Shown here in pieces: positions 1 to 45,185 of a stretch of 45,185 nucleotides of DNA. Where the stretch lies: positions 1 through 45,185 of IMG/VR virus record IMGVR_UViG_3300027933_000001. The stretch is one strand, 5' to 3'. Numbering within the stretch: position 1 is the first letter of the stretch; each line of letters starts with the position of its first letter. The notes beneath the pieces were generated by a model that saw only the letters and a list, made by a program, of their open reading frames with translations, was not told the origin of the DNA and did not search any database. A program made the translations under genes and the position numbers.

Positions 1-1104
1 ACCCTACGTTGGGCAGATATTTATTTCTACCAAAGAGATGGAAAAGGTCTAACCCAAACGGAATTGAGACAACTAGCTCTCGATCTGAGGAAACAAGATG
101 AGAGATACCAACAAATCTATTCGCAAGTTGTACAGCAAATTGCCGACCGTTATTATGAGGCTAGACAGCGTTTCTTTGAAGGTTTAGCACGTTTCCCAAA
201 GGAAAAGAAAGCACACAAATGGTACTCCCTCGTGTACCCGCAAAAAGGATGGAAAATACTAGAAACAAGGGAGATAAGGACTAGGAGCAAGAAGAACAAG
301 AAGAAGGTAATAACACTAAAACTGTCAAACTTAGGGATCTTCAACGTTATTGTCCATAGGGACTTCCCGCTAGACAAGGTCAAACGTGTAGTAGTAAAGC
401 TAACACCATCAGAGAGGGTATATATTTCGTTCATAGTTGAGAACTACGAGTTCCCAAAACTACCAGAGACTGGAAAAGTAGTGGCAATAGATGTTGGCGT
501 AGAGAAACTTCTCACTACAAGTGATGGTCATGTGTTCCCCAATTTGAGACCTTACGAGAAGGCACTCAATAAGATAAAGAAGCTTCACAAAGTTTTATCA
601 CAGAAGAAGTTCCTATCCCACAACTGGTTTAAGGCAAAGGTTAAGCTGGCAAGAGCTTATGAACACTTGAAGAACCTTAGGAAGGATATATACATGAAAC
701 TAGGGAAGTGGTTTGCTGAGCACTACGACGTTCTCGTAATGGAGGATATTCAAGTTAAACAGCTAGTGGAGAAGTCGGAAAGGAAGTTGAGGATGAGGCT
801 CCATGACGTTGCTATTCATGAGCTTAGGAGTATAATGGAGTATCAACTTAGGAAGTACGGTAAGGAGATTCATTTTGTTGATCCCGCGTTCACGTCTATG
901 ACTTGTGCTAGATGTGGTTACGTTAAGAAGGATCTAACACTGGCTGATCGTGTATTCATCTGTCCTTCTTGTGGTTGGGTCGCTGACCGTGACTATAACG
1001 CTTCTCTTAACATACTGAGGAGTGCGGGGTGGGAGCCACCCTTAGTGCCTGTGGAGCTCCGCCCTCTACCCGTAGTGAAAAGCTACGGGCAAGGTGGGGT
1101 ATGA
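1..1104 (+). CDS. tnpB: TnpB RNA-guided endonuclease (IS605 OrfB), 5' end outside window
   Basis: Frame open from base 1; RuvC motifs AIDVG, VMEDI, DRDYNAS; Zn finger CARC..CPSC. Confidence 0.93.
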
Positions 1105-1141
1105 AGCAGGAAGCTCCGCCTTTTAAGGCGGGGTAGCTCAC
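1..1141 (+). mobile_element. IS200/IS605-family element carrying tnpB (left part outside window)
   Basis: tnpB ORF followed by a right-end hairpin GAAGCTCCGCCTTTTAAGGCGGGGTAGCTCAC (1110-1141) ending in TCAC. Confidence 0.85.
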
Positions 1142-1409
1142 AAAGAAAGATAACACGTTCGAATTAGGAGAAACGATAAATACAGCAGTTGATGGAAGGA
1201 AAGTGAAAGGTGTAGTTATAGGGAAATACAGCATAAAATCTGCTAAGTTTATTGTTAAATGGAGTGGATTCGATGACGTAGAGAAATGGATAAGTTCTGC
1301 GTTAAGAGAGAACCATAATAAACAAGGTCTAGTAATATACTTGATAAGGTTATCTGAAATCACAGCTGTGATAAAAAAGAAGAGAACAAAACTTGCATCA
1401 AAAGGTTAG
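1142..1409 (+). pseudogene. 3' fragment of a gene interrupted by the tnpB element; Tudor/chromo-barrel-like motif
   Basis: Frame of the 1203 ORF stays open back to the element end (KKDNTFELGETINTAVDGRKVKGVVIGKYSIKSAKFIVKWSGFDDVEKWI). Confidence 0.45.
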
Positions 1410-1753
1410 CAACAACCTTCTTCTTCTAACTCTTCTTCGTATTCTTTCTCCTCTCTCGCATCACCCATGGCAAATTTCTTCACTATCTCCAGGTCTGGCT
1501 TTATTTCATTAATCAATTCCATTTCAGCCTCAAAGCTCAATCTGCCACCAGCGTCTAGATCGTACTCCCTTGCAAATTCGTGTATCGTCTCTATTATTCT
1601 GTGTATAGCATCTCTTAATTCAGGGAAGTCATCAGTCCACGCTTCTTCTCCAGCCAGTCTGAGGTCTATGTCGGGATAATCTATTTTTCCCTCTAGAAAT
1701 AATCTAAGGTCTCTTAAAACATGTCTTGCATATTTTTCTGGATGGAGTGGCAT
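1406..1753 (-). CDS. Acidic hypothetical protein
   Basis: 115-aa ORF with plausible composition and Glu-rich tail. Confidence 0.7.
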   Translation of the reverse strand: MPLHPEKYARHVLRDLRLFLEGKIDYPDIDLRLAGEEAWTDDFPELRDAIHRIIETIHEFAREYDLDAGGRLSFEAEMELINEIKPDLEIVKKFAMGDAREEKEYEEELEEEGCC

Positions 1754-1832
1754 AATCAGTCATAACATGGAAAAAATAAAACCCTTTTGCTTCACTTAAC
1801 CGTTTGTCCATACTTAGCCCTCAACCACCTAC

Positions 1833-3368
1833 TTACTGTAATATTTCTATATTAGGTGTAGGTCTAGCTAGGACTGGCTGTGTGCCTAACACTGAAGGCT
1901 GTACTTGTGTTGCACTATCGTAAACTACGTTATTTACTTTACTAAGCTCTTGTATATATTGTTGTAATTCACTTAAGCAGTCATGTCCAGATAGTTGAGA
2001 GTATTGTTGTAACGCATTCAATATACAGTTAGCTTGTTTAGCATAATATCTAGCACTACGCTTATCCACGCCAAGTAAAGCCTGGTAAGCTTGCTGTGCA
2101 TACGCAGAAAACTGTTGTTTAAGTGTAGATATTTTTTGAGATAACGTAAGACCAGGAGTATTTTGAAGAACTTTTGCTAATGTTGCATACTGCGGATATT
2201 CATTTTCGAATGTAATATAATCGTTCTCTTGTAATAGTTGTAAAGGCGTTGTAGTAGTAGGACTAGTTGTTGTCGTAGAACTCTGTGTTGAACTTAACGT
2301 ACTAGTATTACTAGACGATGTCGTCGTTTTTGTCGTAGAACTCTGTGTAGTACTTAAAAGGGAAATGACCTCTTTCATATCACAACAATATGTTCCTGCA
2401 TACATTTGTGCATATTTGCAATTGTAAGATGGTAACCTTAGGCTTTGTAAGCTACTTGCAGTTAGCGTTCTATTATTCAGTTCCTCACATATTATTGTTA
2501 AATTTTTATAAATTTGGCTCCACGCATCTACAACTTCTAAACTAACTCCAGCCTGGTTTTGGAAGTTTATCGCGTTCTGTAAGCAGTCATATATTTCTTG
2601 AAGTAAAATCCTGAGGTTTGCAGTTGATATACTAGACCCAGATATGTATCCCTTAACCAAGGAATAGACTTCATCAATTGCTTCATAAATATAGTTTGAT
2701 ATATTTCCTACTTTATTAAATAATTCGTTTATTAGAGAACTTGTAGAACTAGAAGAGGAACTAGTAGGACTAGACTGTGTTGGCTGTGCAGTACTAGACA
2801 ATGGCGTTGTTGTTGTCGTAGAACTCTGTGTTGAACTTAACGTACTAGTATTACTAGACGATGTCGTCGTTTTTGTGGTTGGTGGTGTAGAACTCTGTGT
2901 AGCACTAGACGATGTTGTAGAACTAGTTGACGACGTCGTAGAACTCTGAGACGATGTTGTAGAACTAGTTCTTGCTATTTCATTTAGTACAACTTGGGGT
3001 GGTGAATTGCTAGTCTGAATTTGTGGATAACCGTCAGATTCTTGAGTAATATAAATAGTAAAAAATGGAACTGATGATGGTACATGCACAGTACTTATAG
3101 CTTTTCTCCCCTGAGCCTCAACCATGATACCTATATAATAAGAAAAATGTGGAAACTTAGTACGTGGATAAACCGCCTTGTATTCTAGAGAAGTCGGTAT
3201 AAAATTAGTGTTGAGTAGCTTGACAATTTGGTGTTCTGACAGTTTTAATTGAAATGCTTGCGGTGTAGTTATCCCAGATTCTTTTGTCCCTTCGTATTCT
3301 TTTGCATATTCCGCTACATCTACCGTTACCGTCCCTGGGTATAGATTTAATAGGTATACTTCAGTCAT
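1833..3368 (-). CDS. Ser/Thr-rich linker-containing protein
   Basis: 511-aa ORF with two long S/T tracts separating helical domains. Confidence 0.85.
   Translation of the reverse strand: MTEVYLLNLYPGTVTVDVAEYAKEYEGTKESGITTPQAFQLKLSEHQIVKLLNTNFIPTSLEYKAVYPRTKFPHFSYYIGIMVEAQGRKAISTVHVPSSVPFFTIYITQESDGYPQIQTSNSPPQVVLNEIARTSSTTSSQSSTTSSTSSTTSSSATQSSTPPTTKTTTSSSNTSTLSSTQSSTTTTTPLSSTAQPTQSSPTSSSSSSTSSLINELFNKVGNISNYIYEAIDEVYSLVKGYISGSSISTANLRILLQEIYDCLQNAINFQNQAGVSLEVVDAWSQIYKNLTIICEELNNRTLTASSLQSLRLPSYNCKYAQMYAGTYCCDMKEVISLLSTTQSSTTKTTTSSSNTSTLSSTQSSTTTTSPTTTTPLQLLQENDYITFENEYPQYATLAKVLQNTPGLTLSQKISTLKQQFSAYAQQAYQALLGVDKRSARYYAKQANCILNALQQYSQLSGHDCLSELQQYIQELSKVNNVVYDSATQVQPSVLGTQPVLARPTPNIEILQ
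2266..2876. repeat. ~68-bp direct repeat (2266-2333 and 2809-2876) within the S/T-rich gene
   Basis: Both copies encode TKTTTSSSNTSTLSSTQSSTTT. Confidence 0.85.
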
Positions 3369-3572
3369 TCGTTTCTACCCTATACTTTCATCTTTTTAAG
3401 TGTTTAAAAATACATATTTTCCTTCTATGCAGGGTTGGACTTTCATTGAGGTTTCATGAATTCACATTCGATCTCACAGCTGTGGTACACTAAAGGGAGT
3501 TGCTTTACGCCCCCTTAACTTGGTAACATAAGATTTATTAACGTTATTCTCTCAATTTATGCTTGAGAGAAA

Positions 3573-4068
3573 ATGCTGACTTCCTCCCCGCCCTGGAAGG
3601 ACGAGGGTTCCCTCCCAGAGGGCTCATAGTTCCCACCATTGATTCGGGTTTACATCTCTCATTTGGTGGGCAGTCGGGGTAGTCAGACAGCCCCCCACTT
3701 GAATAGGGAGCTTTCATCGCCTAGCTCTAGTCCCTTAAAGGAAGGGAGAGATGATGGTTGCCCCTCCCACAGTCCCATTGAGCCCTCAATCGAGCTGGAG
3801 AGGAGCGTCGTTAGCGTTACTAAAAGAGAAAAAGAGATATTTAAACTTTTTACCACGCCCCTGGAAGGGGCGAGGCTTTCAGTTCATTGTAAGTATAAAG
3901 TTCAAGTATAAGGGAGAAGAGAAGGAAGTAGATATTTCAAAGATAAAGAAGGTTTGGAAAGTAGGGAATATGGTATCGTTCACCTACGACGACAACGGTA
4001 AGACTGGTAGAGGAGCATTAAGCCTAAAAGAAGCCCCGCAAGAGTTGTTGCAGAAACTCAATCATTAG
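3573..4068 (+). pseudogene. sul7d: Sul7d (Sso7d/Sac7d-family) chromatin protein gene split by an inserted element
   Basis: ATG 3573-3575 joined to 3889-4068 gives [60 protein letters not shown], closely resembling Sac7d; TATA-like TTTATTAA near 3534. Confidence 0.92.
3576..3888 (-). mobile_element. 313-bp non-autonomous IS200/IS605 derivative
   Basis: Right end near-identical to that of element 6197-7689 (reverse complement); left-end hairpin at ~3852-3877; flanking TTAC on minus strand; no target duplication. Confidence 0.85.
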
Positions 4069-4071
4069 AAT

Positions 4072-4593
4072 TCAACCTAACTTTTTCTTTATTTTCCTTC
4101 TTAATTCTCTTTCTAGTTTCTTGTTTTTGCTATATATATAATATGTATTATCTTTAGTTTTCCTTACAAGTACAACCTCTTTCAAATGTATCCTTATGTT
4201 TTTATCTCCAGGCTTTCCTGTAACCTCTATTTTTTCATTATCTCTTTTTATTTCAATTGAAGAAACTCTTTCAAATATCAATGAGTGAGCGAAATAGAAT
4301 ATATCTCCTCTTGTTTTTACTCTCAATAGGAGAATTCCACATGGAAAAATTAAATACCTATAGTGTTCTATTCCTTTAGAATCTTTTAATTTCAATATAA
4401 CACCTTTAGAAGTTTTTTCAAATTTTATCCCATTCTCATCATCTATCTTCAAAAAAAATTCATCATCATTTATTCTCTGAATAGTAAATGAATGTCGTGA
4501 TATTAAATCAACTATGTCTTTTTTAACCGTAATAATTTTCCCGTTCACCATACGTAAAAATTTTCTCAATATTTTTTTCTTGTAAATATACAT
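4072..4593 (-). CDS. Hypothetical basic protein (start may be 4551)
   Basis: 173-aa ORF. Confidence 0.65.
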   Translation of the reverse strand: MYIYKKKILRKFLRMVNGKIITVKKDIVDLISRHSFTIQRINDDEFFLKIDDENGIKFEKTSKGVILKLKDSKGIEHYRYLIFPCGILLLRVKTRGDIFYFAHSLIFERVSSIEIKRDNEKIEVTGKPGDKNIRIHLKEVVLVRKTKDNTYYIYSKNKKLERELRRKIKKKLG

Positions 4594-4845
4594 GGTGAAA
4601 ACTACCCTAATTAATTAGCTAGCTAAATAAATATATAAAAAATGATAGACGTGAGGAGGCAGAAAAATTAGAAAATGGGAAAAAGGAAGGCTTAGCATAT
4701 CTACTTATTAACTCCTAAGTCGCCTTTTACTAGAGTGAGGAGGTTATGTCACTCGTAAGTAAAGAAAAACAAAACGCACTTAAAAAGAAGAAGAAGCTAA
4801 CTGAGCTTAATGACGAAGATGCAAATGACGAGGAGGTAATTACAA

Positions 4846-5106
4846 ATGAGTAATATTTGCGAGTTACTCAAGACTGAATATGAGCAGAACATGCAGAGGT
4901 ATAATATTCCAGACAAATGGAAAGCAGTGGCATATAACGTGTTAGTAAAGCTAGGGTATTATGATGAAGAAGGAAATAAAATAAAAGACGATGCCGAGTT
5001 TATAAACAGAGTTTTCAAAGTTGCTGAAAAATTGGATTCACTACATGTCAGTAAGATAAACAAAATGATGAAGATATGCGGGGAGACAGTTGGAGAAAGT
5101 AATTAG
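4846..5106 (+). CDS. Hypothetical protein
   Basis: 86-aa ORF with GGAGG RBS; first of a tightly packed run. Confidence 0.75.
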   Translation: MSNICELLKTEYEQNMQRYNIPDKWKAVAYNVLVKLGYYDEEGNKIKDDAEFINRVFKVAEKLDSLHVSKINKMMKICGETVGESN

Positions 5107-5431
5107 AGAGAGCGAAGTTAAGAAACTCAAGAAGAGTGAAGATATCAGGAATAATGATGAATTACTTAAGTATATTAAGTCTCTAGAAGATGAGAATGAG
5201 AAACTAAAGAAGCAAATCGATGAACTACAGCAAAAACTGAAAGAGCTGGAACTAAATATTAATCAATTAATTTATAGTTTTTGTGACGCACTCAATAAGT
5301 TAAAAAAACCAGCATTTTACCTGGAAAAGCCAGTAAATACTAAATTATACCAGATAGTCACGATAAACTATACAGATTATTATGTTGTATCCTTACAATT
5401 ATGTGAGGAGCTGAAATGGGTCAAACAATAA
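5090..5431 (+). CDS. Coiled-coil protein
   Basis: Heptad-like LEDENEKLKKQIDELQQKLKELE. Confidence 0.7.
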   Translation: MEKVIRESEVKKLKKSEDIRNNDELLKYIKSLEDENEKLKKQIDELQQKLKELELNINQLIYSFCDALNKLKKPAFYLEKPVNTKLYQIVTINYTDYYVVSLQLCEELKWVKQ

Positions 5432-5784
5432 TCATAGTTGCTTCACAAGCACAATTAGTCTATTTTTATATTTTCTCATTTTTGGTTATTGCATTTCTTG
5501 GCGTAATTATTTGGCTGTATTTCCGCGGATTCTTCAGAAAAATAGGCATCTTATCTTTACTGATGTTCTCATCCTACATAATTATGTACGAAAGCGGGTT
5601 TGCGTTCACTACACCTACCGATTATAACGTGACGTTAACGAACCCGTACAATACTACTACCGTTGTAGACCAACCATTAGACTTCTATTATACTGTATTC
5701 TACCTATCTTTCGCTATAGCTATAGTATCTACTTTACTCCTAGTTTATGAAATAATACAATACATTGCAAGGAGGTTCTTCTAA
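5416..5784 (+). CDS. Small membrane protein
   Basis: Three hydrophobic segments; N-x-T sequons in loop. Confidence 0.75.
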   Translation: MGQTIIIVASQAQLVYFYIFSFLVIAFLGVIIWLYFRGFFRKIGILSLLMFSSYIIMYESGFAFTTPTDYNVTLTNPYNTTTVVDQPLDFYYTVFYLSFAIAIVSTLLLVYEIIQYIARRFF

Positions 5785-6195
5785 ATGGATAAGCTAGATA
5801 TAATAAAGCAGGTTTCCTTTTACCTCGACTCCCTTAATTATGGAATTTCATCAAAACTTTTTTCTGAAGACCTTATATTAACAGAATTGAAGAAAGCTAC
5901 AGTAAGCTATTTCTCACATAGTATTCTGAGTATTGTTGGAAGTATAGATTTGTCAAACGCAAAAATGCCCTCTCATGTTATATCAGCAATAATTAACTTT
6001 ATCAGAAGTAGAGCATACGATCTTGCAAAACTAGACCAAAGAATAATAGATAATAATTATCAAACTCTCTTCATCTACACAACAATAAGGAGCATAATAA
6101 TGATAATGGCTGAAAGGCTAGGCATAACAGATGAAATAAACTCATTGTTTAACAGTTTAGAAGAAGGAGAGAACATTAGAAATAAAATAGGCTGA
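5785..6195 (+). CDS. Hypothetical protein
   Basis: 136-aa ORF abutting upstream stop. Confidence 0.75.
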   Translation: MDKLDIIKQVSFYLDSLNYGISSKLFSEDLILTELKKATVSYFSHSILSIVGSIDLSNAKMPSHVISAIINFIRSRAYDLAKLDQRIIDNNYQTLFIYTTIRSIIMIMAERLGITDEINSLFNSLEEGENIRNKIG

Positions 6196-6196
6196 C

Positions 6197-7689
6197 AAAA
6201 TGAAAGGCAAACCTCGCCCCTTCTAGGGGCGGGGTAAAAAATTTTAAGCGAAACATCTATTTCTCTTTAAGATGTCCTCCTCTGGTCAACTCTCAAGATA
6301 TGAGGAGCGGGAGCCGATTTCTCCCGCAATACCAGAGGAAGGCGTCTACGAAGTCGAGTATAAGAATAAGAGGACAAATGTTGTTAGACTTCTCCCAAAC
6401 GGTTTTCAGGAAAGGAAGTTAAGGAAGTTTGCAGACACGTCTGCCAGGTTGTTCAACGAGGTCAACTACGAGAGAAGACAGCAGTTCTTCCAACAACATC
6501 AAGTTGACTTCAAATCGACATGGGGCAAATACTACGAGAAGTACAAGGGTATACTAGGTGTTAATGCACAAGCAGTTCTTCAGAAGAACAACGAGGCATG
6601 GTCGTCATTCTTTTCACTCCTCAATCTGAAGAAAAAAGGAAAATTGCCACCGCATATGAACCACGTTTCACCACCTCGTTATTGGAAGAAGGAGAAGAAG
6701 AGGAAGTTACTCCTAGTTATCAGACAAGATAGATATGTTGTAGATGAGAAGAACCACAAGCTCATCCTCAAGGACTTCAACCTCGAAATAGAATTTGTTG
6801 GTGGGTTGAGGTGGTATGGCAAACAAGGTAGGTTGGAGATATATTATGACGACGTTGAGAACGCGTGGTACGCTTCAATACCAGTTGAAGTAGGCGTAGA
6901 AGAAACAAAGACTGGAAAGAAGAGTAAGTACATTGTGAGAGGAGAGAGAAAGTCAATCCAGGTTGAAGCCCCGAAGGGAAACAAGGTCGCATCCATCGAC
7001 TTGGGCATAAACATCCTAGCAAGCGTTGTAGTGGACGACGGTACTTGGTTACTCTATAAAGGTGTTAGAGCTAAGGAAGACTACTTCTATCTTCAAAAGA
7101 AGATAGCCGAGGTTCAGTCTCTCGCAGACAAGGCAAGAAATCTAGGAGAGTATGAAGCTCAGGAAGAACTAAACAGAGAGAAGAGGAGACTCTTTAAGAA
7201 ACTAACCAAGCGTCTACTTCACCTGTACAGAACCTTGGCATCTCATATGGTTAAAACACTTCACGATCAAGGAGTTTCGACCATTTATCTAGGCTACCCC
7301 TTCAATATCGCACAGGACAGGGGAAATAAATTCACCGTGAATTTGTGGTCTTACCATAAGTTGATGAACGCCATTAAGTTGAAGGCTCAAGAATACGGTA
7401 TGAAAGTGTACGAAGTTGTTGAGTACAACACATCAAAGTACTGTGCATACCATAACGTTGAAGTCAGTAGGAGACCGAGAGGAGTAGTCACTTGTCCTTT
7501 AGGGCACAAACTCCATTCAGATCTTAACGGTGCATTGAATATCTTGAAGAAAGCTGTTGGCATCACAATTTCAACAGTGAAGAAACCGTTATCTTTCCTA
7601 GTACTTCATAACGGAGTAGCACCCGTAAAGGGGTGTAACACCTAAGACCTCGGTGAACCCTCGTCCTTCCAGGGCGGGGAGGAGGTCAG
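6197..7689 (+). mobile_element. IS200/IS605-family solo-tnpB element (IS1341-like organisation)
   Basis: Left hairpin CTCGCCCCTTCTAGGGGCGGGG after TGAC; right hairpin GAACCCTCGTCCTTCCAGGGCGGGGAGGAGGTCAG; no tnpA. Confidence 0.88.
6272..7645 (+). CDS. tnpB: TnpB endonuclease
   Basis: SIDLG, VVEYNTSKYC, CAYH..CPLGH, HSDLNGALNI motifs. Confidence 0.92.
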   Translation: MSSSGQLSRYEEREPISPAIPEEGVYEVEYKNKRTNVVRLLPNGFQERKLRKFADTSARLFNEVNYERRQQFFQQHQVDFKSTWGKYYEKYKGILGVNAQAVLQKNNEAWSSFFSLLNLKKKGKLPPHMNHVSPPRYWKKEKKRKLLLVIRQDRYVVDEKNHKLILKDFNLEIEFVGGLRWYGKQGRLEIYYDDVENAWYASIPVEVGVEETKTGKKSKYIVRGERKSIQVEAPKGNKVASIDLGINILASVVVDDGTWLLYKGVRAKEDYFYLQKKIAEVQSLADKARNLGEYEAQEELNREKRRLFKKLTKRLLHLYRTLASHMVKTLHDQGVSTIYLGYPFNIAQDRGNKFTVNLWSYHKLMNAIKLKAQEYGMKVYEVVEYNTSKYCAYHNVEVSRRPRGVVTCPLGHKLHSDLNGALNILKKAVGITISTVKKPLSFLVLHNGVAPVKGCNT

Positions 7690-7765
7690 GGCGAGCCAAC
7701 GTTCACTATAAAAGCGAGGCTAGTAGGTGGAAAGTTAGAAGTCGTTAGCGTGAGTTAGCTCCGAC

Positions 7766-7810
7766 AAAACGAACGACAAGTCTAGTCCTTCAGAGCGGTG
7801 AAGAAGTCAT
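7766..7810 (+). mobile_element. Degenerate ~45-bp fused left/right-end IS605 remnant
   Basis: Aligns with 20014-20058 and with both ends of 6197-7689. Confidence 0.55.
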
Positions 7811-7814
7811 CTCT

Positions 7815-8137
7815 GTGAACTACCCCGCCCTAACGGACGGGGCATCCCCATCTCGCGATGAGGATTTCCTGCTTCTCAGAGCGACCTCGATCCCCCTTCA
7901 CCCACAGCGGAGGTTCCATCGAACGGAACCGTTCTGTAATGCCCCGTGTGGAAGAGGGGTTACGGAGGGTCACTCTCCACAGGCGTAAGTTCCCCCAGTC
8001 CCGAGGGTACGACCTCAGCTCTTACAGCCAGAGGTCTGTGTACATCTATTTTTTGATAACTATAAAAGGTTTCTGTAAGGGGGCTATCCATCCCCCATCT
8101 TACGGAGGGGGACTTCCGCCCCCTTAACCCCCAAAAG
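7815..8137 (-). mobile_element. ~323-bp SMN1-like non-autonomous IS605 element, copy 1
   Basis: Near-identical to 9744-10065 and 35458-35780; terminal hairpins; ends GTAGTTCAC; follows TTAA on element strand. Confidence 0.88.
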
Positions 8138-8163
8138 TTAAAAACACATAAGTACACTATTAA

Positions 8164-9195
8164 ATGATGCTATACATCGTTAGCAATTCAAAACTAAAGT
8201 CAGGTATCGGGCGTTATGCAAGCAGATTGCATTCTTACTTCCCAAATAGTAAATTGGTTCTTTTTAGAATGAAACCGTGGGAGGAGCCTGACGGTTTCGA
8301 TGAAGTTGTGCAATATAAATATTTTAACAAACTAGGAATAATTTACGATCTAATTACAAAGAGTGGTAAGTTCAGTAAATTTGCGTCTAAAAAACTGCTT
8401 CACTTAGTTTCGCCAGATTTCTTCCATGTTGCAAACGGTAGTATAGGAACAGTTCACGATCTGTTCCCACTATCTGAAAACACAGCTGTGAGTTCATATT
8501 ACCCGTTCTATTACAGGCTTTATTTCAAGTACGAAATAACACAAATCAAAAACCTGGAAGTTGTTATCGTCCCTAGCTTCTATACAGCAAGACAGCTGAA
8601 GAGATACGCAGACGAGAACGGCATCGAATTACCTAAGGTTATAGTAATCCACCATAGCGTTCCGAGGAGTTTTGTAAACGAAAGAGACGGAAACGTTATG
8701 AGGATCCGTGAAGAACTAGGTTTGCCTAAAGATAAGAAGATTGTAATTAACGTTGCACATGATGAACCAAGAAAGGGACTGAGTATAATAGATAGGATAC
8801 GTGAAGAATTACATAAGCTCGGCTTTATAATTATAACAGTTAATAACAAACGTGGTGATAAGTACTTCCTCGGCATAGATGATGAACTCCTCATTAAATT
8901 ATATATTGCTAGCGATGTATATTTCGCTCCTTCTATCGATGAAGGATTCAACATACCTATTATTGAAGCATTAGCAAATTCGTTACCAGTTGTTGCAAGA
9001 GATATACCCGCACATAGAGAGATATATTCATTCAACAATGGCGGAATTTTATTAGTAAGAGAGGAAGACTTCGTCCCAGCTATAATAAAAGCAAGCTATA
9101 TGAAGGCTAAACTTAATGAGTACTTTCTAGAAGATAGAGAAAGAGAAGAATACAAAAAAATTTATTCTAGGTTTCTGACTCCCTTCTCGCCCTAA
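8164..9195 (+). CDS. GT-B (family 4-like) glycosyltransferase
   Basis: TVHDL and PSIDEGFNIPIIEALANSLPVVARDIP (E-x7-E) motifs. Confidence 0.92.
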   Translation: MMLYIVSNSKLKSGIGRYASRLHSYFPNSKLVLFRMKPWEEPDGFDEVVQYKYFNKLGIIYDLITKSGKFSKFASKKLLHLVSPDFFHVANGSIGTVHDLFPLSENTAVSSYYPFYYRLYFKYEITQIKNLEVVIVPSFYTARQLKRYADENGIELPKVIVIHHSVPRSFVNERDGNVMRIREELGLPKDKKIVINVAHDEPRKGLSIIDRIREELHKLGFIIITVNNKRGDKYFLGIDDELLIKLYIASDVYFAPSIDEGFNIPIIEALANSLPVVARDIPAHREIYSFNNGGILLVREEDFVPAIIKASYMKAKLNEYFLEDREREEYKKIYSRFLTPFSP

Positions 9196-9219
9196 AGTGC
9201 GAGGTTGTCTTTAGTTTTA

Positions 9220-9648
9220 TCACATCTGCAACATAGCCTGTTTCTTCTTTCTCTTAGTTGTTGTTGGTTGTTGTGGTTGTTCGAATGCGAAATAAACGTA
9301 TGGTAACTCTATTTGTTCGTTCTCTAATTTTTCCTTATAGCTCTGTAGTTTATTATAGAGATCTGGTGAGATTTTAACCCACTTGTGTGACTTCTTGAGT
9401 GGCTCTAACTGTTTCTGTATTTCTGTAACTTCGTTTATGAGCTTCTTATAGGCTTCCTTAACCTTCTCATCTTTAGCATTTTTAGCTTGGAAGGAGAAGT
9501 AAGCCTTTAACCCTGCTAACGCCCTAGTAAGTTGTGTTAAGTCTATTAGCAAGTTGTTTTGATCAGCCTGTTTTAATACGTCTCGTAGTAACGATACTAT
9601 CCTTTTATTCCACGCCTTAACCTTTTCTGATGCCTTGAGAGTAGCCAT
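9220..9648 (-). CDS. Basic helical hypothetical protein
   Basis: 142-aa ORF with GGGGAG RBS. Confidence 0.8.
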   Translation of the reverse strand: MATLKASEKVKAWNKRIVSLLRDVLKQADQNNLLIDLTQLTRALAGLKAYFSFQAKNAKDEKVKEAYKKLINEVTEIQKQLEPLKKSHKWVKISPDLYNKLQSYKEKLENEQIELPYVYFAFEQPQQPTTTKRKKKQAMLQM

Positions 9649-9743
9649 ATTTTCTCCCCTTTCTCTCTTACTAAGAGATTAAATAGATTATGCTTTTAGC
9701 TTACCTCCCCCCAGCTGTCATGTTTTTAAGTCAAGCACATCTA

Positions 9744-10065
9744 GTGAACTACCCCGCCCTAACGGACGGGGCATCCCCATCTCGCGATGAGGATTTCCTG
9801 CTTCTCAGAGCGACCTCGATCCCCCTTCACCCACAGCGGAGGTTCCATCGAACGGAACCGTTCTGTAATGCCCCGTGTGGAAGAGGGGTTACGGAGGGTC
9901 ACTCTCCACAGGCGTAAGTTCCCCCAGTCCCGAGGGTACGACCTCAGCTCTTACAGCCAGAGGTCTGTGTACATCTATTTTTATAACTATAAAAAGGTTT
10001 CTGTAAGGGGGCTATCCATCCCCCATCTTACGGAGGGGGACTTCCGCCCCCTTAACCCCCAAAAG
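9744..10065 (-). mobile_element. SMN1-like element, copy 2 (inserted in last codons of the 526-aa gene)
   Basis: Identical to copy 1 except small indels near 9978-9997. Confidence 0.88.
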
Positions 10066-11632
10066 TTAACGTCAGCTCTGTTCTACTGTTTGTAGAAATA
10101 TGGACAAACCCGAAGTCTTTCATTATTACGAATTTTGTGTCCCTACCACATACACATGCAGTAGCATTAAGTTCGTAAATTCCAGGAATAAGTGGTAAAT
10201 CCACACTTATATGCCCTGGTATAACAAAAGAATACCCAGTGTTTATTATCGGCGGAGACGAGTAATTGTATTTCAGAATTATTATGTAATCATAAATAAT
10301 GTATATTCCGTACCCGTGGGAATAGAATAAATTTGTAGTGTTAAGTGATTGCCAAAAGAAATCGTTCACAGTATCAACTGCGACATAGCATATGCTAGTA
10401 TTGAACTTTCCTAAACAGAACATTACCATGTAATTATTATGCTCAAATGAATAGTTACTATACACCAGTTCTGTATCCCCTATAACTAGAGGATAATTGT
10501 CAGGTAGATAAGTCCTCGGATAGAATTCTGGCATATTATTTTGCACTAATATTGTTGCGTTTCTTGGGATGATATTCACGACGTAGCATAGTTCTCTAAC
10601 GTTATTAGGTGTGAAGAACACTGCAGGGTAGTTAGCATATGGGTAAAATGGCGAAACGTATGAGAACATGAAGAATGAGAAGAATGTTAATAATATTATT
10701 GAAATACTAATTATTTCCTTTATCCTAAATTTAGATATAGCGTCTATGAACGCTATAAATACAGCATAAGTATACAATGAAGAATATTGGAATATGAAAA
10801 GCTTAGGAAAAACGAACCCAGCGGAGCACGTTATGAAAATAAGCACAGTATATGGAACCAAGTTTATTATAAAGTAACTTAATAACGGAACCATGCTGAA
10901 CGGAAGTAATAATATCGGTATTGTTAGGATTTTATCTATGAGAGGTATTCTGTAACTAGGCGTTGCGTCTAATTTGGCTTCTTTCTCTATTCCAGGGATT
11001 ATTGTAGGACAGACGTTTGACATGATATAACTTGCTACCAGGATTATTACAGATACTGCAAGCACGTATTTGTTAATTTTCACATTCTTTCTGAATACTA
11101 ACTCTACTGCAGAGTAGAAGACTATCAGTATAACGAAAGGAAATCTAACTAGGGATGCAAGAATTGAGAAGATTATGCTTAGTATCTTGTTATTCTTAAG
11201 TGTGAAGTAATACATAGAGAAGAAAAATAATGTAAACAGAGATTGAAAGTGGTAAGGGAAGAAATAATTGCCCCACAACGGTGCGTATAGCATAAATAGT
11301 GTGACAGTAAGTATCCTTAGTTTTTCATCCTTCAACTTAATTTTTGTTATATAATATAGTGGAATTATTGCAAGACCTACTGATAACGCTTGTAATAGTA
11401 TCAAACTGTTAACGTTAGTTGGTACAAAGAATAAGATGAATCTATCACCCTGGTAAAGAATAGTAGATATGAAGAACGTAAGACTGCCATGGCAGTTGTG
11501 GATATTATATAGTGTCTGTAATGCGTGACCCATATCCCAGACTGGGATATTAAGTGAATAATATTCGAAAAACATTATGACATATACTAACATAGAGTAA
11601 GAAATTGAAACGACAAAAATGCGGGTTTGCAT
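10052..11632 (-). CDS. Polytopic membrane protein, DUF2079/GT-C glycosyltransferase-like
   Basis: About 10 hydrophobic segments; WDMGHALQTLYN, LLQALSVGLAIIPLY, YHFQSLF; soluble C-terminal domain. Confidence 0.7.
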   Translation of the reverse strand: MQTRIFVVSISYSMLVYVIMFFEYYSLNIPVWDMGHALQTLYNIHNCHGSLTFFISTILYQGDRFILFFVPTNVNSLILLQALSVGLAIIPLYYITKIKLKDEKLRILTVTLFMLYAPLWGNYFFPYHFQSLFTLFFFSMYYFTLKNNKILSIIFSILASLVRFPFVILIVFYSAVELVFRKNVKINKYVLAVSVIILVASYIMSNVCPTIIPGIEKEAKLDATPSYRIPLIDKILTIPILLLPFSMVPLLSYFIINLVPYTVLIFITCSAGFVFPKLFIFQYSSLYTYAVFIAFIDAISKFRIKEIISISIILLTFFSFFMFSYVSPFYPYANYPAVFFTPNNVRELCYVVNIIPRNATILVQNNMPEFYPRTYLPDNYPLVIGDTELVYSNYSFEHNNYMVMFCLGKFNTSICYVAVDTVNDFFWQSLNTTNLFYSHGYGIYIIYDYIIILKYNYSSPPIINTGYSFVIPGHISVDLPLIPGIYELNATACVCGRDTKFVIMKDFGFVHISTNSRTELTLTFGG

Positions 11633-11643
11633 GAGAGCTTTAT

Positions 11644-11925
11644 TTGCTATATATATTTATTCTGATGTGTGCAATCAAACATATGAAAATCGGTAGATAT
11701 AAGGTAGAGTGCGACGATGAGTTCTGTTACATTACCAATCCAGACGGGAAAGTAACTACAATAGACAAGGACAATTTTAGCACATTCGCTAAAAACTTAG
11801 CAAGAACTATAGCATTAGAAAAAATACCAGTGAACGAAATAGAGAATTATGATAAGAGAAAATTAGATGAAATGACTAACCGCATCTATTCCCAAATGAT
11901 GAGATCAGTAATGTATAACACCTGA
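11644..11925 (+). CDS. Hypothetical protein (start probably at MKIGRY)
   Basis: ORF track. Confidence 0.65.
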   Translation: MLYIFILMCAIKHMKIGRYKVECDDEFCYITNPDGKVTTIDKDNFSTFAKNLARTIALEKIPVNEIENYDKRKLDEMTNRIYSQMMRSVMYNT

Positions 11926-11988
11926 AAACACAGATGTGTTTTCAAAAGTTTTTTCTCTACTTTTAATATCGTTCTTAACAATACACAT

Positions 11989-12807
11989 ATGCCACAACCA
12001 CCTCCTAACTCTACACCACCTCATGTTTCTACTGCACCACCCCCAACAATACACGTAAGCCCTACATCTGCGGTAACTAGCCTTTTTTCTTTCAATTTTT
12101 TGTCAATTATACTTATTGCAGTAGTAGTAGGATTCGCAATGATGTTACTGATTATTAAGCTGAAGTCTCGCCGTAATGTCCAGTTGTTTGATGTTAATGC
12201 AAGGAACGCCGACGCTATATTTCTAGTAGTTCAGAAAAAAACCAAAAAGGTAATTCTTGTACCCGCAAGGTATATAGCGACAGGTCTCTTCATAGGTAAC
12301 ACGAGTGATAATGACATTTATATTATAGCAGTAAAGCCTGACATAACTCCATTTTACATTCATGGTATAAACAAACCATTCTATTTTGCTGTTGGCGAGA
12401 CCACAGTATTCCTGACGATGAATTTGTATACATTGTCAGACCTAGCTACTGCTAGGATTTTCAGTGACAAAAGCTTCTCTGAGTTGGTAGCAGATATCCT
12501 TTCAGGGTCTACTCAGTATACTTCAAACTTTGTCGTAGGTCAATACAAGCTTGCTATAACTACAGACCTATCTAGCGTACTAGATGACTACCTCATATCA
12601 CTACAAACCAGCAGTGCAGAGAATATAATCCACTTACTTACAAGTGCTGGTAACGAAATAACTAATCTGCAGAAGATATCATTAGCAAAGCAGAAGTTAC
12701 AAACAGTATTAGCAACAAATAGGACTAAGTTAATTCTTGCACTAGCGTTAACTATCCCGATAATCCTAGCATTCGTATACATATTACTACACATAGTAGG
12801 GAAGTAA
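11989..12807 (+). CDS. Membrane protein with Pro-rich N-terminus
   Basis: N- and C-terminal TM helices. Confidence 0.8.
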   Translation: MPQPPPNSTPPHVSTAPPPTIHVSPTSAVTSLFSFNFLSIILIAVVVGFAMMLLIIKLKSRRNVQLFDVNARNADAIFLVVQKKTKKVILVPARYIATGLFIGNTSDNDIYIIAVKPDITPFYIHGINKPFYFAVGETTVFLTMNLYTLSDLATARIFSDKSFSELVADILSGSTQYTSNFVVGQYKLAITTDLSSVLDDYLISLQTSSAENIIHLLTSAGNEITNLQKISLAKQKLQTVLATNRTKLILALALTIPIILAFVYILLHIVGK

Positions 12808-12809
12808 AA

Positions 12810-14366
12810 ATGACTGAAGTTTGCCAAAAAATCTACACTACAAGAAAAATAAAACAAGGTGAGGAAGTAAATACTGTAGATAGTACAATACTTTATGCAA
12901 TACCAGACCCATGTATTTACAATGAATATATAACTAAAGTTGTGAAAATAATTAAACCATTAACGTATGAGGTTACGGAACTGCACGATAATGTAATAAT
13001 AAAGTTAAGTAATGGAGATTTTTACATATTTCCAAAAGAAATATACAATGTATTTAAAGAATTAGTAAATAAAAAGAAAGGTAACTCTAACATATTATTA
13101 TACGGTGCACCAGGCACTGGAAAGACGTCGTTCGCAGAGCTGTTGGCAAAGGTAAAAGGTTGGAAGCTACGTTATGTAGGTACTGAGATTTTATCAAAAT
13201 ATGTAGGAGAAACAGAAAATGAGCTGAGAAATATTTTCATCAAAGCTATTCGTAGTCAACCAATCATACTGTTCTTCGATGATGCGGAGTGGATAATAAC
13301 AAAAAGGGATCTTACGTCAGAAGATAAGAACCACACGCTTTATACAAATTTAATGAACTTAATGCTGAAATATCTAAACTTGTATAACGTTAAGAATTAT
13401 GATATAATAGTAATACTTGCAACAAACGTTAAAATAGACACGATAGACCCAGCATTAATTAGCAGAGTAAAGGAGAAGGTTTACTACACATTACCAGACC
13501 TAGAAGCAGTGTCTGCATATTTGAAAATAAAGGGAATTAGTAGTATCAGCATAAACGGTATAGAGTATAAGAGTGCAGACGATATAGCACGCTACTTCGT
13601 GAATAATGGTATGAGTTTTAGGGATATCTCACTTTTTGTACGTTCTCCAGAGACTTTTACAATAGTTAACAAGGATGTGGCAAGGCGTGTAGTGAGCATG
13701 AGAAACCAGGATATTAAGTCCCTACTTGAAATGAAGGATTCGTTAAGCGAAATAGTTACATGCGAGATGCCTATAAAGATCTTAATTACAACGAGATATC
13801 CGCTCACAGTAAAAGCCATAATCAGTTCAATCCTAGTTGACGTTTGTAATTATATAATATTCCAGCCTACAATAGATTCATCGATAAAGGAATTCTTATT
13901 CAATATTGAAATGTATAGAAAGTCTATAGTATTAGTCGAACAGCCTTTACTCGTTGATAATAGCAAACTGTCTGGTCTGGCAGAGATAATTTCCGATTAT
14001 CATAAGAACGTCATTATGTTCACGCAACAAAATTCAAATTTCGATAAAATAGCACAATCATATATGTACACGGTAGACGACCAGAAGATAGTATCATCAA
14101 TTAGGAAATATATGTCATCCTCACTACTTGACGAAAGGATAAAAAGAGCGAAAAACTTCATTAGAGCCGTATTGAATTTTTATGGCATAGATGTAAAAGA
14201 AATTATACTAAGAGGCGAAGTATCTAGTAAACAGACATTTGAGGACATTGCTGGGATAGAAGTGAGAATAGCTGACTCATACGACGATACTTCAATTTCA
14301 AAATTCCTATACGGTTTCGAAAACTTTCTAAAGAAACCCTCCTTTAAAAACCCAAATAAATATTAG
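12810..14366 (+). CDS. AAA+ ATPase (CDC48-like AAA domain; possibly ATV p529-like)
   Basis: Walker A GAPGTGKT, SKYVGETE pore loop, Walker B LFFDD, ATN and IDPALISR. Confidence 0.9.
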   Translation: MTEVCQKIYTTRKIKQGEEVNTVDSTILYAIPDPCIYNEYITKVVKIIKPLTYEVTELHDNVIIKLSNGDFYIFPKEIYNVFKELVNKKKGNSNILLYGAPGTGKTSFAELLAKVKGWKLRYVGTEILSKYVGETENELRNIFIKAIRSQPIILFFDDAEWIITKRDLTSEDKNHTLYTNLMNLMLKYLNLYNVKNYDIIVILATNVKIDTIDPALISRVKEKVYYTLPDLEAVSAYLKIKGISSISINGIEYKSADDIARYFVNNGMSFRDISLFVRSPETFTIVNKDVARRVVSMRNQDIKSLLEMKDSLSEIVTCEMPIKILITTRYPLTVKAIISSILVDVCNYIIFQPTIDSSIKEFLFNIEMYRKSIVLVEQPLLVDNSKLSGLAEIISDYHKNVIMFTQQNSNFDKIAQSYMYTVDDQKIVSSIRKYMSSSLLDERIKRAKNFIRAVLNFYGIDVKEIILRGEVSSKQTFEDIAGIEVRIADSYDDTSISKFLYGFENFLKKPSFKNPNKY

Positions 14367-14389
14367 GGTATTTTTTCCAATTAAAATAT

Positions 14390-15457
14390 ATGTATAATGT
14401 TCTTCTTAAAGTTTCATTACTAAACGATTTAAAAATATACGACCCTATCTTCAATTTATTTCCAAGAGATCAGCGTATAATGGAAGAACTAAAGGTAAGC
14501 ATAAAAAAAGATGGGTTAAGGGAACCTATAGTTGTAGACGCAGACAATTATATAATAGACGGAATGACGAGATACCTCGTACTAAAAGAGTTAGCTAAGG
14601 AGAGCGATGAATATTCTAAAGTCCTCACGCTTCAATATAGAGACTTAAAAATAACCAAGGATCCGCAAACTGCAAAGTTGTTAGCACTTGTTCTAAATGT
14701 AATAAGAAGACCGATGAAACTCGAGGAGCTCGTTAATTATATTGAGGAGATATATAAGATCAGAGAATCAACTAATCAAACAGCGAGGATAGATAATGAT
14801 ATAGATAAGAAGATAGAGGAAACACTTCAAAACATTACAAAAAAGAAGATACCTATCGATGACGTTAAATATATGGTGTTATGGGTAAAATCACATTACC
14901 CGCATATTTATAATTATACAAAAAAGAAAGGAATAGTATTTAATAAGAAGGAAATAGAGAAATTATTGAGTTTAACTAAGAATTTTGCTAATGATTTCAC
15001 TGATGAAGATTTAGATTTAATTTTCTCAAATATCCGCAAGGTTATTACAGATTATTATGCTGAACTTAAAGATGCTAAGGATGCTAGGGAATTTATGTCA
15101 AAACTTAGCGAATTATTAGAAAGAGAAAAAGCTAGAAAAACGGAGAAATTGAGTGCGAAGATAGAAAAGAAAAGGAGTGATTACCGTAGGGACGACCATA
15201 AGGAAAACGATAATAAGAAAGAAGAAATTAGGATAGAGAAAAATAGTAAAGCAGACCAACAGCAACATATTAGCAAGGAAGAACTTTGTAAATATATTGA
15301 CTTAGCATCTTTTAGAAAATTTATAGATAAAATTGAGGAGAAAGTTAAGAAGAATGAGGAAGTTGAGATAGATAGGGATCTTTTCTATTCTATCAAAACG
15401 ATACTTGAAAATGAGTTATCTGACGGAACCGCCTTTAAATACTTCAAGGTGGTTTGA
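14390..15457 (+). CDS. ParB/Srx N-terminal domain protein
   Basis: LKVSIKKDGLREPIVV..IIDGMTRY..NVIRR. Confidence 0.85.
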   Translation: MYNVLLKVSLLNDLKIYDPIFNLFPRDQRIMEELKVSIKKDGLREPIVVDADNYIIDGMTRYLVLKELAKESDEYSKVLTLQYRDLKITKDPQTAKLLALVLNVIRRPMKLEELVNYIEEIYKIRESTNQTARIDNDIDKKIEETLQNITKKKIPIDDVKYMVLWVKSHYPHIYNYTKKKGIVFNKKEIEKLLSLTKNFANDFTDEDLDLIFSNIRKVITDYYAELKDAKDAREFMSKLSELLEREKARKTEKLSAKIEKKRSDYRRDDHKENDNKKEEIRIEKNSKADQQQHISKEELCKYIDLASFRKFIDKIEEKVKKNEEVEIDRDLFYSIKTILENELSDGTAFKYFKVV

Positions 15458-15700
15458 ATGTCTCCGTTCACTGTATTTGTTTTAGTATTTGCGATGGCTT
15501 TTGCAACAATTATTATATTTGACGTGATTTATTTTTTACAATTACAATACGCCCACACCATAACCATTGTAAACGGACAGCAGTACGCTAACGATTACTT
15601 CGCAACGCTATCCAGATTCGTAATATATCTCAATGTGTTCGCAATAATAGGTTTTATTCTGTCTATAGTTATATTAATAATGTACTATAAGTCACGTTGA
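15458..15700 (+). CDS. Small two-TM protein
   Basis: Two hydrophobic helices. Confidence 0.75.
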   Translation: MSPFTVFVLVFAMAFATIIIFDVIYFLQLQYAHTITIVNGQQYANDYFATLSRFVIYLNVFAIIGFILSIVILIMYYKSR

Positions 15701-16461
15701 ACGACTAATGGCTTCACATTGAATGTAAATTTTGCAAGGATGTAAGATTTTTTATACAATTTTGTTCTGTTTAGGTGTGAATTCATCGGTAATAATGCTA
15801 AAAATGCATATGCTAGGTGTTTCATATCGCTTAACATATGTTCGTCTGCAGGTAAACCGTCAAGTGGGCATACTCCACTATTATGCTCTGTAAAGTAGTG
15901 TAATTGCAATTCTGATAAGGTTTGTGATTTATACCCGCATACAGGGCATTCGTATTCGTGAGAACCATAGATGTAATGTGTAAGGTTAACGCTTCTTAGT
16001 AAATGTATCTTATCCGCTTTACCCCACACTACAATACGTCTAGACGCAGTACTAGTTACATATAGATCTTCATCCCCAATAAGGTTCCTCAGGATATATT
16101 CAAGAATATCTCGTTCTATGCCAGCGACGTTAACACTTAGTATTAACCTAGTGTACGTTGAATCCAATTTCATTAACTTAATTATTACATGTAATTTTCT
16201 AGAAATAGTGTTTTCTTTCATTGACAAATCTAGCTTAGCGTTTTTCTCTATTTCATTATCAAGCCTTAATATTCTAGGTATGTACGGCTTGTCTATCTCG
16301 CTTAGGACTCTTATGAAATCTCTATATTTCGGTATATGTATACTAATAACGTTATTCTTACCGTCAAATTTGACGTTAGGATATACGCCAATCGAAGAAA
16401 AGAAGAGGTAAGCTTTCAGTTCATCTATTTCGTCGACATCATGCATTGTAATTACGATCAT
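15685..16461 (-). CDS. C2H2 zinc-finger-containing protein
   Basis: CPVCGYKSQTLSELQLHYFTEH. Confidence 0.8.
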   Translation of the reverse strand: MIVITMHDVDEIDELKAYLFFSSIGVYPNVKFDGKNNVISIHIPKYRDFIRVLSEIDKPYIPRILRLDNEIEKNAKLDLSMKENTISRKLHVIIKLMKLDSTYTRLILSVNVAGIERDILEYILRNLIGDEDLYVTSTASRRIVVWGKADKIHLLRSVNLTHYIYGSHEYECPVCGYKSQTLSELQLHYFTEHNSGVCPLDGLPADEHMLSDMKHLAYAFLALLPMNSHLNRTKLYKKSYILAKFTFNVKPLVVQRDL

Positions 16462-16466
16462 ATGTT

Positions 16467-17063
16467 TTACTTGAAATGCGTTTTAATAAACAGTAGTATC
16501 TGCATTAATTTCTCTGCAATTGTATATTTACCCTCAGTATAGTCATTGAAATGTAGCACGTCAGTTATATTATTCTCGTTTATTCCAGTTAGTTTCGTAA
16601 CCTCCTCATATATCATGCTGTCCTTTATTCTTATTAGTAAGGCTTTTGTTTCAATTACTGCTAACTCGAATTGCTTGATCGAGTCCCTTACGTTCTTAGT
16701 TGTGAACGCTTCTTCAACTCTCTTCATTATTCTGTCAGACTCATTGATCACACTATCTATATTATATGTGCTTATATCCCCCTCAATTCCATCGATTATG
16801 CTACTATCTACAGAAGACAAAGAGTTCATTTTTCTTGCAAGATTTATACAAAACGATTTAATTACCTTGGATTGTTGTTGTTTTGTACTAGCAAGCATCA
16901 ACTCTTTCTTTGTATTGTTAAGTATAGTGTCAACCCCAGGTATTGGTGAGGATAAAATAATCAGCTTATAGAACGATTGAACAGGATGAAGGTCTATTTC
17001 ATTTGAGAGGCATACGTCAACAATTTTAGAGAAAAGCTCTTCCAATTGCGTGTAATTCTGCAT
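16467..17063 (-). CDS. Hypothetical protein
   Basis: 198-aa ORF. Confidence 0.75.
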   Translation of the reverse strand: MQNYTQLEELFSKIVDVCLSNEIDLHPVQSFYKLIILSSPIPGVDTILNNTKKELMLASTKQQQSKVIKSFCINLARKMNSLSSVDSSIIDGIEGDISTYNIDSVINESDRIMKRVEEAFTTKNVRDSIKQFELAVIETKALLIRIKDSMIYEEVTKLTGINENNITDVLHFNDYTEGKYTIAEKLMQILLFIKTHFK

Positions 17064-17089
17064 AACTGATTTTTAGATATCTAGAATAA

Positions 17090-17584
17090 ATGCAGTTGAT
17101 GGGTATAATAGTTATCAATAATAAGGAAAAATTAAGAGAGTTTGTTCCTCCTTTAGACGCTGAAATTCTTACAATCAAGTGTAATTTTGAGAATGAAATA
17201 ATGAAGAACATCTGTTACTCTCATGTATCAACCAGGATGGTGATGCAAGGATATACGACCTTTAGAATCGCAGAGGGGATATTAGGAGATAGTAGTGAGT
17301 TTGAAATTTACCCTAATATCTACCCTTTACCAGTTACGCTATACGGAAAAGGGAACATAATAAAGTGCGAACTAGGTGGAGATAAGGAAATAAGTGAATA
17401 TATTAATAAATTAAAAACCGATGGCATCCTGATACTACACGGGAAAGGGAACTGCATATGTAATGCTGTGCTGAGCTATTATTTTTCAAGCAGTAACGAT
17501 ATCGTTATTATGACAGACATTGTAGATAATAAGATCATGGGTGTCTTATCAAAAAGTCTTAAAAAAGTAATTATTTTTTATTAG
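17090..17584 (+). CDS. Hypothetical protein
   Basis: 164-aa ORF. Confidence 0.7.
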   Translation: MQLMGIIVINNKEKLREFVPPLDAEILTIKCNFENEIMKNICYSHVSTRMVMQGYTTFRIAEGILGDSSEFEIYPNIYPLPVTLYGKGNIIKCELGGDKEISEYINKLKTDGILILHGKGNCICNAVLSYYFSSSNDIVIMTDIVDNKIMGVLSKSLKKVIIFY

Positions 17585-17623
17585 TCTACCGAATTTGCCC
17601 GAACGTTCGTGCAATTTTGTACA

Positions 17624-18205
17624 TTAACTAAAGAATATCTGATCCTGTTTTGAATGTGTATATAAAGATCTTAGAGATATAAATATTGTATAATTACGCA
17701 AAGTTGTTATGTCCGTTTTACTGAATAGTAATAATTTTGTTTTAAGCCTCTCTTCTCCGTTCTCATCATTCACATATTTCTTATAGTCAAATCCTTCAGA
17801 AATATTATAATTCTCATCAATAGTGCATAAATATCTCTCGCCACACATTAATAGAAGCTTCCTTATCGTATTAACAGATAAATCCTTATTTTTCTTTTGA
17901 GTTTTAATAGAATAATTTATTGCTTTTTTTGTCAATCTTGTAGTATAATAGAAGAATACAGTATTATGAGTTGTGTTATTATAGAGTAATATGAACATTT
18001 TTAGGACGTCTAGGTCGTCAATAAACGCTTTATTAAAACTGAAGTTTTTCCTCTGCTTCCCAAATACTATAAACCCAAAACCGAATTTACTCCTTACAAA
18101 CGACGTAGCATTCCACGTTATTTTTTTATCTAAAAGGAACGTATGAGCGACATACTTTACATACGGGGAATAGTCTATGTTGTTCTTTTTCCTTAGGAAC
18201 AACAT
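17624..18205 (-). CDS. Hypothetical protein
   Basis: 193-aa ORF. Confidence 0.7.
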   Translation of the reverse strand: MLFLRKKNNIDYSPYVKYVAHTFLLDKKITWNATSFVRSKFGFGFIVFGKQRKNFSFNKAFIDDLDVLKMFILLYNNTTHNTVFFYYTTRLTKKAINYSIKTQKKNKDLSVNTIRKLLLMCGERYLCTIDENYNISEGFDYKKYVNDENGEERLKTKLLLFSKTDITTLRNYTIFISLRSLYTHSKQDQIFFS

Positions 18206-18215
18206 TTTCTCATCC

Positions 18216-18683
18216 TCACAGGTCTAATTTACTGAACTCTAATTCCGACATGTTTACTCTGTCTGTTTGCTTTACGGTGTTATGCACTTCAGTACATGGT
18301 ACAAGGTTAACTGTAATAGATAGTGACCCGCACACCTCTAAGCAGTACTCGTAATTTTTGCCATTATCTACCGCTAAAATTTTGAAAGTACCACATTTTT
18401 TAGTGTTTTTATCTTCTGAACCAATAAATATTATATCCTTTATCTCTCCAGTACCTGGTACAAGTCTTAAGTTTGAAGGAAGAAACAGGCTAAGTAACAC
18501 ATATTTTATATAATTTCTCCCCTCTTTAGTTTCAATTTTTTCAAAAATTTTATTTAACACTTCTACTCCGCTCGCATTCATTACCATTTCATTCTTTAGA
18601 AATAATTTTTTCAATATCGGAACAATTTTGTCGTTATCGTCACTAACACGTTTTTTGTTGCTTCCAGGCGTGCCTCCAGGCAT
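18216..18683 (-). CDS. Hypothetical protein
   Basis: 155-aa ORF. Confidence 0.7.
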   Translation of the reverse strand: MPGGTPGSNKKRVSDDNDKIVPILKKLFLKNEMVMNASGVEVLNKIFEKIETKEGRNYIKYVLLSLFLPSNLRLVPGTGEIKDIIFIGSEDKNTKKCGTFKILAVDNGKNYEYCLEVCGSLSITVNLVPCTEVHNTVKQTDRVNMSELEFSKLDL

Positions 18684-18715
18684 ATGCTTAATAATACATT
18701 TTATATAATAAGTAG

Positions 18716-19048
18716 TTAAGAACCAGGTTTTCTTATTGCTGTTACATATAAATACAGAAATATTGCAAATAACCCAAGTACTATTATTGTAAGTACTATT
18801 ATAATTTCATTAAGACCTGCTGATGCAATTGAACCATATCCCTGTCTATATTGGGTTGCAAAAGACGACACAACCGAATTATTGAAATTAACATCCTTAT
18901 CAGCAGAAGCATTAAGGACATAATGACACTGAACAGATTGTAAAAATGGCACGATAAGGAAATAGATGAAGATTATGGTAGAAATAATTATGCCTATAAA
19001 TATAATAAACCAAAAATATAATGAAAAAGGATTGGAAGAATTACTCAT
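18716..19048 (-). CDS. Two-TM hairpin protein
   Basis: Two hydrophobic helices flanking a sequon-bearing loop. Confidence 0.75.
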   Translation of the reverse strand: MSNSSNPFSLYFWFIIFIGIIISTIIFIYFLIVPFLQSVQCHYVLNASADKDVNFNNSVVSSFATQYRQGYGSIASAGLNEIIIVLTIIVLGLFAIFLYLYVTAIRKPGS

Positions 19049-19055
19049 TTTATCT

Positions 19056-19598
19056 TCACTTTGCTTCGATATGATCTATCCCAAGTACAGTGTGTTTATA
19101 CAATTGTGATGTAATCTCTAACGGTAGATTTATTCCTATTATACCCATTATCTCGTTTATTGTCATATGAATAGATATTAAAATTGCAATAGTTATTTTT
19201 TTCATCTTCTCCATATACATCAAAACATCACTAACGTTCTTCTCTCTAATCGCTTTCCTAATGTTTGCTTGATAATAGGTCATTATTGATGAGTTTAGTG
19301 CCATATAATTATTCACAGCCGACGTGAGAAGTCTTTTGAACGCCTCATCTATACTGCTCGGTGTGACGGAATATTTTATATCGTATTGTTTAAATTGATC
19401 TGTAATGGTTTTCATAATGTATTTTGCAAGATTTACTACATCTTCCGATGTAGTCCTTATATCTGTATCGTAAATATCTGGAGGCAGATTGTCTTGGTTT
19501 GCGTTATTATACAGTTGTTGGGTCTGCACTGGATCGATTGTAATAAGCTTGAATATTTCGTCCGCAGTTTTCTCATCTTTTTCTTCGTCCTTTGCCAT
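19056..19598 (-). CDS. Hypothetical protein (start revised to MAKDEEK)
   Basis: Revised start removes overlap with the divergent gene at 19639; TATA-like sequence lies between them. Confidence 0.7.
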   Translation of the reverse strand: MAKDEEKDEKTADEIFKLITIDPVQTQQLYNNANQDNLPPDIYDTDIRTTSEDVVNLAKYIMKTITDQFKQYDIKYSVTPSSIDEAFKRLLTSAVNNYMALNSSIMTYYQANIRKAIREKNVSDVLMYMEKMKKITIAILISIHMTINEIMGIIGINLPLEITSQLYKHTVLGIDHIEAK

Positions 19599-19638
19599 GA
19601 GATATAGATTAAAATACCACATTATAAATGTACTATGT

Positions 19639-19986
19639 ATGTCAGCACCATATAGCACTACGACGATTATATTTATACTAATCTTAGCGGGACTTATTAT
19701 AGTACCTTTAGCAATGTTCTTCAGTTTTTCTATATCTACTTCCATTAATACATTAAACAATGTAACAACGCTTATAGCAAAGGACGACAACCAGAGTATT
19801 AACGTTGTATCCAACGGAAACATAAGTATATATTACATTAACGGTTCATATAATCCACCTCAATACCTCGCTGGTTCGTTCTACGTTTATATTGCATGTA
19901 TCTTTAGAAACCCTATAACGCTTGGTGTCCTAATAGGTATATCTATTGTGCTGTCTGCATTATTCTTGAATAAGAAAAACCCCTAA
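19639..19986 (+). CDS. Two-TM membrane protein (start revised to MSAPY)
   Basis: Two hydrophobic helices, several N-x-S/T sequons. Confidence 0.65.
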   Translation: MSAPYSTTTIIFILILAGLIIVPLAMFFSFSISTSINTLNNVTTLIAKDDNQSINVVSNGNISIYYINGSYNPPQYLAGSFYVYIACIFRNPITLGVLIGISIVLSALFLNKKNP

Positions 19987-20013
19987 TCGCCCGCACTTTT
20001 GCAGAACTTTGAC

Positions 20014-20058
20014 AAAATGAACGGCAAGCCTCACCCTTTAGGGCGTGGAGGAGGTCAG
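20014..20058 (+). mobile_element. 45-bp fused left/right-end IS605 mini-element
   Basis: TGAC|AAAATGAACGGCAAGCCTCACCCTTTAGGGCGTGGAGGAGGTCAG. Confidence 0.7.
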
Positions 20059-20161
20059 GAGGAGGAAGTCAGTGGAATGTGAAATCACAGTGGTGCGGAA
20101 AGATGAATTAAGCAAAGCGATATCCTTAAAAACTGTCAAACAAAGCATATCAAGACCTAAA

Positions 20162-20560
20162 ATGGCAAAATACGAGGCAACAAAAGGTGACTATGCAGGC
20201 GGAGTATTAGCAATATTAACACAATACTTCAACAATATGTTTGGTTATCCTGAAATAAGCTTAAAGCTAGCTGGAGAAGAAGCGAATATGAGTAAAGAAG
20301 GAATGATAAGACAGAAACAGATTGTACATGAAATGGTAGAAACTATAAGGAGAGCCTCAGAGCCAATAAGGCAGGGCAGAGGATTCCATGATGCTTACGT
20401 CTATTTCAGTGCAGTACCAGATAACGCACCACCAAACAGTATCGCACTCCCACCACAAGCACAAAATGAAGTTAAAGCTAAATTAACGGCATTAATGCAA
20501 AAGCTAGCAATGAGAAACCCACAAGGTGTAGCAATCGAAGAGCAAGAATTAGCATCATGA
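20162..20560 (+). CDS. Bicaudavirus abundant structural protein (ATV p131 / ATSV D135 four-helix-bundle family)
   Basis: [29 protein letters not shown] signature recognised from memory; true start 20162 (132 aa); T-rich terminator after stop. Confidence 0.88.
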
Positions 20561-20621
20561 TAAATTTAAGCTATATTTTTTCCTCCAACATCTTTATTTC
20601 CTCTATTTCTCTCATTAGCTT

Positions 20622-22835
20622 ATGCAAAAGAAATTAGTTTATGCAGTCATACTATTCTCTTTCCTGCTTCTATTATTATTTTCGTTAAATTCTACTGCAG
20701 TAAGCTATCAAATACAAATAACAGTAAATGCCCCTTCATCGTTATCTGGTAGCGATATAATATTATTTGACCCACTTCCATCAAGTGCAAATATACAAAG
20801 CCAATATTATGTTATAAACCAGTGCGGGTACTATGTCGATAGTTACCTGTTTTCAACATATCCGCCATACTTAGTATACTATATAGCTGGGTTAAATAAC
20901 GAGTCATTATTACTAACATATGGAACTGGAGTAACTAGTGAATATGTTACGTGTAACGTGTTTAGTAACCTATTTACATTCTATATATTAAACACCACAC
21001 TTTGGAACGCAACTAATGTCCAGGCTGATGGTCTGCTTACAATGGGTAATAATTCGCATCTCTATTTCCAGTCGTCTATTAGCCGTTATATTTCCAGCTC
21101 TGTCGTGTTTATGTATAACATCCTTCCTTCCTCAGTGTCTGCCAATAATTTTTACGAGGTAGTTAATGTAAAGCCTGGTACTGGAATATTCTTCGATTAT
21201 TTACAGACTCCACAAAAAGTGAAAATACCTTCTTATTACATATTCTCTGGTAAGTACGAAACTATATTCACAAATTGTATACTAAGCAATAATTTTGATG
21301 TAGAACAGAGCGGATTTGTAAAGGTAAATAATGCAGAATTATACACGAAATTAACATGCTTTGTTAAAATAAACGAAGAGGGTAAATGTACTATAGTATG
21401 CGGTACAGTAATTCAGGGATCCCCATCGGAAAAGCCGTGCTGTAATATTTCTACCAATCTTATTGCAGTATATTACTGCAAGCCTTCATGTTCCTCATAC
21501 ATAGAGGGTAAAGCAAGTGTAATATTTACGCCCTCATTAATAGAAGGAAATTGTTTTTATGCATACGAGAACGGAAAAATGGTAAACCTTGGGAAGGTGG
21601 TATGCAACGTTGTGGTCTCATCTAAACCTAAGATCTTTGTAGTATGCTGTGCGTTCAATACATCATGTGTAAGAATATTCGGCATACCAGTAGGTAGTAA
21701 GGTTATTATATCGTATTCAAACGGTACGTCTGAATGCATATATGTCTCTAATAAGGTAAATAATGTTGGGATAGCTGAAGATAATTTGGTAATAGGTTAT
21801 GGTAGCGGTATTTCGAACATATTAATTTACCCTCCATGTTCCAACATTAAATATGACGCAAAGATAGGGTTCACCGATTTTGTGCATGTATACTATGTTA
21901 ACATTTGTAACGGCAAAGCGTATTTATGTGTTAACGGCACTGTATTAACTTCACTAGGAAATGTTACTTTTCCAGCCGACGTAGTTATAGGTGTACAAGG
22001 AGTAGGAAACACGCAGTATCTTCTAGTTCAAATAGTAACAGATCACGGTGTTACCCAATTCATTTCTGCATCACCTTATACAATTTACAACGTAGTTCCG
22101 TACGTTCATTATGTAACGTATAGTAACACTCCTCTAGTTATTAGTAAGATAGGTGTCACTCTAGCAACTGGCTTATATGATGAAATAAGTGGAATAATAA
22201 AGACCTCTGTCACTTCTCCGTTCCAAGCATGTTCCGCAATAATAAACGGAATAACAAGTCCTGGGTTAGTAGTTTGTTACTCTCACGGCAAACTTACGTG
22301 TTACCATGTTTCTAACTCCTCTTCTTCACTTATATTGAAGGGTATGGACGGTGACTCAGTAACTTTAGTTTACCAAAACGTCCAGGAGCAATTCATCGTG
22401 TCTTCGTGCTTCTACCCGTTGAATATACCTTCTAATACGCCGTTTGTACTGGCAATATCGCCTACAAGTAGGTCAGTAACAATAGATGCTAACGGTATAC
22501 AAACCTCTCAGCCTTATGTTAACAAACTAGTTAACCTCAATTCAACTAAGGTTAATAGTAGTACATCACTTACGCCACCACCAATTAAGAACCCGTTCAG
22601 TATAAGTATCAATTCAAACCAGCTTATGGATATAATAATTTACTATATAGGTGGTGGTATTGCGATATATCTTATCAACAGGAACTATAACATAACTGGA
22701 GTCCTATGGTACGGGTTAATGATATGGAGCCTACTTAGTATAGCACTTTCGTTAATGTTCGGGTTTTATGCATTGCTACCTGGTGCAGTGTTCGGTTTCG
22801 CTTTAGCATATGTCGCGAAATACCTCAACCGCTAA
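20622..22835 (+). CDS. Large Cys-rich membrane-anchored virion/surface protein
   Basis: Signal peptide, beta-rich body, many sequons, C-terminal TM helices. Confidence 0.8.
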   Translation: MQKKLVYAVILFSFLLLLLFSLNSTAVSYQIQITVNAPSSLSGSDIILFDPLPSSANIQSQYYVINQCGYYVDSYLFSTYPPYLVYYIAGLNNESLLLTYGTGVTSEYVTCNVFSNLFTFYILNTTLWNATNVQADGLLTMGNNSHLYFQSSISRYISSSVVFMYNILPSSVSANNFYEVVNVKPGTGIFFDYLQTPQKVKIPSYYIFSGKYETIFTNCILSNNFDVEQSGFVKVNNAELYTKLTCFVKINEEGKCTIVCGTVIQGSPSEKPCCNISTNLIAVYYCKPSCSSYIEGKASVIFTPSLIEGNCFYAYENGKMVNLGKVVCNVVVSSKPKIFVVCCAFNTSCVRIFGIPVGSKVIISYSNGTSECIYVSNKVNNVGIAEDNLVIGYGSGISNILIYPPCSNIKYDAKIGFTDFVHVYYVNICNGKAYLCVNGTVLTSLGNVTFPADVVIGVQGVGNTQYLLVQIVTDHGVTQFISASPYTIYNVVPYVHYVTYSNTPLVISKIGVTLATGLYDEISGIIKTSVTSPFQACSAIINGITSPGLVVCYSHGKLTCYHVSNSSSSLILKGMDGDSVTLVYQNVQEQFIVSSCFYPLNIPSNTPFVLAISPTSRSVTIDANGIQTSQPYVNKLVNLNSTKVNSSTSLTPPPIKNPFSISINSNQLMDIIIYYIGGGIAIYLINRNYNITGVLWYGLMIWSLLSIALSLMFGFYALLPGAVFGFALAYVAKYLNR

Positions 22836-23006
22836 CGAGGTTTACTACATATCTATTTTTAAACGAAGAATTTGTTTTCATAATGAAGGCAAATGAATAG
22901 GTCAAGCAATCAGGTAAAACCTCCAACACACATGCTATTCATAGTCTATGCGATCCACATAGTATACTATAATTTACTGCTAAGCATGATACTCAAAGCG
23001 AGGTCG

Positions 23007-23393
23007 ATGTTTGCCAACAAGTACCATAACTACCTAGCAACGATAAGAGCGAGACTTATATATTCCACTAATGGTGGAGATAATGGCGACGTAAAGAGCC
23101 ATATCGAGACTGTAAAAACAGTTGCTGTAGTTGTTGGTGCTTTAGTAATAATCTTCGTCATGGTATTCTTCGTTTCTGGATTCCTTGGAATACAATTGCT
23201 GAGCGAAATTAATCCATCCTCATACTCTCCAGGATCAGCACAGTATAACTTAAGCACTGCAGTAGTACACGGAATAACGGGGTCGATAAACAATTTGCCA
23301 ACAGTTGAGGACGTACTATTCACAGTAGTAATAATAGCTGTAATATTCCTATTAGTAGGAATAATATTCCAGAAGTTCAACGTAAAATTCTAA
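23007..23393 (+). CDS. Candidate spindle-virus hydrophobic hairpin capsid protein
   Basis: GAGGT RBS before ATG 23007; polar leader, then helix / sequon loop (NLS) / helix ending in basic residues, like fusellovirus VP1 architecture. Confidence 0.6.
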   Translation: MFANKYHNYLATIRARLIYSTNGGDNGDVKSHIETVKTVAVVVGALVIIFVMVFFVSGFLGIQLLSEINPSSYSPGSAQYNLSTAVVHGITGSINNLPTVEDVLFTVVIIAVIFLLVGIIFQKFNVKF

Positions 23394-23462
23394 AGGTAAA
23401 TTTTTTGTATTTTCTTTCCACTCCATCTCTCCTTATATACTTCTATATAAATTTTCTAAACC

Positions 23463-23834
23463 ATGGAAGCAGTACTCTCATCGATACGTGAAATAAACAT
23501 CAGTTTAAACCAATTTTATGTCATACTCAAATGCTTCTCAAAACGTGGTGAATACTCAATAAGGAAAATTAGGAAAAAGATAAAGAATCTGTTAAAGGAC
23601 ATTATACCTCATGACGATTTTAACAGAGCTTATAGAGTAGAGTTCATACAGCAGAATAGGAAGGAGTTGGCATTGAAGTTCCTGCTTAAATTTAAGGGTG
23701 AAGTGCCGATACTCAAGATCCATACGTTTTGTTATACAATTGTAATATCTGTAGTAAACATAAGGATAAGTGGTAAGGGTGGCGAGAAATCTGTTTATAT
23801 GCAAGTAAAACTCGACTATATTTATGGAAGTTAA
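23463..23834 (+). CDS. Hypothetical basic protein
   Basis: 123-aa ORF overlapping next start. Confidence 0.7.
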   Translation: MEAVLSSIREINISLNQFYVILKCFSKRGEYSIRKIRKKIKNLLKDIIPHDDFNRAYRVEFIQQNRKELALKFLLKFKGEVPILKIHTFCYTIVISVVNIRISGKGGEKSVYMQVKLDYIYGS

Positions 23835-24819
23835 AATCGGAGATTTTGTAATTCAGGACAGGGATCCAGATAAGGGATTTCTTTATGTAGATTATGAAAA
23901 TGCGATGGGAGGAAAACTGTTAAGATATTTGGATTATCTTTATACTTCCCTAAGAAGCGGTGAGTTGAGCATTTTAATCACTCCTGGATTTGTGGCAAAG
24001 AACGGCGAAATAGTTCCTTCTCTTACGCCGTTTGTAAGGATGTGTTTTCAGGGGTATAGAAAGAGGATACAAGTACAGAGGTTAGTTGTTGTAGTAGGCG
24101 GTCAGGGAGTTGGAAAGTCTGTACTGGCAATTAAGGCTGGTGCTAATATCTATGCACTCAACGATATGAACGAAAACCTTCCTGTAGAGGAAAGGTTCAT
24201 TAATTACATTATAACTCTGTATCATATCGGCATTGACCCAATAGAGTTGAATAATTTTATAGAATTCCTTAAGGAGCATGGGCTAAGGTCTCCTTATTAT
24301 ATAATAGACGACGCTCAGTTATTGTTCTCCACTAACGTATACTTTACAAATAGGGATTTGTACGTCCATACATCTAACCTATTAACATTGATAAGGAGCA
24401 ATATAATGACGTTGGTTATGACTCTTCCTACAGACATTGCCGTGTTGAACTCAACAATTAAGAGAATGGAAGGAATAATACTAACGAAAGTTAATGATAT
24501 AGATAGGTTCACTGGGATAGCACTAGGTGTTAGCAGTTATGATTACAGCAGATACAGGATGTATACAAAAACTAGCAGAAACCGTTTCGTTAGTTATTAT
24601 GTTGAGTATAACGAACTTGACGCAAACGGTAACGTTATACCTTATAAGTCAAGGGAAGGAATATTTTCCAAGTATTTACCAGATAATATTTACAATATTT
24701 ATAATACTATTAGGGAAAACTACATTACACTTATACAGTCCTTATCGAGGAAGAGAATAAATGTGGGTAAAAGTAGAGAAGGAGGAGATGGAGAAAGCCT
24801 TATCGATGATAAAGAGTAA
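23824..24819 (+). CDS. P-loop ATPase
   Basis: Walker A GGQGVGKS; Walker B YIIDD. Confidence 0.85.
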   Translation: MEVKIGDFVIQDRDPDKGFLYVDYENAMGGKLLRYLDYLYTSLRSGELSILITPGFVAKNGEIVPSLTPFVRMCFQGYRKRIQVQRLVVVVGGQGVGKSVLAIKAGANIYALNDMNENLPVEERFINYIITLYHIGIDPIELNNFIEFLKEHGLRSPYYIIDDAQLLFSTNVYFTNRDLYVHTSNLLTLIRSNIMTLVMTLPTDIAVLNSTIKRMEGIILTKVNDIDRFTGIALGVSSYDYSRYRMYTKTSRNRFVSYYVEYNELDANGNVIPYKSREGIFSKYLPDNIYNIYNTIRENYITLIQSLSRKRINVGKSREGGDGESLIDDKE

Positions 24820-25858
24820 GTACAGAATTGACGACACTGTTGCAGAACTTATAGCAGACGTTTTCTTCATACTAAAAGGTAAGGAAGTTACAGAAGAAGG
24901 GAAAAAACTCGTTGAAAAGATAAATGAATTCTTCAGGGAGAATGAAGAAATACTACGTGTTATATTAGAGAGCGAACTACCAGACGATTACCTGATTAGA
25001 ATATCCGCATTAATAATACTCAGTTTGAAAGGAGGAAAGAAGGGAGATGCGTATGGAATGATACAGGAAGTAATAAACAAATACCACGAACAAAAGAAGA
25101 CCGCTTATGTTCTGTATAAGTATTCTGGAGTTTTTATCAGCCCACAAAAACTTGAGAAGATACCTAACGTTAAAGACATAGTGAGAGGATTGAAAATAAT
25201 AGAAGGAAGCATAGGTAGTAACACAAAAATAAACGGAATTTACCCAGGTTTTGAGGGATTAGATTTCACACAAAACTTTTACGAAGCAAATAGAAATGAG
25301 AAGGCACTTGCACTTATAGACGATGATATATTAATATATAAGCTACTCAACGGGTTCAAAAAATATCCAGGATATTCTAAAGGTTTCCCATCCGTATATG
25401 TGCTTATAGATTCTTCACAGAGCATGTCTGCACTTAATAGATTAAGTACTGCAAAGGCAATAGCTCTTGCAGTAGTTAAGAATTCTTTGATAAATAAATA
25501 TAAAGTAAGAGTAGGTTTCTTTAACGAGGCATTAAGGGAAATAATTGAACTTAAAACTCAGGAATCTTTAGAAAGATTTCTAAAAATAGAAGCAGAAGGT
25601 GTCACTGATATAGAATACTCATTGTCACAATTTATTGAAATAGCCGAACCTGCAAGTTCAGTCCTTCTAATAACCGACGCATTAGACGAAATAAGCGGAA
25701 ACATTATTACAAAACTCAAGGCAAAAAGGATAATACTCAACGTAATACAGCTCTTCGGGATTTACAACGAAAGGTTAGTTACAATAACTAAAAGCACTGG
25801 CGGTCTTTATATCGTCGTCAACGATTTAAAAGAGTTGAAAGAAAAAATAATAATATGA
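24761..25858 (+). CDS. von Willebrand factor A domain protein
   Basis: MIDAS DSSQS, GVTD, LLITD. Confidence 0.88.
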   Translation: MWVKVEKEEMEKALSMIKSKYRIDDTVAELIADVFFILKGKEVTEEGKKLVEKINEFFRENEEILRVILESELPDDYLIRISALIILSLKGGKKGDAYGMIQEVINKYHEQKKTAYVLYKYSGVFISPQKLEKIPNVKDIVRGLKIIEGSIGSNTKINGIYPGFEGLDFTQNFYEANRNEKALALIDDDILIYKLLNGFKKYPGYSKGFPSVYVLIDSSQSMSALNRLSTAKAIALAVVKNSLINKYKVRVGFFNEALREIIELKTQESLERFLKIEAEGVTDIEYSLSQFIEIAEPASSVLLITDALDEISGNIITKLKAKRIILNVIQLFGIYNERLVTITKSTGGLYIVVNDLKELKEKIII

Positions 25859-26253
25859 GCAACACCTTTGTAAGGACAAAAAAGCTTGTAATTTGTCCTA
25901 TATGCGAGCAAACAAAATACGAGCAAAGAATAATATTCAAAAATGAGCAAAGAATTGATGTTGCAGTATATTTCCAAAAAGTGCCAAAATATGTTAGAGT
26001 ATACTTACCAATAGTAGGACTAATAACTAATGTTTACCTATCAGACGCGTTATTTATTACTATATCCCCCTATAAAGAAATAACTTCAAAAACAAGAGTA
26101 CTGGTAAACCCTTCTTTTCCGCTAACTACCGTGCTTAACGAAGGAAATAATATATTACGTTTAGTGTTCGGAACTAAAGAAACCACATTGCCTGGAGTAT
26201 ACATAGTTAAAAAAGAGCTACCTACGAGCATAATTCTAGAAAAAGTGTTCTAA
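25855..26253 (+). CDS. Hypothetical protein with CxxC
   Basis: ATGA overlap with vWA gene. Confidence 0.7.
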   Translation: MSNTFVRTKKLVICPICEQTKYEQRIIFKNEQRIDVAVYFQKVPKYVRVYLPIVGLITNVYLSDALFITISPYKEITSKTRVLVNPSFPLTTVLNEGNNILRLVFGTKETTLPGVYIVKKELPTSIILEKVF

Positions 26254-26402
26254 CCTTTTGCTCTAGAAGGGGCAAAGGTTTGTCGTCCGTTATCACAGCT
26301 GTGATTGCAAAAAGATGGGTTAGTAACGCAGTTCAAAGCGGAGGAAGTCAGCACACTTTTAGCACTTTTAGATTTTTTAGCCAGACTGCAGATCTTAAGA
26401 TT

Positions 26403-29400
26403 ATGAACAGGAAGAAAGTACTTGTTGGTATCCTATTCCTGTTATTCCTGATTGAATTAACACCAACAATCATCACTAATTCACAAACACCACCTTCAGC
26501 TTCAGCATACGTATCACCAATAAGCGTCACGTCGAACCCGTTCATCTTGAATACGACGTTACCAGCGATAAACCAGCTAGGCTCAAACATACGTTTCTTC
26601 CAGTACCCTAACTTGACGGGACAGCTGTACGCATATGAACAACAACTACCGCAAACGACACCAACTGTTGATAGTGTTGAGTCTACAGCCTGGAAAGTGT
26701 TTCCTTACTGGCAAAACGGCGAACTGGTGATAAACACTCTTCCTCATTCTGTATCCGTAACAGTGTCAAACTCGCAATCAATCGCTACTCCAGCACCTTT
26801 CGACCAGTTTCTGAACATAACAGAGTCACAAATAGCTTCAGCTTTAGGTTCAACTACTGCATCTCAGTTATGGCAACAAGCAATGTCAGACCATTTTCTC
26901 AATTTATTATTTAAGCAAAACGGACAAACACTTTATGCTTGGGTACAAAATTACACTGCGTCGTGGGTAGCAGTGTGGGTAAAACTACCTAACTGTATAC
27001 CTGCGTCATCTTCAGCTACAATAAACATCTGTTTCACTAACTCCATTCAATACCCTTACACTGGGATCTATTCAGCTGTCTATCCAGGTTACGATAACGG
27101 TGCAGATGTGTTCACTCAGTACGGCTACTTTGGGAACCAGATACCTAGTGGATGGACAACTGGCGTATATAAAGGATCTTTCAGCCCGACAGCTACAGCA
27201 GACGGGTTGGAGATGGTAAATGATAAAGGTTGCGAGGGGACTTACGTTTATGCATCGTTACCGAATACTAACAGTTATACAGTAATTGTTTCATGGTGGT
27301 ATAAGGGCTGTGGTTGTGCATTAACGCAAGAATTATACGGGAACGTGACAAAGTTGTCACAAGTAGACAGTATAGGATCCACCGCTGGTTGTTACACACC
27401 ATACGCATCTGGAGGTACCGTAGCACAGAACGAATTTTATAAGTCGACTGCATACATTAAAAACGCGTCAAAATCTGTATCAACTTGCTTTGATGGGAAT
27501 GGTGCACATTATGTGACAACATATTTCGCGATCCAGGGTAATACTGAATATTATGGGTACAGTAATCATAGTTCGCCCTTCCAAATAACATTACCATCCA
27601 GCTTTGTGCCTTTCCATTTGATAACGGATAGGACAGAACCAACAGTGTTCATAGGTGCTGGAACTGGAAAAATAGAGACCGTAGACATTAATGGGGTAAT
27701 TCATAGATTTTGTGTGTCTTCTTATATATATCTAGACTTAGTAATCGTGATACCGACACCACCTAATAACGTAATGCCGTCTATAACAAGTGTATCAATT
27801 GCAGGCGTCGGCGGTCAGTATATAGCCTGGAGATATTCCCCAATATCAAATGCCATCAACGTCACCGTCCACGTAACGTCGTTCCCAATACATCATTATA
27901 ATTCTGGTATTGAGATCTTCTCACCTAACGTAGGAGACCAATCAAGCGATAATAATCCTGGGTTTTACGTGTTATTAGTGGACTTCTATGGCAACTCGAT
28001 ATACTTCCACCCCCCAACATCTGGTTGGGAACTACTTTACACTTCTCTACCTCAACCTAACCCTAATTATCCGTTCACAATGAGTGTTATTCTTACTGAG
28101 AATTCAGCGGGTAACGTTACAGTACAGAGCGTATACATTAACGGCACAGCATACTCTATAAATGTCAATACTCAGTTCCCATGGTCACAAGTTGCTTATA
28201 TAGGGGTAAGAGCAGATGCTGGTAACTTATTCTACATTTCCTACTTCGGCGTCTCTCCAGCACCTTATAGTTGTAGTATTGAACAATTTGTAAACAGCGT
28301 GGAGTCTACAGCCTGGAAAGTGCTACCTTACTGGGAAAATGGTCAACTTGTTGTGAACAGTACGGGAGCAAGTAATGCTGGTCAGTACATAGCATGGAGA
28401 TATTCACCAGTAAGTAACGTCATCAACGTCACCATCCATGTAACAAGTTATCCTAGTGGTATACAAAGTTTCCCAGGTATCGTAGTTTATTCCTCTAACA
28501 TCGGAGACCAAACTAGTGATAATAATGTGAACAATTTCCAGGGTCTCCTAGTGACGTTTAGTGGTAATATTTACTATCATTCTACGACGTCAGGGTATAC
28601 ACTCCTGAAGAGTTCGGCGTTTCCCACACCTTCTACATCCTACCCGTTCATCTTCACCGTCATCTTGACTGAGAACAGTGCTGGTAACATTACTGTGTCT
28701 ACTGTATACATTAACTCAACGGCTTACACAGTAAATGTAAACACTCCTTACCCATGGAGTCAGATAGGCTATGTAGGGATAAGAGCGGATTCTGGTAACT
28801 TATTCTACGTTTCTTATTTCAGCGTCACACAGCTGTTAGACGCATACTCTCTTGTTACTAACCCTACCACGCCTTACACTGGCACAGTTTACGTAGCAGT
28901 CTTCCCCTACCCCATCAGCTACGACGTTTACGTATCACCAGCACCGATTGTAAGCTCTCAGTCTCCCCTCCACATGTTCTCACCTTCATTTACTTTAACC
29001 ACTACGCTCTACCCAGTGGTTTCAACTAGCACGAGTAGCGGTACCGTTAATGTCATCCCTTCGATAGGTGCGTGGACTTCCACGAATACATCGTTATTCC
29101 TAACTACGCTAGCTGTAGGGAACCAGATTTATGCGAATATACCTATGGTTGAAAGTATAAGTTGGAAAATCTACCCATATTGGCAGGATGGTCAACTTGT
29201 TGTGAACAGTACGGGAGCAAGTAATGCTGGTCAGTACATAGCATGGAGATATTCACCAGTAAGTAACGTCATCAACGTCACCATCCATGTAACAAGTTAT
29301 CCTAGTGGTATACAAAGTTTCCCAGGTATCGTAGTTTATTCCTCTAACATCGGAGACCAAACTAGTGATAATAATGTGAACAATTTCCAGGGTCTCCTAG

Positions 29401-30767
29401 TGACGTTTAGTGGTAATATTTACTATCATTCTACGACGTCAGGGTATACACTCCTGAAGAGTTCGGCGTTTCCCACACCTTCTACATCCTACCCGTTCAT
29501 CTTCACCGTCATCTTGACTGAGAACAGTGCTGGTAACATTACTGTGTCTACTGTATACATTAACTCAACGGCTTACACAGTAAATGTAAACACTCCTTAC
29601 CCATGGAGTCAGATAGGCTACATAGGGATAAGAGGCGATACTAGTGACTTATTCTACGTTTCCTACTTCGGCGTCAACTCAATTCCTTTAGTCACACAAA
29701 GAGGTGCAACTAATGTAAATACATTCTACTCTCCGTATTCTCTCAATTATATAATTAATGAGACTGTAGTATGCGTATGTAAAACTAAATTATCTTCTGG
29801 ATTTAATAGCATAGTTATATCTGGCTCTGGTTTTGTTGCAAGCAGTTTTGCATATGTTAATACTACTTCAAAGTCTGCAGTGTTAGTAATATTGAACTGT
29901 CCTTACGTGATATTTGATGCGACTTCTAATGGGTTTGAGATAGATGCACCTAGACATTCGGAGATAGTCACAGACACGGGTATGCCACAAAGCGGGTCTT
30001 TTGTATATGAAGACCCTACTATAATACTTTGTTCTGCAAGTACGTTTGTCTTGCCTTCTTATATTACTACTGCACCACCTCCTCCATCATCAACACCTTC
30101 TACTACATCACCTTCTACTACTGCACAATCTACTCCATCATCCTCATGTGTAGTCATAGAGCCTAACAGTATGAGAATAGAATATAACGGAAGTCTAAGT
30201 TTGACTATGGACATACCTACGTACCCAGAAATTGTAAAATATAATAATGTAATATACGCTTTGCCTTTCACTAATTCATCTGGTGCGTACTTCTATCTAT
30301 ACGATTACAATACGTCTGCCAAATTCAATGTTACTTTCAAAATTACATGTAATGGGAAGACTATAGTAGATGAGACAGTCCCAGTGAATAGCATAGTTAA
30401 GATACCTGTAGTTAATTCTACGTCAATAGTATGCATCTCTGCGTTAAACGAGACTATCAGGTTTACCCTATGTCCTATTCAATTACATAGCTTCTATTGT
30501 AATGTCAAAAAAGCAGTACATAGTGCTTTGAGTGGTACTCCTCTTGCACCTTTCGGCTGTATCCTAGTATTCCTCTTCTTCGGCTCTTTCGCATTATCTG
30601 CATTATTAAGAAACGATCTAAGGCTAATGGGAATGGGAGGTATAACATATGCAGTATTTATTGCCCCTGGATTATTGCAGTTGGGATTCCCATCGCCTAT
30701 AATAGTACCGACTGAGATAGTGTCGTTTGTTATAGGAGTTTATGCGTTATGGATCTCAAACAAGTGA
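26403..30767 (+). CDS. Large surface/adhesin-like protein with DUF2341-like domain and lectin-like repeats
   Basis: Signal peptide from MNRKK (start revised); LYAWVQ..VWVKLP..IPA motif; three ~165-aa repeats; P/S/T linker; C-terminal TM helices. Confidence 0.85.
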   Translation: MNRKKVLVGILFLLFLIELTPTIITNSQTPPSASAYVSPISVTSNPFILNTTLPAINQLGSNIRFFQYPNLTGQLYAYEQQLPQTTPTVDSVESTAWKVFPYWQNGELVINTLPHSVSVTVSNSQSIATPAPFDQFLNITESQIASALGSTTASQLWQQAMSDHFLNLLFKQNGQTLYAWVQNYTASWVAVWVKLPNCIPASSSATINICFTNSIQYPYTGIYSAVYPGYDNGADVFTQYGYFGNQIPSGWTTGVYKGSFSPTATADGLEMVNDKGCEGTYVYASLPNTNSYTVIVSWWYKGCGCALTQELYGNVTKLSQVDSIGSTAGCYTPYASGGTVAQNEFYKSTAYIKNASKSVSTCFDGNGAHYVTTYFAIQGNTEYYGYSNHSSPFQITLPSSFVPFHLITDRTEPTVFIGAGTGKIETVDINGVIHRFCVSSYIYLDLVIVIPTPPNNVMPSITSVSIAGVGGQYIAWRYSPISNAINVTVHVTSFPIHHYNSGIEIFSPNVGDQSSDNNPGFYVLLVDFYGNSIYFHPPTSGWELLYTSLPQPNPNYPFTMSVILTENSAGNVTVQSVYINGTAYSINVNTQFPWSQVAYIGVRADAGNLFYISYFGVSPAPYSCSIEQFVNSVESTAWKVLPYWENGQLVVNSTGASNAGQYIAWRYSPVSNVINVTIHVTSYPSGIQSFPGIVVYSSNIGDQTSDNNVNNFQGLLVTFSGNIYYHSTTSGYTLLKSSAFPTPSTSYPFIFTVILTENSAGNITVSTVYINSTAYTVNVNTPYPWSQIGYVGIRADSGNLFYVSYFSVTQLLDAYSLVTNPTTPYTGTVYVAVFPYPISYDVYVSPAPIVSSQSPLHMFSPSFTLTTTLYPVVSTSTSSGTVNVIPSIGAWTSTNTSLFLTTLAVGNQIYANIPMVESISWKIYPYWQDGQLVVNSTGASNAGQYIAWRYSPVSNVINVTIHVTSYPSGIQSFPGIVVYSSNIGDQTSDNNVNNFQGLLVTFSGNIYYHSTTSGYTLLKSSAFPTPSTSYPFIFTVILTENSAGNITVSTVYINSTAYTVNVNTPYPWSQIGYIGIRGDTSDLFYVSYFGVNSIPLVTQRGATNVNTFYSPYSLNYIINETVVCVCKTKLSSGFNSIVISGSGFVASSFAYVNTTSKSAVLVILNCPYVIFDATSNGFEIDAPRHSEIVTDTGMPQSGSFVYEDPTIILCSASTFVLPSYITTAPPPPSSTPSTTSPSTTAQSTPSSSCVVIEPNSMRIEYNGSLSLTMDIPTYPEIVKYNNVIYALPFTNSSGAYFYLYDYNTSAKFNVTFKITCNGKTIVDETVPVNSIVKIPVVNSTSIVCISALNETIRFTLCPIQLHSFYCNVKKAVHSALSGTPLAPFGCILVFLFFGSFALSALLRNDLRLMGMGGITYAVFIAPGLLQLGFPSPIIVPTEIVSFVIGVYALWISNK
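28339..29620 (+). repeat. ~433-bp direct repeat (28339-28771 and 29188-29620)
   Basis: Copies appear identical; offset 849 bp, in frame. Confidence 0.92.
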
Positions 30768-30849
30768 CCATTTTTTCCTTCTGTTGAAATCACATCTGTG
30801 TTTTCACATAAAGCAAAATCGTTAAATTTGCGTGCTTAAGATTCCAGGC

Positions 30850-31170
30850 ATGAAACTTGCGGTTAAGCTTGAGGACTATATATTGGAGCTACTTGACGCA
30901 TACGCGGAAGAAAACGGTATGACACGTAGCCAAGCACTTAGGGTTGCGTTAAAAGAAGAAATACCTCTTATTAACGAAGATGGTGGAGGAAAGAAGAATA
31001 AGATTGCGATATTCTATGTTACGAAAGATCTTCTTGATCATATTGATAAAATTGCGGAGGAAAATGGAGTTACACGTTCAGAGGTAGTAAGAAATGCAAT
31101 ATTGAAACTAGTTAATGAATATAAAAACAGAATAATACATAGAGGACGAGTAGGGAAGTTAACGCTCTGA
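30850..31170 (+). CDS. Tandem ribbon-helix-helix (CopG-like) regulator
   Basis: LDAYAEENGMTRSQALR and IDKIAEENGVTRSEVVR. Confidence 0.88.
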   Translation: MKLAVKLEDYILELLDAYAEENGMTRSQALRVALKEEIPLINEDGGGKKNKIAIFYVTKDLLDHIDKIAEENGVTRSEVVRNAILKLVNEYKNRIIHRGRVGKLTL

Positions 31171-31347
31171 CGACTTCCTCTCCGTTCTTACATAGAGTAC
31201 TTTTTCATGAATTTTCAATACTCCAGTTCTATCAAATTCTGCTAATGCATCTAAATATTCCTTGTAAGCTTTGATAATATAATCTACCCTGCTGTGCATT
31301 CTCTCTAGGATCTTTTTCTGCTCGTCAGTTAATTTATGCGTCACCAT
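31159..31347 (-). CDS. Small hypothetical protein
   Basis: 62-aa ORF with upstream TATA-like TATATTTAAA. Confidence 0.65.
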   Translation of the reverse strand: MVTHKLTDEQKKILERMHSRVDYIIKAYKEYLDALAEFDRTGVLKIHEKVLYVRTERKSSER

Positions 31348-31480
31348 TTTGAATTCCCTATTAAATGTTATACCTAATTTTTTAAATATAAGGGGTTATC
31401 CATCCTCTGACGAAGCTTTCCGTCACCTTAACTCCCTTTCTTTGTATCTCTGTTTTTAATTATCTCTTTTATTATTCATT

Positions 31481-33115
31481 TTGATGAACTCATTGAGTGT
31501 ACTAAAGGACGTAATTTTGTCTTTGTCGAATAAGTTTGTAGATAGGGAGGAAGAAGTTCTTGCACTTACATCTTCTCTTGTACTAGGGAAGCTAGGTGCG
31601 AATATGTTACTAATAGGATACCCTGGTACAGCAAAGAGCTCTTTAGTAAAGGAGTTCTGCAGGACTCTAAACCTTAGCTATGGGGAACTCGTTCTTACTC
31701 CTACCATGCTTCCGTCTTCTTCACTTTACTATATAGACCAGATAAAGCTGATTAAGGAGAACAAAGTAGAAGTAAATCCTTCATCGTTAAGTTACGCTGA
31801 TATAGCGTTTTTAGATGAGATAGGTAGGGCTAATGATATAATGCTACACTCAATTCTCTCATATCTTCTTGATAGAGAATTTTTCATAGACCAAATAACA
31901 GCTAAAATGAAGACGAGGACACTAACTGTTGTCGGGGCTACAAATTTTGTTAACTTAGATAGTAAGTTTGATGCAGTTTATGATAGGTTCACGTATTCTA
32001 TCGTTACTTTTCCGCCGAGCTCGGATGAATTCGAAGCTGTGTATGAGAAGGGTATTGAGATATTAAATAGAAAACTTGATGACGATGGGGACGGTAACGT
32101 TGAAGTTATTCCGATTACTGTCAATAGTAAGAAGCCTAAATTGGATAGAGAAGAAATAATAGAGCTTGCGAGAGTCGCGTTATCTGAAGTTAGCCAAAGT
32201 GACATTTTGATAGCTAAGAAAATCTATTCTGCGTTCAATATGGATAAAATAGGGGAAAATAGGTTAGTCAAAATTACGATTGATGAACTATCTAAACCTC
32301 TTGCGGATATATTTAAAAAATATGTTGCGGATAGAGAAGTACTGTTCCCTGTAAAGTCGTCAATGAGAAAGTTGCAATTGTTACCTCCTACCCTTGCGTT
32401 ATTGCGTATGCTCGGTTATTATGACCCAGTAAACATAGCTAAGGCTATCTCGTGGTTTTTCATAATTCCAGACGAGCAATATTTCCCGCTCTATATAAAG
32501 TCGCGTGAGGAGGGAATAAGCATACTGCAAAAGAAGATCCTTAACATAATCCATGATCTATTGCCTAAAGTATCCCAACCTACATTTAATGATAAGATGC
32601 TGAACGAGGCAGAAATGATAATCAGATTTTTATCTAACGCACTTATAAGCATTAAGAAAATCCCCAATCATGTGAAGGATGTTATAACTGTAGAAAGTAA
32701 TGATATAATAATCCACGTTGACACCTTACTTAACATATTAAGCACAGAAGGAAAACTGAGCGATTTCCAGTTATTCAACTTCGGTCTTTATGGCGTTAAT
32801 AAACCCGTATTCAAGCTGATTAGGAAAATTGTATCGCTTTATGATAAAGATATGATAAACACGTTGGATATGCAGAAAAAGCTGGAAATACAGAAGAAAC
32901 TACAGTCTGCAATACCGCTCATAGCAACAATCATCAGTGACGTCTATGACATATATGTGGCATATAATAACGGTATTGAAGACAATATGAGCAAATCACT
33001 CTTCAAAAGAATGCTTAATAACGCTGGCTTAGTTACATCTGCAGACATTAATGATTTTAAAAAGAGAATGTTAGAAGATATAAAGGTCGAACTCCTAACG
33101 AAAATCTCAGCATAA
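31481..33115 (+). CDS. MoxR/RavA-family AAA+ ATPase (ATV p618-like)
   Basis: FVDREE, GYPGTAKS, FLDEIGRAN, GATN, AVYDRF. Confidence 0.9.
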   Translation: MMNSLSVLKDVILSLSNKFVDREEEVLALTSSLVLGKLGANMLLIGYPGTAKSSLVKEFCRTLNLSYGELVLTPTMLPSSSLYYIDQIKLIKENKVEVNPSSLSYADIAFLDEIGRANDIMLHSILSYLLDREFFIDQITAKMKTRTLTVVGATNFVNLDSKFDAVYDRFTYSIVTFPPSSDEFEAVYEKGIEILNRKLDDDGDGNVEVIPITVNSKKPKLDREEIIELARVALSEVSQSDILIAKKIYSAFNMDKIGENRLVKITIDELSKPLADIFKKYVADREVLFPVKSSMRKLQLLPPTLALLRMLGYYDPVNIAKAISWFFIIPDEQYFPLYIKSREEGISILQKKILNIIHDLLPKVSQPTFNDKMLNEAEMIIRFLSNALISIKKIPNHVKDVITVESNDIIIHVDTLLNILSTEGKLSDFQLFNFGLYGVNKPVFKLIRKIVSLYDKDMINTLDMQKKLEIQKKLQSAIPLIATIISDVYDIYVAYNNGIEDNMSKSLFKRMLNNAGLVTSADINDFKKRMLEDIKVELLTKISA

Positions 33116-33137
33116 GCAGAACGCTTTTATTCTAGCA

Positions 33138-33554
33138 TTGTTTTCTATTGTTATGGAAAACCTATTCCAAAGGGCTGTGAACAATTTTTCAATCATAGTC
33201 AATTCCTTGCCTGACGATTATAAAACAATTACGATATCTTTCATACAACAACAAGTACCAGAGGTAAACCAGACATTTTTAGAGGAATTAACTGGAAGAA
33301 CAGAGCAGACTGTACCGATATCTAAGTTACCTAAACTCGTTAATGTAACTTTAGATATAGTGAATAAACTCCCAGAATTTATTTCAGAAACTGAAAATAC
33401 TAACGTTGTCCCAGAAATATTCGCAATTCAGACAGGTCTACAATTCATTTCACAATATATCCTCCCAAAGTTAATCAAAGTAAATAACGCCTCTCAGTCA
33501 CTCTTTGAGTATAATAATTCTGTATCCACGTTACCGAGAGTGATAACGCAGTAG
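33138..33554 (+). CDS. Hypothetical protein
   Basis: 138-aa ORF. Confidence 0.7.
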   Translation: MFSIVMENLFQRAVNNFSIIVNSLPDDYKTITISFIQQQVPEVNQTFLEELTGRTEQTVPISKLPKLVNVTLDIVNKLPEFISETENTNVVPEIFAIQTGLQFISQYILPKLIKVNNASQSLFEYNNSVSTLPRVITQ

Positions 33555-33697
33555 CTGGTTCTAAGTTCGAACTTTTTTGTATATATACGACTTCGAACTT
33601 TTCCTTCAAAAAATGACGCTAAATTTTTAGTAGATAGTTCGATATTTATACTACCAACAGCACATCCGTTTTTAACCACACGTTTCGTTAGTTTCTC

Positions 33698-34645
33698 ATG
33701 CTATTGAAGCTTGTTGTGTTGAAACTAATAGTGCTGTTAATTTCGTTTGTTGTATACATATTTGTACTTGTAAAATATCCAGATATTTTGTCAGAATTAC
33801 TTATAATTAATACTGCAGAATCGTTATCAACACACCTAATGCCGTTGAATGCAGTAAAGCTAAGATATGAGAAGAAGGTCTGCATGTTATATTTTTACAC
33901 TCTTTTCTCGTTTGTGTCGTTATTGTTAATTCATTCGTTATTATGCTATCTCCCTGCAGTGTTCATTTTCACTTTCACAGATATTTACGTTAACGTTGCA
34001 GATGACCGTATGCTAAAGTACTTTTACACTATCCCCAACATTTTACTTTCACTTTCGCTTATCTCTGGGAACCTGCTTGTAAGCTATTACATTTACGTAA
34101 TAGCACGCCTCATATTTCTAAAACCTGAATTTGTTAAGCCAAGCTTTGATAAGAATTTCTTTATAGAGAACCTAAAACTATATCCTAATAATATATTAGG
34201 ATTAATAAAAGGAAGGACTCAGTGCATAATAGCGAGCATATTCAACCCCTGCCCTCTATTCTTCATATTCAATAAGGGCATTAAGACAATAAACGAACTG
34301 AGTGAAACTACAAATAGAATAGATGAGAACCCTAAGAAGTTAGCAATAGGCGTAATGGGGGTTGGCGTTATACTAATCCCGTTTTATTTCTATCTAGGTT
34401 TGGCTGTGTTCTTTACTGCGTTCTCTTTCTTAGCTATAGATAATGCAAAGAAGTTGATAAGATATAAGAAATATAAAGAGTATAATGTTGCAATTACATT
34501 ACCTTTAATTAGTATAGCAGTACTTATAGTAACGTTCTTCATTAGCAGGAATATAATGATACTATTGTCAAGCCCTGGAGTATATTCATTCACTCAATTT
34601 TTAATCTCATCATTTCTTATTAAGAAATATGGGAATACTATATAA
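33698..34645 (+). CDS. Polytopic membrane protein
   Basis: Multiple hydrophobic segments. Confidence 0.75.
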   Translation: MLLKLVVLKLIVLLISFVVYIFVLVKYPDILSELLIINTAESLSTHLMPLNAVKLRYEKKVCMLYFYTLFSFVSLLLIHSLLCYLPAVFIFTFTDIYVNVADDRMLKYFYTIPNILLSLSLISGNLLVSYYIYVIARLIFLKPEFVKPSFDKNFFIENLKLYPNNILGLIKGRTQCIIASIFNPCPLFFIFNKGIKTINELSETTNRIDENPKKLAIGVMGVGVILIPFYFYLGLAVFFTAFSFLAIDNAKKLIRYKKYKEYNVAITLPLISIAVLIVTFFISRNIMILLSSPGVYSFTQFLISSFLIKKYGNTI

Positions 34646-35105
34646 CCTCGTAAATAGCGTTTTCCTAGCTGGTGAGGGCGTAACAATAGCTGGGCTTGCT
34701 ATAAATATTTTAGTAAACTTAATACCTTGCATACAAACCTCAATACCGCCAAGCGTTTATGCAACAATTTCATCAATGACTCTTCTGAATTTCCTCTTCA
34801 ATATCCTTCACAACCCATTCGTGTCAGTAACGTTGTCTGGACTAGGTGCAATAGTGTCCTTCGTAGTATCATTATCGGCAAGTGTAGAAAGCTATATGCA
34901 AGCTGGAATGTATGCAGTTTACGCTTCGCTAATATTCGGAAACCTTGACTGGTTCCTGGTATGGGCAACCACAACAATTTCCAGTTCTGGGTTAGCAATA
35001 GCAACTCAAGCAGTATATCTCATAGGTGTAATAGACAGCATAGTAGGAATTGCACAAGTAATATACATACTAATGGTATTGGGCATAATACCCAACACTC
35101 TATAG
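34629..35105 (+). CDS. Hydrophobic membrane/virion protein
   Basis: 158 aa, almost devoid of charge. Confidence 0.75.
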   Translation: MGILYNLVNSVFLAGEGVTIAGLAINILVNLIPCIQTSIPPSVYATISSMTLLNFLFNILHNPFVSVTLSGLGAIVSFVVSLSASVESYMQAGMYAVYASLIFGNLDWFLVWATTTISSSGLAIATQAVYLIGVIDSIVGIAQVIYILMVLGIIPNTL

Positions 35106-35114
35106 GGGATAAAA

Positions 35115-35384
35115 ATGAAGATAAGTACTAATTATGACATAATAAAAAGAGTTCTGGAGATAGAAAGCGATACTCCCACACTTATAACTCAAATTTACGA
35201 CTCAGTTTCTGCGTTCAATTGCAGAAAAATAGGAAACAAAAAAATAAGGTGTTTGGACATAGATGCACCTCATTTTATAATGGTAAACAACCAGATCTCT
35301 TCTGCTATTTCTTCTTTTAGAGAAATTACTAACAATGGAAATGATAATGAAAGCGAAGAAGAGAATGAAGAGATTATGTTTTAA
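35115..35384 (+). CDS. Hypothetical protein
   Basis: 89-aa ORF with RBS and acidic tail. Confidence 0.7.
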   Translation: MKISTNYDIIKRVLEIESDTPTLITQIYDSVSAFNCRKIGNKKIRCLDIDAPHFIMVNNQISSAISSFREITNNGNDNESEEENEEIMF

Positions 35385-35457
35385 TTTTATTTATTCTAAT
35401 GTAATAGAGATATTATCCAAAATGTGAGAAAAATAGTGCATAAAATCACTATTTTAA

Positions 35458-35780
35458 CTTTTGGGGGTTAAGGGGGCGGAAGTCCCCCTCCGTAAGATGG
35501 GGGATGGATAGCCCCCTTACAGAAACCTTTTATAGTTATCAAAAAATAGATGTACACAGACCTCTGGCTGTAAGAGCTGAGGTCGTACCCTCGGGACTGG
35601 GGGAACTTACGCCTGTGGAGAGTGACCCTCCGTAACCCCTCTTCCACACGGGGCATTACAGAACGGTTCCGTTCGATGGAACCTCCGCTGTGGGTGAAGG
35701 GGGATCGAGGTCGCTCTGAGAAGCAGGAAATCCTCATCGCGAGATGGGGATGCCCCGTCCGTTAGGGCGGGGTAGTTCAC
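35458..35780 (+). mobile_element. SMN1-like element, copy 3
   Basis: Reverse complement of copy 1; preceded by TTTAA. Confidence 0.88.
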
Positions 35781-35834
35781 GTGAACTCTCGCCAATGCTA
35801 CCTATTTAAATACTCGCAATCTATTTCATTCGCA

Positions 35835-36734
35835 ATGGATATCTGGAAATTTGTTATGGCGTATAAAAACTATCCAGAAGTACTTTTTAATGTTATATTG
35901 AATAGAAAGTCAAAGGCTGAGTTAAGAGATGGTAGAACAGTATATTTATCAGCACCAGCACTAAAAGCATTGAGTGCGTACTACAGGGAAATGCGTGAGT
36001 ACCCGAGAGAAATAGAAGACTGCGAAGGAGAATGTAAAACTCAGCTTGAATGCTTTATATTATGTTTTCTAAAGTATCATGAATGGAAGACTAAAGATAA
36101 TTATATGTATAAAAATCTTGAAAGTTTAGGTTCTGTTAAGTTCCTTAAATATTATAAGGGGAAAGTAGCCATAGAGCAAACTATCCACGAGATATTTGAT
36201 GAGCAAATTTATAACGACTTTAGAGAAATCAAAGGAGACGTAGTTGATATAGGTGCAGGAATAGGTGACTCGCCTATTTTCTTTGCATTGTGGGGTGCAA
36301 GTAAAGTTCTGGGAATAGAACCTTTACCTACTCCTTATAACGTTGCATTAGAAAATATCAAGCTAAACGAATTAAACAACAGAGTAAGGATACTGAATGC
36401 AATAATAAATTATGAATCCCGTGTAGTTAAAATTAAGGATCACGACGTCGTAGGCAGTGCAGGAGTCTATGTTAGACCGCAGAAGTCAGATATCGCAGTT
36501 AAGAGCGTTACGATAAGCGATTTAGTTAGAGAATTAGATAACCCGTTTATGATAAAGATGGACTGTGAAGGCTGTGAGTACGATATATTGAGGCATGAGA
36601 AGGAGTCGCTTAAGTATTTTGAGAAGATAATAATGGAATATCATAAGAAGCCACCTATAAAAGAAGTAGAAGAACTCGGTTTTAGTTTAACTAATAAAAA
36701 TGGCAAAATCCTGATATTCTATAGAAAGAAATAA
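35835..36734 (+). CDS. FkbM-family SAM-dependent methyltransferase
   Basis: VVDIGAGIGD, GIEP, IKMDCEGCEY, IMEYH; start revised to MDIWK behind TATA TTTAAATA. Confidence 0.9.
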   Translation: MDIWKFVMAYKNYPEVLFNVILNRKSKAELRDGRTVYLSAPALKALSAYYREMREYPREIEDCEGECKTQLECFILCFLKYHEWKTKDNYMYKNLESLGSVKFLKYYKGKVAIEQTIHEIFDEQIYNDFREIKGDVVDIGAGIGDSPIFFALWGASKVLGIEPLPTPYNVALENIKLNELNNRVRILNAIINYESRVVKIKDHDVVGSAGVYVRPQKSDIAVKSVTISDLVRELDNPFMIKMDCEGCEYDILRHEKESLKYFEKIIMEYHKKPPIKEVEELGFSLTNKNGKILIFYRKK

Positions 36735-36779
36735 AGAAGTAATATTATCCAAAACCTGAGAAAAATAGTGCATAAAAAA

Positions 36780-37193
36780 TTATGAAGCCAGCTTTATGGT
36801 TGAGCGATAATACGACAATATTAACATGCGGATTATTGTAGAAATTTTTACATTGAATATGAAGGCTAGTTTGAACAACTTTGGGGCAACTATAGGAGAT
36901 ACTGTAAGGTTTATTCTATAAGTTTTTTTACTAGCCGTGTCTCCAGATGAAAGAATAGCGTTATACAGTTCCTCATCGCTTTTATTTAGCATGTGATGTA
37001 AAATTTTTGTAGCTTCTCTACCGTTTAAGATTACATTAGAAGGTAAAGAGGTAGTAAGATGATACCTGCTGGAATAGACAAGATAAACGTAACATTTGTT
37101 ATCTTTTATCACGTAGCTGAGATACTTGCTCTTCCTTATGGTGCATTTATTTCTAGGTAAAATCATGAGTAATTCTACACCGTTATTCTTCAT
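36780..37193 (-). CDS. Protein with C-terminal RHH-like motif
   Basis: RINLTV..KLFKLA..KISTIIRMLI. Confidence 0.6.
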   Translation of the reverse strand: MKNNGVELLMILPRNKCTIRKSKYLSYVIKDNKCYVYLVYSSRYHLTTSLPSNVILNGREATKILHHMLNKSDEELYNAILSSGDTASKKTYRINLTVSPIVAPKLFKLAFIFNVKISTIIRMLILSYYRSTIKLAS

Positions 37194-37680
37194 TGATTTT
37201 CACCCCATATGAAGAGTTTCTTTTGTAAACAGTATATATATGGTTGTCCCCAACAATCTCTACATTAAAAGGTAATGTAAAATGCGGAATATTAGAAACT
37301 ACATAGGATGATATAATCTCGTTGCCTGAAAGCGTAAATAATAACGCCATTATGCTATCTGGTAGCTTGTAAACTAAAAGGACGTCTCTGCAGAGTAAAT
37401 AAGGTTCGTCGTCATATTTTATAATCTCAGCTTGGGAGTTCTCAAAACCTTTTATCATCCTACACTTACGCTTTGTTTGTGGGTATAAAAGAATAGAAAC
37501 GTCTATGTAATTCAGATTTTCAATTATATTCTTGATAACGCACTTAGCAAAATTTTTATCTTTAGTACATTCGGCTACCTTAAAAAACAACATTTGCCTA
37601 AATTTCTCTATTTCCTCCTTAGGGGGAGTATTTATATTTTTTAATAACATATTTTGGTACATGTGCATCCCCGAAATCAC
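37183..37680 (-). CDS. Hypothetical protein
   Basis: 165-aa ORF. Confidence 0.7.
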   Translation of the reverse strand: MISGMHMYQNMLLKNINTPPKEEIEKFRQMLFFKVAECTKDKNFAKCVIKNIIENLNYIDVSILLYPQTKRKCRMIKGFENSQAEIIKYDDEPYLLCRDVLLVYKLPDSIMALLFTLSGNEIISSYVVSNIPHFTLPFNVEIVGDNHIYTVYKRNSSYGVKINEE

Positions 37681-37706
37681 ATCTGTGATTGCAGAAGAAA
37701 AAACCG

Positions 37707-38378
37707 TCAGAATACTCCTGCGTTTTTAAGTATTAAGTACACTGCGTACCTTAGCACTTTAGACCTTGTAACTTTATGATTTATTGCAAAGTTATCGAGC
37801 TTCTCTAACAACTTCTTATCCATCTTTATCGACAACACACCAGTATCACCGTCAAGAAGCTTCTTATCATCGTAATTGGCATCAATCTCTTTGCTATTTA
37901 AAATAGTATTAGCAAGTGTATAGCGTATTAATTCGCCAGCAGTTTTACCTATTTTGCATGAATACGAAATAAGTAAATTTTTAATTTCCTTTGAGATCTT
38001 TACTGTAATTATAATGTTGTTGTGTTCAAGAACATCTTCTCTATATTGTACACCAACACTTTCTAGTCTGTGCACCTTCACTGCAAAAGGCTTAGGCTTT
38101 GCTGTCGTATAAACCCTTATTTTATACAGTAAATCGTTGCCAAACATAAAACTTATACGTTGACCATTCTTATCCATCATCACTACGTATTGACCATTAT
38201 TGAAAGTCACAAAAAATCCGCTCTCGCTTAGTATTTTTAGCAGTACATTAACTTTGTTTTTAGAAATATAATCGAGATGAAAAGTGAATTCTGTATCTGC
38301 TTCTCTAGTTATAGTGTATTTTATATTTAAAGAATCTAAATGTTCTTTTATTAGATCTACAACTGATGACAGAGTCAT
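37707..38378 (-). CDS. Protein with two C-terminal RHH domains
   Basis: [15 protein letters not shown] and [27 protein letters not shown]. Confidence 0.8.
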
Positions 38379-39244
38379 ATCGCTCGCCCCTCGCCATATT
38401 TTTTCTTACACCAGGCTATGCAACCAGTGTCGTCATCGCCAGGGTCACCAAAATGAACCTTGCAATCATGAATGCACTGATATAGGTCAGCAAGACCCAT
38501 ACTAGAAAGTATACATTTAGGTATGCCGTCACGATATACACCTTCTGGACATCTGCTAATTTCGAAACCCCATATTCCGTTAAGGACATTCTCTACAGTC
38601 ATTGGTCTATCACTAGTTAAATTGTTCAATATTATGCAATTAGCCCCAGCATACTTAAAGAGGCGGGGATGGACTTTCTTTACTTCTTCTAGCATTTTCC
38701 ATGCAACTTGACGTATTTCCCACTGTGCCCTTGAGCATAATCTGAGGGCAAAGAAGTTGTATAACTCTCTGGCGTTCATTGTCACAACGATGTTTGTATT
38801 TACTCCGTTAGGTAGGACGTATCTGGCATCTTCCTCTGGAACACCGTTCTGTAATAGCTCATAGTAGTATTTGTAAGCGTCGTCGTAAGCCTTCTTAACT
38901 AGTTCCTCGTTCCTCTTTTCCGCAGAAGGCGGAGTTACTGGTTGGTAGTACTCATCAACGGGCTTAGCAAACCTATGGCTCATTTGTGTGTATGATGCAA
39001 TGCGGTGTCTCACTAGTTGATGAGAGGCAACCCTGCTTATACCCTCTATTGAGAAGGTATAACTACTGTGTTCTAGTGGTGACCAGTAGCCGTGAATGAT
39101 AGCGTCACGGATCCACACTTCTACTTCCTCATCCGTCATTGTCTTCTCGTGGTAATCCCAACCCTTTCTAGACCTGCTCATCTTAGAAGCGATTGCTACT
39201 ATTTTTTCTCCATCTTTCGTATAAGAAACTAGTTCAACTTTCAT
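38375..39244 (-). CDS. thyX: Flavin-dependent thymidylate synthase
   Basis: [16 protein letters not shown] (RHR-x7-S), [20 protein letters not shown]; start revised to MKVELV. Confidence 0.95.
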
Positions 39245-39260
39245 CTTTTTCGCCCCGTTT

Positions 39261-40112
39261 TTAAAATAATTGAGAAATTTTCCTTTCTTCACTAGCTATT
39301 GGTATGTCATATTTGTACGGTGGTTTTAGTTTTTCCCTCAATAACTTTAGCGTGTTTATTATACTTTCGTAGTCGAGCTCAGCCATTAACTCGTCGTAAC
39401 TGCTAGATCCATAATATGCTGAATATATTGACCAAGGTGCTTCATAAAGCAAACTGGTTACGTGTTCGACCATATATTTATGAAATAGTAGTATTTTATT
39501 CAAATTTTCAATAAACTCTTTCAGGCATGCCTTAGGTAATGCGTAGCCTTTTATTGATAATAAAGAATTGAGGAGATACAATGCGAGACCAGTAACCTTA
39601 TAGAACCCACCACCTTCTTCAGTTACAAGACCTAGGGCTAACAACGGTACTACGTCCTTTTTAGGTGCTTTAAATCTGAGCGATGAAATGTAAGAAGTGT
39701 ATTTATTTAGCAGTTCGGATAAATCTCGCAACTCAATTAAACTTGATTTATGAGCCAGTAGTGTTATGACCAATGCTATAATACCTAGCTCCACAGTTTT
39801 ATAATATTCATCGTCGATAAGGTCTACATCAAAATATTTCTTTATAATATCCTCAAATTTGCTTAACGCGTCAGGAGATATATTAAGAATAACATCGCTT
39901 ACAAACCCATTTTTAAAAGCTTCTATTATAAGCCTCTCGTTTTTTATTGGCTTGCTTGAAAAGAAAACATTGAGAAAGTTCATTGCTTCTTCAGCAACAA
40001 TATTAGGGGAAAGGGAAGGGCTTTCCACATTTAACACCCCGAGAACAAAATACCAGGTCGCCTTTTTAGAAGATACTTCCGATTTAGAAAAACGAATAAC
40101 TAGAGCTATCAT
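39261..40112 (-). CDS. Hypothetical protein
   Basis: 283-aa ORF starting immediately after the terminal CRISPR repeat. Confidence 0.75.
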
Positions 40113-40401
40113 ATTTCAGTTCTTCCTTATTTCAACTGAGGTAGAGATGTTAAAGAGACATATGGAAAACTTTTAGTTCTTACTTATTTCGACAAAAGTG
40201 GGTACTGGTAAGGTAGAATGGAATAGAGTTTTTCAGTTCTTACTTATTTCAACTATTTTTACCCCGTCCCTGGAAGAGGCGGGGCAACTTCCCGCTACGA
40301 CGCCCCCTTCCCTCGCTCTACCCATCTTTTAGTTCTTCCTTATTTTAGCTCACTTTCCAAAAATAAAAACTTTTCAGTAGGCACTTTTAGTTCTTCCTTA
40401 A
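40113..40401 (-). CRISPR. Virus-borne mini-CRISPR array: 4 full repeats plus 1 truncated repeat, no cas genes in window
   Basis: 24-bp repeats at 40113, 40170, 40230, 40326 and 40384 (partial); minus-strand consensus GTTGAAATAAG(G/T)AAGAACT(A/G)AAAG; spacers of 33, 36, 72 and 34 bp. Confidence 0.82.
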
Positions 40402-40403
40402 CC

Positions 40404-40739
40404 CTAGAAGGGGCGAGGTTTATTGCTCGCTTCATCAGCCTCCTCCAGCATCTTATCTAGCATTTTTTCTATAAGTATGTATAAAAATTTCCCTTTTTCT
40501 TCATGTGTAAGCATACTATAATCGGAAAAAATACTGTATAAAATTACTTGTTGTCTATATGGGAGTTTTACAGCTCTAATGACATACCTATAAATCTTAT
40601 CAGCAGACATTGCAATCCCTCGCATTTTGTATAATCCATATATTGAAAGAAAATAATCGATAAGCTTCTTTGTCTGATTATAGTTAAACATAGCTGACAC
40701 GGTGTTTGCAAGGTATTCTATAAAGTCTTCACGTTCCAT
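40404..40739 (-). CDS. Hypothetical protein (stop lies in an IS605 left-end remnant)
   Basis: C-terminal NKPRPF* is encoded by AAACCTCGCCCCTTCTAG. Confidence 0.7.
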   Translation of the reverse strand: MEREDFIEYLANTVSAMFNYNQTKKLIDYFLSIYGLYKMRGIAMSADKIYRYVIRAVKLPYRQQVILYSIFSDYSMLTHEEKGKFLYILIEKMLDKMLEEADEASNKPRPF

Positions 40740-40986
40740 TGTTCATCCTCCTTTCTAACTCCTTCCTATGTTTCGTTAGTATTATATCTATAATGTCATC
40801 TAAGTACTCGTCGACTATATCTTCCAGGTCAATTCTATCAAATTTGACGTCGTCAATATCTGCTTCATAAACAGTATCCTCAGCATACGGATAGCACTGA
40901 CTACAACTACCACTACAACCATAGAAGTCACTATCACACCATGTATTTTCCTCTAGGAATTTATAGGGTATCTTAACCTTCACCAT
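40729..40986 (-). CDS. Small acidic Cys-cluster protein
   Basis: C-x6-C-x3-C-x2-C; GGTGA RBS. Confidence 0.75.
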   Translation of the reverse strand: MVKVKIPYKFLEENTWCDSDFYGCSGSCSQCYPYAEDTVYEADIDDVKFDRIDLEDIVDEYLDDIIDIILTKHRKELERRMNNGT

Positions 40987-41154
40987 TCATCACCTTTTTC
41001 TTCTCCTTTCCATTCAACTTCTTTTTTGACTTTTTCACTTTCTTCCATAAAACACCCCCGTTTGTCCCTATACTTTCATTTCAATCATGATCTAGTTAGC
41101 CCTCAACTACTATCTTTATAAACTTAAAACTAACATAATCCTTGGGAAGAAAAA

Positions 41155-41436
41155 ATGTATGTAGAAATTGAATTCCCGCCAAATGGTGGTCTCAAAGTTC
41201 GCAGTGGGGTCATTGATCAAGGTCTGATGGTAATACCGACCACCGACAATAAGTATGTACTGGTCAACTTTACACCAGACGGTGATTTTGTAGAGCTGTT
41301 TGATGACTTTAGAGAGCTTATCAAAAAGGTGCAAGAATATTACGGCGACGATATAGCGAAAATCGTAGAAAATGAATTGCGAGAATATTACGGAAATGAT
41401 CTAGTGGAGAACGAGAGCGAAATGATTCAGGATTAG
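41155..41436 (+). CDS. Small acidic protein
   Basis: 93 aa; repeated EYYG..VENE. Confidence 0.7.
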   Translation: MYVEIEFPPNGGLKVRSGVIDQGLMVIPTTDNKYVLVNFTPDGDFVELFDDFRELIKKVQEYYGDDIAKIVENELREYYGNDLVENESEMIQD

Positions 41437-41487
41437 GTACCAAATTATTCAAAAACGTTAATCTCAGTTTTTTGCCATTCTTCGGTC

Positions 41488-41937
41488 TTAAGATGTTTTC
41501 AAACGTGGATAATTACCAATAGTATCGCAGTATTCCCAATTATAGCCGTTGTACTTGAAGCCCATTTGCTTAAGTTTGTTAACAAGCTCTGCGAACTGCT
41601 CACGTGGCAATCTCTTCATTTTTATTGATATGCAATAGTATCCTGGATGGTTAATGGCGTTCTCATCGAACCTATCTAAAATTGCCCTTGCATCATATTT
41701 ACCTAGAATTCTATTATTAATATCATCAATTAATTTAAGAATACTTTCTTTGAATTCAGCCCTGTTCTTTTCGACCATCATTTTTGTGTTATAATATTGT
41801 TTAAAAAGTTCTGGATCGATTTTTTGTAGTCTACGTTCATCAGAAATGCTAAGACCTATTTTTGCGTATGGACTACTAGAAGATTTTTGTATTAATTTTT
41901 TAACCATATCTATTAATTCTTTATCAAATTTACTCAT
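41488..41937 (-). CDS. Hypothetical protein
   Basis: 149-aa ORF with GGAGG RBS. Confidence 0.8.
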   Translation of the reverse strand: MSKFDKELIDMVKKLIQKSSSSPYAKIGLSISDERRLQKIDPELFKQYYNTKMMVEKNRAEFKESILKLIDDINNRILGKYDARAILDRFDENAINHPGYYCISIKMKRLPREQFAELVNKLKQMGFKYNGYNWEYCDTIGNYPRLKTS

Positions 41938-41958
41938 TTCTGACGTCCTCCCCGTCAG

Positions 41959-42783
41959 CTACTCTTCTTGTTGTTGAATATTCTCTTCAACGAGAACCAA
42001 TGGAATTTTATCTAAACCTAGGAGACGGCATAGGTAATTGTCACACTCCTTGTAACCTACAATTTTGTATTTTTCTGGGTTGTTATTTGCTAAATTAAGA
42101 ATTTCGTCATAAATACTCTTTGCAATTTCTCTAAGACGATCTTCTACCCTTTCACGAATTGCGTCTACAACTTCATATATTTTATCAGCTATATCGTCTG
42201 GTACATCGCCAAACACCTTCTCATAAGCACGTTGAAAAGCACTTGCCATGTCCTGAAAATACCAACATAAAGTGCATGGAAGAGTATCAACGATCATCGC
42301 CACAAAAGCACCGATTTCTGGTCTATTACTAAAATCCTCAATATATATGATATCAGGCAATTCGACTACATGACCTTCTAAACCTTCTGGATCCAAGCTA
42401 TATGAATCGAAACAGTCCTCTAACGCATCGATTATGTGCTTAACTATGGGTTCAACATCATAATTCTTTTTCAAGTAATCAAACAGGTAATCTAGCATAT
42501 CTTCTTGCATATGATAGTCTTTCAGTGTTTCTAACATACATTTAAAATCATAATCGCACGTAGTAGCTATTAATTGTGCTACTTCGTCTTTCGGGAATTT
42601 TTTATAGTTTTTGAAAACATAATCAGAGAAATTAACGCTTATATCATACAATACGTTATCCAGCTCTTTCCTATTTTCTATGCCTAAAATTTTCCTTAGT
42701 TTCTTCCTATTATTCAGCACTTCAGTAACACAATTCAAATTGCAATACTCACTTATTTTTAGAAAATATTCGTTTGTATTCAT
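41959..42783 (-). CDS. Acidic helical hypothetical protein
   Basis: 274-aa ORF with RBS and TATA-like TTTAAATA. Confidence 0.8.
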   Translation of the reverse strand: MNTNEYFLKISEYCNLNCVTEVLNNRKKLRKILGIENRKELDNVLYDISVNFSDYVFKNYKKFPKDEVAQLIATTCDYDFKCMLETLKDYHMQEDMLDYLFDYLKKNYDVEPIVKHIIDALEDCFDSYSLDPEGLEGHVVELPDIIYIEDFSNRPEIGAFVAMIVDTLPCTLCWYFQDMASAFQRAYEKVFGDVPDDIADKIYEVVDAIRERVEDRLREIAKSIYDEILNLANNNPEKYKIVGYKECDNYLCRLLGLDKIPLVLVEENIQQQEE

Positions 42784-42884
42784 AATTTATCCCCTCTCGT
42801 CGAAATGAAATTTTGATAAAAAAGTATTTAAATACATGGGGCTATCCATCCCCGCTGGCGTGGCTTTCCGCCCTGGAAGAGCGA

Positions 42885-43951
42885 GTGTGCAATAGGATTC
42901 TTATTGAAAACCAGCCCTTGCTCATGTGCAATATCATTCTTATTGACTCTTTCTTTTGCTTGTGTGCAGAGCTATTATTAATTGAGGTATATATTTGCTT
43001 ATGTGCAATAGTGGTATTATTGAGCAACTTAATTGCTTATGTGCAATACAAATATTATTGAATTCTACTATTGCTTATGTGCAAAACGTGTATTATTGAA
43101 TGCATTCTTTGCTTATGTGCAGGTAGATTGTTATTGACTTACCTCATTGCTTGTGTGCAGTCAACTGATTATTGAAACGATTTCCTGCTAATGTGCAGGT
43201 TATTTGTTATTGAACTTTGCTCTTGTTTATCTGCAACGACCACGTTATTAAGCCTTTTGCTTGCTTGTGTGCATTGCTTATCTTATTGAAAGGTATTATT
43301 GCTTGTGTGCAGTACATTAATTATTGAAATAGCTGATTGCTTGTGTGCAGTTGCATCGATATTGAGGAGTAGTATTGCTTATGTGCAGGTAAGGGATTAT
43401 TGAGCTATATGTTTGCTCATGTGCAGTTGATCCTTTATTGAGTGTTTCTCTTGCTAATGTGCGGTCATGAGTTTATTGAATAATGTTATTGCTTGTGTGC
43501 AGTTAGATTGTTGTTGAATATGTTTCTTGCTTGTGTGCAATACGCCTCTTACTGAATTCCTGAATTGCTCGTGTGCAATAGGGTTCTTGTTGAAAACCAA
43601 CCCTTGCTCATGTGCAGTTTTACATTTATTAACGATACCTTTTGCTCATGTGCAAGACGGCGTTTATTGACGTTATCTTTTGCTTATGTGTAAGTTTGCC
43701 GTTATTGATCTTTATTTTTGCTTATGTGTATATGACCTCTTATTAATTTTTTCGCTTGCTTATGTGCAGTTTGTATTTTATCAACAATCAGGATTGCTTA
43801 TGTGCAGTAGGGTGTTTATCGACTATACTTATTGCTTGTGTGCAGTCCAACCGTTATTGAGGTATATATTTGCTTATGTGCAAGAATGGCTTTATTGAGC
43901 GTACTTCTTGCTTATGTGCAATATCGTTCTTATTGATTTTTTCCTTATGTA
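42885..43951 (-). ncRNA. TIGR-type tandem interspaced guide array (28 units, 38-bp period)
   Basis: Plus-strand unit TTGCTT(A/G)TGTGCA-N9-TTATTGA-N9 with almost all spacers unique; begins directly after the stop codon of the Nop/IS110-like gene. Confidence 0.88.
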
Positions 43952-44983
43952 TTATTTAATAATCTTTTTCTTCTTAAGCCACGTTGTAACCTCCTCTCTG
44001 TTTATACCTAGTTCTTCTATTATCTTTTCAAATTTAGCTTTATATTTTGCAGTCTTCGTGTCAACGTAATAGTCTGTAATTGGCGATTCAATGAAATCTT
44101 CGTGCTTCTTGAGGACTTCGTATTCTTTCCCCAACACTACCTTGTAAGCCTCATGTAATGGCACACCTTGCCTATAGTGTAAAGAGATTGCGAAATACTG
44201 TGATAATAGTAAGGATATTGCTTTCCTGATAGCAGTCCTCTGTACTCTTAGCTTATTCCAGTCTGGATGCTTAGTTGCGATTTCTTCTTTAAATGATTTT
44301 ATTATCTTTGCGTAAACACCGCCAGCTAATATGAGGTTGTTAGCTAAAATTCCTAGCAGAAATGTTTTTACTGTTCTGTTATACTTAACGTTTTTCGCTG
44401 ACGTGCCAATAAGTTTCGTCCCATCGTTAGGGCATAACCACCCTTCCTTCGAGGGAATTGCTGGTTTCCCATTCGAGGACTCACCAGCGTAATAGTAATA
44501 TCCGCATTTAGAACATGTAAACATTACGGCTAAACCAGCGTACTTCCTGAACTTATTAATGTTATACTGAAACTTTGGTGGATATGCATAAACGATAAGT
44601 CTAGCACCGTTAACAGCTCCTATCCCCCTAATAAACACCAGGAAGTTAGTAAATTCAGGGAACTTAGTTACCACCTTGCCTATAAGTCCCTTGGCTATCT
44701 CCTCTTGTCTGAGTAGTTCCATGAACCTCTCTATGAGGTCATTAGACGGCGTTTCTTCAACAATTCTCACAGGCTCACCGCATACTGGACATTTATCGCG
44801 TTTTTCGTCTTCCTTAAGTAATATCATATGACCGTTCTTGCACGCTGTATATCTCCTTAGGAAGACCCACTTATTGTTCTCTTTTTTTGCCCCTATCCTG
44901 TTCCCAAATGCTACTCTAAGTTTTATTATATCATCTCTGAATGCTACCAAATCTCTTAAAGGAACTAAATCTGCCTCGCTCAT
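43952..44983 (-). CDS. Tas-like (TasA-type, nuclease-less) Nop/IS110-related RNA-binding protein with two Zn-ribbon insertions
   Basis: LRDLVAFRDDIIKLRVAFGNRI coiled coil; FLVFIRGIGAVNGARLI, FRKYAGL, YNRTVKTFL, RTAIRKAISLL; no DEDD/RuvC or HNH seen; adjacent dual-spacer array. Confidence 0.82.
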   Translation of the reverse strand: MSEADLVPLRDLVAFRDDIIKLRVAFGNRIGAKKENNKWVFLRRYTACKNGHMILLKEDEKRDKCPVCGEPVRIVEETPSNDLIERFMELLRQEEIAKGLIGKVVTKFPEFTNFLVFIRGIGAVNGARLIVYAYPPKFQYNINKFRKYAGLAVMFTCSKCGYYYYAGESSNGKPAIPSKEGWLCPNDGTKLIGTSAKNVKYNRTVKTFLLGILANNLILAGGVYAKIIKSFKEEIATKHPDWNKLRVQRTAIRKAISLLLSQYFAISLHYRQGVPLHEAYKVVLGKEYEVLKKHEDFIESPITDYYVDTKTAKYKAKFEKIIEELGINREEVTTWLKKKKIIK

Positions 44984-44989
44984 GCCTCA

Positions 44990-45127
44990 TCACTTCGCAG
45001 AAACATATATATTGTATAGCTCTGCATATATTACTTGGACTAGAAATAATGCATCTTTGATATTTCCTGACTTAATCAAGTTATCTAATTCTTTTATGTA
45101 TTCATTTATCTCATTTATTTTTTCCAT
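44990..45127 (-). CDS. Small protein directly upstream of the tas-like gene (start MEKINE)
   Basis: 45-aa ORF ending 6 bp before the tas ATG. Confidence 0.55.
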   Translation of the reverse strand: MEKINEINEYIKELDNLIKSGNIKDALFLVQVIYAELYNIYVSAK

Positions 45128-45158
45128 TCTAAAACGCCCCCGAAAACACAGGTGTGAT

Positions 45159-45185
45159 AAAATAAACGGCAACCCTCGCCCTTTA
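45159..45185 (+). mobile_element. Start of another IS605-type left end (truncated by window)
   Basis: AAAATAAACGGCAACCCTCGCCCTTTA resembles 6197 and 20014 ends. Confidence 0.6.

What the first reader, a model, noticed from the sequence alone, without database searches (positions are those of the whole stretch)
1356..45161. Dispersed palindrome GAAAWCACANNTGTGWTTTC: candidate parS-like or master-operator site
Seen: core CACANNTGTG at 1361, 3475, 8481, 11929, 26294, 30791, 37678 and 45147, with a degenerate copy at 20086. Most have GAAA(A/T) and (A/T)TT flanks; 11923-11944 is a near-perfect 22-bp palindrome. Sites are mostly intergenic or at gene ends, but one lies mid-gene. Inference: a binding site for a dimeric viral protein, such as the ParB-domain protein (14390) or a tandem RHH protein (sites lie next to both 30850 and 37707), used in segregation, packaging or global regulation.
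Basis: partly seen in the sequence, partly recalled or inferred. Interest (0 to 1): 0.62.

Follow-up and report, generated by a model that had tools for sequence, protein, structure and literature searches.

The report
Dispersed palindromic operator of an archaeal virus
A 22-base palindrome recurs about 18 times per genome in Acidianus tailed spindle virus and its relatives, and it looks like the docking site of a sequence-specific DNA-binding regulator that controls a set of viral operons.

Summary
The core CACANNTGTG occurs 8 times in the window, against 0.41 expected. Seven copies carry the flanks that make the 22-bp palindrome TGAAAWCACAG|CTGTGWTTTCA. 3475 is a core-only match, probably chance, and 20086 is a surviving half-site.

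The window is a 45-kb fragment of a close relative (90-94% identity) of Acidianus tailed spindle virus (ATSV), an archaeal virus. ATSV has 18 copies, 14 of them in the 11.7% of the genome that is intergenic (P = 2e-10). Across 32 orthologous comparisons CACA and TGTG never change. The W positions and the central dinucleotide vary freely and do not covary, and the hairpin has no stability at 80 C. This fits a double-stranded DNA protein site, not an RNA or DNA hairpin.

Sites lie 26-28 bp upstream of TATA boxes, including the promoter of a tandem ribbon-helix-helix (RHH) regulator at 30850. Others sit in leaders or intercistronic gaps directly before Shine-Dalgarno sequences. Only 14 of 62 intergenic gaps carry one, so this is a regulon, and it covers most core and virion operons.

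The best reading is an operator for a virus-encoded tandem-RHH regulator. The binder is inferred, not shown. The ParB-like reading is weak. A second, very distant virus lineage carries the same motif.

The parts
1355..1376 (.). Palindrome copy TGAAATCACAGCTGTGATAAAA (one good half, one degenerate half). It lies about 30 nt past the stop of the C116a virion-protein homologue (1406-1753, minus strand), inside the 3' end of the IS-truncated F141 homologue.
   Evidence: (28.1 bits). Orthologous to ATSV 50990.
3469..3490 (.). Core-only match CACAGCTGTG without the conserved flanks. Probably chance, and not counted as a member.
   Evidence: 13.3 bits, against 23 or more for all the others. No ATSV copy scores at this position.
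8475..8496 (.). Palindrome copy TGAAAACACAGCTGTGAGTTCA inside the glycosyltransferase gene (8164-9195, plus strand). This is the one mid-gene copy.
   Evidence: 31.6 bits; Glycos_transf_1. Identical in ATSV at 45514.
11923..11944 (.). Best copy, TGAAAACACAGATGTGTTTTCA. Its first three bases are the stop codon of the E93 homologue. The dyad lies 27.5 bp before the TATA box at 11961-11968 and 55 bp before the ATG at 11989 of the operon E272 / AAA+ ATPase / ParB_N-like E355 / E80.
   Evidence: (31.9 bits). The ATSV orthologue 42449 is its exact reverse complement with collinear flanks.
20080..20095 (.). Decayed copy. One half-site (TGAAATCACAG) survives upstream of the major coat protein promoter (TATA word at 20112-20134, ATG near 20162).
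   Evidence: (ATSV has a full site at 34321).
26288..26309 (.). Palindrome copy CGTTATCACAGCTGTGATTGCA, between the stop of the D131 homologue (26253) and the large conserved D1241 homologue.
   Evidence: (29.4 bits). In ATSV an IS element is inserted about 10 nt beyond the orthologous copy at 28121.
30785..30806 (.). Palindrome copy TGAAATCACATCTGTGTTTTCA. It starts 18 nt past the stop of the D1241 homologue. The dyad lies 26 bp before the TATA box at 30822-30828 and 54.5 bp before the ATG of the tandem-RHH gene.
   Evidence: (32.2 bits). The same spacing is seen in ATSV at 22414.
37672..37693 (.). Palindrome copy between the stop of the A219 homologue (N-terminal domain plus tandem RHH) and the next gene, the A163 homologue. 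On the minus strand it directly abuts a Shine-Dalgarno-like GGGGA.
   Evidence: (29.6 bits).
45141..45162 (.). Palindrome copy CGAAAACACAGGTGTGATAAAA. On the minus strand it directly precedes a GGGGG Shine-Dalgarno-like run and the start of the B45 homologue.
   Evidence: (23.4 bits). Orthologous to ATSV 8020.
30850..31170 (+). Candidate binder 1: a 106-aa tandem ribbon-helix-helix protein, the homologue of ATSV F106 'transcriptional regulator'.
   Evidence: Pfam RHH_1 twice, E 9e-14. phrog_876 'transcriptional repressor', 2e-23. The best PDB sequence hit is single-chain Arc.
37707..38378 (-). Candidate binder 2: a 223-aa protein (ATSV A219 homologue) with an N-terminal alpha/beta domain of unknown function and a C-terminal tandem RHH.
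   Evidence: AF2 model residues 121-219 form beta-alpha-alpha twice, pLDDT 77-92. Foldseek top hits are ~110-residue chains of the F-plasmid relaxosome, with AvtR and single-chain Arc lower in the list.
14390..15457 (+). Weaker candidate: a 355-aa protein (ATSV E355 homologue) with a short ParB_N-like stretch at residues 24-68.
   Evidence: PHROG 'ParB-like partition protein', E 7e-5. Pfam ParB_N E 0.05, below the cutoff. The AF2 model is unusable, pLDDT 47.

Best explanation
The repeat is a 22-bp double-stranded DNA operator, TGAAAWCACAG|CTGTGWTTTCA. It is read by a two-fold symmetric assembly of a sequence-specific DNA-binding protein. The most likely binder is two copies of one of the virus's own tandem ribbon-helix-helix (RHH) regulators. 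The best candidate is the 106-aa protein at 30850-31170; the second is the protein at 37707-38378. Each tandem-RHH chain is a built-in pseudo-dimer that would read one asymmetric 11-bp half-site, the way two Arc dimers read the 21-bp Arc operator.

The roughly 18 sites per genome define a regulon that covers the regulator's own promoter and most operons for conserved core and virion proteins. Some sites lie about 55 bp upstream of the transcription start, just above BRE/TATA. Others lie in the leader or intercistronic gap directly before a Shine-Dalgarno sequence. The occupied protein therefore most likely tunes or blocks transcription, either by nucleating at the site and interfering with TBP/TFB recruitment or by acting as a roadblock. 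It could thereby time or silence the virion and core gene set.

Shown here: the motif, its enrichment, its conservation footprint, its placement, and the presence of the RHH proteins. Inferred: that a protein binds, which protein it is, and the sign of the regulation.
For: Enrichment: 8 cores against 0.41 expected in the window. ATSV has 18 full sites against about 0.5 matrix hits (at a lower score cutoff) per shuffle.

Placement: 14 of 18 ATSV sites lie in the 11.7% of the genome that is intergenic, P = 1.7e-10.

Conservation footprint over 32 orthologous comparisons: CACA and TGTG are 100% conserved and the GAAA/TTTC blocks 88-100%. The W positions (72-84%) and the central NN (62-88%) vary, and the flanks are 70-90% conserved.

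Against a hairpin: W5 and W16 are complementary in only 11 of 25 sites, and the hairpin free energy is about 0 at 80 C.

Promoter spacing: a TATA-like hexamer starts 26-28 bp from the dyad at four independent promoters (F106, E272 operon, C110, D87), against about 0.9 expected. One site sits exactly midway (67.5 and 68.5 bp) between two divergent starts.

Candidate binders: tandem RHH proteins are encoded at 30850 and 37707, and the first has a top-scoring site in front of its own promoter. The known archaeal-virus tandem-RHH regulator AvtR has eight potential sites in AFV6 and represses its own gene (PMC5569661).

Host genomes: the strict 22-mer is absent from the searched set of 185,579 species genomes except for 7 bacterial matches that I take as chance.

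A distant relative with a 32%-identical F106-like protein lacks the motif but has its own promoter-region palindrome twice.
Against: No binding data and no RNA data exist; no public RNA run holds the virus.

Nothing computational separates the two tandem-RHH proteins from each other, or from the CopG-like protein, a coiled-coil protein (5078-5431), or the ParB_N-like protein.

The F106 homodimer prediction gave no verdict.

A second lineage (GC 0.47), sharing only MoxR (31%) and VWA (24%) proteins with ATSV, carries the same motif about 10 times in about 24 kb. No F106 or A219 homologue lies on those fragments. The whole-library search also found no F106 relative above 38% identity outside the ATSV cluster. 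This leaves room for a conserved host factor or a different viral protein.

Sites that abut Shine-Dalgarno sequences in both lineages could also hint at an RNA-level role.

The coat-protein promoter of the window virus has lost half of its site, so the site is not indispensable there.
Confidence: 0.55

Rival explanations
1. The sites belong to a host (Sulfolobales) DNA-binding factor that the virus recruits. The palindrome would be recognised by a conserved cellular regulator or chromatin protein rather than by a viral one.
For: The same 22-bp consensus occurs in a second, very distant lineage (contigs L038, L044, L088, L102, GC 0.47). That lineage shares only MoxR and VWA proteins with ATSV, and no F106 or A219 homologue lies on the available 24 kb. 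ATV and ATV2 carry three look-alike palindromes each. F106 has almost no close relatives in 1.8 billion representative proteins.
Against: The strict 22-mer is absent from every Sulfolobales genome among the 185,579 species representatives; the only hits are 7 bacterial matches that I take as chance. A host regulon would be expected to show at least one strict copy. SMV1, SMV3, SMV4, YNP1, STSV1/2 and STIV, which infect related hosts, have none. I could not scan host genomes with a degenerate pattern, because no handle for them was available.
Confidence: 0.15
2. A ParB/KorB-like system.
For: There is weak ParB-like similarity at residues 24-68 (PHROG E 7e-5; Pfam ParB_N E 0.05). The best palindrome (11923) sits at the promoter of the operon that encodes this protein. 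Sites are spread around the genome, with a cluster of 5-6 in about 3 kb (ATSV 51.0-54.5 kb; L086 2122-4699) and one beside the annotated stem-loop region of ATSV.
Against: The similarity is below Pfam's cutoff. No HTH was detected and the structure model was unusable. No ParA-type ATPase was found among the window proteins I scanned; only AAA+, MoxR and one unassigned ATPase-domain protein turned up. STSV1/2 encode homologues (27%) next to an ATPase yet have no such motif. The fixed spacing to TATA boxes and the abutment to Shine-Dalgarno sequences is not what partition sites need. The 38-bp iterated array at 42950-43940 is a better centromere or origin candidate.
Confidence: 0.12
3. The element acts as a nucleic-acid hairpin: a REP-like element, an intercistronic mRNA hairpin (stabiliser, processing or termination signal), or a cruciform.
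For: Eleven of 18 ATSV sites lie 8-67 nt after a stop codon. Several lie inside apparent operons directly before a Shine-Dalgarno sequence, in both lineages. Orthologous copies can be exact reverse complements of each other, which suggests intrastrand template switching at the palindrome. IS200/IS605-type elements are present in these genomes.
Against: The stem-position pair W5/W16 shows no covariation: it is complementary in 11 of 25 sites, which is the chance level. Many copies would fold only as a 3-bp stem. The free energy is about 0 at 80 C, a temperature I assumed for the thermoacidophilic host. The stem bases are invariant rather than compensating. Three sites lie between divergent gene starts, where no transcript ends. 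No T-run follows the sites and there is no Rfam match.
Confidence: 0.07
4. A recombination or IS-target hotspot, or chance similarity with no function.
For: An IS lies about 10 nt from the ATSV 28121 copy and another about 250 nt from window 1355. Several alignments between ATSV and the window virus break down within about 40 nt of a site.
Against: Only two IS copies are involved, and one of them is not adjacent. The breakpoints are ordinary features of intergenic DNA. Chance is excluded by the shuffles and by the perfect conservation of the core.
Confidence: 0.03

Closest known systems
AvtR of Acidianus filamentous virus 6 (tandem-RHH regulator) and its sites
   Same: AvtR is a small archaeal-virus protein of about 100 aa with two RHH motifs in one chain. 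It has several (eight potential) imperfect inverted-repeat sites across the viral genome that are conserved among relatives, and it represses its own gene (PMC5569661). The A219 model also matches AvtR weakly by fold.
   Different: The AvtR consensus (ATnnTnnTAnnACnTT) is unrelated to this motif. Here there are about 18 sites of 22 bp, many of them in leaders or intercistronic gaps, and binding is untested. F106 has no detectable sequence match to AvtR.
Arc / CopG / Mnt-type RHH operators of phages and plasmids
   Same: A palindromic operator of about 21-22 bp read by two RHH dimers whose centres lie about one helical turn apart. Here the conserved blocks flank W at +/-5.5 bp from the dyad, which fits that geometry. 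The best PDB sequence hit of F106 is single-chain Arc.
   Different: Those operators usually occur at one or a few sites at the regulator's own locus, not about 18 sites across a 70-kb genome. The geometry argument is from recalled knowledge, not a test.
Stoperators of cluster A mycobacteriophages (L5 gp71) and the dispersed C1 operators of phage P1
   Same: Twenty to thirty copies of one operator are scattered through a viral genome, mostly in short intergenic gaps inside operons, so that one repressor silences the whole genome by blocking initiation and elongation (recalled knowledge).
   Different: Stoperators are asymmetric, oriented with transcription, and bound by an HTH repressor. The present site is a palindrome in an archaeal virus, and only 14 of 62 intergenic gaps carry it.
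KorB-OB of IncP plasmid RK2, and ParB-parS in general
   Same: A palindromic site present about 12 times around a 60-kb replicon, at promoters and far from them, bound by a ParB-family protein that both represses and partitions (recalled knowledge). A weakly ParB_N-like protein is encoded here, behind the best site.
   Different: ParB membership is not established for the 14390 protein, no ParA partner was found, and the site sequence is unrelated to OB or to bacterial parS.
Virus-specific regulatory sequences around early promoters of archaeal viruses (Nat Commun 2024, PMC11065993)
   Same: Each virus has its own conserved sequence around a set of promoters. In SMV2 this includes inverted repeats proposed to bind a viral repressor.
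   Different: Those motifs include or overlap the BRE/TATA core of early or anti-defence genes. ATSV was not among the viruses for which a motif was reported. The present site is separate from the BRE/TATA core and is associated with core and virion operons.

Membership tests
RHH-type operator (Arc/CopG/AvtR kind) | An RHH DNA-binding protein is encoded by the same replicon | tested here: met
   Two tandem-RHH proteins lie in the window, at 30850-31170 and 37707-38378. A CopG-like protein is encoded elsewhere in the genome.
RHH-type operator (Arc/CopG/AvtR kind) | The operator is built of two or more sub-sites on one DNA face, about 8-11 bp between centres | tested here: inconclusive
   Two 11-bp half-sites are present. 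The conserved blocks GAAA and CACA flank a free W at +/-5.5 bp from the dyad. This is compatible with the feature but is not a structural test.
RHH-type operator (Arc/CopG/AvtR kind) | A site lies at the regulator's own promoter (autoregulation) | tested here: met
   The top-scoring site 30785-30806 has its dyad 26 bp upstream of the TATA box of the 30850 gene. The same arrangement is seen in ATSV. Position only; regulation was not tested.
RHH-type operator (Arc/CopG/AvtR kind) | The protein binds the site specifically | not testable with these tools
   No protein-DNA modelling or binding assay was available. The homodimer job gave no verdict.
ParABS / KorB-OB partition-silencing system | A ParB-family protein (ParB_N CTPase domain plus HTH plus dimerisation domain) | tested here: inconclusive
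   There is only a 40-residue ParB_N-like stretch: PHROG E 7e-5, Pfam E 0.05 against a cutoff of 26.3 bits. No HTH was detected. The AF2 model has pLDDT 47.
ParABS / KorB-OB partition-silencing system | A ParA/Soj-type Walker ATPase partner | tested here: not met
   The neighbouring ATPase is a classical AAA protein (PF00004). None of the 23 window proteins I scanned hit ParA or CbiA families. Not every ORF was scanned.
ParABS / KorB-OB partition-silencing system | The site resembles known parS or OB, or clusters at the par locus | tested here: not met
   The sequence is unrelated to either, and the sites are spread over the genome. One perfect copy does lie at the promoter of the operon that holds the ParB_N-like gene.
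Mycobacteriophage-type stoperators | An asymmetric site with one orientation relative to transcription | tested here: not met
   The site is a palindrome, and both halves are conserved.
Mycobacteriophage-type stoperators | Many copies in short intergenic gaps within operons | tested here: met
   Copies lie between a stop codon and the next Shine-Dalgarno sequence in 38-56-nt gaps, for example ATSV 5878, 8020, 14333 and 54051 and window 37672 and 45141.
REP/BIME-like or hairpin RNA element | A stable stem-loop maintained by compensatory change | tested here: not met
   W5/W16 are complementary in 11 of 25 sites. Free energy at 37 C is -1 to -9 kcal/mol and about 0 at 80 C. The arm bases are invariant rather than covarying. 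No Rfam family matches.
Intrinsic terminator | A G+C-rich hairpin followed by a T-run at transcript ends | tested here: not met
   The arms are A+T-rich, no T-run follows, and three sites lie between divergent gene starts.

The most novel reading that the evidence does not exclude
The palindrome may not be a private operator of one viral repressor. It could be the loading or recognition site of a conserved factor shared by at least two very distant archaeal virus lineages: either a host Sulfolobales protein or a KorB/ParB-like viral protein that combines genome-wide silencing with genome maintenance. Its roughly 18 sites, the 5-6-site cluster and the copy beside the putative origin would then organise the whole viral chromosome rather than single promoters.
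Probability: 0.12. Interest if true: 0.75.

Novelty: new member of a known kind. Interest (0 to 1): 0.5.

Why it matters
Very few regulators of archaeal viruses have known DNA targets. The review lists SvtR, AvtR, F55, C68 and p106 as the characterised gene-specific factors (PMC5569661). Nothing is known about gene regulation in the large tailed spindle viruses. This motif gives a sharply defined, easily testable cis-element: a 22-bp site with an invariant CACA/TGTG. It comes with a short list of candidate binders and a predicted regulon that includes the coat-protein paralogues and the giant conserved proteins. That makes temporal control or carrier-state silencing of ATSV directly approachable by EMSA, DAP-seq and in vitro transcription. 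The motif can also serve as a marker for recognising ATSV-like contigs in hot-spring metagenomes. Its presence in a second, barely related lineage raises the question of who reads it.

Tried and rejected
- **RNA evidence:** none of the 24 public runs that hold the sequence is recorded as RNA, and all are kept as contigs. I therefore did not use read laying, and no transcript ends could be mapped.
- **F106 homodimer prediction:** no verdict, score 0.00. This counts neither for nor against binding.
- **Structure of the ParB_N-like protein:** the single-sequence AF2 model had pLDDT 47 and was unusable. Only homologues at 90% identity or more exist for an alignment.
- **Co-occurrence test for the binder:** it failed for lack of genomes.
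  - F106 and A219 have only near-identical relatives in IMG/VR and in the word search.
  - The exhaustive search found F106 relatives at 31-38% identity, and their contigs lack the motif.
  - ATV ORF189 and STIV A137 are F106 homologues; ATV has only three look-alike sites and STIV has none.
  - STSV1/2 have E355 homologues and no motif.
- **Host-genome scan with a degenerate pattern:** not possible.
- **ATSV description paper:** PMC4794678 is not held, so I could not check whether its authors mention the motif. The GenBank record annotates stem-loops and repeat regions but not these sites.
- **Unrelated metagenome hits:** single strict matches, including a family of near-identical repeats with shared flanks (for example L041, L049-L053), are an unrelated dispersed repeat or chance.
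- **IS targeting of the palindrome:** rejected. Only one of two IS copies is adjacent to a site.

Full report
**What the window is.** Megablast places the window on Acidianus tailed spindle virus (ATSV, KU645528, 70.8 kb, circular, Bicaudaviridae, host Acidianus sp. CHAS) at 90-94% identity over about 80% of its length. The window is an IMG/VR record judged 64% complete. A second record, G003 (64.1 kb, 91% complete), is base-for-base identical to window 9992-45185 and extends it. Contig L086 is identical to window 1-6584 and extends it 5.5 kb to the left. All genes named below are ATSV homologues mapped by tblastn.

**The observation.** CACANNTGTG occurs at the eight stated positions; shuffles give 0.41 on average and never more than 2. 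With flanks, the element is the 22-bp palindrome TGAAAWCACAG|CTGTGWTTTCA. Over 76 half-sites the counts are T 56, G 63, A 45, A 57, A 73, W, then invariant CACA, then mostly G. On a half-site weight matrix the true copies score 23-32 bits and form a group well apart from everything else. Window 3475 scores 13 bits and has no flank similarity, so I treat it as a chance core match. 20086 is one surviving half of a site that is complete in ATSV. The matrix was trained on copies selected by their core, so it describes them rather than testing them independently. The independent tests are the shuffle counts and the conservation analysis.

**Distribution among genomes.**
- ATSV has 18 copies and G003 has 11 good ones.
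- L086 adds five copies within 2.6 kb just left of the window. These match an ATSV cluster of six between 51.0 and 54.5 kb.
- SMV1, SMV3, SMV4, YNP1, STSV1/2 and STIV have none.
- ATV and ATV2 have three look-alikes each, of the form AAAAACACAGCTGTGTTTTT.
- The strict 22-mer occurs in none of the 185,579 species genomes except for seven scattered bacterial matches that I take as chance.
- In metagenomes it marks many ATSV-like contigs. It also marks a second lineage (L038, L044, L088, L102 and their ENA twins, GC 0.47) with about ten copies in about 24 kb. That lineage shares only a MoxR ATPase (31%) and a VWA protein (24%) with ATSV.

**Is it selected?**
- Fourteen of 18 ATSV copies lie in intergenic DNA, which is 11.7% of the genome (P = 1.7e-10).
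- Thirteen positions are shared between ATSV and the window virus. Identity is 90% inside the sites against 77% in the 70-nt flanks.
- Over 32 distinct orthologous comparisons that include metagenomic variants, CACA and TGTG are 100% conserved and the outer GAAA/TTTC blocks 88-100%.
- The two W positions (72% and 84%) and the central dinucleotide (62% and 88%) change freely.

**DNA duplex or hairpin?** The two W positions would pair in a hairpin, yet they are complementary in only 11 of 25 copies, which is the chance level. Many copies would form only a 3-bp stem. The predicted RNA hairpin energy is -1 to -9 kcal/mol at 37 C and about 0 at 80 C, a temperature I assumed for the thermoacidophilic host. 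The arms are invariant rather than compensating. No Rfam family matches and there are no tRNAs. This is the signature of base-specific recognition of duplex DNA by a two-fold symmetric protein, with W and NN as non-contacted positions.

**Placement relative to genes.** Three settings recur.
- *Upstream of a promoter.* A TATA-like hexamer starts 26-28 bp from the dyad at four independent promoters: F106, the E272 operon, C110 and D87. About 0.9 such cases are expected by chance. In the window this gives dyad 11933.5, TATA 11961-11968 and ATG 11989, and dyad 30795.5, TATA 30822-30828 and ATG 30850. Both genes look leaderless, so the site centre is near -55. One ATSV site lies exactly midway between two divergent starts (67.5 and 68.5 bp).
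- *Directly before a Shine-Dalgarno sequence.* The palindrome's last bases run into GGGGAGG or GGTGGTG, 5-12 nt before the start codon, in gaps of 38-56 nt after the previous stop. Examples are ATSV 5878, 8020, 14333 and 54051 and window 37672 and 45141. The same abutment is seen in the second lineage. A TATA-like word 31-50 bp upstream of the dyad is present in several of these. The copies may therefore lie at or just after a start site rather than inside an operon. Without transcript data I cannot tell.
- *Inside genes.* There are a few such copies (window 8475; ATSV 53925 and 69058).

Only 14 of 62 ATSV intergenic gaps of 22 nt or more carry a copy. This is a regulon, not a general promoter or terminator feature. 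The operons behind sites contain six of the eight genes that the ATSV record marks as conserved among large spindle viruses: coat protein D135, F737, D331, D1241, F518 and B2246. They also contain the coat-protein paralogue C116b.

**Candidate binders.**
- *30850-31170:* a 106-aa protein with two RHH_1 domains (E 9e-14). It matches the PHROG family 'transcriptional repressor', and its best PDB sequence hit is single-chain Arc.
- *37707-38378:* a protein with an N-terminal alpha/beta domain and a confidently modelled C-terminal beta-alpha-alpha repeated twice (pLDDT 77-92). The best structural matches are ~110-residue chains of the F-plasmid relaxosome, which I take to be the tandem-RHH protein TraY (recalled, not named in the output). 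AvtR and single-chain Arc appear further down.
- *14390-15457:* only a 40-residue ParB_N-like stretch below Pfam's cutoff, and no usable model.
- *5078-5431:* a lineage-specific coiled-coil protein, another conceivable dimeric binder.

A tandem-RHH chain is an asymmetric pseudo-dimer, which suits an asymmetric 11-bp half-site. Two chains on the palindrome would repeat the geometry of two Arc dimers on the 21-bp Arc operator. That geometry is recalled knowledge, not a test. The 30850 gene has a top-scoring site in front of its own promoter, as expected for an autoregulated RHH protein. For this reason I rank it first.

**Attempts to identify the binder by co-occurrence.** These failed for lack of diverse genomes. 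One suggestive result came out. A distant ATSV relative (L124: integrase 55%, ThyX 84%, F106-like protein 32%) lacks this motif. Instead it carries its own 20-bp palindrome, TGAAAACT-style in form but different in sequence (TGTAAACT-N4-AGTTTACA), twice in promoter regions (0.03 expected). This fits a virus-encoded reader whose specificity drifts together with its sites.

**Comparison with known systems.**
- The characterised archaeal-virus regulators have unrelated consensus sites: SvtR, AvtR (tandem RHH, eight potential sites in AFV6, represses its own gene), F55 and C68 (PMC5569661).
- The aCcr1-box of Sulfolobales and its viral homologues is a different 9-bp motif (PMC9976878).
- A 2024 survey of regulatory sequences in archaeal viruses reported virus-specific motifs around early promoters. 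These include inverted repeats in SMV2. No motif was reported for ATSV (PMC11065993).
- In number and placement, the closest functional analogues are mycobacteriophage stoperators and KorB-OB of RK2 (recalled knowledge). The membership tests show that the site is not a member of either.

**Verdict.** The element is real, selected, and specific to the ATSV lineage, plus one distant second lineage. It is best explained as the operator of a dimer-like sequence-specific regulator, probably a viral tandem-RHH protein, controlling a regulon of core and virion operons. I give about 0.85 to 'protein-binding site on duplex DNA', about 0.55 to 'viral RHH operator acting on transcription', and about 0.35 to the 30850 protein specifically. 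It is a new member of a known kind. It is of moderate interest, and more so if the shared reader of the two lineages turns out to be a host or ParB/KorB-like factor.

Noticed in passing
window 42950-43940: A long array of about 26 units with a 38-bp period. Each unit carries the words TTGCTTRTGTGCA and TTATTGA separated by variable spacers. It lies between the B149 and B343 homologues and corresponds to the unexplained 'repeat_region' 9232-10146 of the ATSV record. It looks like an iteron array (origin) or a centromere-like protein-binding array, and is a better partition-site candidate than the dispersed palindrome.
   Followed up: partly
window 40110-40400: Five copies of a repeat of about 28 nt (CTTTTAGTTCTTCCTTATTTCAACT-like) spaced 57-60 nt apart. 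The ATSV record labels the matching place 'possible viral CRISPR locus'. No Rfam CRISPR family matched at gathering threshold.
   Followed up: partly
window 1-1104 (and L086 1-726; G003 end): An IS200/IS605-type TnpB gene (OrfB_IS605 plus Cas12f1-like TNB domains) runs off the left end and truncates the F141 homologue. The ends of the window and of G003 both fall in IS copies, which probably broke the assemblies. ATSV has a different IS (E429/D194) inserted about 10 nt from the orthologue of the 26288 palindrome.
   Followed up: partly
L038, L044, L088, L102, L106, L108, L110 (JGI 3300026510, ENA ERZ27262649): A second lineage (GC 0.47) carries the same palindrome, TGAAAACACA(GA/TC)TGTGTTTTCA, about ten times in about 24 kb. 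Some copies are in pairs 55 or 81 nt apart. It shares only MoxR (31%) and VWA (24%) proteins with ATSV. It also encodes a serine resolvase and a protein with a zinc ribbon plus an HTH. One of its contigs was binned into MAG GCA_026988765.1.
   Followed up: partly
window 11923-11944 vs ATSV 42449; ATSV 51875 vs L092: Orthologous copies are exact (or nearly exact) reverse complements of each other while their flanks stay collinear. This suggests whole-palindrome flips, by template switching at the palindrome, rather than independent point changes.
   Followed up: no
window 20112-20134: The coat-protein promoter carries a 23-nt BRE/TATA word, GCAAAGCGATATCCTTAAAAACT. It recurs almost unchanged at the ATSV C110 promoter and may be a second shared promoter signature. 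The window holds only this one copy.
   Followed up: partly
window 30822-30850 vs ATSV 22327-22400: The tandem-RHH gene looks leaderless in the window virus (TATA 21 nt before the ATG). In ATSV it has an extra leader of about 45 nt with a GGTG Shine-Dalgarno sequence. The distance from palindrome to TATA is unchanged.
   Followed up: no
L124 1367-1386 and 4700-4719 (ENA ERZ1669403 NODE_304): A distant ATSV relative lacks the motif but has its own 20-bp palindrome, TGTAAACT-N4-AGTTTACA, twice in promoter regions (0.03 expected). It also has an F106-like tandem-RHH gene and a second small RHH gene.
   Followed up: partly
ATV 16771, 42741, 45017; ATV2 14798, 39715, 41997: Three conserved look-alike palindromes, AAAAACACAGCTGTGTTTTT, occur in each two-tailed virus genome (controls 0). 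They may be a low-copy relative of the ATSV motif.
   Followed up: partly
L041, L049-L053, L061, L066, L076, L084, L091, L100: A family of metagenome contigs shares a different dispersed repeat whose centre happens to match the pattern (TGAAATCACANNTGTGATTTCA with common flanks). It is unrelated to the virus.
   Followed up: no

What the first reader, a model, noticed from the sequence alone, without database searches (positions are those of the whole stretch)
40113..40401. Cas-less mini-CRISPR array in a viral genome
Seen: five 24-bp repeats ending in a Sulfolobales-like ACT(A/G)AAAG handle on the minus strand, with 33-36-bp unique spacers. Established: some archaeal viruses carry mini-arrays that use host Cas proteins against competing viruses. 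Inference: these spacers target co-infecting elements, or the repeats act as decoys. The repeat sequence should also identify the host.
Basis: partly seen in the sequence, partly recalled or inferred. Interest (0 to 1): 0.75.

Follow-up and report, generated by a model that had tools for sequence, protein, structure and literature searches.

The report
Cas-less mini-CRISPR array in ATSV-like virus
A hot-spring archaeal virus closely related to Acidianus tailed spindle virus carries a short CRISPR array copied from its host and no cas genes; the same locus is already flagged in the published virus genome, and I found no targets for its spacers.

Summary
The repeats are real: four full 24-nt copies and one truncated copy at 40113-40400, with crRNA sense on the minus strand.

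- **Identity of the window.** It is a strain of Acidianus tailed spindle virus (ATSV). ATSV's GenBank record already annotates the orthologous 290 bp as a 'possible viral CRISPR locus'.
- **Host match.** The repeat differs by 1-3 bases from a repeat family that forms long arrays (up to 121 repeats) in a Stygiolobus genome and in hot-spring metagenomes, including the window's own sample. Those arrays lie beside type I-A, I-D or III cas genes. They carry spacers matching this virus, 12 of the 19 best with a CCN flank.
- **Cas-less.** The window has no cas genes, and the array has no host-type leader.
- **Not all intervals are spacers.** Only two look like guides (36 and 33 nt). One 34-nt interval holds a T-run/TATA-like block, and one is a 72-nt GC-rich hairpin element.
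- **Small spacer pool.** The same three guide-length spacers recur, shuffled and with point changes, in nine viral variants from two virus lineages.
- **Targets and handles.** None has a detectable target. Viral repeats carry handle changes essentially never seen in host repeats.

The CRISPR origin and the host link are confirmed. Targeting of rival viruses is unproven, and a decoy role is not excluded. This is a known locus of a known kind.

The parts
40384..40400 (-). R5: truncated first repeat, keeping only repeat positions 8-24; it abuts the stop codon (40404-40406) of the upstream ORF
   Evidence: truncated in the same way in all ATSV-like variants
40350..40383 (-). alpha: 34-nt AT-rich interval with a T5-A-T5 block (TTTATATT in ATSV); probably a terminator/TATA-like regulatory block rather than a spacer; it also holds a repeat-end remnant ACTGAAAAG
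   Evidence: sequence; conserved in all ATSV-like variants; the promoter/terminator role is inference
40326..40349 (-). R4: repeat with a degenerate 5' end (GCTAAAAT...) and handle ACTAAAAG
40254..40325 (-). beta: 72-nt GC-rich (0.61) element with a 3' hairpin followed by TAAAAA, directly 5' of a repeat; not a conserved ORF; the hairpin resembles the left end of the window's TnpB insertion sequence
40230..40253 (-). R3: full repeat, handle ACTGAAAA
40194..40229 (-). gamma: 36-nt guide-length spacer; a diverged copy (31 of 34 aligned) occurs in viral variant L276
40170..40193 (-). R2: full repeat, handle ACTAAAAG
40137..40169 (-). delta: 33-nt guide-length spacer, present at 91-100% identity in 8 other viral loci of two lineages
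40113..40136 (-). R1: last repeat, 23 of 24 identical to the host consensus GTTGAAATAAGGAAGAACTGAAAG (final G changed to T)
40088..40112 (-). trailer: 25 nt ending in T5, nearly invariant in ATSV-like variants; a possible terminator of the array transcript
   Evidence: the terminator role is inference
39261..40028 (-). downstream gene (homologue of ATSV_B256), with real start at GTG 40028-40026; function unknown, predicted mostly helical, no Cas signature
40404..40739 (-). upstream gene (homologue of ATSV_C111), function unknown

Best explanation
The locus is a virus-borne, leaderless mini-CRISPR array without cas genes. It is the orthologue of the ATSV 'possible viral CRISPR locus' and derives from the array type of the virus's own Sulfolobales host.

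**Proposed mechanism (inferred).**
- It is transcribed on the minus strand, either from a TATA-like block in alpha or by read-through of the surrounding minus-strand operon.
- Host Cas6 cuts the repeats 8 nt from their 3' end.
- This releases two crRNA-sized products, gamma and delta, with host-like handles, which load into host type I-A, I-D or III complexes.
- Most likely these guides act against another mobile element or strain that shares the host (superinfection exclusion). The target has not been sampled.
- Alpha and beta are not guides. Alpha is regulatory, and beta is a structured 5' element.
- The array changes by recombination between repeats that shuffles ready-made repeat-spacer modules among co-infecting viruses, not by leader-directed acquisition.

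**Shown:** CRISPR origin, strand, host match, absence of cas genes and leader, module shuffling.
**Inferred:** transcription, processing, loading, targeting.
For: **Repeat and host.**
- The repeat is 21-23 of 24 identical to host arrays: Stygiolobus sp. CP850M with 35 repeats and an upstream leader region, and about 90 long metagenomic arrays with 3524 repeats.
- Host spacers are 33-37 nt in 97% of cases. The viral gamma, delta and epsilon are 33-36 nt.
- Arrays of this family sit next to a type I-A cassette in the window's own sample (L241), next to type I-D genes (L248/L082) and next to type III genes (L256).
- 19 host spacers match the window strongly, 12 of them with a 5' CCN flank. Examples are 39/39, 37/37 and 34/34 matches, and 34/34 from L241.

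**The viral locus.**
- The orthologous ATSV locus is annotated as a possible CRISPR locus. ATSV shares alpha and beta but has a different spacer in place of gamma and delta.
- Some variants have perfect host-type handles in front of delta and gamma (L005, L276).
- Delta is identical between an ATSV-like contig (L217) and SMV-like contigs (L005/L025/L263), although 4 of 48 flanking repeat bases differ and the flanks are unrelated. This suggests its sequence matters or that it was exchanged recently.
- The array lies in sense within a tightly packed minus-strand gene series.

**Precedent.** SPV1/SPV2 and ATV carry mini-arrays (PMC6858448).
Against: - No protospacer was found for alpha, beta, gamma, delta or epsilon anywhere searched. 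In particular there is no reciprocal targeting between the window and ATSV, unlike SPV1/SPV2.
- Only three guide-length spacers recur in nine variants, so there is no sign of ongoing acquisition.
- There is no host-type leader.
- In the window both guides have a handle with one change (G20A or G24A). Host repeats are practically invariant at those positions: 1 of 3524 and 3 of 3524 differ.
- The repeats differ from each other, unlike real arrays.
- There is no expression data.
- The searches need fairly close or exact seeds, and the host chromosome could not be scanned for targets.
Confidence: 0.5

Rival explanations
1. RNA anti-CRISPR (Racr-like) decoy. The repeat units are transcribed and titrate host Cas6 and backbone subunits into non-productive complexes, weakening the host immunity that demonstrably targets this virus. 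The 'spacers' are filler.
For: - The host arrays of this repeat family carry many spacers against the virus, so there is a motive.
- Viral handles carry G20A in 13 of 28 repeats and G24T in 10 of 28. Hosts differ at these positions in 1 and 3 of 3524 repeats, none of them G24T.
- No targets were found, and there is no leader.
- SMV4 keeps only a solitary repeat behind a TATA-like box and a GC hairpin.
- The 72-nt interval would give an aberrant product.
- The class is established for phage solitary repeats (reviewed in PMC11656645).
Against: - Guide-length intervals (33-36 nt) are kept exactly in the host range.
- Spacer sequences are conserved across lineages at least as well as the repeats, which a pure decoy would not require.
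- Some variants have fully canonical handles.
- No archaeal Racr has been shown experimentally, to my knowledge.
Confidence: 0.25
2. Decaying relic now serving as an intergenic regulatory region. An old captured array has diverged in its repeats and is retained because the region holds the terminator of the upstream genes and promoters for the downstream ones. It has no CRISPR-related activity.
For: - The repeats all differ from each other, and the first one is truncated.
- Alpha contains a T5-A-T5 / TTTATATT block, and the trailer ends in T5. A TATA-like box precedes the real GTG start of the downstream gene.
- There is no leader, no targets were found, and the spacer pool is small.
Against: - The core of the repeat and the spacer lengths are maintained in nine variants and in two unrelated genomic contexts, ATSV-like in sense and SMV-like in antisense to the flanking genes.
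- Modules are exchanged between lineages and keep their unit structure, which argues for selection on the unit itself.
Confidence: 0.15
3. Recombination handle. The repeats serve as homology for exchange with host CRISPR arrays or with other viruses, for example to integrate into arrays or to capture or destroy host spacers.
For: - Module orders differ between variants (gamma-delta against delta-gamma'; epsilon with or without delta), and identical delta occurs in two lineages. This shows recombination at repeats.
- The repeats are 21-23 of 24 identical to the host repeat.
Against: - No viral spacer is shared with any of 2897 host spacers.
- No virus-array junction was seen among about 100 metagenomic array contigs.
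- 24 nt is short for homologous recombination.
Confidence: 0.05
4. Iteron or operator cluster for a viral DNA-binding protein, unrelated to CRISPR.
For: Short direct repeats lie in an intergenic region next to small ORFs of unknown function, with an RHH-domain ORF 2 kb away.
Against: - The repeat is nearly identical to a bona fide host CRISPR repeat over all 24 nt.
- The spacing equals the host unit length (57-60 against 58-61).
- The same units occur in unrelated genomic contexts.
Confidence: 0.03

Closest known systems
'Possible viral CRISPR locus' of Acidianus tailed spindle virus (KU645528.1, 11703-11992; Hochstein et al. 2016, paper not held in the library)
   Same: Orthologous site between the C111 and B256 homologues. 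It has the same truncated first repeat, the same alpha interval and the same 72-nt GC-rich element, and the flanks are 83-86% identical.
   Different: The window has one more repeat-spacer unit. Its gamma and delta replace ATSV's single epsilon spacer. Point changes occur in the repeats.
Mini-CRISPR arrays of portogloboviruses SPV1/SPV2 and of Acidianus two-tailed virus (PMC6858448)
   Same: Cas-less arrays in Sulfolobales viruses with host-type repeats and 1-2 guide-length spacers in intergenic regions. The array position is conserved between related strains while spacer content differs.
   Different: - SPV arrays have host-like promoter-bearing leaders; here there is none.
- SPV spacers target the sister strain; here no target was found.
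- SPV repeats belong to the CRISPR-A consensus and ATV's to CRISPR-B. I did not compare this repeat family with the four consensuses because Fig. 1a is not readable here.
- Here the repeats are mutated, the spacer pool is tiny and shared between lineages, and a 72-nt structured element sits in a spacer position.
RNA anti-CRISPRs / solitary repeat units of phages (reviewed in PMC11656645)
   Same: Repeat units of the host's type carried without cas genes. SMV4 has a solitary unit of this same repeat. The virus is under attack by the matching host system.
   Different: Here there are several units with canonical spacer lengths and conserved spacer sequences. The inhibition mechanism is untested in archaea.
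Host arrays of the GT(C/T)GAAATAAG(G/A/C)AAGAACTGAAAG family (Stygiolobus sp. CP850M; hot-spring metagenomes)
   Same: 24-nt repeat, unit length 57-61, minus-strand sense defined by the leader.
   Different: Host arrays have 7-121 identical repeats, conserved leader families and adjacent cas genes of type I-A, I-D or III. Their spacers are diverse (2897 unique) and show a CCN flank on targets.

Membership tests
CRISPR array (generic) | Direct repeats of 23-50 nt alternating with non-repeated spacers of similar, regular length | tested here: met
   4 full and 1 truncated 24-nt repeats. Intervals are 33, 36 and 34 nt, with one aberrant interval of 72 nt.
CRISPR array (generic) | Repeats (near-)identical to each other within the array | tested here: not met
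   All five copies differ from one another. They carry 1-3 changes from the host consensus, and the first copy is truncated.
CRISPR array (generic) | Adjacent cas genes or a leader | tested here: not met
   No cas genes among 56 window ORFs with NCBIfam, PADLOC or Pfam. No similarity to three host leader families.
Virus-borne mini-CRISPR array (sensu PMC6858448) | Repeat of the same type as the host's arrays | tested here: met
   21-23 of 24 identity to arrays in Stygiolobus and in metagenomes of the same sample. Those arrays target this virus.
Virus-borne mini-CRISPR array (sensu PMC6858448) | One or two spacers, no viral cas genes | tested here: met
   Two guide-length spacers (gamma, delta), plus alpha and beta, which are probably not guides. 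There are no cas genes.
Virus-borne mini-CRISPR array (sensu PMC6858448) | Promoter-bearing leader similar to host leaders | tested here: not met
   BLAST of 37 host leaders against the window and viral loci gives nothing near 40400-40800. A TATA-like block in alpha is only inferred.
Virus-borne mini-CRISPR array (sensu PMC6858448) | Spacers match related viruses or other mobile elements | tested here: not met
   No protospacer in INPHARED, PLSDB, IMG/VR seeds or the fetched loci.
Virus-borne mini-CRISPR array (sensu PMC6858448) | Transcribed and processed into crRNAs used by host effectors | not testable with these tools
   No transcriptome data are available here.
RNA anti-CRISPR / solitary repeat unit | Host-type repeat unit carried without cas genes and with its own promoter | tested here: inconclusive
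   Repeat units are present. TATA-like boxes lie upstream in both the ATSV-like and SMV-like contexts, but there is no promoter tool for archaea and no expression data.
RNA anti-CRISPR / solitary repeat unit | Inhibits the cognate CRISPR-Cas system | not testable with these tools
   This needs an interference assay.
TIGR array | Two alternating short repeats (8-12 nt) with 9-nt spacers next to a Nop-domain Tas gene | tested here: not met
   The finding has one 24-nt repeat and 33-36-nt spacers. A true TIGR array lies 2.5 kb away at 42885-43945.

The most novel reading that the evidence does not exclude
The locus is not an adaptive array. It is a fixed, virus-maintained gene for a few conserved crRNA-like RNAs.

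- Three guides (gamma, delta, epsilon) would be shared and shuffled among ATSV-like and SMV-like bicaudaviruses.
- They would be fronted by a structured GC-rich element related to an insertion-sequence left end.
- Their deliberately altered 5' handles (G20A, G24T) would either poison host Cas6, type I-A, I-D or III complexes, or redirect them to a conserved host or competitor target that has not been sampled.
Probability: 0.25. Interest if true: 0.6.

Novelty: already known. Interest (0 to 1): 0.3.

Why it matters
If the guides are functional, this virus uses the very immune system that targets it, either to fight competitors or to blunt immunity. That adds a large tailed spindle virus to the few archaeal cases of virus-borne arrays.

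The comparative picture obtained here is what goes beyond the existing annotation:
- a tiny, conserved, shuffled spacer pool;
- no leader;
- mutated handles;
- a structured element in a spacer slot.

It gives concrete, cheap tests to separate guide use from decoy use. Practically, the repeat ties ATSV-like viruses to hosts with this repeat family, and to type I-A targeting with a CCN flank in the same spring.

Tried and rejected
- **Rfam.** Nothing at gathering threshold in the whole window and only chance-level hits at E up to 10 around the array.
- **tRNAs.** None in the window, so the GC-rich element is not a tRNA fragment or attachment site by that test.
- **Fold of the 72-nt element.** Not better than shuffles (z about 0). 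The SMV-like counterpart is modestly better (z -2.3 to -2.9).
- **Small ORF in beta.** It begins with ATG and is open in the window and in ATSV, but the frame breaks in variant L198. Rejected as coding.
- **'The last repeat abuts the start codon of the next gene.'** Rejected. The first 28 codons are not conserved, ATSV has a stop there, and homologues start at GTG 40028.
- **Flanking 283-aa protein as a hidden Cas6.** It has no family hits. The AF2 model is poor (pLDDT 43) and mostly helical, so no fold search was run.
- **Protospacer candidates.** A 27-of-33 match to delta in IMG/VR lies in a Clostridium-type phage and has no CCN flank, so it is chance. The epsilon seeds gave only 20-23 of 36 matches in unrelated contigs.
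- **Original ATSV paper.** PMC4794678 is not held, so what its authors wrote about the locus is known here only from the GenBank note.

Full report
**1. The observation.**
- Reading 39800-40700 and running the repeat finder shows five copies of one repeat at 40113-40136, 40170-40193, 40230-40253, 40326-40349 and 40384-40400, with start-to-start spacing 57, 60, 96 and 58.
- The last copy keeps only the 3' 17 nt of the unit.
- An 18-nt core with up to three mismatches occurs five times in these 290 bp and once elsewhere. The expectation is 0.55 hits in the whole window, and none of 100 shuffles reached six.
- The intervals are 33, 36, 72 and 34 nt.
- The whole block fills the gap between two minus-strand ORFs, 40404-40739 and 39261-40112.

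**2. What the window is.**
- The window is 94% identical over most of its length to Acidianus tailed spindle virus (ATSV, KU645528, Bicaudaviridae). Identity is 83-86% around the finding.
- It is the IMG/VR contig 3300027933_000001, equal to Ga0208549_100093. A 64-kb sibling contig has an identical array.
- In the ATSV record the syntenic 290 bp, between the C111 and B256 genes, is already annotated as repeat_region, 'possible viral CRISPR locus'.
- The pairwise alignment shows that ATSV has one repeat-spacer unit fewer. It shares the truncated repeat, the 34-nt interval and the 72-nt element, and it has a different spacer where the window has two.

**3. Is the repeat a host CRISPR repeat?** Yes.
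- One scan of GTDB species representatives found a 35-repeat array in Stygiolobus sp. CP850M with repeat GTCGAAATAAGGAAGAACTGAAAG, 34-37-nt spacers and a non-coding, leader-like region upstream.
- One metagenome scan with a two-repeat pattern returned 108 stretches. About 90 of them are long arrays of up to 121 repeats from hot-spring samples, including several from Ga0208549, the window's own sample.
- Four repeat variants occur. The commonest, GTTGAAATAAGGAAGAACTGAAAG, differs from the window's R1 only in the last base.
- From these arrays I extracted 3524 repeats and 2897 unique spacers, 97% of them 33-37 nt long.

**4. Do those hosts meet this virus?** Yes.
- Nineteen host spacers match the window at E of 1e-5 or better over at least 70% of their length.
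- Examples are 39/39 at 2205-2243, 37/37 at 4340-4376 and 34/34 at 16364-16397.
- Another 34/34 match, at 44409-44442, comes from contig L241 of the same sample.
- Twelve of the nineteen have CCN immediately 5' of the protospacer, against about one expected by chance.
- L241 carries a type I-A cassette (Csa2, Cas5a, Cas3', Cas3'', Csa4) beside its array.
- Other arrays of the family lie beside type I-D genes (Csc2, Cas3'; L248 and the Stygiolobus locus) or type III genes (Csx7, Cas10; L256).
- The closest named relatives of the L241 Cas3' are only about 50% identical (Sulfurisphaera, Saccharolobus). The host is therefore a Sulfolobales member without a close named genome. The ATSV record names Acidianus sp. 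CHAS.

**5. Cas-less and leaderless.**
- Pfam on 30 ORFs, and NCBIfam and PADLOC on 56 window ORFs, give no Cas1, 2, 3, 4, 5, 6, 7, 8 or 10.
- The only Cas-related hits are two TnpB proteins (64-1104, 6272-7645), which also match Cas12f-type models, and a TIGR-Tas protein.
- The window is 45 kb of a roughly 64-71-kb genome, so strictly this holds for the window.
- Host leaders fall into three conserved families. None has any similarity upstream of the viral array.

**6. Anatomy in crRNA sense (minus strand).** The order is: stop codon of the upstream ORF, R5 (truncated), alpha (34 nt), R4, beta (72 nt), R3, gamma (36 nt), R2, delta (33 nt), R1, trailer.
- *Alpha.* It is AT-rich and contains T5-A-T5 in the window and TTTATATT after a purine-rich stretch in ATSV and others. 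That is what archaeal terminators and BRE/TATA promoters look like. This rests on my knowledge of Sulfolobales signals, not on a tool. I therefore read alpha as regulatory.
- *Beta.* It is GC-rich (0.61 against about 0.29 for the repeats). It ends in a hairpin followed by TAAAAA and is conserved in all ATSV-like variants with indels that break its small ORF.
- *Trailer.* The 25 nt after R1 end in T5 and are nearly invariant.
- *Downstream gene.* It starts at GTG 40028, not at the ATG that touches R1. The intervening codons are closed by a stop in ATSV, and all nine homologues begin at the GTG position.
- *Conclusion.* The window holds two guide-length units (gamma, delta) and ATSV holds one (epsilon).

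**7. Comparison of viral variants.** The scans also returned viral copies of the locus: ATSV-like contigs L198, L217, L236/L237, L253 and L276; SMV-like contigs L005/L025/L263 and L240/L270; and SMV4 itself with a single repeat.
- Only three guide-length spacers occur in all of them.
- The orders are:
  - alpha-beta-gamma-delta (window);
  - alpha-beta-epsilon (ATSV);
  - alpha-beta-epsilon-delta (L198, L236, L237);
  - alpha-beta'-delta (L217);
  - alpha-beta-delta-gamma' (L276);
  - GC element-epsilon-delta (L240, L270);
  - GC element-delta (L005 group);
  - GC element plus a lone repeat (SMV4).
- Delta is 91-100% identical throughout. It is identical between ATSV-like L217 and the SMV-like L005 group, whose flanks are unrelated.
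- A given spacer tends to keep the same variant of the repeat in front of it, so repeat-spacer units move as modules.
- This is shuffling of a small pool by recombination at repeats. It is not the open-ended turnover reported for SPV1/SPV2 (PMC6858448).
- In the SMV-like context the array is antisense to its neighbours. It is preceded, in crRNA sense, by a TATA-like box and a different GC-rich hairpin, whose stem is kept by an A-T to G-C double change between SMV4 and L005.

**8. Repeat quality.** Positions 1-7, 12, 20 and 24 were free in my search pattern. The remaining positions were fixed by it and say nothing.
- Position 20: G in 3523 of 3524 host repeats, but A in 13 of 28 viral repeats.
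- Position 24: G in 3521 of 3524 host repeats, but T in 10 and A in 1 of 28 viral repeats.
- Both positions lie in the 8-nt part that becomes the crRNA 5' handle in Sulfolobales systems (established knowledge).
- In the window the handles in front of gamma and delta each have one such change. In L005 and L276 they are canonical.

**9. Targets.** None was found.
- The window's array, and a variant array carrying epsilon, were compared with 50,697 phage and archaeal-virus records at E up to 10. Only ATSV's own locus and the SMV4 repeat came up.
- PLSDB plasmids gave only chance hits.
- IMG/VR was scanned with seeds for both halves of delta, the centre of gamma, the core of epsilon, and wobble-tolerant patterns for delta and gamma. 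Only the arrays themselves and chance matches came back. One chance match, 27 of 33, lies in a Clostridium-type phage.
- BLAST of all spacer variants against the window, the ATSV region and every fetched locus, including 2897 host spacers, gave nothing.
- The window's spacers do not hit ATSV, and ATSV's does not hit the window.

**10. Mechanism.**
- The shown facts fit a captured piece of the host's array that the virus keeps without cas genes.
- I commit to the reading that it is transcribed in sense and cut by host Cas6, and that gamma and delta are used as guides by host complexes against an unsampled element (0.5).
- Three points support this: the exact maintenance of guide length, the conservation of spacer sequence across lineages, and the precedent of SPV1/SPV2 and ATV.
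- The main rival is an RNA decoy (0.25). It is favoured by the handle changes, the lack of targets, the solitary unit in SMV4 and the fact that the matching host system attacks the virus.
- A relic doubling as a terminator/promoter region (0.15) and a recombination handle (0.05) follow.
- An operator or iteron cluster unrelated to CRISPR is contradicted by the host match (0.03).

**11. Comparison and novelty.**
- The locus is the orthologue of one already flagged in ATSV in 2016. It belongs to the known class of virus-borne mini-arrays and repeat units (PMC6858448, PMC11656645).
- As a member of the SPV-type class it fails two tested features, leader and targets in relatives. It also fails the generic criterion of identical repeats.
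- So I file it as 'CRISPR-derived mini-array, function open' rather than as a proven SPV-type array.
- I rate it already known and of low to moderate interest. The comparative details in sections 7-9 are the new part.

Noticed in passing
window 42885-43945 (minus strand) and ORF 43952-44983 (minus): A TIGR-Tas system. About 28 units of 38 nt (13-nt edge repeat, 9-nt spacer, 7-nt loop repeat, 9-nt spacer) lie directly downstream of a 343-aa ORF. The ORF hits NCBIfam TIGR_Tas_endo at E 7.6e-13, below the curated cutoff. ATSV's equivalent array is the one cited in the TIGR-Tas paper (PMC12045711, ref 39). Host CRISPR spacers hit the Tas ORF (34/34 at 44409-44442).
   Followed up: partly
window 6200-7690; 3576-3885 (minus); 40254-40280: A TnpB-only insertion sequence (ORF 6272-7645) has GC-rich end hairpins, and a roughly 300-bp MITE has the same ends. 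The MITE's left end is preceded by GAACTGAAAG, the last 10 nt of the host CRISPR repeat. The hairpin plus TAAAAA at the 3' end of the 72-nt element beta resembles this left end (23 nt identical in variant L198). This could reflect an old insertion into the array or a shared promoter/hairpin module.
   Followed up: partly
window 64-1104: A second TnpB-family ORF (346 aa, NF040570 E 2e-72). It is about 80% identical at DNA level to a 'putative transposase' of Acidianus two-tailed virus 2.
   Followed up: no
window 39261-40112: The mechanical ORF is 28 codons too long. Homologues, including ATSV_B256, start at GTG 40028, and the upstream codons are closed by a stop in ATSV. The protein has no family hit, and its AF2 model is poor (pLDDT 43) and mostly helical.
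   Followed up: yes
L293 (SMV4, KP282678.1) 546-569: An unannotated solitary copy of the same CRISPR repeat in Sulfolobus monocaudavirus SMV4. It is preceded by a GC-rich hairpin and a TATA-like box, in the intergenic region 441-759.
   Followed up: partly
L241 (Ga0208549_100313) 3929-9031: A host contig from the window's own sample carries a complete-looking type I-A interference cassette next to an array whose spacer 13 matches the window 34/34 with a CCA flank. An IS607-type transposase and a TnpB follow it.
   Followed up: partly
L082 4748-5096: In the region upstream of the Stygiolobus array's first repeat there are further direct repeats at 58-59-nt spacing with a different sequence. They may be the decayed end of another array.
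   Followed up: no
window 41959-42783 (minus): A 274-aa ORF between the B149 homologue and the TIGR array. ATSV has no counterpart at that place, and the ORF is 68% identical at DNA level to SMV3.
   Followed up: no
window 3751-4068; 37707-38378; 38375-39292; 31481-33115 and 24761-25858: Virus-encoded homologues of host functions: a Sul7d-type chromatin protein, an aCcr1-like RHH cell-cycle regulator domain, ThyX, and a MoxR ATPase with a VWA protein.
   Followed up: no

Follow-up and report, generated by a model that had tools for sequence, protein, structure and literature searches.

A TIGR-Tas locus of an ATSV-like archaeal virus and a probable target of its guides in a Sulfolobales membrane-protein gene

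The dual-repeat array and its Tas protein

The window, by which we mean the whole stretch of 45,185 nt that was analysed (positions 1 to 45,185 of IMG/VR virus record IMGVR_UViG_3300027933_000001), carries a TIGR-Tas locus of the dual-repeat type, which is an already known locus type and here belongs to an archaeal hot-spring virus related to Acidianus tailed spindle virus (ATSV). The array lies directly downstream of the tas gene and begins at the tas stop codon. The features of the locus are:

43952..44983, minus strand: tas gene for a 343-aa Nop-domain Tas, homologue of ATSV_B343 (by model, Foldseek and profile)
42879..43953, minus strand: dual-repeat TIGR array with a period of 38 (39 for three units)
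42879..42891, minus strand: degenerate terminal edge repeat that keeps the tas-sense UGCACAC part alone, that is, a 3'-truncated edge
42818..42853, minus strand: where the array transcript may end, with a GGGG/CCCC hairpin (42838-42853) and, after it, a run of T (42823-42818)

The array has 28 units, of which 27 are full and one, proximal to tas, is degenerate. On the plus strand, each unit consists of a 13-nt repeat (consensus TTGCTTATGTGCA), a 9-nt spacer, the 7-nt repeat TTATTGA and a spacer of 9-10 nt, while in the tas sense (minus strand) the order is edge UGCACAYAAGCAA, spacer, loop UCAAUAA, spacer. Degenerate repeats are found at either end, and the 3'-truncated edge at 42879..42891 agrees with TIGR array ends as described in Faure et al. 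(2025). The hairpin and T run at 42818..42853 may mark the end of the array transcript. In the tas-proximal unit (43937-43953), the degenerate edge overlaps the tas stop codon; this unit probably provides no working guide, because just ~4 nt remain for its first spacer.

Two alternating short repeats, spacers of ~9 nt and an adjoining tas gene give the locus the layout of TIGR-Tas systems. The repeats fall just outside the 8-12 nt range quoted for TIGR (Faure et al. 2025, PMC12045711), the 13-nt edge being one nucleotide above it and the 7-nt loop one below. All arrays that we collected belong to one repeat family. In the window, the minus-strand edge UGC-ACAUAA-GCAA combines UG and CAA with a G:C and a C:G pair, and the loop UCAAUAA has UC and UAA and is free of Watson-Crick pairs. 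Box C/D sRNA genes were considered as well, and a search of both strands of 42700-44050 against Rfam returned nothing at E <= 1. A CRISPR array has a single 25-36-nt repeat that alternates with spacers of ~30-40 nt, plus cas genes. This identity was rejected, as the array has two alternating short repeats and 9-nt spacers instead, and no cas genes lie nearby.

The AlphaFold (AF2) model of the 343-aa protein has a pLDDT of 89.8, and its top Foldseek matches are TIGR-TasR 9mty (E = 5e-5), TasH and then IS621 of the IS110-family recombinases. A profile built from Tas homologues matches 9mty over the Nop core (E = 2e-4); Pfam gave no match to a Nop domain in the protein. Two Zn-ribbon inserts of the CHCC/C4 type occupy residues ~31-78 and ~154-194, and for these Pfam returned just weak zinc-ribbon or rubredoxin-type matches. 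The model begins with a coiled-coil helix and does not have the N-terminal RuvC or HNH of the TasR and TasH subtypes; neither domain was found in the protein and its inserts by the AF2 model or Pfam. Since no RuvC or HNH is recognisable, we filed this Tas as TasA-like.

The flanks of the array are ~75% identical at the nucleotide level to ATSV (KU645528), which has the same gene order (ATSV_B343, repeat region, B149) and identical 13-nt and 7-nt repeats. Some whole units are common to both viruses, window unit 7 being ATSV unit 4 and window unit 12 being ATSV units 10 and 20, but most ATSV spacers differ from those of the window, and ATSV lacks the GWFIGF unit described below. It also lacks the 274-aa ORF that is found in the window between the array and the B149 homologue. 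In ATSV, in SYV1 and in 11/11 further IMG/VR loci with a tas homologue, the array lies directly downstream of tas in equal relative orientation. The ATSV array was cited by Faure et al. 2025 (PMC12045711; their ref. 39, Hochstein et al. 2016) as an earlier TIGR-like array, and no target had been proposed for it before.

The 274-aa ORF (41959-42783, minus strand) has ~68% DNA identity to a gene of Sulfolobus monocaudavirus SMV3, and Pfam gave nothing informative for it. A ThyX-type thymidylate synthase gene (38375-39292, minus strand; PF02511, E = 8.5e-67) has a counterpart in ATSV. At 40110-40400 there is a second repeat cluster of five to six ~24-nt repeats (core TTTYAGTTCTTMCTTATTT) spaced 57-60 nt apart; its position is that of the "possible viral CRISPR locus" in the ATSV annotation, and it resembles a mini-CRISPR array of the kind carried by viruses.

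Two near-identical units and a Sulfolobales membrane-protein gene

Two units of the array are of particular interest here:

42892-42917, unit 1: plus-strand letters, read from the sequence, ATAGGATTC / TTATTGA / AAACCAGCCC; on the minus strand, predicted target GGGCTGGTTT + ATAGGATTC; last unit in the tas sense, adjoining the 3'-truncated edge
43578-43603, unit 19: plus-strand letters, read from the sequence, ATAGGGTTC / TTGTTGA / AAACCAACCC; on the minus strand, predicted target GGGTTGGTTT + ATAGGGTTC; internal unit

A preliminary description of this DNA had noted that the two units differ by one base per spacer, and our rereading of the letters agrees (42897 A versus 43583 G; 42914 G versus 43600 A), although a third difference, in the 7-nt loop repeat (42903 A versus 43589 G), had been missed. 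All three differences are transitions. Both units have the rare 10-nt second spacer, and each precedes a minority variant of the edge, TTGCTCATGTGCA. Of the 378 unit pairs in the window, none other is as close: these two units differ at 2/18 compared positions, the next-closest pairs have 4 and 6 differences and the bulk 10-15, so the similarity of units 1 and 19 is not due to chance.

When the reverse complement of one spacer is joined to the other, both units had been found to read G-W-F-I-G-F, with both changes in third positions of Gly codons. This codon arithmetic is correct, but its outcome hinges on the order of joining, and the tenth base of the longer spacer was left out. In simulations, 50% of random pairs with one transition per spacer had a stop-free frame with identical peptides in that joining order, and 65% did when either order was allowed; the synonymous pattern inside the array is therefore uninformative alone. 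Across 22 unit families from 12 arrays, codon-periodic variation was absent, with 20/72 site pairs congruent modulo 3, as in the null.

We searched for natural sites with the pattern GGBTGGTTTATAGGRTTC, which follows the same joining order. IMG/VR gave 3 matches, in a T4-like prohead protease and an unknown phage ORF, which were judged to be chance. Among GTDB species representatives there were 37 matches, none of them in Sulfolobales; the strains that bear the gene described next are not among these representatives. The metagenome collection gave 82 matches, five of which sit in one homologous low-GC gene (GC 0.34-0.36) for a membrane protein of 141-146 aa with the motif FF(I/M)GWFIGF. All others, on 77 metagenome contigs, 37 unrelated genomes and 3 viral contigs, were judged chance matches, and as about half of these are also in the GWFIGF frame, the frame alone proves little. 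A protein search places the family in Sulfolobales, with members in Saccharolobus islandicus L.D.8.5 and Sulfolobus sp. SCGC AB-777_G06, and GWFI is invariant in 17/17 homologues. Hence the sequence predicted for a contiguous coding target occurs in nature, with the 18-mer in frame in one Sulfolobales gene family.

Nine natural versions of the site were seen, four of which were fetched via protein homology and not by the DNA pattern. Six are distinct, and within the 18-mer only the two Gly wobble sites vary. In the following list, the base before the oblique bar is the base that precedes the 18-mer:

A/GGT..GGA: 14 loci, the commonest; no exact unit
A/GGG..GGA: L107/L147; exact 18/18 match to the unit of L007/L008/L164
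A/GGG..GGG: L131, L158 and L159; no exact unit
G/GGT..GGG: metagenome contig L064; exact 19/19 match to window unit 19
G/GGC..GGG: AB-777_G06 and L194; 18/19 to unit 1 and to unit 19
G/GGT..GGC: L195; no exact unit

Unit 19 matches L064 in the GWFIGF frame and also at the tenth spacer base. The related viruses L007, L008 and L164 have a third version of the unit, whose spacer is 9 nt long and which equals A/GGG..GGA over 18/18 positions. For unit 1, which would correspond to the allele G/GGC..GGA, no exact natural match was found, the best being 18/19 in Sulfolobus sp. AB-777_G06. The proposal that the two units represent two alleles of one gene, which was to be checked by an exact search for both 18-mers, is thus supported for unit 19, whose 18-mer is natural, coding and in frame, and holds only approximately for unit 1. 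Unit 1 is terminal and lies beside the truncated edge, and it may be an old copy or a copy of an unsampled allele.

The GWFIGF gene always lies just downstream of an 80-aa plasmid regulator of the plrA type (PF05584). In AB-777_G06, it is inside an integrated conjugative plasmid of the pNOB8 type, which encodes a DUF87/TraG-like ATPase (44-52% identity to the ATPases of pNOB8, pKEF9 and pHVE14) and also contains a DUF1286 gene and an SSV-type integrase fragment. On one ENA contig the gene adjoins a 1020-aa TraG/VirD4-type protein, and in S. islandicus L.D.8.5 there are integrase fragments on either side of it. The Yellowstone strain S. islandicus Y.N.15.51 has a chromosomal gene for an identical target protein, and there the cassette of plrA and the membrane gene is flanked by toxin-antitoxin-like genes on one side and glmM on the other. 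Several JGI hot-spring samples code for the same protein, and among them 3300005964 also yielded the tas-array virus locus L005. Because the two-gene plrA cassette occurs in at least three genomic contexts, it appears to be mobile itself. Where an identical 146-aa protein and plrA recur (L149, L152 and L157 compared with L148), the neighbours are glmM, a Ni-insertion gene and a TraG-like gene.

No homologue of the target gene was detected in the window or the related virus loci, and none of the target protein among known phage and plasmid records. The window itself has no site within 2 mismatches of any unit in either joining order, and re-paired controls gave the same result. The other units of the window had no match in ~90 kb of target-element DNA, and units of related arrays had a few matches there with 1-2 mismatches, all in the same spacer order. 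For example, unit 13 of L012 resembles two ParE-like toxin genes of S. islandicus Y.N.15.51 (L148, 8160-8177 and 9203-9220), which lie 0.8-1.8 kb upstream of the GWFIGF gene; both mismatches are at synonymous third-codon positions. These sites could form a second target of the allele type on this element; a follow-up scan for the ParE site found unrelated EVTGDI motifs only. The ATSV unit 13 family matches a 138-aa gene 1 kb downstream of the GWFIGF gene. As re-paired controls give ~3 such matches, those near the cassette are only suggestive. Unit matches to plasmid pYN01 were not above control, and the conserved window units 7, 12, 15 and 25 each had 0-4 unrelated matches in IMG/VR.

Weight of the match, array evolution and transcribed strand

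From the size of the sequence space and from peptide and codon frequencies, we roughly estimate that the degenerate 18-mer would be rather unlikely to turn up anywhere in Sulfolobales DNA by chance. As this base chance is not negligible, the case rests on added coincidences. These are the agreement of the tenth base, the correspondence of two unit variants each with a different natural allele, the mobile-element context and the co-occurrence of target and virus. When all agreements are counted together, chance becomes a barely credible explanation, and the GWFIGF site is very probably a genuine target of the array units.

The alternative that survives best is that a unit was duplicated within the array and drifted neutrally, and that the match in Sulfolobales is fortuitous, the sequence being short and coding for a hydrophobic hexapeptide. 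Exact or near duplicates are indeed common: ATSV units 10 and 20 are identical, the SYV1 array holds one identical pair, and the L010 and L012 arrays have near-identical pairs. The rare 10-nt spacer and rare downstream edge that units 1 and 19 share are what sister copies would show; their three differences are all transitions, the modulo-3 test over 22 families was null, and chance matches are often in frame. However, drift predicts no 19/19 match in the host clade of the virus itself, no 18/18 natural match for the third variant carried by other viruses and no agreement of the tenth base with the ATG-preceded alleles. We therefore consider it unlikely. An origin by duplication is compatible with the preferred reading, in which the units are guides to the GWFIGF gene, and it is only the coincidence that is disfavoured.

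Related units reveal how such arrays change. In the 22 unit families, variable positions cluster at the plus-strand 5' ends of spacers, which are the box-D-proximal 3' ends on the tas-sense guide and the centre of the predicted target, whereas spacer positions 1-6 from box C are conserved. Duplicate or part-shared pairs in the window include units 2/28, 3/26 and 7/17, with units 3/26 sharing one spacer only, and unit 2 of L008 is a half-unit chimera of the first spacer of ATSV unit 21 and the second spacer of ATSV unit 22. Such chimeras and the sharing of single spacers (units 3/26) suggest that new spacer pairs arise via deletion or recombination at loop repeats. Since near-duplicates and chimeras of neighbouring units are common, the arrays evolve by duplication, point change and repeat recombination.

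The assignment of the target depends on the transcribed strand. For tigRNA1 of TaTasR, the target strand begins with spacer A and continues with the reverse complement of spacer B (Faure et al. supplement, PMC12045711), and the 8-nt 3' overhang and the C-5 rule agree with this geometry (Faure et al. 2025, PMC12045711). By this tandem rule, transcription has to come from the minus (tas-sense) strand for the joining order adopted in the preliminary description to give the predicted target. In 13/13 loci the array adjoins the stop codon of tas, and in ATSV it is tightly flanked by minus-strand genes on both sides. On the minus strand, the edge UGC...GCAA is similar to the UGCG/AGCCA edge of TaTasR: UG would serve as box D, and box C would be CAA where TaTasR has CCA. 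Furthermore, the tandem-spacer geometry for a tas-sense transcript yields the natural matches of 19/19 and 18/18. Minus-strand transcription is thus most likely, as far as can be judged from sequence.

With plus-strand transcription of the array, its actual targets should read ATAGGRTTC then GGGYTGGTTT, and the match found would be irrelevant. A palindromic TATA-like element at ~42824-42833, upstream of the plus-strand start of the array, and truncated terminal edges on both strands would fit with this. But the swapped order (IGFGWF), which had been put forward earlier as a further check and was searched in IMG/VR with a gap of 0-2 nt, gave 6 scattered matches of a chance-like kind, none of them low-GC archaeal and none sharing a gene. 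The ATSV array is ~37 bp from the next gene, which leaves little room for a promoter, and the UG/CCA boxes are a poorer fit for the repeats as read on the plus strand (UU...GCA and UU...UGA) than on the minus strand. We regard transcription from the plus strand as quite improbable. The idea that the repeats are no guides but protein-binding iterons or an origin-like repeat field beside an unrelated 343-aa protein accords with the annotation of the ATSV region by Hochstein et al. only as a repeat region, but it has very little chance of being right, as the protein has a Tas/Nop fold and its closest structural counterparts are solved TIGR effectors, TIGR loci are defined by just such a pair of alternating repeats with variable inserts of 9 nt, and spacers turn over between related viruses while repeats stay fixed.

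Proposed activity and comparison with known systems

Taken together, our analysis suggests that the TIGR-Tas locus of this ATSV-like virus probably carries allele-specific guides against the Sulfolobales GWFIGF gene and would block its target by means of a nuclease-less Tas. A minus-strand pre-tigRNA would be transcribed together with tas and cut into unit-length tigRNAs of ~38 nt, each of which would load a Tas dimer and read a DNA site of 18-19 bp. The first spacer, GGGYUGGUUU, is expected to pair with the template strand, and the second, GAAYCCUAU, with the coding strand in the half-site next to it. Units 1 and 19 would then be sister copies of one guide aimed at the GWFIGF-coding stretch. 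They differ at two four-fold degenerate Gly positions where natural alleles differ, and each of the two polymorphic bases is the fourth from box C in its spacer.

In TaTasR, positions 4-5 form the seed, in which mismatches are not tolerated (Faure et al. 2025, PMC12045711). If the same seed applies here, one guide could not cover all alleles, because the polymorphic bases are inside the mismatch-sensitive region, and the virus lineage may keep allele-specific copies for this reason. The simplest route to the variants would be duplication followed by selected point changes. As Tas has no recognisable nuclease domain, binding and blockage of transcription or replication are likely to be the outcome, rather than cutting. 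Blocking by RNA-guided Tas is, in our analysis, the most likely activity, and the blocked target would be a rival mobile element or a host locus.

TIGR-Tas systems were described in 2025 (Faure et al., PMC12045711), and both that study and a September 2026 survey describe their natural targets and the origin of their spacers as unknown, one reason being the flood of false positives that targets of 18 nt bring. What is new here is a credible natural target together with an allele-tracking series of guides, both of which are open problems in the literature; the allele series of the array and that of the Sulfolobales mobile-element gene corroborate each other. A wider claim, to which we give about even credence, is that this is the first natural TIGR-Tas protospacer, in which a viral nuclease-less Tas acts against a plasmid or host gene and guides diversify at seed positions following synonymous escape. 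Such an arms race would proceed without known adaptation machinery, through duplicated units, point changes and recombination of half-units. Since cultured Yellowstone strains, e.g., S. islandicus Y.N.15.51, carry the target, the role of a viral TIGR array, the seed rule in nature and the diversification of units are testable in a tractable archaeal model.

Virus-borne mini-CRISPR arrays of Sulfolobales reportedly serve inter-virus conflict (Medvedeva et al. 2019). The array in the window is like these in being a guide array without an adaptation module that is directed, on our reading, against competing mobile elements in the same hosts. It differs from them in its effector family, in its split guides that would read both DNA strands, and in targets of 18-19 bp that have no PAM.

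The system also resembles TaTasR (Faure et al. 2025, PMC12045711; PDB 9mty), as a Nop-domain effector lies beside an array of edge, 9-nt spacer, loop and 9-nt spacer, and the natural match obeys the geometry of spacer A plus the reverse complement of spacer B. The repeats of the window start with UG/UC and end with CAA/UAA, where those of TaTasR start with UG and end with CCA. Unlike TaTasR, the Tas of the window has no RuvC and carries two Zn-ribbon inserts, the unit, with its 13-nt edge and 7-nt loop, is 38 nt long instead of 36, and some spacers are 10 nt. According to a preprint (Xu et al. 2026, 10.64898/2026.09.09.750476), nuclease-lacking TasA and dead TasR repress transcription in engineered reporters. 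Like TasA (10.64898/2026.09.09.750476), the Tas of the window has no evident nuclease, and RNA-guided binding or repression would be its most economical activity. Compared with that work, whose available portion does not describe Zn-ribbon inserts, we propose here a natural intragenic site in a mobile element.

Follow-up and report, generated by a model that had tools for sequence, protein, structure and literature searches.

A nuclease-free TIGR-TasA system with two zinc-ribbon inserts in an ATSV-like virus of Sulfolobales

Results and discussion

The gene tasA and the repeat array adjoining it form the TIGR-TasA system of an ATSV-like virus of Sulfolobales. The source virus is a hot-spring archaeal virus, and the whole 45,185-nucleotide stretch analysed here (the window) corresponds to IMG/VR UViG 3300027933_000001, with ~79% DNA identity to Acidianus tailed spindle virus (ATSV) where the two can be aligned. 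TasA has no DNA nuclease domain and carries two zinc-ribbon inserts that are previously undescribed. The most likely function of the system, as predicted from the locus and its guide matches, is that host or integrated-element genes are bound or silenced via guide RNA. Taken jointly, the TIGR-TasA identity, the mechanism, the role of the ribbons and the Sulfolobales gene targets are probably correct as set out below. The features of the locus are collected in Table 1.

Table 1. Features of the tasA locus in the window, in the order in which they are read on the minus strand.
Feature	Coordinates	Strand	Basis
TATA-like TTTATTTTA, ~35 nt upstream of the 45-aa ORF, candidate promoter	45158..45166	-	Read from sequence
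45-aa ORF, ATSV B45 homologue, first gene of putative operon	44990..45127	-	ORF call, ATSV comparison
tasA, 343-aa nuclease-free Nop-domain TIGR-associated protein	43952..44983	-	ORF, AF2 model, profile and structure matches
Coiled-coil helix 1, aa 3-30, protein start	44894..44977	-	DSSP on model, translation check
Zinc ribbon 1, aa 31-80, ligands C48/H52/C65/C68, coiled-coil tip insertion	44744..44893	-	Model, alignment
Coiled-coil helix 2, aa 81-105	44669..44743	-	Model; aligns with TaTasR from residue 140
CTD1, G-I-G helix-hairpin-helix and YAG motif, aa 106-149	44537..44668	-	Aligned to 9MTY 140-213 and SpTasH
Zinc ribbon 2, aa 150-202, ligands C157/C160/C184/D187, 'wedge' loop expansion	44378..44536	-	Alignment
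CTD5 loop, putative pre-tigRNA processing dyad Y288/H294, aa 273-298	44090..44167	-	SpTasH alignment
C-terminal extension, lineage-specific, aa 299-343, two helices and basic KKKK tail	43955..44089	-	Model, translation
TIGR array, 28 units of 38 nt (three of 39)	42879..43950	-	Repeat analysis
Second copy of the same guide as the last one, different synonymous variant, A = GGGUUGGUUU, B = GAACCCUAU	43565..43616	-	17/18 match
Last guide of the array, A = GGGCUGGUUU, B = GAAUCCUAU	42879..42930	-	17/18 match, Sulfolobales membrane-protein gene

The locus

The assignment to TIGR-TasA follows from the array, whose 28 dual-repeat units of 38 nt directly abut tasA. All 12 related loci have an array after tasA; it begins 4-58 nt past the stop codon in 11 of them and 333 nt past it in the other (L010). 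The tasA ORF cannot be extended upstream, and its product is 88.7% identical to ATSV B343 and of equal length. A decayed IS110 remnant was considered and rejected, given a dN/dS of 0.06-0.12 for tasA against its relatives and the retention of the gene across the 12 loci.

Fold and family of TasA

TasA has a Nop-type C-terminal RNA-binding domain behind a coiled-coil hairpin. The AF2 model (pLDDT 89.7, pTM 0.83) has TasR 9MTY as its top Foldseek match (E=1.2e-4), then several TasH structures and then IS621; the family profile finds 9MTY in the PDB (E=8.6e-5), and hhalign pairs TasA with SpTasH at 99% probability (E=2.3e-18). The first-pass annotation, made from the letters alone, had called the protein a Tas-like effector, and this fold, with a dual-repeat array directly after the gene, supports that description. 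The NCBIfam model TIGR_Tas_endo (NF052498), an equivalog model of RNA-guided endonucleases with a curated cut-off of 100 bits, matches residues 10-265 at 48.9 bits (E=7.6e-13); with a score under the cut-off, TasA appears to be related to these endonucleases and not their equivalog. Pfam Transposase_20 is matched by 11 of 19 TasA relatives, and the NCBIfam IS110 match of TasA itself is weak. Searches of TasA against Pfam gave sub-threshold zinc-ribbon matches only and no nuclease family, and those against PHROGs gave only an unnamed phrog.

The model begins at helix 3-30, which leaves no space for an RuvC or HNH domain at the N-terminus. The N-terminal DEDD RuvC-like domain of the IS110 type is absent by both the ORF limits and the AF2 model, and the fibrillarin-binding N-terminal domain of Nop5 is absent from the model. 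The earlier observation that the protein starts directly at the coiled coil is thus borne out by the ORF limits and helix 3-30. The claim that it lacks a nuclease holds for DNA, with no RuvC or HNH, but not for RNA, since TasA appears to keep the Tyr/His guide-processing dyad Y288/H294 in its CTD5 loop. This dyad processes pre-tigRNA in SpTasH (PMC13421893; 10.64898/2026.09.09.750476). Y288 aligns with SpTasH Y289, H294 lies one column off SpTasH H296, and both are invariant within the TasA family. G120, G122 and Y148 of CTD1 are invariant even when distant relatives are included. The unwinding aromatic/basic pair of SpTasH, W203/K211, aligns with G211/L219 in TasA. The C-terminal extension, at first put at ~75 aa, really covers ~45 aa, the preceding ~25 aa being the conserved CTD5 loop. 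It is common to the zinc-ribbon clade, and phage TasA and SpTasH are without it.

The zinc ribbons

Zinc ribbon 1 (C48-K-N-G-H52 ... C65-P-V-C68) is a beta-rich insert with five beta strands in the AF2 model, between helices 3-30 and 81-105. It had been placed inside the coiled coil; the ribbon is present and its four ligands are invariant in 21 relatives (at least 63% identity), but it sits at the tip of the hairpin. Its motif, C-x3-H...CPxCG, persists in relatives down to 23-36% identity. Zinc ribbon 2 (C157-S-K-C160 ... C184-P-N-D187) follows Y148-A-G-L151, as the first reading had it, and its four ligands are invariant in the same range of relatives (21, at least 63% identity). Remoter relatives have Cys in place of D187, or have Asp in the first knuckle instead, and ribbon 2 is found in part of the wider clade only. 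With dN/dS values of 0.06-0.17 for ribbon 1 and 0.02-0.11 for ribbon 2 against relatives, both inserts are under purifying selection.

The insert behind YAGL takes up the Tas 'wedge' segment. YAG and W/Y-x-N-K anchors flank both this segment in TaTasR and ribbon 2 in TasA, and SpTasH has no insert at the ribbon 2 position by hhalign. In TaTasR the tip amounts to 3 residues (R139-D141) and the wedge to 21 aa (G210-K230) (10.64898/2026.09.09.750476). In the reading preferred here, both ribbons would be rigid structures by which one lineage has built out the tip of the coiled coil and the wedge loop. They probably provide additional contacts to nucleic acid, or stability, at places that are taken in TasR and TasH by a nuclease domain and a simple loop and, more speculatively, would suit the holding of 9+9-bp duplexes at ~80 degrees C.

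The place following YAGL is also what we take to be the position of the catalytic Ser in IS110 enzymes, and S169, S170 and S178 are invariant within the close family; S169 and S170 cannot be aligned to IS110. It is conceivable on this basis that an insert, or the S169-S170-N-G loop in ribbon 2, cleaves or recombines DNA in the manner of an IS110 serine loop or a zinc-stabilised beta-beta-alpha nuclease. Such cryptic catalysis is very improbable, however. The Ser-rich loop is missing in relatives with a short ribbon 2, and TasA lacks the DEDD/RuvC domain that IS110 chemistry also requires. Ribbon 1 has no free catalytic His, because H52 is needed as the fourth zinc ligand. A cryptic nuclease fold in the inserts had been named as a finding that would refute the DNA-binder reading, and their local folds match rubredoxin-like or zinc-ribbon proteins, never nucleases.

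Neighbouring genes

The 45-aa ORF has weak similarity to SSV1 D-63 and phrog_7928 only. It had been suggested as a partner recruited by TasA; in other lineages unrelated 58-aa or 107-aa ORFs sit in its place, and a dedicated TasA partner was rejected because the ORF is not conserved between lineages. The TATA-like TTTATTTTA is a candidate promoter for the transcript that would run through this ORF, tasA and the array.

A partner acting in trans is a broader alternative. Bound TasA-tigRNA might mark a site and bring in a nuclease of the host or the virus, an integrase or a ParB-like protein, with the ribbons as docking surfaces, and the outcome would be cutting, recombination or segregation instead of passive blocking. 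Zinc ribbons are frequent as protein-protein modules, ATSV-like viruses encode an integrase, and the tip insert would lie where the partner's nuclease attaches in the antiparallel TasR/TasH dimer; TasA-ParB operons have been reported, with the speculation that DNA bending by TasA could help integrases (PMC12045711). Against this, no neighbour gene is conserved, with the upstream ORF varying by lineage and the window and ATSV having different downstream genes, no adjacent gene is ParB-like, and other TasA proteins repress without partners. Recruitment is therefore unlikely, and passive blocking by TasA itself is the reading followed here.

The TIGR array

On the minus strand each unit consists of an edge repeat (UGCACAYRAGCAA), spacer A (9-10 nt), a loop repeat (UCAAUAA) and spacer B (9 nt), an architecture of 13+9+7+9 nt. 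The edge repeat fits the box D/box C layout, UG-C...G-CAA. The loop is shorter than known loops; only its first U and final AA match the box pattern, a G:C pair is impossible, and the UG...C-N-A pairing of the edge, TaTasR and SpTasH is not reproduced. The edge repeat has 24 matches versus 0.15 expected, and for this reason, together with the dN/dS of 0.02-0.17 in the inserts, neither the array nor the ribbons can be put down to chance.

The array is read on the minus strand because runs of five or more T in the 12 arrays number 2 in the sense and 41 in the antisense direction, and the target geometry (see below) agrees. The box motifs and the truncated terminal repeats are symmetric and so are uninformative on orientation. 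The arrays of the family comprise 183 guides. Several guides are identical or near-identical between the window and ATSV and most differ; the variable segments turn over between viruses, and the array motifs stay fixed. A palindromic TATTTAAATA element lies beyond the array and is not kept at that position in other lineages, and a GC-rich stretch folds no better than its shuffles (z = -0.2).

A CRISPR array has one repeat of at least ~23 nt, spacers of similar length and cas genes. This possibility was rejected, as the repeats here are of two kinds, both short (13 and 7 nt), the spacers measure 9 nt, and an Rfam search over 42600-45185 gave no match and no CRISPR direct repeat.

Candidate guide targets

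The guide that is best conserved occurs twice in the window, and it matches a gene on a Sulfolobales chromosome that encodes a membrane protein of ~140 aa with four helices. The ATSV version of this guide matches at 18/18 in S. islandicus CP001731.1 (L143:8205) and in the metagenome contig L070, and the variants of the guide fall on the third positions of Gly codons in G-W-F-I-G-F. A second guide family has an exact match at L144:6773, its variant differing at an Ile third position, and other guides match neighbouring genes, at L143:9433 and L143:9149 with 2 mismatches. The matched genes encode small proteins and lie in a variable region bearing integrated-plasmid remnants.

At these matches the site consists of spacer A and then spacer B in reverse complement, A+rc(B). 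Twenty matches with at most 2 mismatches were found in this geometry and none in the other; in shuffled-guide controls each geometry had 0.8 matches at 2 mismatches and about 0 with at most 1 mismatch. A+rc(B) is taken as the TIGR geometry because it is the only arrangement that gives the 3' overhangs reported for TasR. The two-strand tandem geometry of the natural matches is apparently explained only by targeting of double-stranded DNA. The proposal that TasA is a programmable DNA binder rather than a cutter or recombinase fits the fold, the missing nuclease domain, the array and these A+rc(B) matches.

Candidate targets were obtained for 2 of the 28 guides in the window, and the matched genomes are those of S. 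islandicus and metagenome contigs, not of the window virus's own host. The window, 127 kb of related loci and the complete ATSV genome contain 18-nt tandem-spacer sites at no more than chance frequency, and the virus has no detected homologue of the target proteins. At least some guides appear to be aimed at Sulfolobales chromosomal small-protein genes and not at the virus itself. The target proteins belong to no family in Pfam, NCBIfam or PADLOC.

In exact-pattern scans of IMG/VR, where the conserved guide was used in either geometry, the matches listed were all to unrelated phage contigs. One of these contigs has only TnpB-like genes in common with the window. Scans for three further guides of the window listed either no match or unrelated phage contigs, and a scan of species-representative genomes gave chance bacterial matches only, again among those listed; the S. 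islandicus strain carrying the exact site is evidently not among the species representatives. The Sulfolobales conjugative plasmids pAH1, pSOG2 and pYN01 show no general enrichment of guide matches. A match in pSOG2 with 1 mismatch lies beside a gene homologous to one that borders the chromosomal targets.

The same geometry bears on two other explanations. Guides could lead TasA to transcripts for blocking or modification, as in box C/D sRNPs, since the Nop-domain fold is common to Nop5 (PMC12045711) and the host, an archaeon, has a box C/D system. However, one spacer corresponds to the coding strand and the other to its complement in adjacent blocks, and a single RNA cannot pair with both. 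The fibrillarin-binding domain noted above is missing, the repeats in the minus-strand reading contain no GA dinucleotide for a k-turn, and TasR is inactive on RNA, so there is only a slight chance that the targets are transcripts. It is equally doubtful that the array is a DNA element, such as iterons, a centromere or an origin, bound directly by a zinc-ribbon protein. Its short conserved motifs at regular spacing, the ability of zinc ribbons to bind DNA and the ATSV annotation, which leaves the array as an unexplained repeat_region, would suit this. The turnover of variable segments between fixed motifs, their matches to external genes in a defined two-strand geometry, the strand asymmetry of oligo-T avoidance and the conserved RNA-processing dyad all argue against it.

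Proposed mechanism

In the preferred reading, DNA binding guided by tigRNA, one minus-strand transcript would start at the promoter upstream of the 45-aa ORF and run through tasA into the 28-unit array. TasA would dimerize via its coiled coil and bind the edge and loop repeats and, by homology, it probably self-cuts the precursor in each edge repeat with Y288/H294 to give 38-nt tigRNAs. In each tigRNA, one 9-nt spacer would pair with one strand of a 9-bp block and the other with the opposite strand of the block next to it, so that a target site should read spacer A and then the reverse complement of spacer B, and the natural matches fit. The complex would bind, not cleave or recombine, a duplex carrying GGYTGGTTTATAGGRTTC. 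Because TasA has no DNA nuclease, the complex is predicted to stay on the site, where it would unwind and bend the DNA and block transcription or replication, as shown for other TasA proteins.

The description of TIGR-Tas systems dates from 2025; according to the discovery paper, true targets are difficult to pin down, and what nuclease-free TasA does is 'less apparent' (PMC12045711). There is an even chance that a nuclease-free viral TIGR-TasA silences particular chromosomal genes of the archaeal host, or genes of rival elements that have integrated, with guides that track synonymous polymorphism and ribbons that hold 9+9-bp DNA at ~80 degrees C. Were this true, natural targets and a physiological role would have been assigned to a TIGR-TasA system for the first time, and in a lineage with relatives (S. 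islandicus) that can be manipulated genetically. The candidate Sulfolobales targets make the natural role of viral TIGR arrays testable in Sulfolobus genetics, with repression of the membrane-protein gene, an effect on infection and competition with integrated plasmids as testable consequences. The zinc-ribbon tip and wedge also bear on the understanding and engineering of thermostable compact DNA binders.

Comparison with known systems

ATSV (KU645528) is the closest in organization, with the same 45-aa ORF upstream of B343 and a 38-nt dual-repeat array, a 915-bp repeat_region, right downstream of it. Its record gives B343 as 'hypothetical protein' and the array as 'repeat_region', with no further annotation. 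The ATSV array has been cited as a TIGR-like array (PMC12045711).

FpTasA, MbTasA, PlTasA and BlTasA share with the window protein a solo Nop domain, a coiled coil, the lack of a nuclease and arrays beside the gene. Nuclease-free TasA proteins bind DNA and repress transcription experimentally (10.64898/2026.09.09.750476). For MbTasA, RNA-guided DNA binding and repression have been shown, and structures are available for PlTasA; the papers on the studied TasA proteins do not mention zinc, cysteine or zinc-ribbon inserts (10.64898/2026.09.09.750476; 10.64898/2026.08.11.744272). PlTasA has accessory beta-hairpins in place of the zinc ribbons. Dual-repeat Tas proteins have been described as a compact core with minimal variation (10.64898/2026.09.09.750476; 10.64898/2026.08.11.744272), whereas in the dual-repeat TasA of the window the tip measures 50 aa and the wedge 53 aa. 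The array unit of the window is 38 nt, compared with 36 nt in the studied TasA systems.

TaTasR (9MTY) and SpTasH (9W04 and others) are built in the same succession as TasA, with coiled coil, HhH, wedge and C-terminal helices, and their Tyr/His loop is conserved. The SpTasH edge, AAGCGAGCCA, has the UG-C...G-C-N-A layout seen in the window edge repeat. Both differ from the window TasA in having N-terminal RuvC or HNH nucleases, with which DNA is cut, and a tip of 3 aa and a wedge of ~21 aa that hold no metal-binding inserts; their loop repeats are longer and closed by a G-C pair.

IS110 and IS621 have a C-terminal RNA-binding domain of the same fold (Foldseek 8WT6, 9T56). TasA has no DEDD RuvC, demonstrable catalytic serine, bridge RNA or element ends, and has a guide array instead. 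The archaeal box C/D sRNP (Nop5) is likewise built on a coiled-coil dimer, a Nop domain and a guide RNA with two short guides; the window system differs in lacking the k-turn boxes (RUGAUGA / CUGA) and in that its matched targets are double-stranded DNA sites.

The tasA gene and its product

The 343-aa protein encoded beside the array matches Tas proteins in fold and profile and lacks a nuclease domain, and on these sequence and structure comparisons it is assigned as a TasA, a class defined as TIGR-associated Nop-domain proteins devoid of a nuclease domain (PMC12045711). Foldseek against the PDB places TasR 9MTY first (E=1.2e-4), followed by seven TasH chains and the IS621 and ISCro4 recombinases; all further matches are unrelated, with E of 0.7 or worse. 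9MTY is also the sole significant relative of the TasA family profile among solved structures (E=8.6e-5), with TasA 84-156 aligned to TaTasR 140-213, a span that includes the G-I-G and YAG motifs. Compared profile to profile with SpTasH, for which the genome of Salicola phage CGphi29 supplied the sequence, the family scores a probability of 99% (E=2.3e-18). The NCBIfam model "TIGR-Tas system RNA-guided endonuclease" matches residues 10-265 at E=7.6e-13, below its curated cut-off, and 11 of 19 more distant relatives match Pfam Transposase_20 (the IS110 C-terminal domain).

ATSV (Acidianus tailed spindle virus) is a large tailed spindle virus infecting Sulfolobales. TasA shares 88.7% identity with ATSV B343 and 77.8% with a Sulfolobales virus YNP1 protein. 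An identical tasA copy sits on a 64-kb sibling of the IMG/VR contig UViG_3300027933_000001, which makes up the window. B343 has the same gene context, with the 45-aa ORF upstream and an annotated 915-bp "repeat_region" directly downstream. The first-pass annotation had proposed the 45-aa protein as a partner, but in other lineages of the family its place is taken by an unrelated 107-aa ORF or by a 58-aa ORF starting MELKLKW. Judged by sequence, the conserved module is tasA plus array, not tasA plus a small protein.

The window also carries two TnpB/OrfB-like ORFs of the IS200/605-type RNA-guided nuclease family, noticed through a match to a TnpB-like gene of an unrelated phage contig; the ATSV annotation likewise lists two "transposase" genes. 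A short tandem repeat lies in the window as well, and ATSV has a second repeat region about 1.5 kb from its TIGR array.

Coordinates of features at the tasA locus and of neighbouring repeats and genes
Feature	Position	Strand	Remarks
tasA	window 43952..44983	-	343 aa; in-frame stop codon upstream precludes a longer ORF
TIGR array	window 42879 to 43950		28 units of 38 nt (three of 39 nt)
45-aa ORF	window 44990-45127	-	6-nt gap to the tasA start codon, containing a GAGG motif
Helix	TasA 3-30		AlphaFold2 model
Five-stranded beta module	TasA 32-77		AlphaFold2 model
Helix	TasA 81-105		AlphaFold2 model
Helical HhH region			AlphaFold2 model; terminates in Y148-A-G-L
Second beta module	TasA 154-194		AlphaFold2 model
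Four long helices	reaching TasA 291		AlphaFold2 model
Two short C-terminal helices	after TasA 291		AlphaFold2 model
TnpB/OrfB-like ORF	window 1-~1100	+	C-terminal CxxC...CxxC
TnpB/OrfB-like ORF	window ~6247-7640	+	C-terminal CxxC...CxxC
21-nt tandem repeat	window 2898-2970		~3 copies
Palindrome and GC-rich stretch	window 42826-42878		just past the distal array end
Similar palindrome element	L003:270-320		follows the truncated array in a relative at 36% identity
Array of distant relative	L003:1-240		upstream of tasA
Array of distant relative	L005:1980-2293		begins within tasA 3' end
ATSV second repeat region	L001 5113-5402 (ATSV record 11703-11992)		290 bp; annotated "possible viral CRISPR locus"
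118-aa gene	L143 (S. islandicus CP001731.1) 9719-10075		beside targeted genes

Zinc ribbons at the tip and wedge

An AlphaFold2 model was built from an alignment of 21 TasA relatives (63-94% identical), on which residue invariance was also judged; it is of high confidence, with a mean pLDDT of 89.7 and a pTM of 0.83 and no segment below 50. Since the model opens with a helix, the protein starts at the coiled coil, and with the upstream stop codon and no nuclease family found by Pfam, this bears out the earlier view that an N-terminal nuclease is absent. The proposed C-terminal extension is present, but not at about 75 aa: residues 273-298 align with the SpTasH C-terminal loop, leaving residues 299-343 (about 45 aa) as the extra part.

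All four Cys/His motifs lie where they had been placed, ribbon 1 at the tip of the coiled-coil hairpin and ribbon 2 after YAGL. Their residues C48, H52, C65 and C68, and C157, C160, C184 and D187, are invariant, and sequence and structure comparison point to two conserved metal-binding inserts at tip and wedge; Pfam gives only sub-threshold Zn-ribbon or rubredoxin-like similarity for both. In TaTasR the coiled-coil helices are K109-D138 and A142-H168, the tip is R139-D141 and the wedge G210-K230 (Methods, Xu et al., bioRxiv 10.64898/2026.09.09.750476). Anchored by the family-profile alignment with 9MTY, ribbon 1 (31-80) takes the place of the three-residue tip and ribbon 2 (150-202) that of the 21-residue wedge loop. 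The TaTasR wedge keeps the RNA-DNA duplex apart from the displaced DNA strand. In PateTasR the wedge touches tigRNA box C (10.64898/2026.09.09.750476).

Among 1.84 billion representative proteins, HMMER detected 302 relatives. The tip motif C-x3-H...CPxCG is present in about 20 of the best 149 clusters, a subset of which carries a ribbon at the wedge as well; four Cys are the usual set there, the alternative being an Asp in the first knuckle. The ribbons thus mark a clade and not a single virus. The dN/dS of the inserts (0.02-0.17, against 0.06-0.13 for the core) indicates purifying selection on both.

A cryptic nuclease fold in the inserts had been considered in the first-pass annotation, and none of ligand count, local structural matches and conservation points to one. 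Because ribbon 1 contains three Cys, H52 must serve as fourth ligand, which leaves no His for catalysis. Locally, the inserts match rubredoxin-like or Zn-ribbon proteins in structure, and the invariant S169-S170 loop of ribbon 2 is missing in relatives with a short ribbon. The Tyr/His dyad of dual-repeat Tas proteins carries out metal-independent RNA processing (PMC13421893; Xu et al., 10.64898/2026.09.09.750476). Y288 aligns with SpTasH Y289 and H294 falls one column off H296 in the profile alignment, and both are invariant, so that TasA appears to retain this putative dyad and the absence of a nuclease holds for DNA only.

The TIGR array

By sequence, a dual-repeat array lies beside tasA. 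On the plus strand each unit has the 13-nt edge repeat TTGCTYRTGTGCA, 9 variable nt, the 7-nt loop repeat TTATTGA and 9-10 variable nt. Against an expectation of 0.15, the edge motif is present 24 times, all within the array. The same kind of array, of 8 to >38 units, follows tasA in all 12 related IMG/VR loci, starting 4-58 nt past the stop codon in 11 of them and 333 nt past it in L010.

Neither the box motifs nor the truncated terminal repeats distinguish between the two strands. Runs of at least five T terminate archaeal transcription, and the 12 arrays contain two such runs in the minus-strand reading versus 41 in the opposite one. TasR is reported to leave 3' overhangs, and we derive that a target site reading spacer A and then the reverse complement of spacer B, A+rc(B), is the sole arrangement yielding them. 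The T-run asymmetry and the A+rc(B) geometry of the targets agree, which argues that the array is read on the minus strand, as is tasA.

On that strand the edge reads UGCACAYRAGCAA, with UG first, next an inner C...G pair and finally C-A-A, a layout shared with the SpTasH edge AAGCGAGCCA and with the edge UUGCGAGCCR from a relative at 29% identity. Like known loops, the loop UCAAUAA is rich in A, but it is shorter and unable to form the box pair. Across the arrays of the window, ATSV (L001) and L008-L017, 26 guide families are common to at least two diverged viruses with at most three differences in 18 nt, while most guides are unique, suggesting slow divergence and turnover.

Past the array lies the perfect, TATA-box-like palindrome TATTTAAATA, and a near-identical palindrome/GC-rich element occurs in one relative. 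The element is absent from the corresponding place in other lineages, and its GC-rich part folds no better than shuffles. Two distant relatives of the Zn-ribbon clade have their own arrays: L003 has two 11-nt repeats, TGTAATACACA and TGTAYAACAGA, and L005 has the canonical UUGCGAGCCR edge with variable loops.

Guide targets

The 183 distinct family guides have no self-targets beyond chance in the window, the related loci or the complete ATSV genome, so self-regulation is unlikely. Diverged viruses nevertheless have certain guides in common. The most conserved, A = GG[C/T/G]UGGUUU with B = GAA[U/C]CCUAU, is carried by ATSV and two other loci and has two copies in the window. A metagenome scan with this guide as A+rc(B) gave 82 matches, two of them in low-GC, mutually homologous contigs. 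The matched site falls inside a gene whose ~140-aa product has four predicted membrane helices, with homologues in hot-spring metagenomes and the Saccharolobus islandicus chromosome CP001731.1. For the ATSV guide, 18/18 positions match in the S. islandicus gene and in one metagenome contig, and both window copies match the site at 17/18; the variant positions are the third positions of both Gly codons in G-W-F-I-G-F.

When all guides were compared with the contigs retrieved for this gene (28.8 kb), further, independent matches appeared. Another guide family has an exact match at position 6773 of one fetched contig (L144), in a 122-aa membrane-protein gene, with an estimated chance expectation of ~1.5e-4 for this match alone; a variant guide differs at the third position of an Ile codon. 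In S. islandicus (L143), two variant guides match at 9433 with two mismatches, in a 138-aa gene at a distance of 1.2 kb from the first target, and one more match lies at the end of that gene (9149). All 20 matches with at most two mismatches have the tandem A+rc(B) geometry and none the alternative arrangement, whereas shuffled guides give 0.8 per arrangement at two mismatches and ~0 at one or fewer. Spacer A matches one strand and spacer B the other, which argues for double-stranded DNA rather than RNA as the substrate.

The S. islandicus target region contains SSV-type integrase gene fragments and shares stretches with pSOG-, pAH1- and pKEF9-type conjugative plasmids. A YNP1 guide (CCCAGCAGG / AATTAATAT) matches pSOG2 (NC_010598) at 15147-15164 with one mismatch, in a small ORF 150 bp from a homologue of the 118-aa gene flanking the chromosomal targets. 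Across the plasmids searched (pAH1, pSOG2 and pYN01), guide matches show no overall excess, and the target proteins belong to no recognised family and have no copies in the virus. The 118-aa product is 87% identical to a pSOG2 protein; its D...E-V-K motif, seen by eye, suggests a PD-(D/E)xK nuclease fold, and a family search gave no match.

Proposed mechanism and comparison with known systems

By homology, TasA would dimerise via its coiled coil, Y288/H294 would self-process the transcript into 38-nt tigRNAs, and the complex would unwind and bend an 18-bp site. Going by experiments on other TasA proteins, stable binding would repress transcription. We speculate that the ribbons are rigid clamps or contacts that offset the absent nuclease domain and short duplexes at high temperature. 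Also speculative is that silencing of the small membrane-protein gene aids the virus against its host or integrated rivals.

The locus is TIGR-TasA, a known kind of system, and the array of the ATSV homologue has been noted in the literature. Its layout is that of the dual-repeat architecture, with a 38-nt unit rather than one of 36 nt. Dual-repeat Tas proteins are described as a compact core with minimal variation (Xu et al., 10.64898/2026.09.09.750476); the word "zinc" is absent from the TIGR papers searched for it, as is "cysteine" from the one also searched. The zinc-ribbon elaboration of tip and wedge in a dual-repeat TasA, where TaTasR has 3 and 21 residues, the 38-nt unit with 13-nt edge and 7-nt loop, and identifiable natural targets in Sulfolobales chromosomes all appear to be undescribed in the available papers. 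Their main value is that the biological role of viral TIGR-TasA becomes approachable by experiment.
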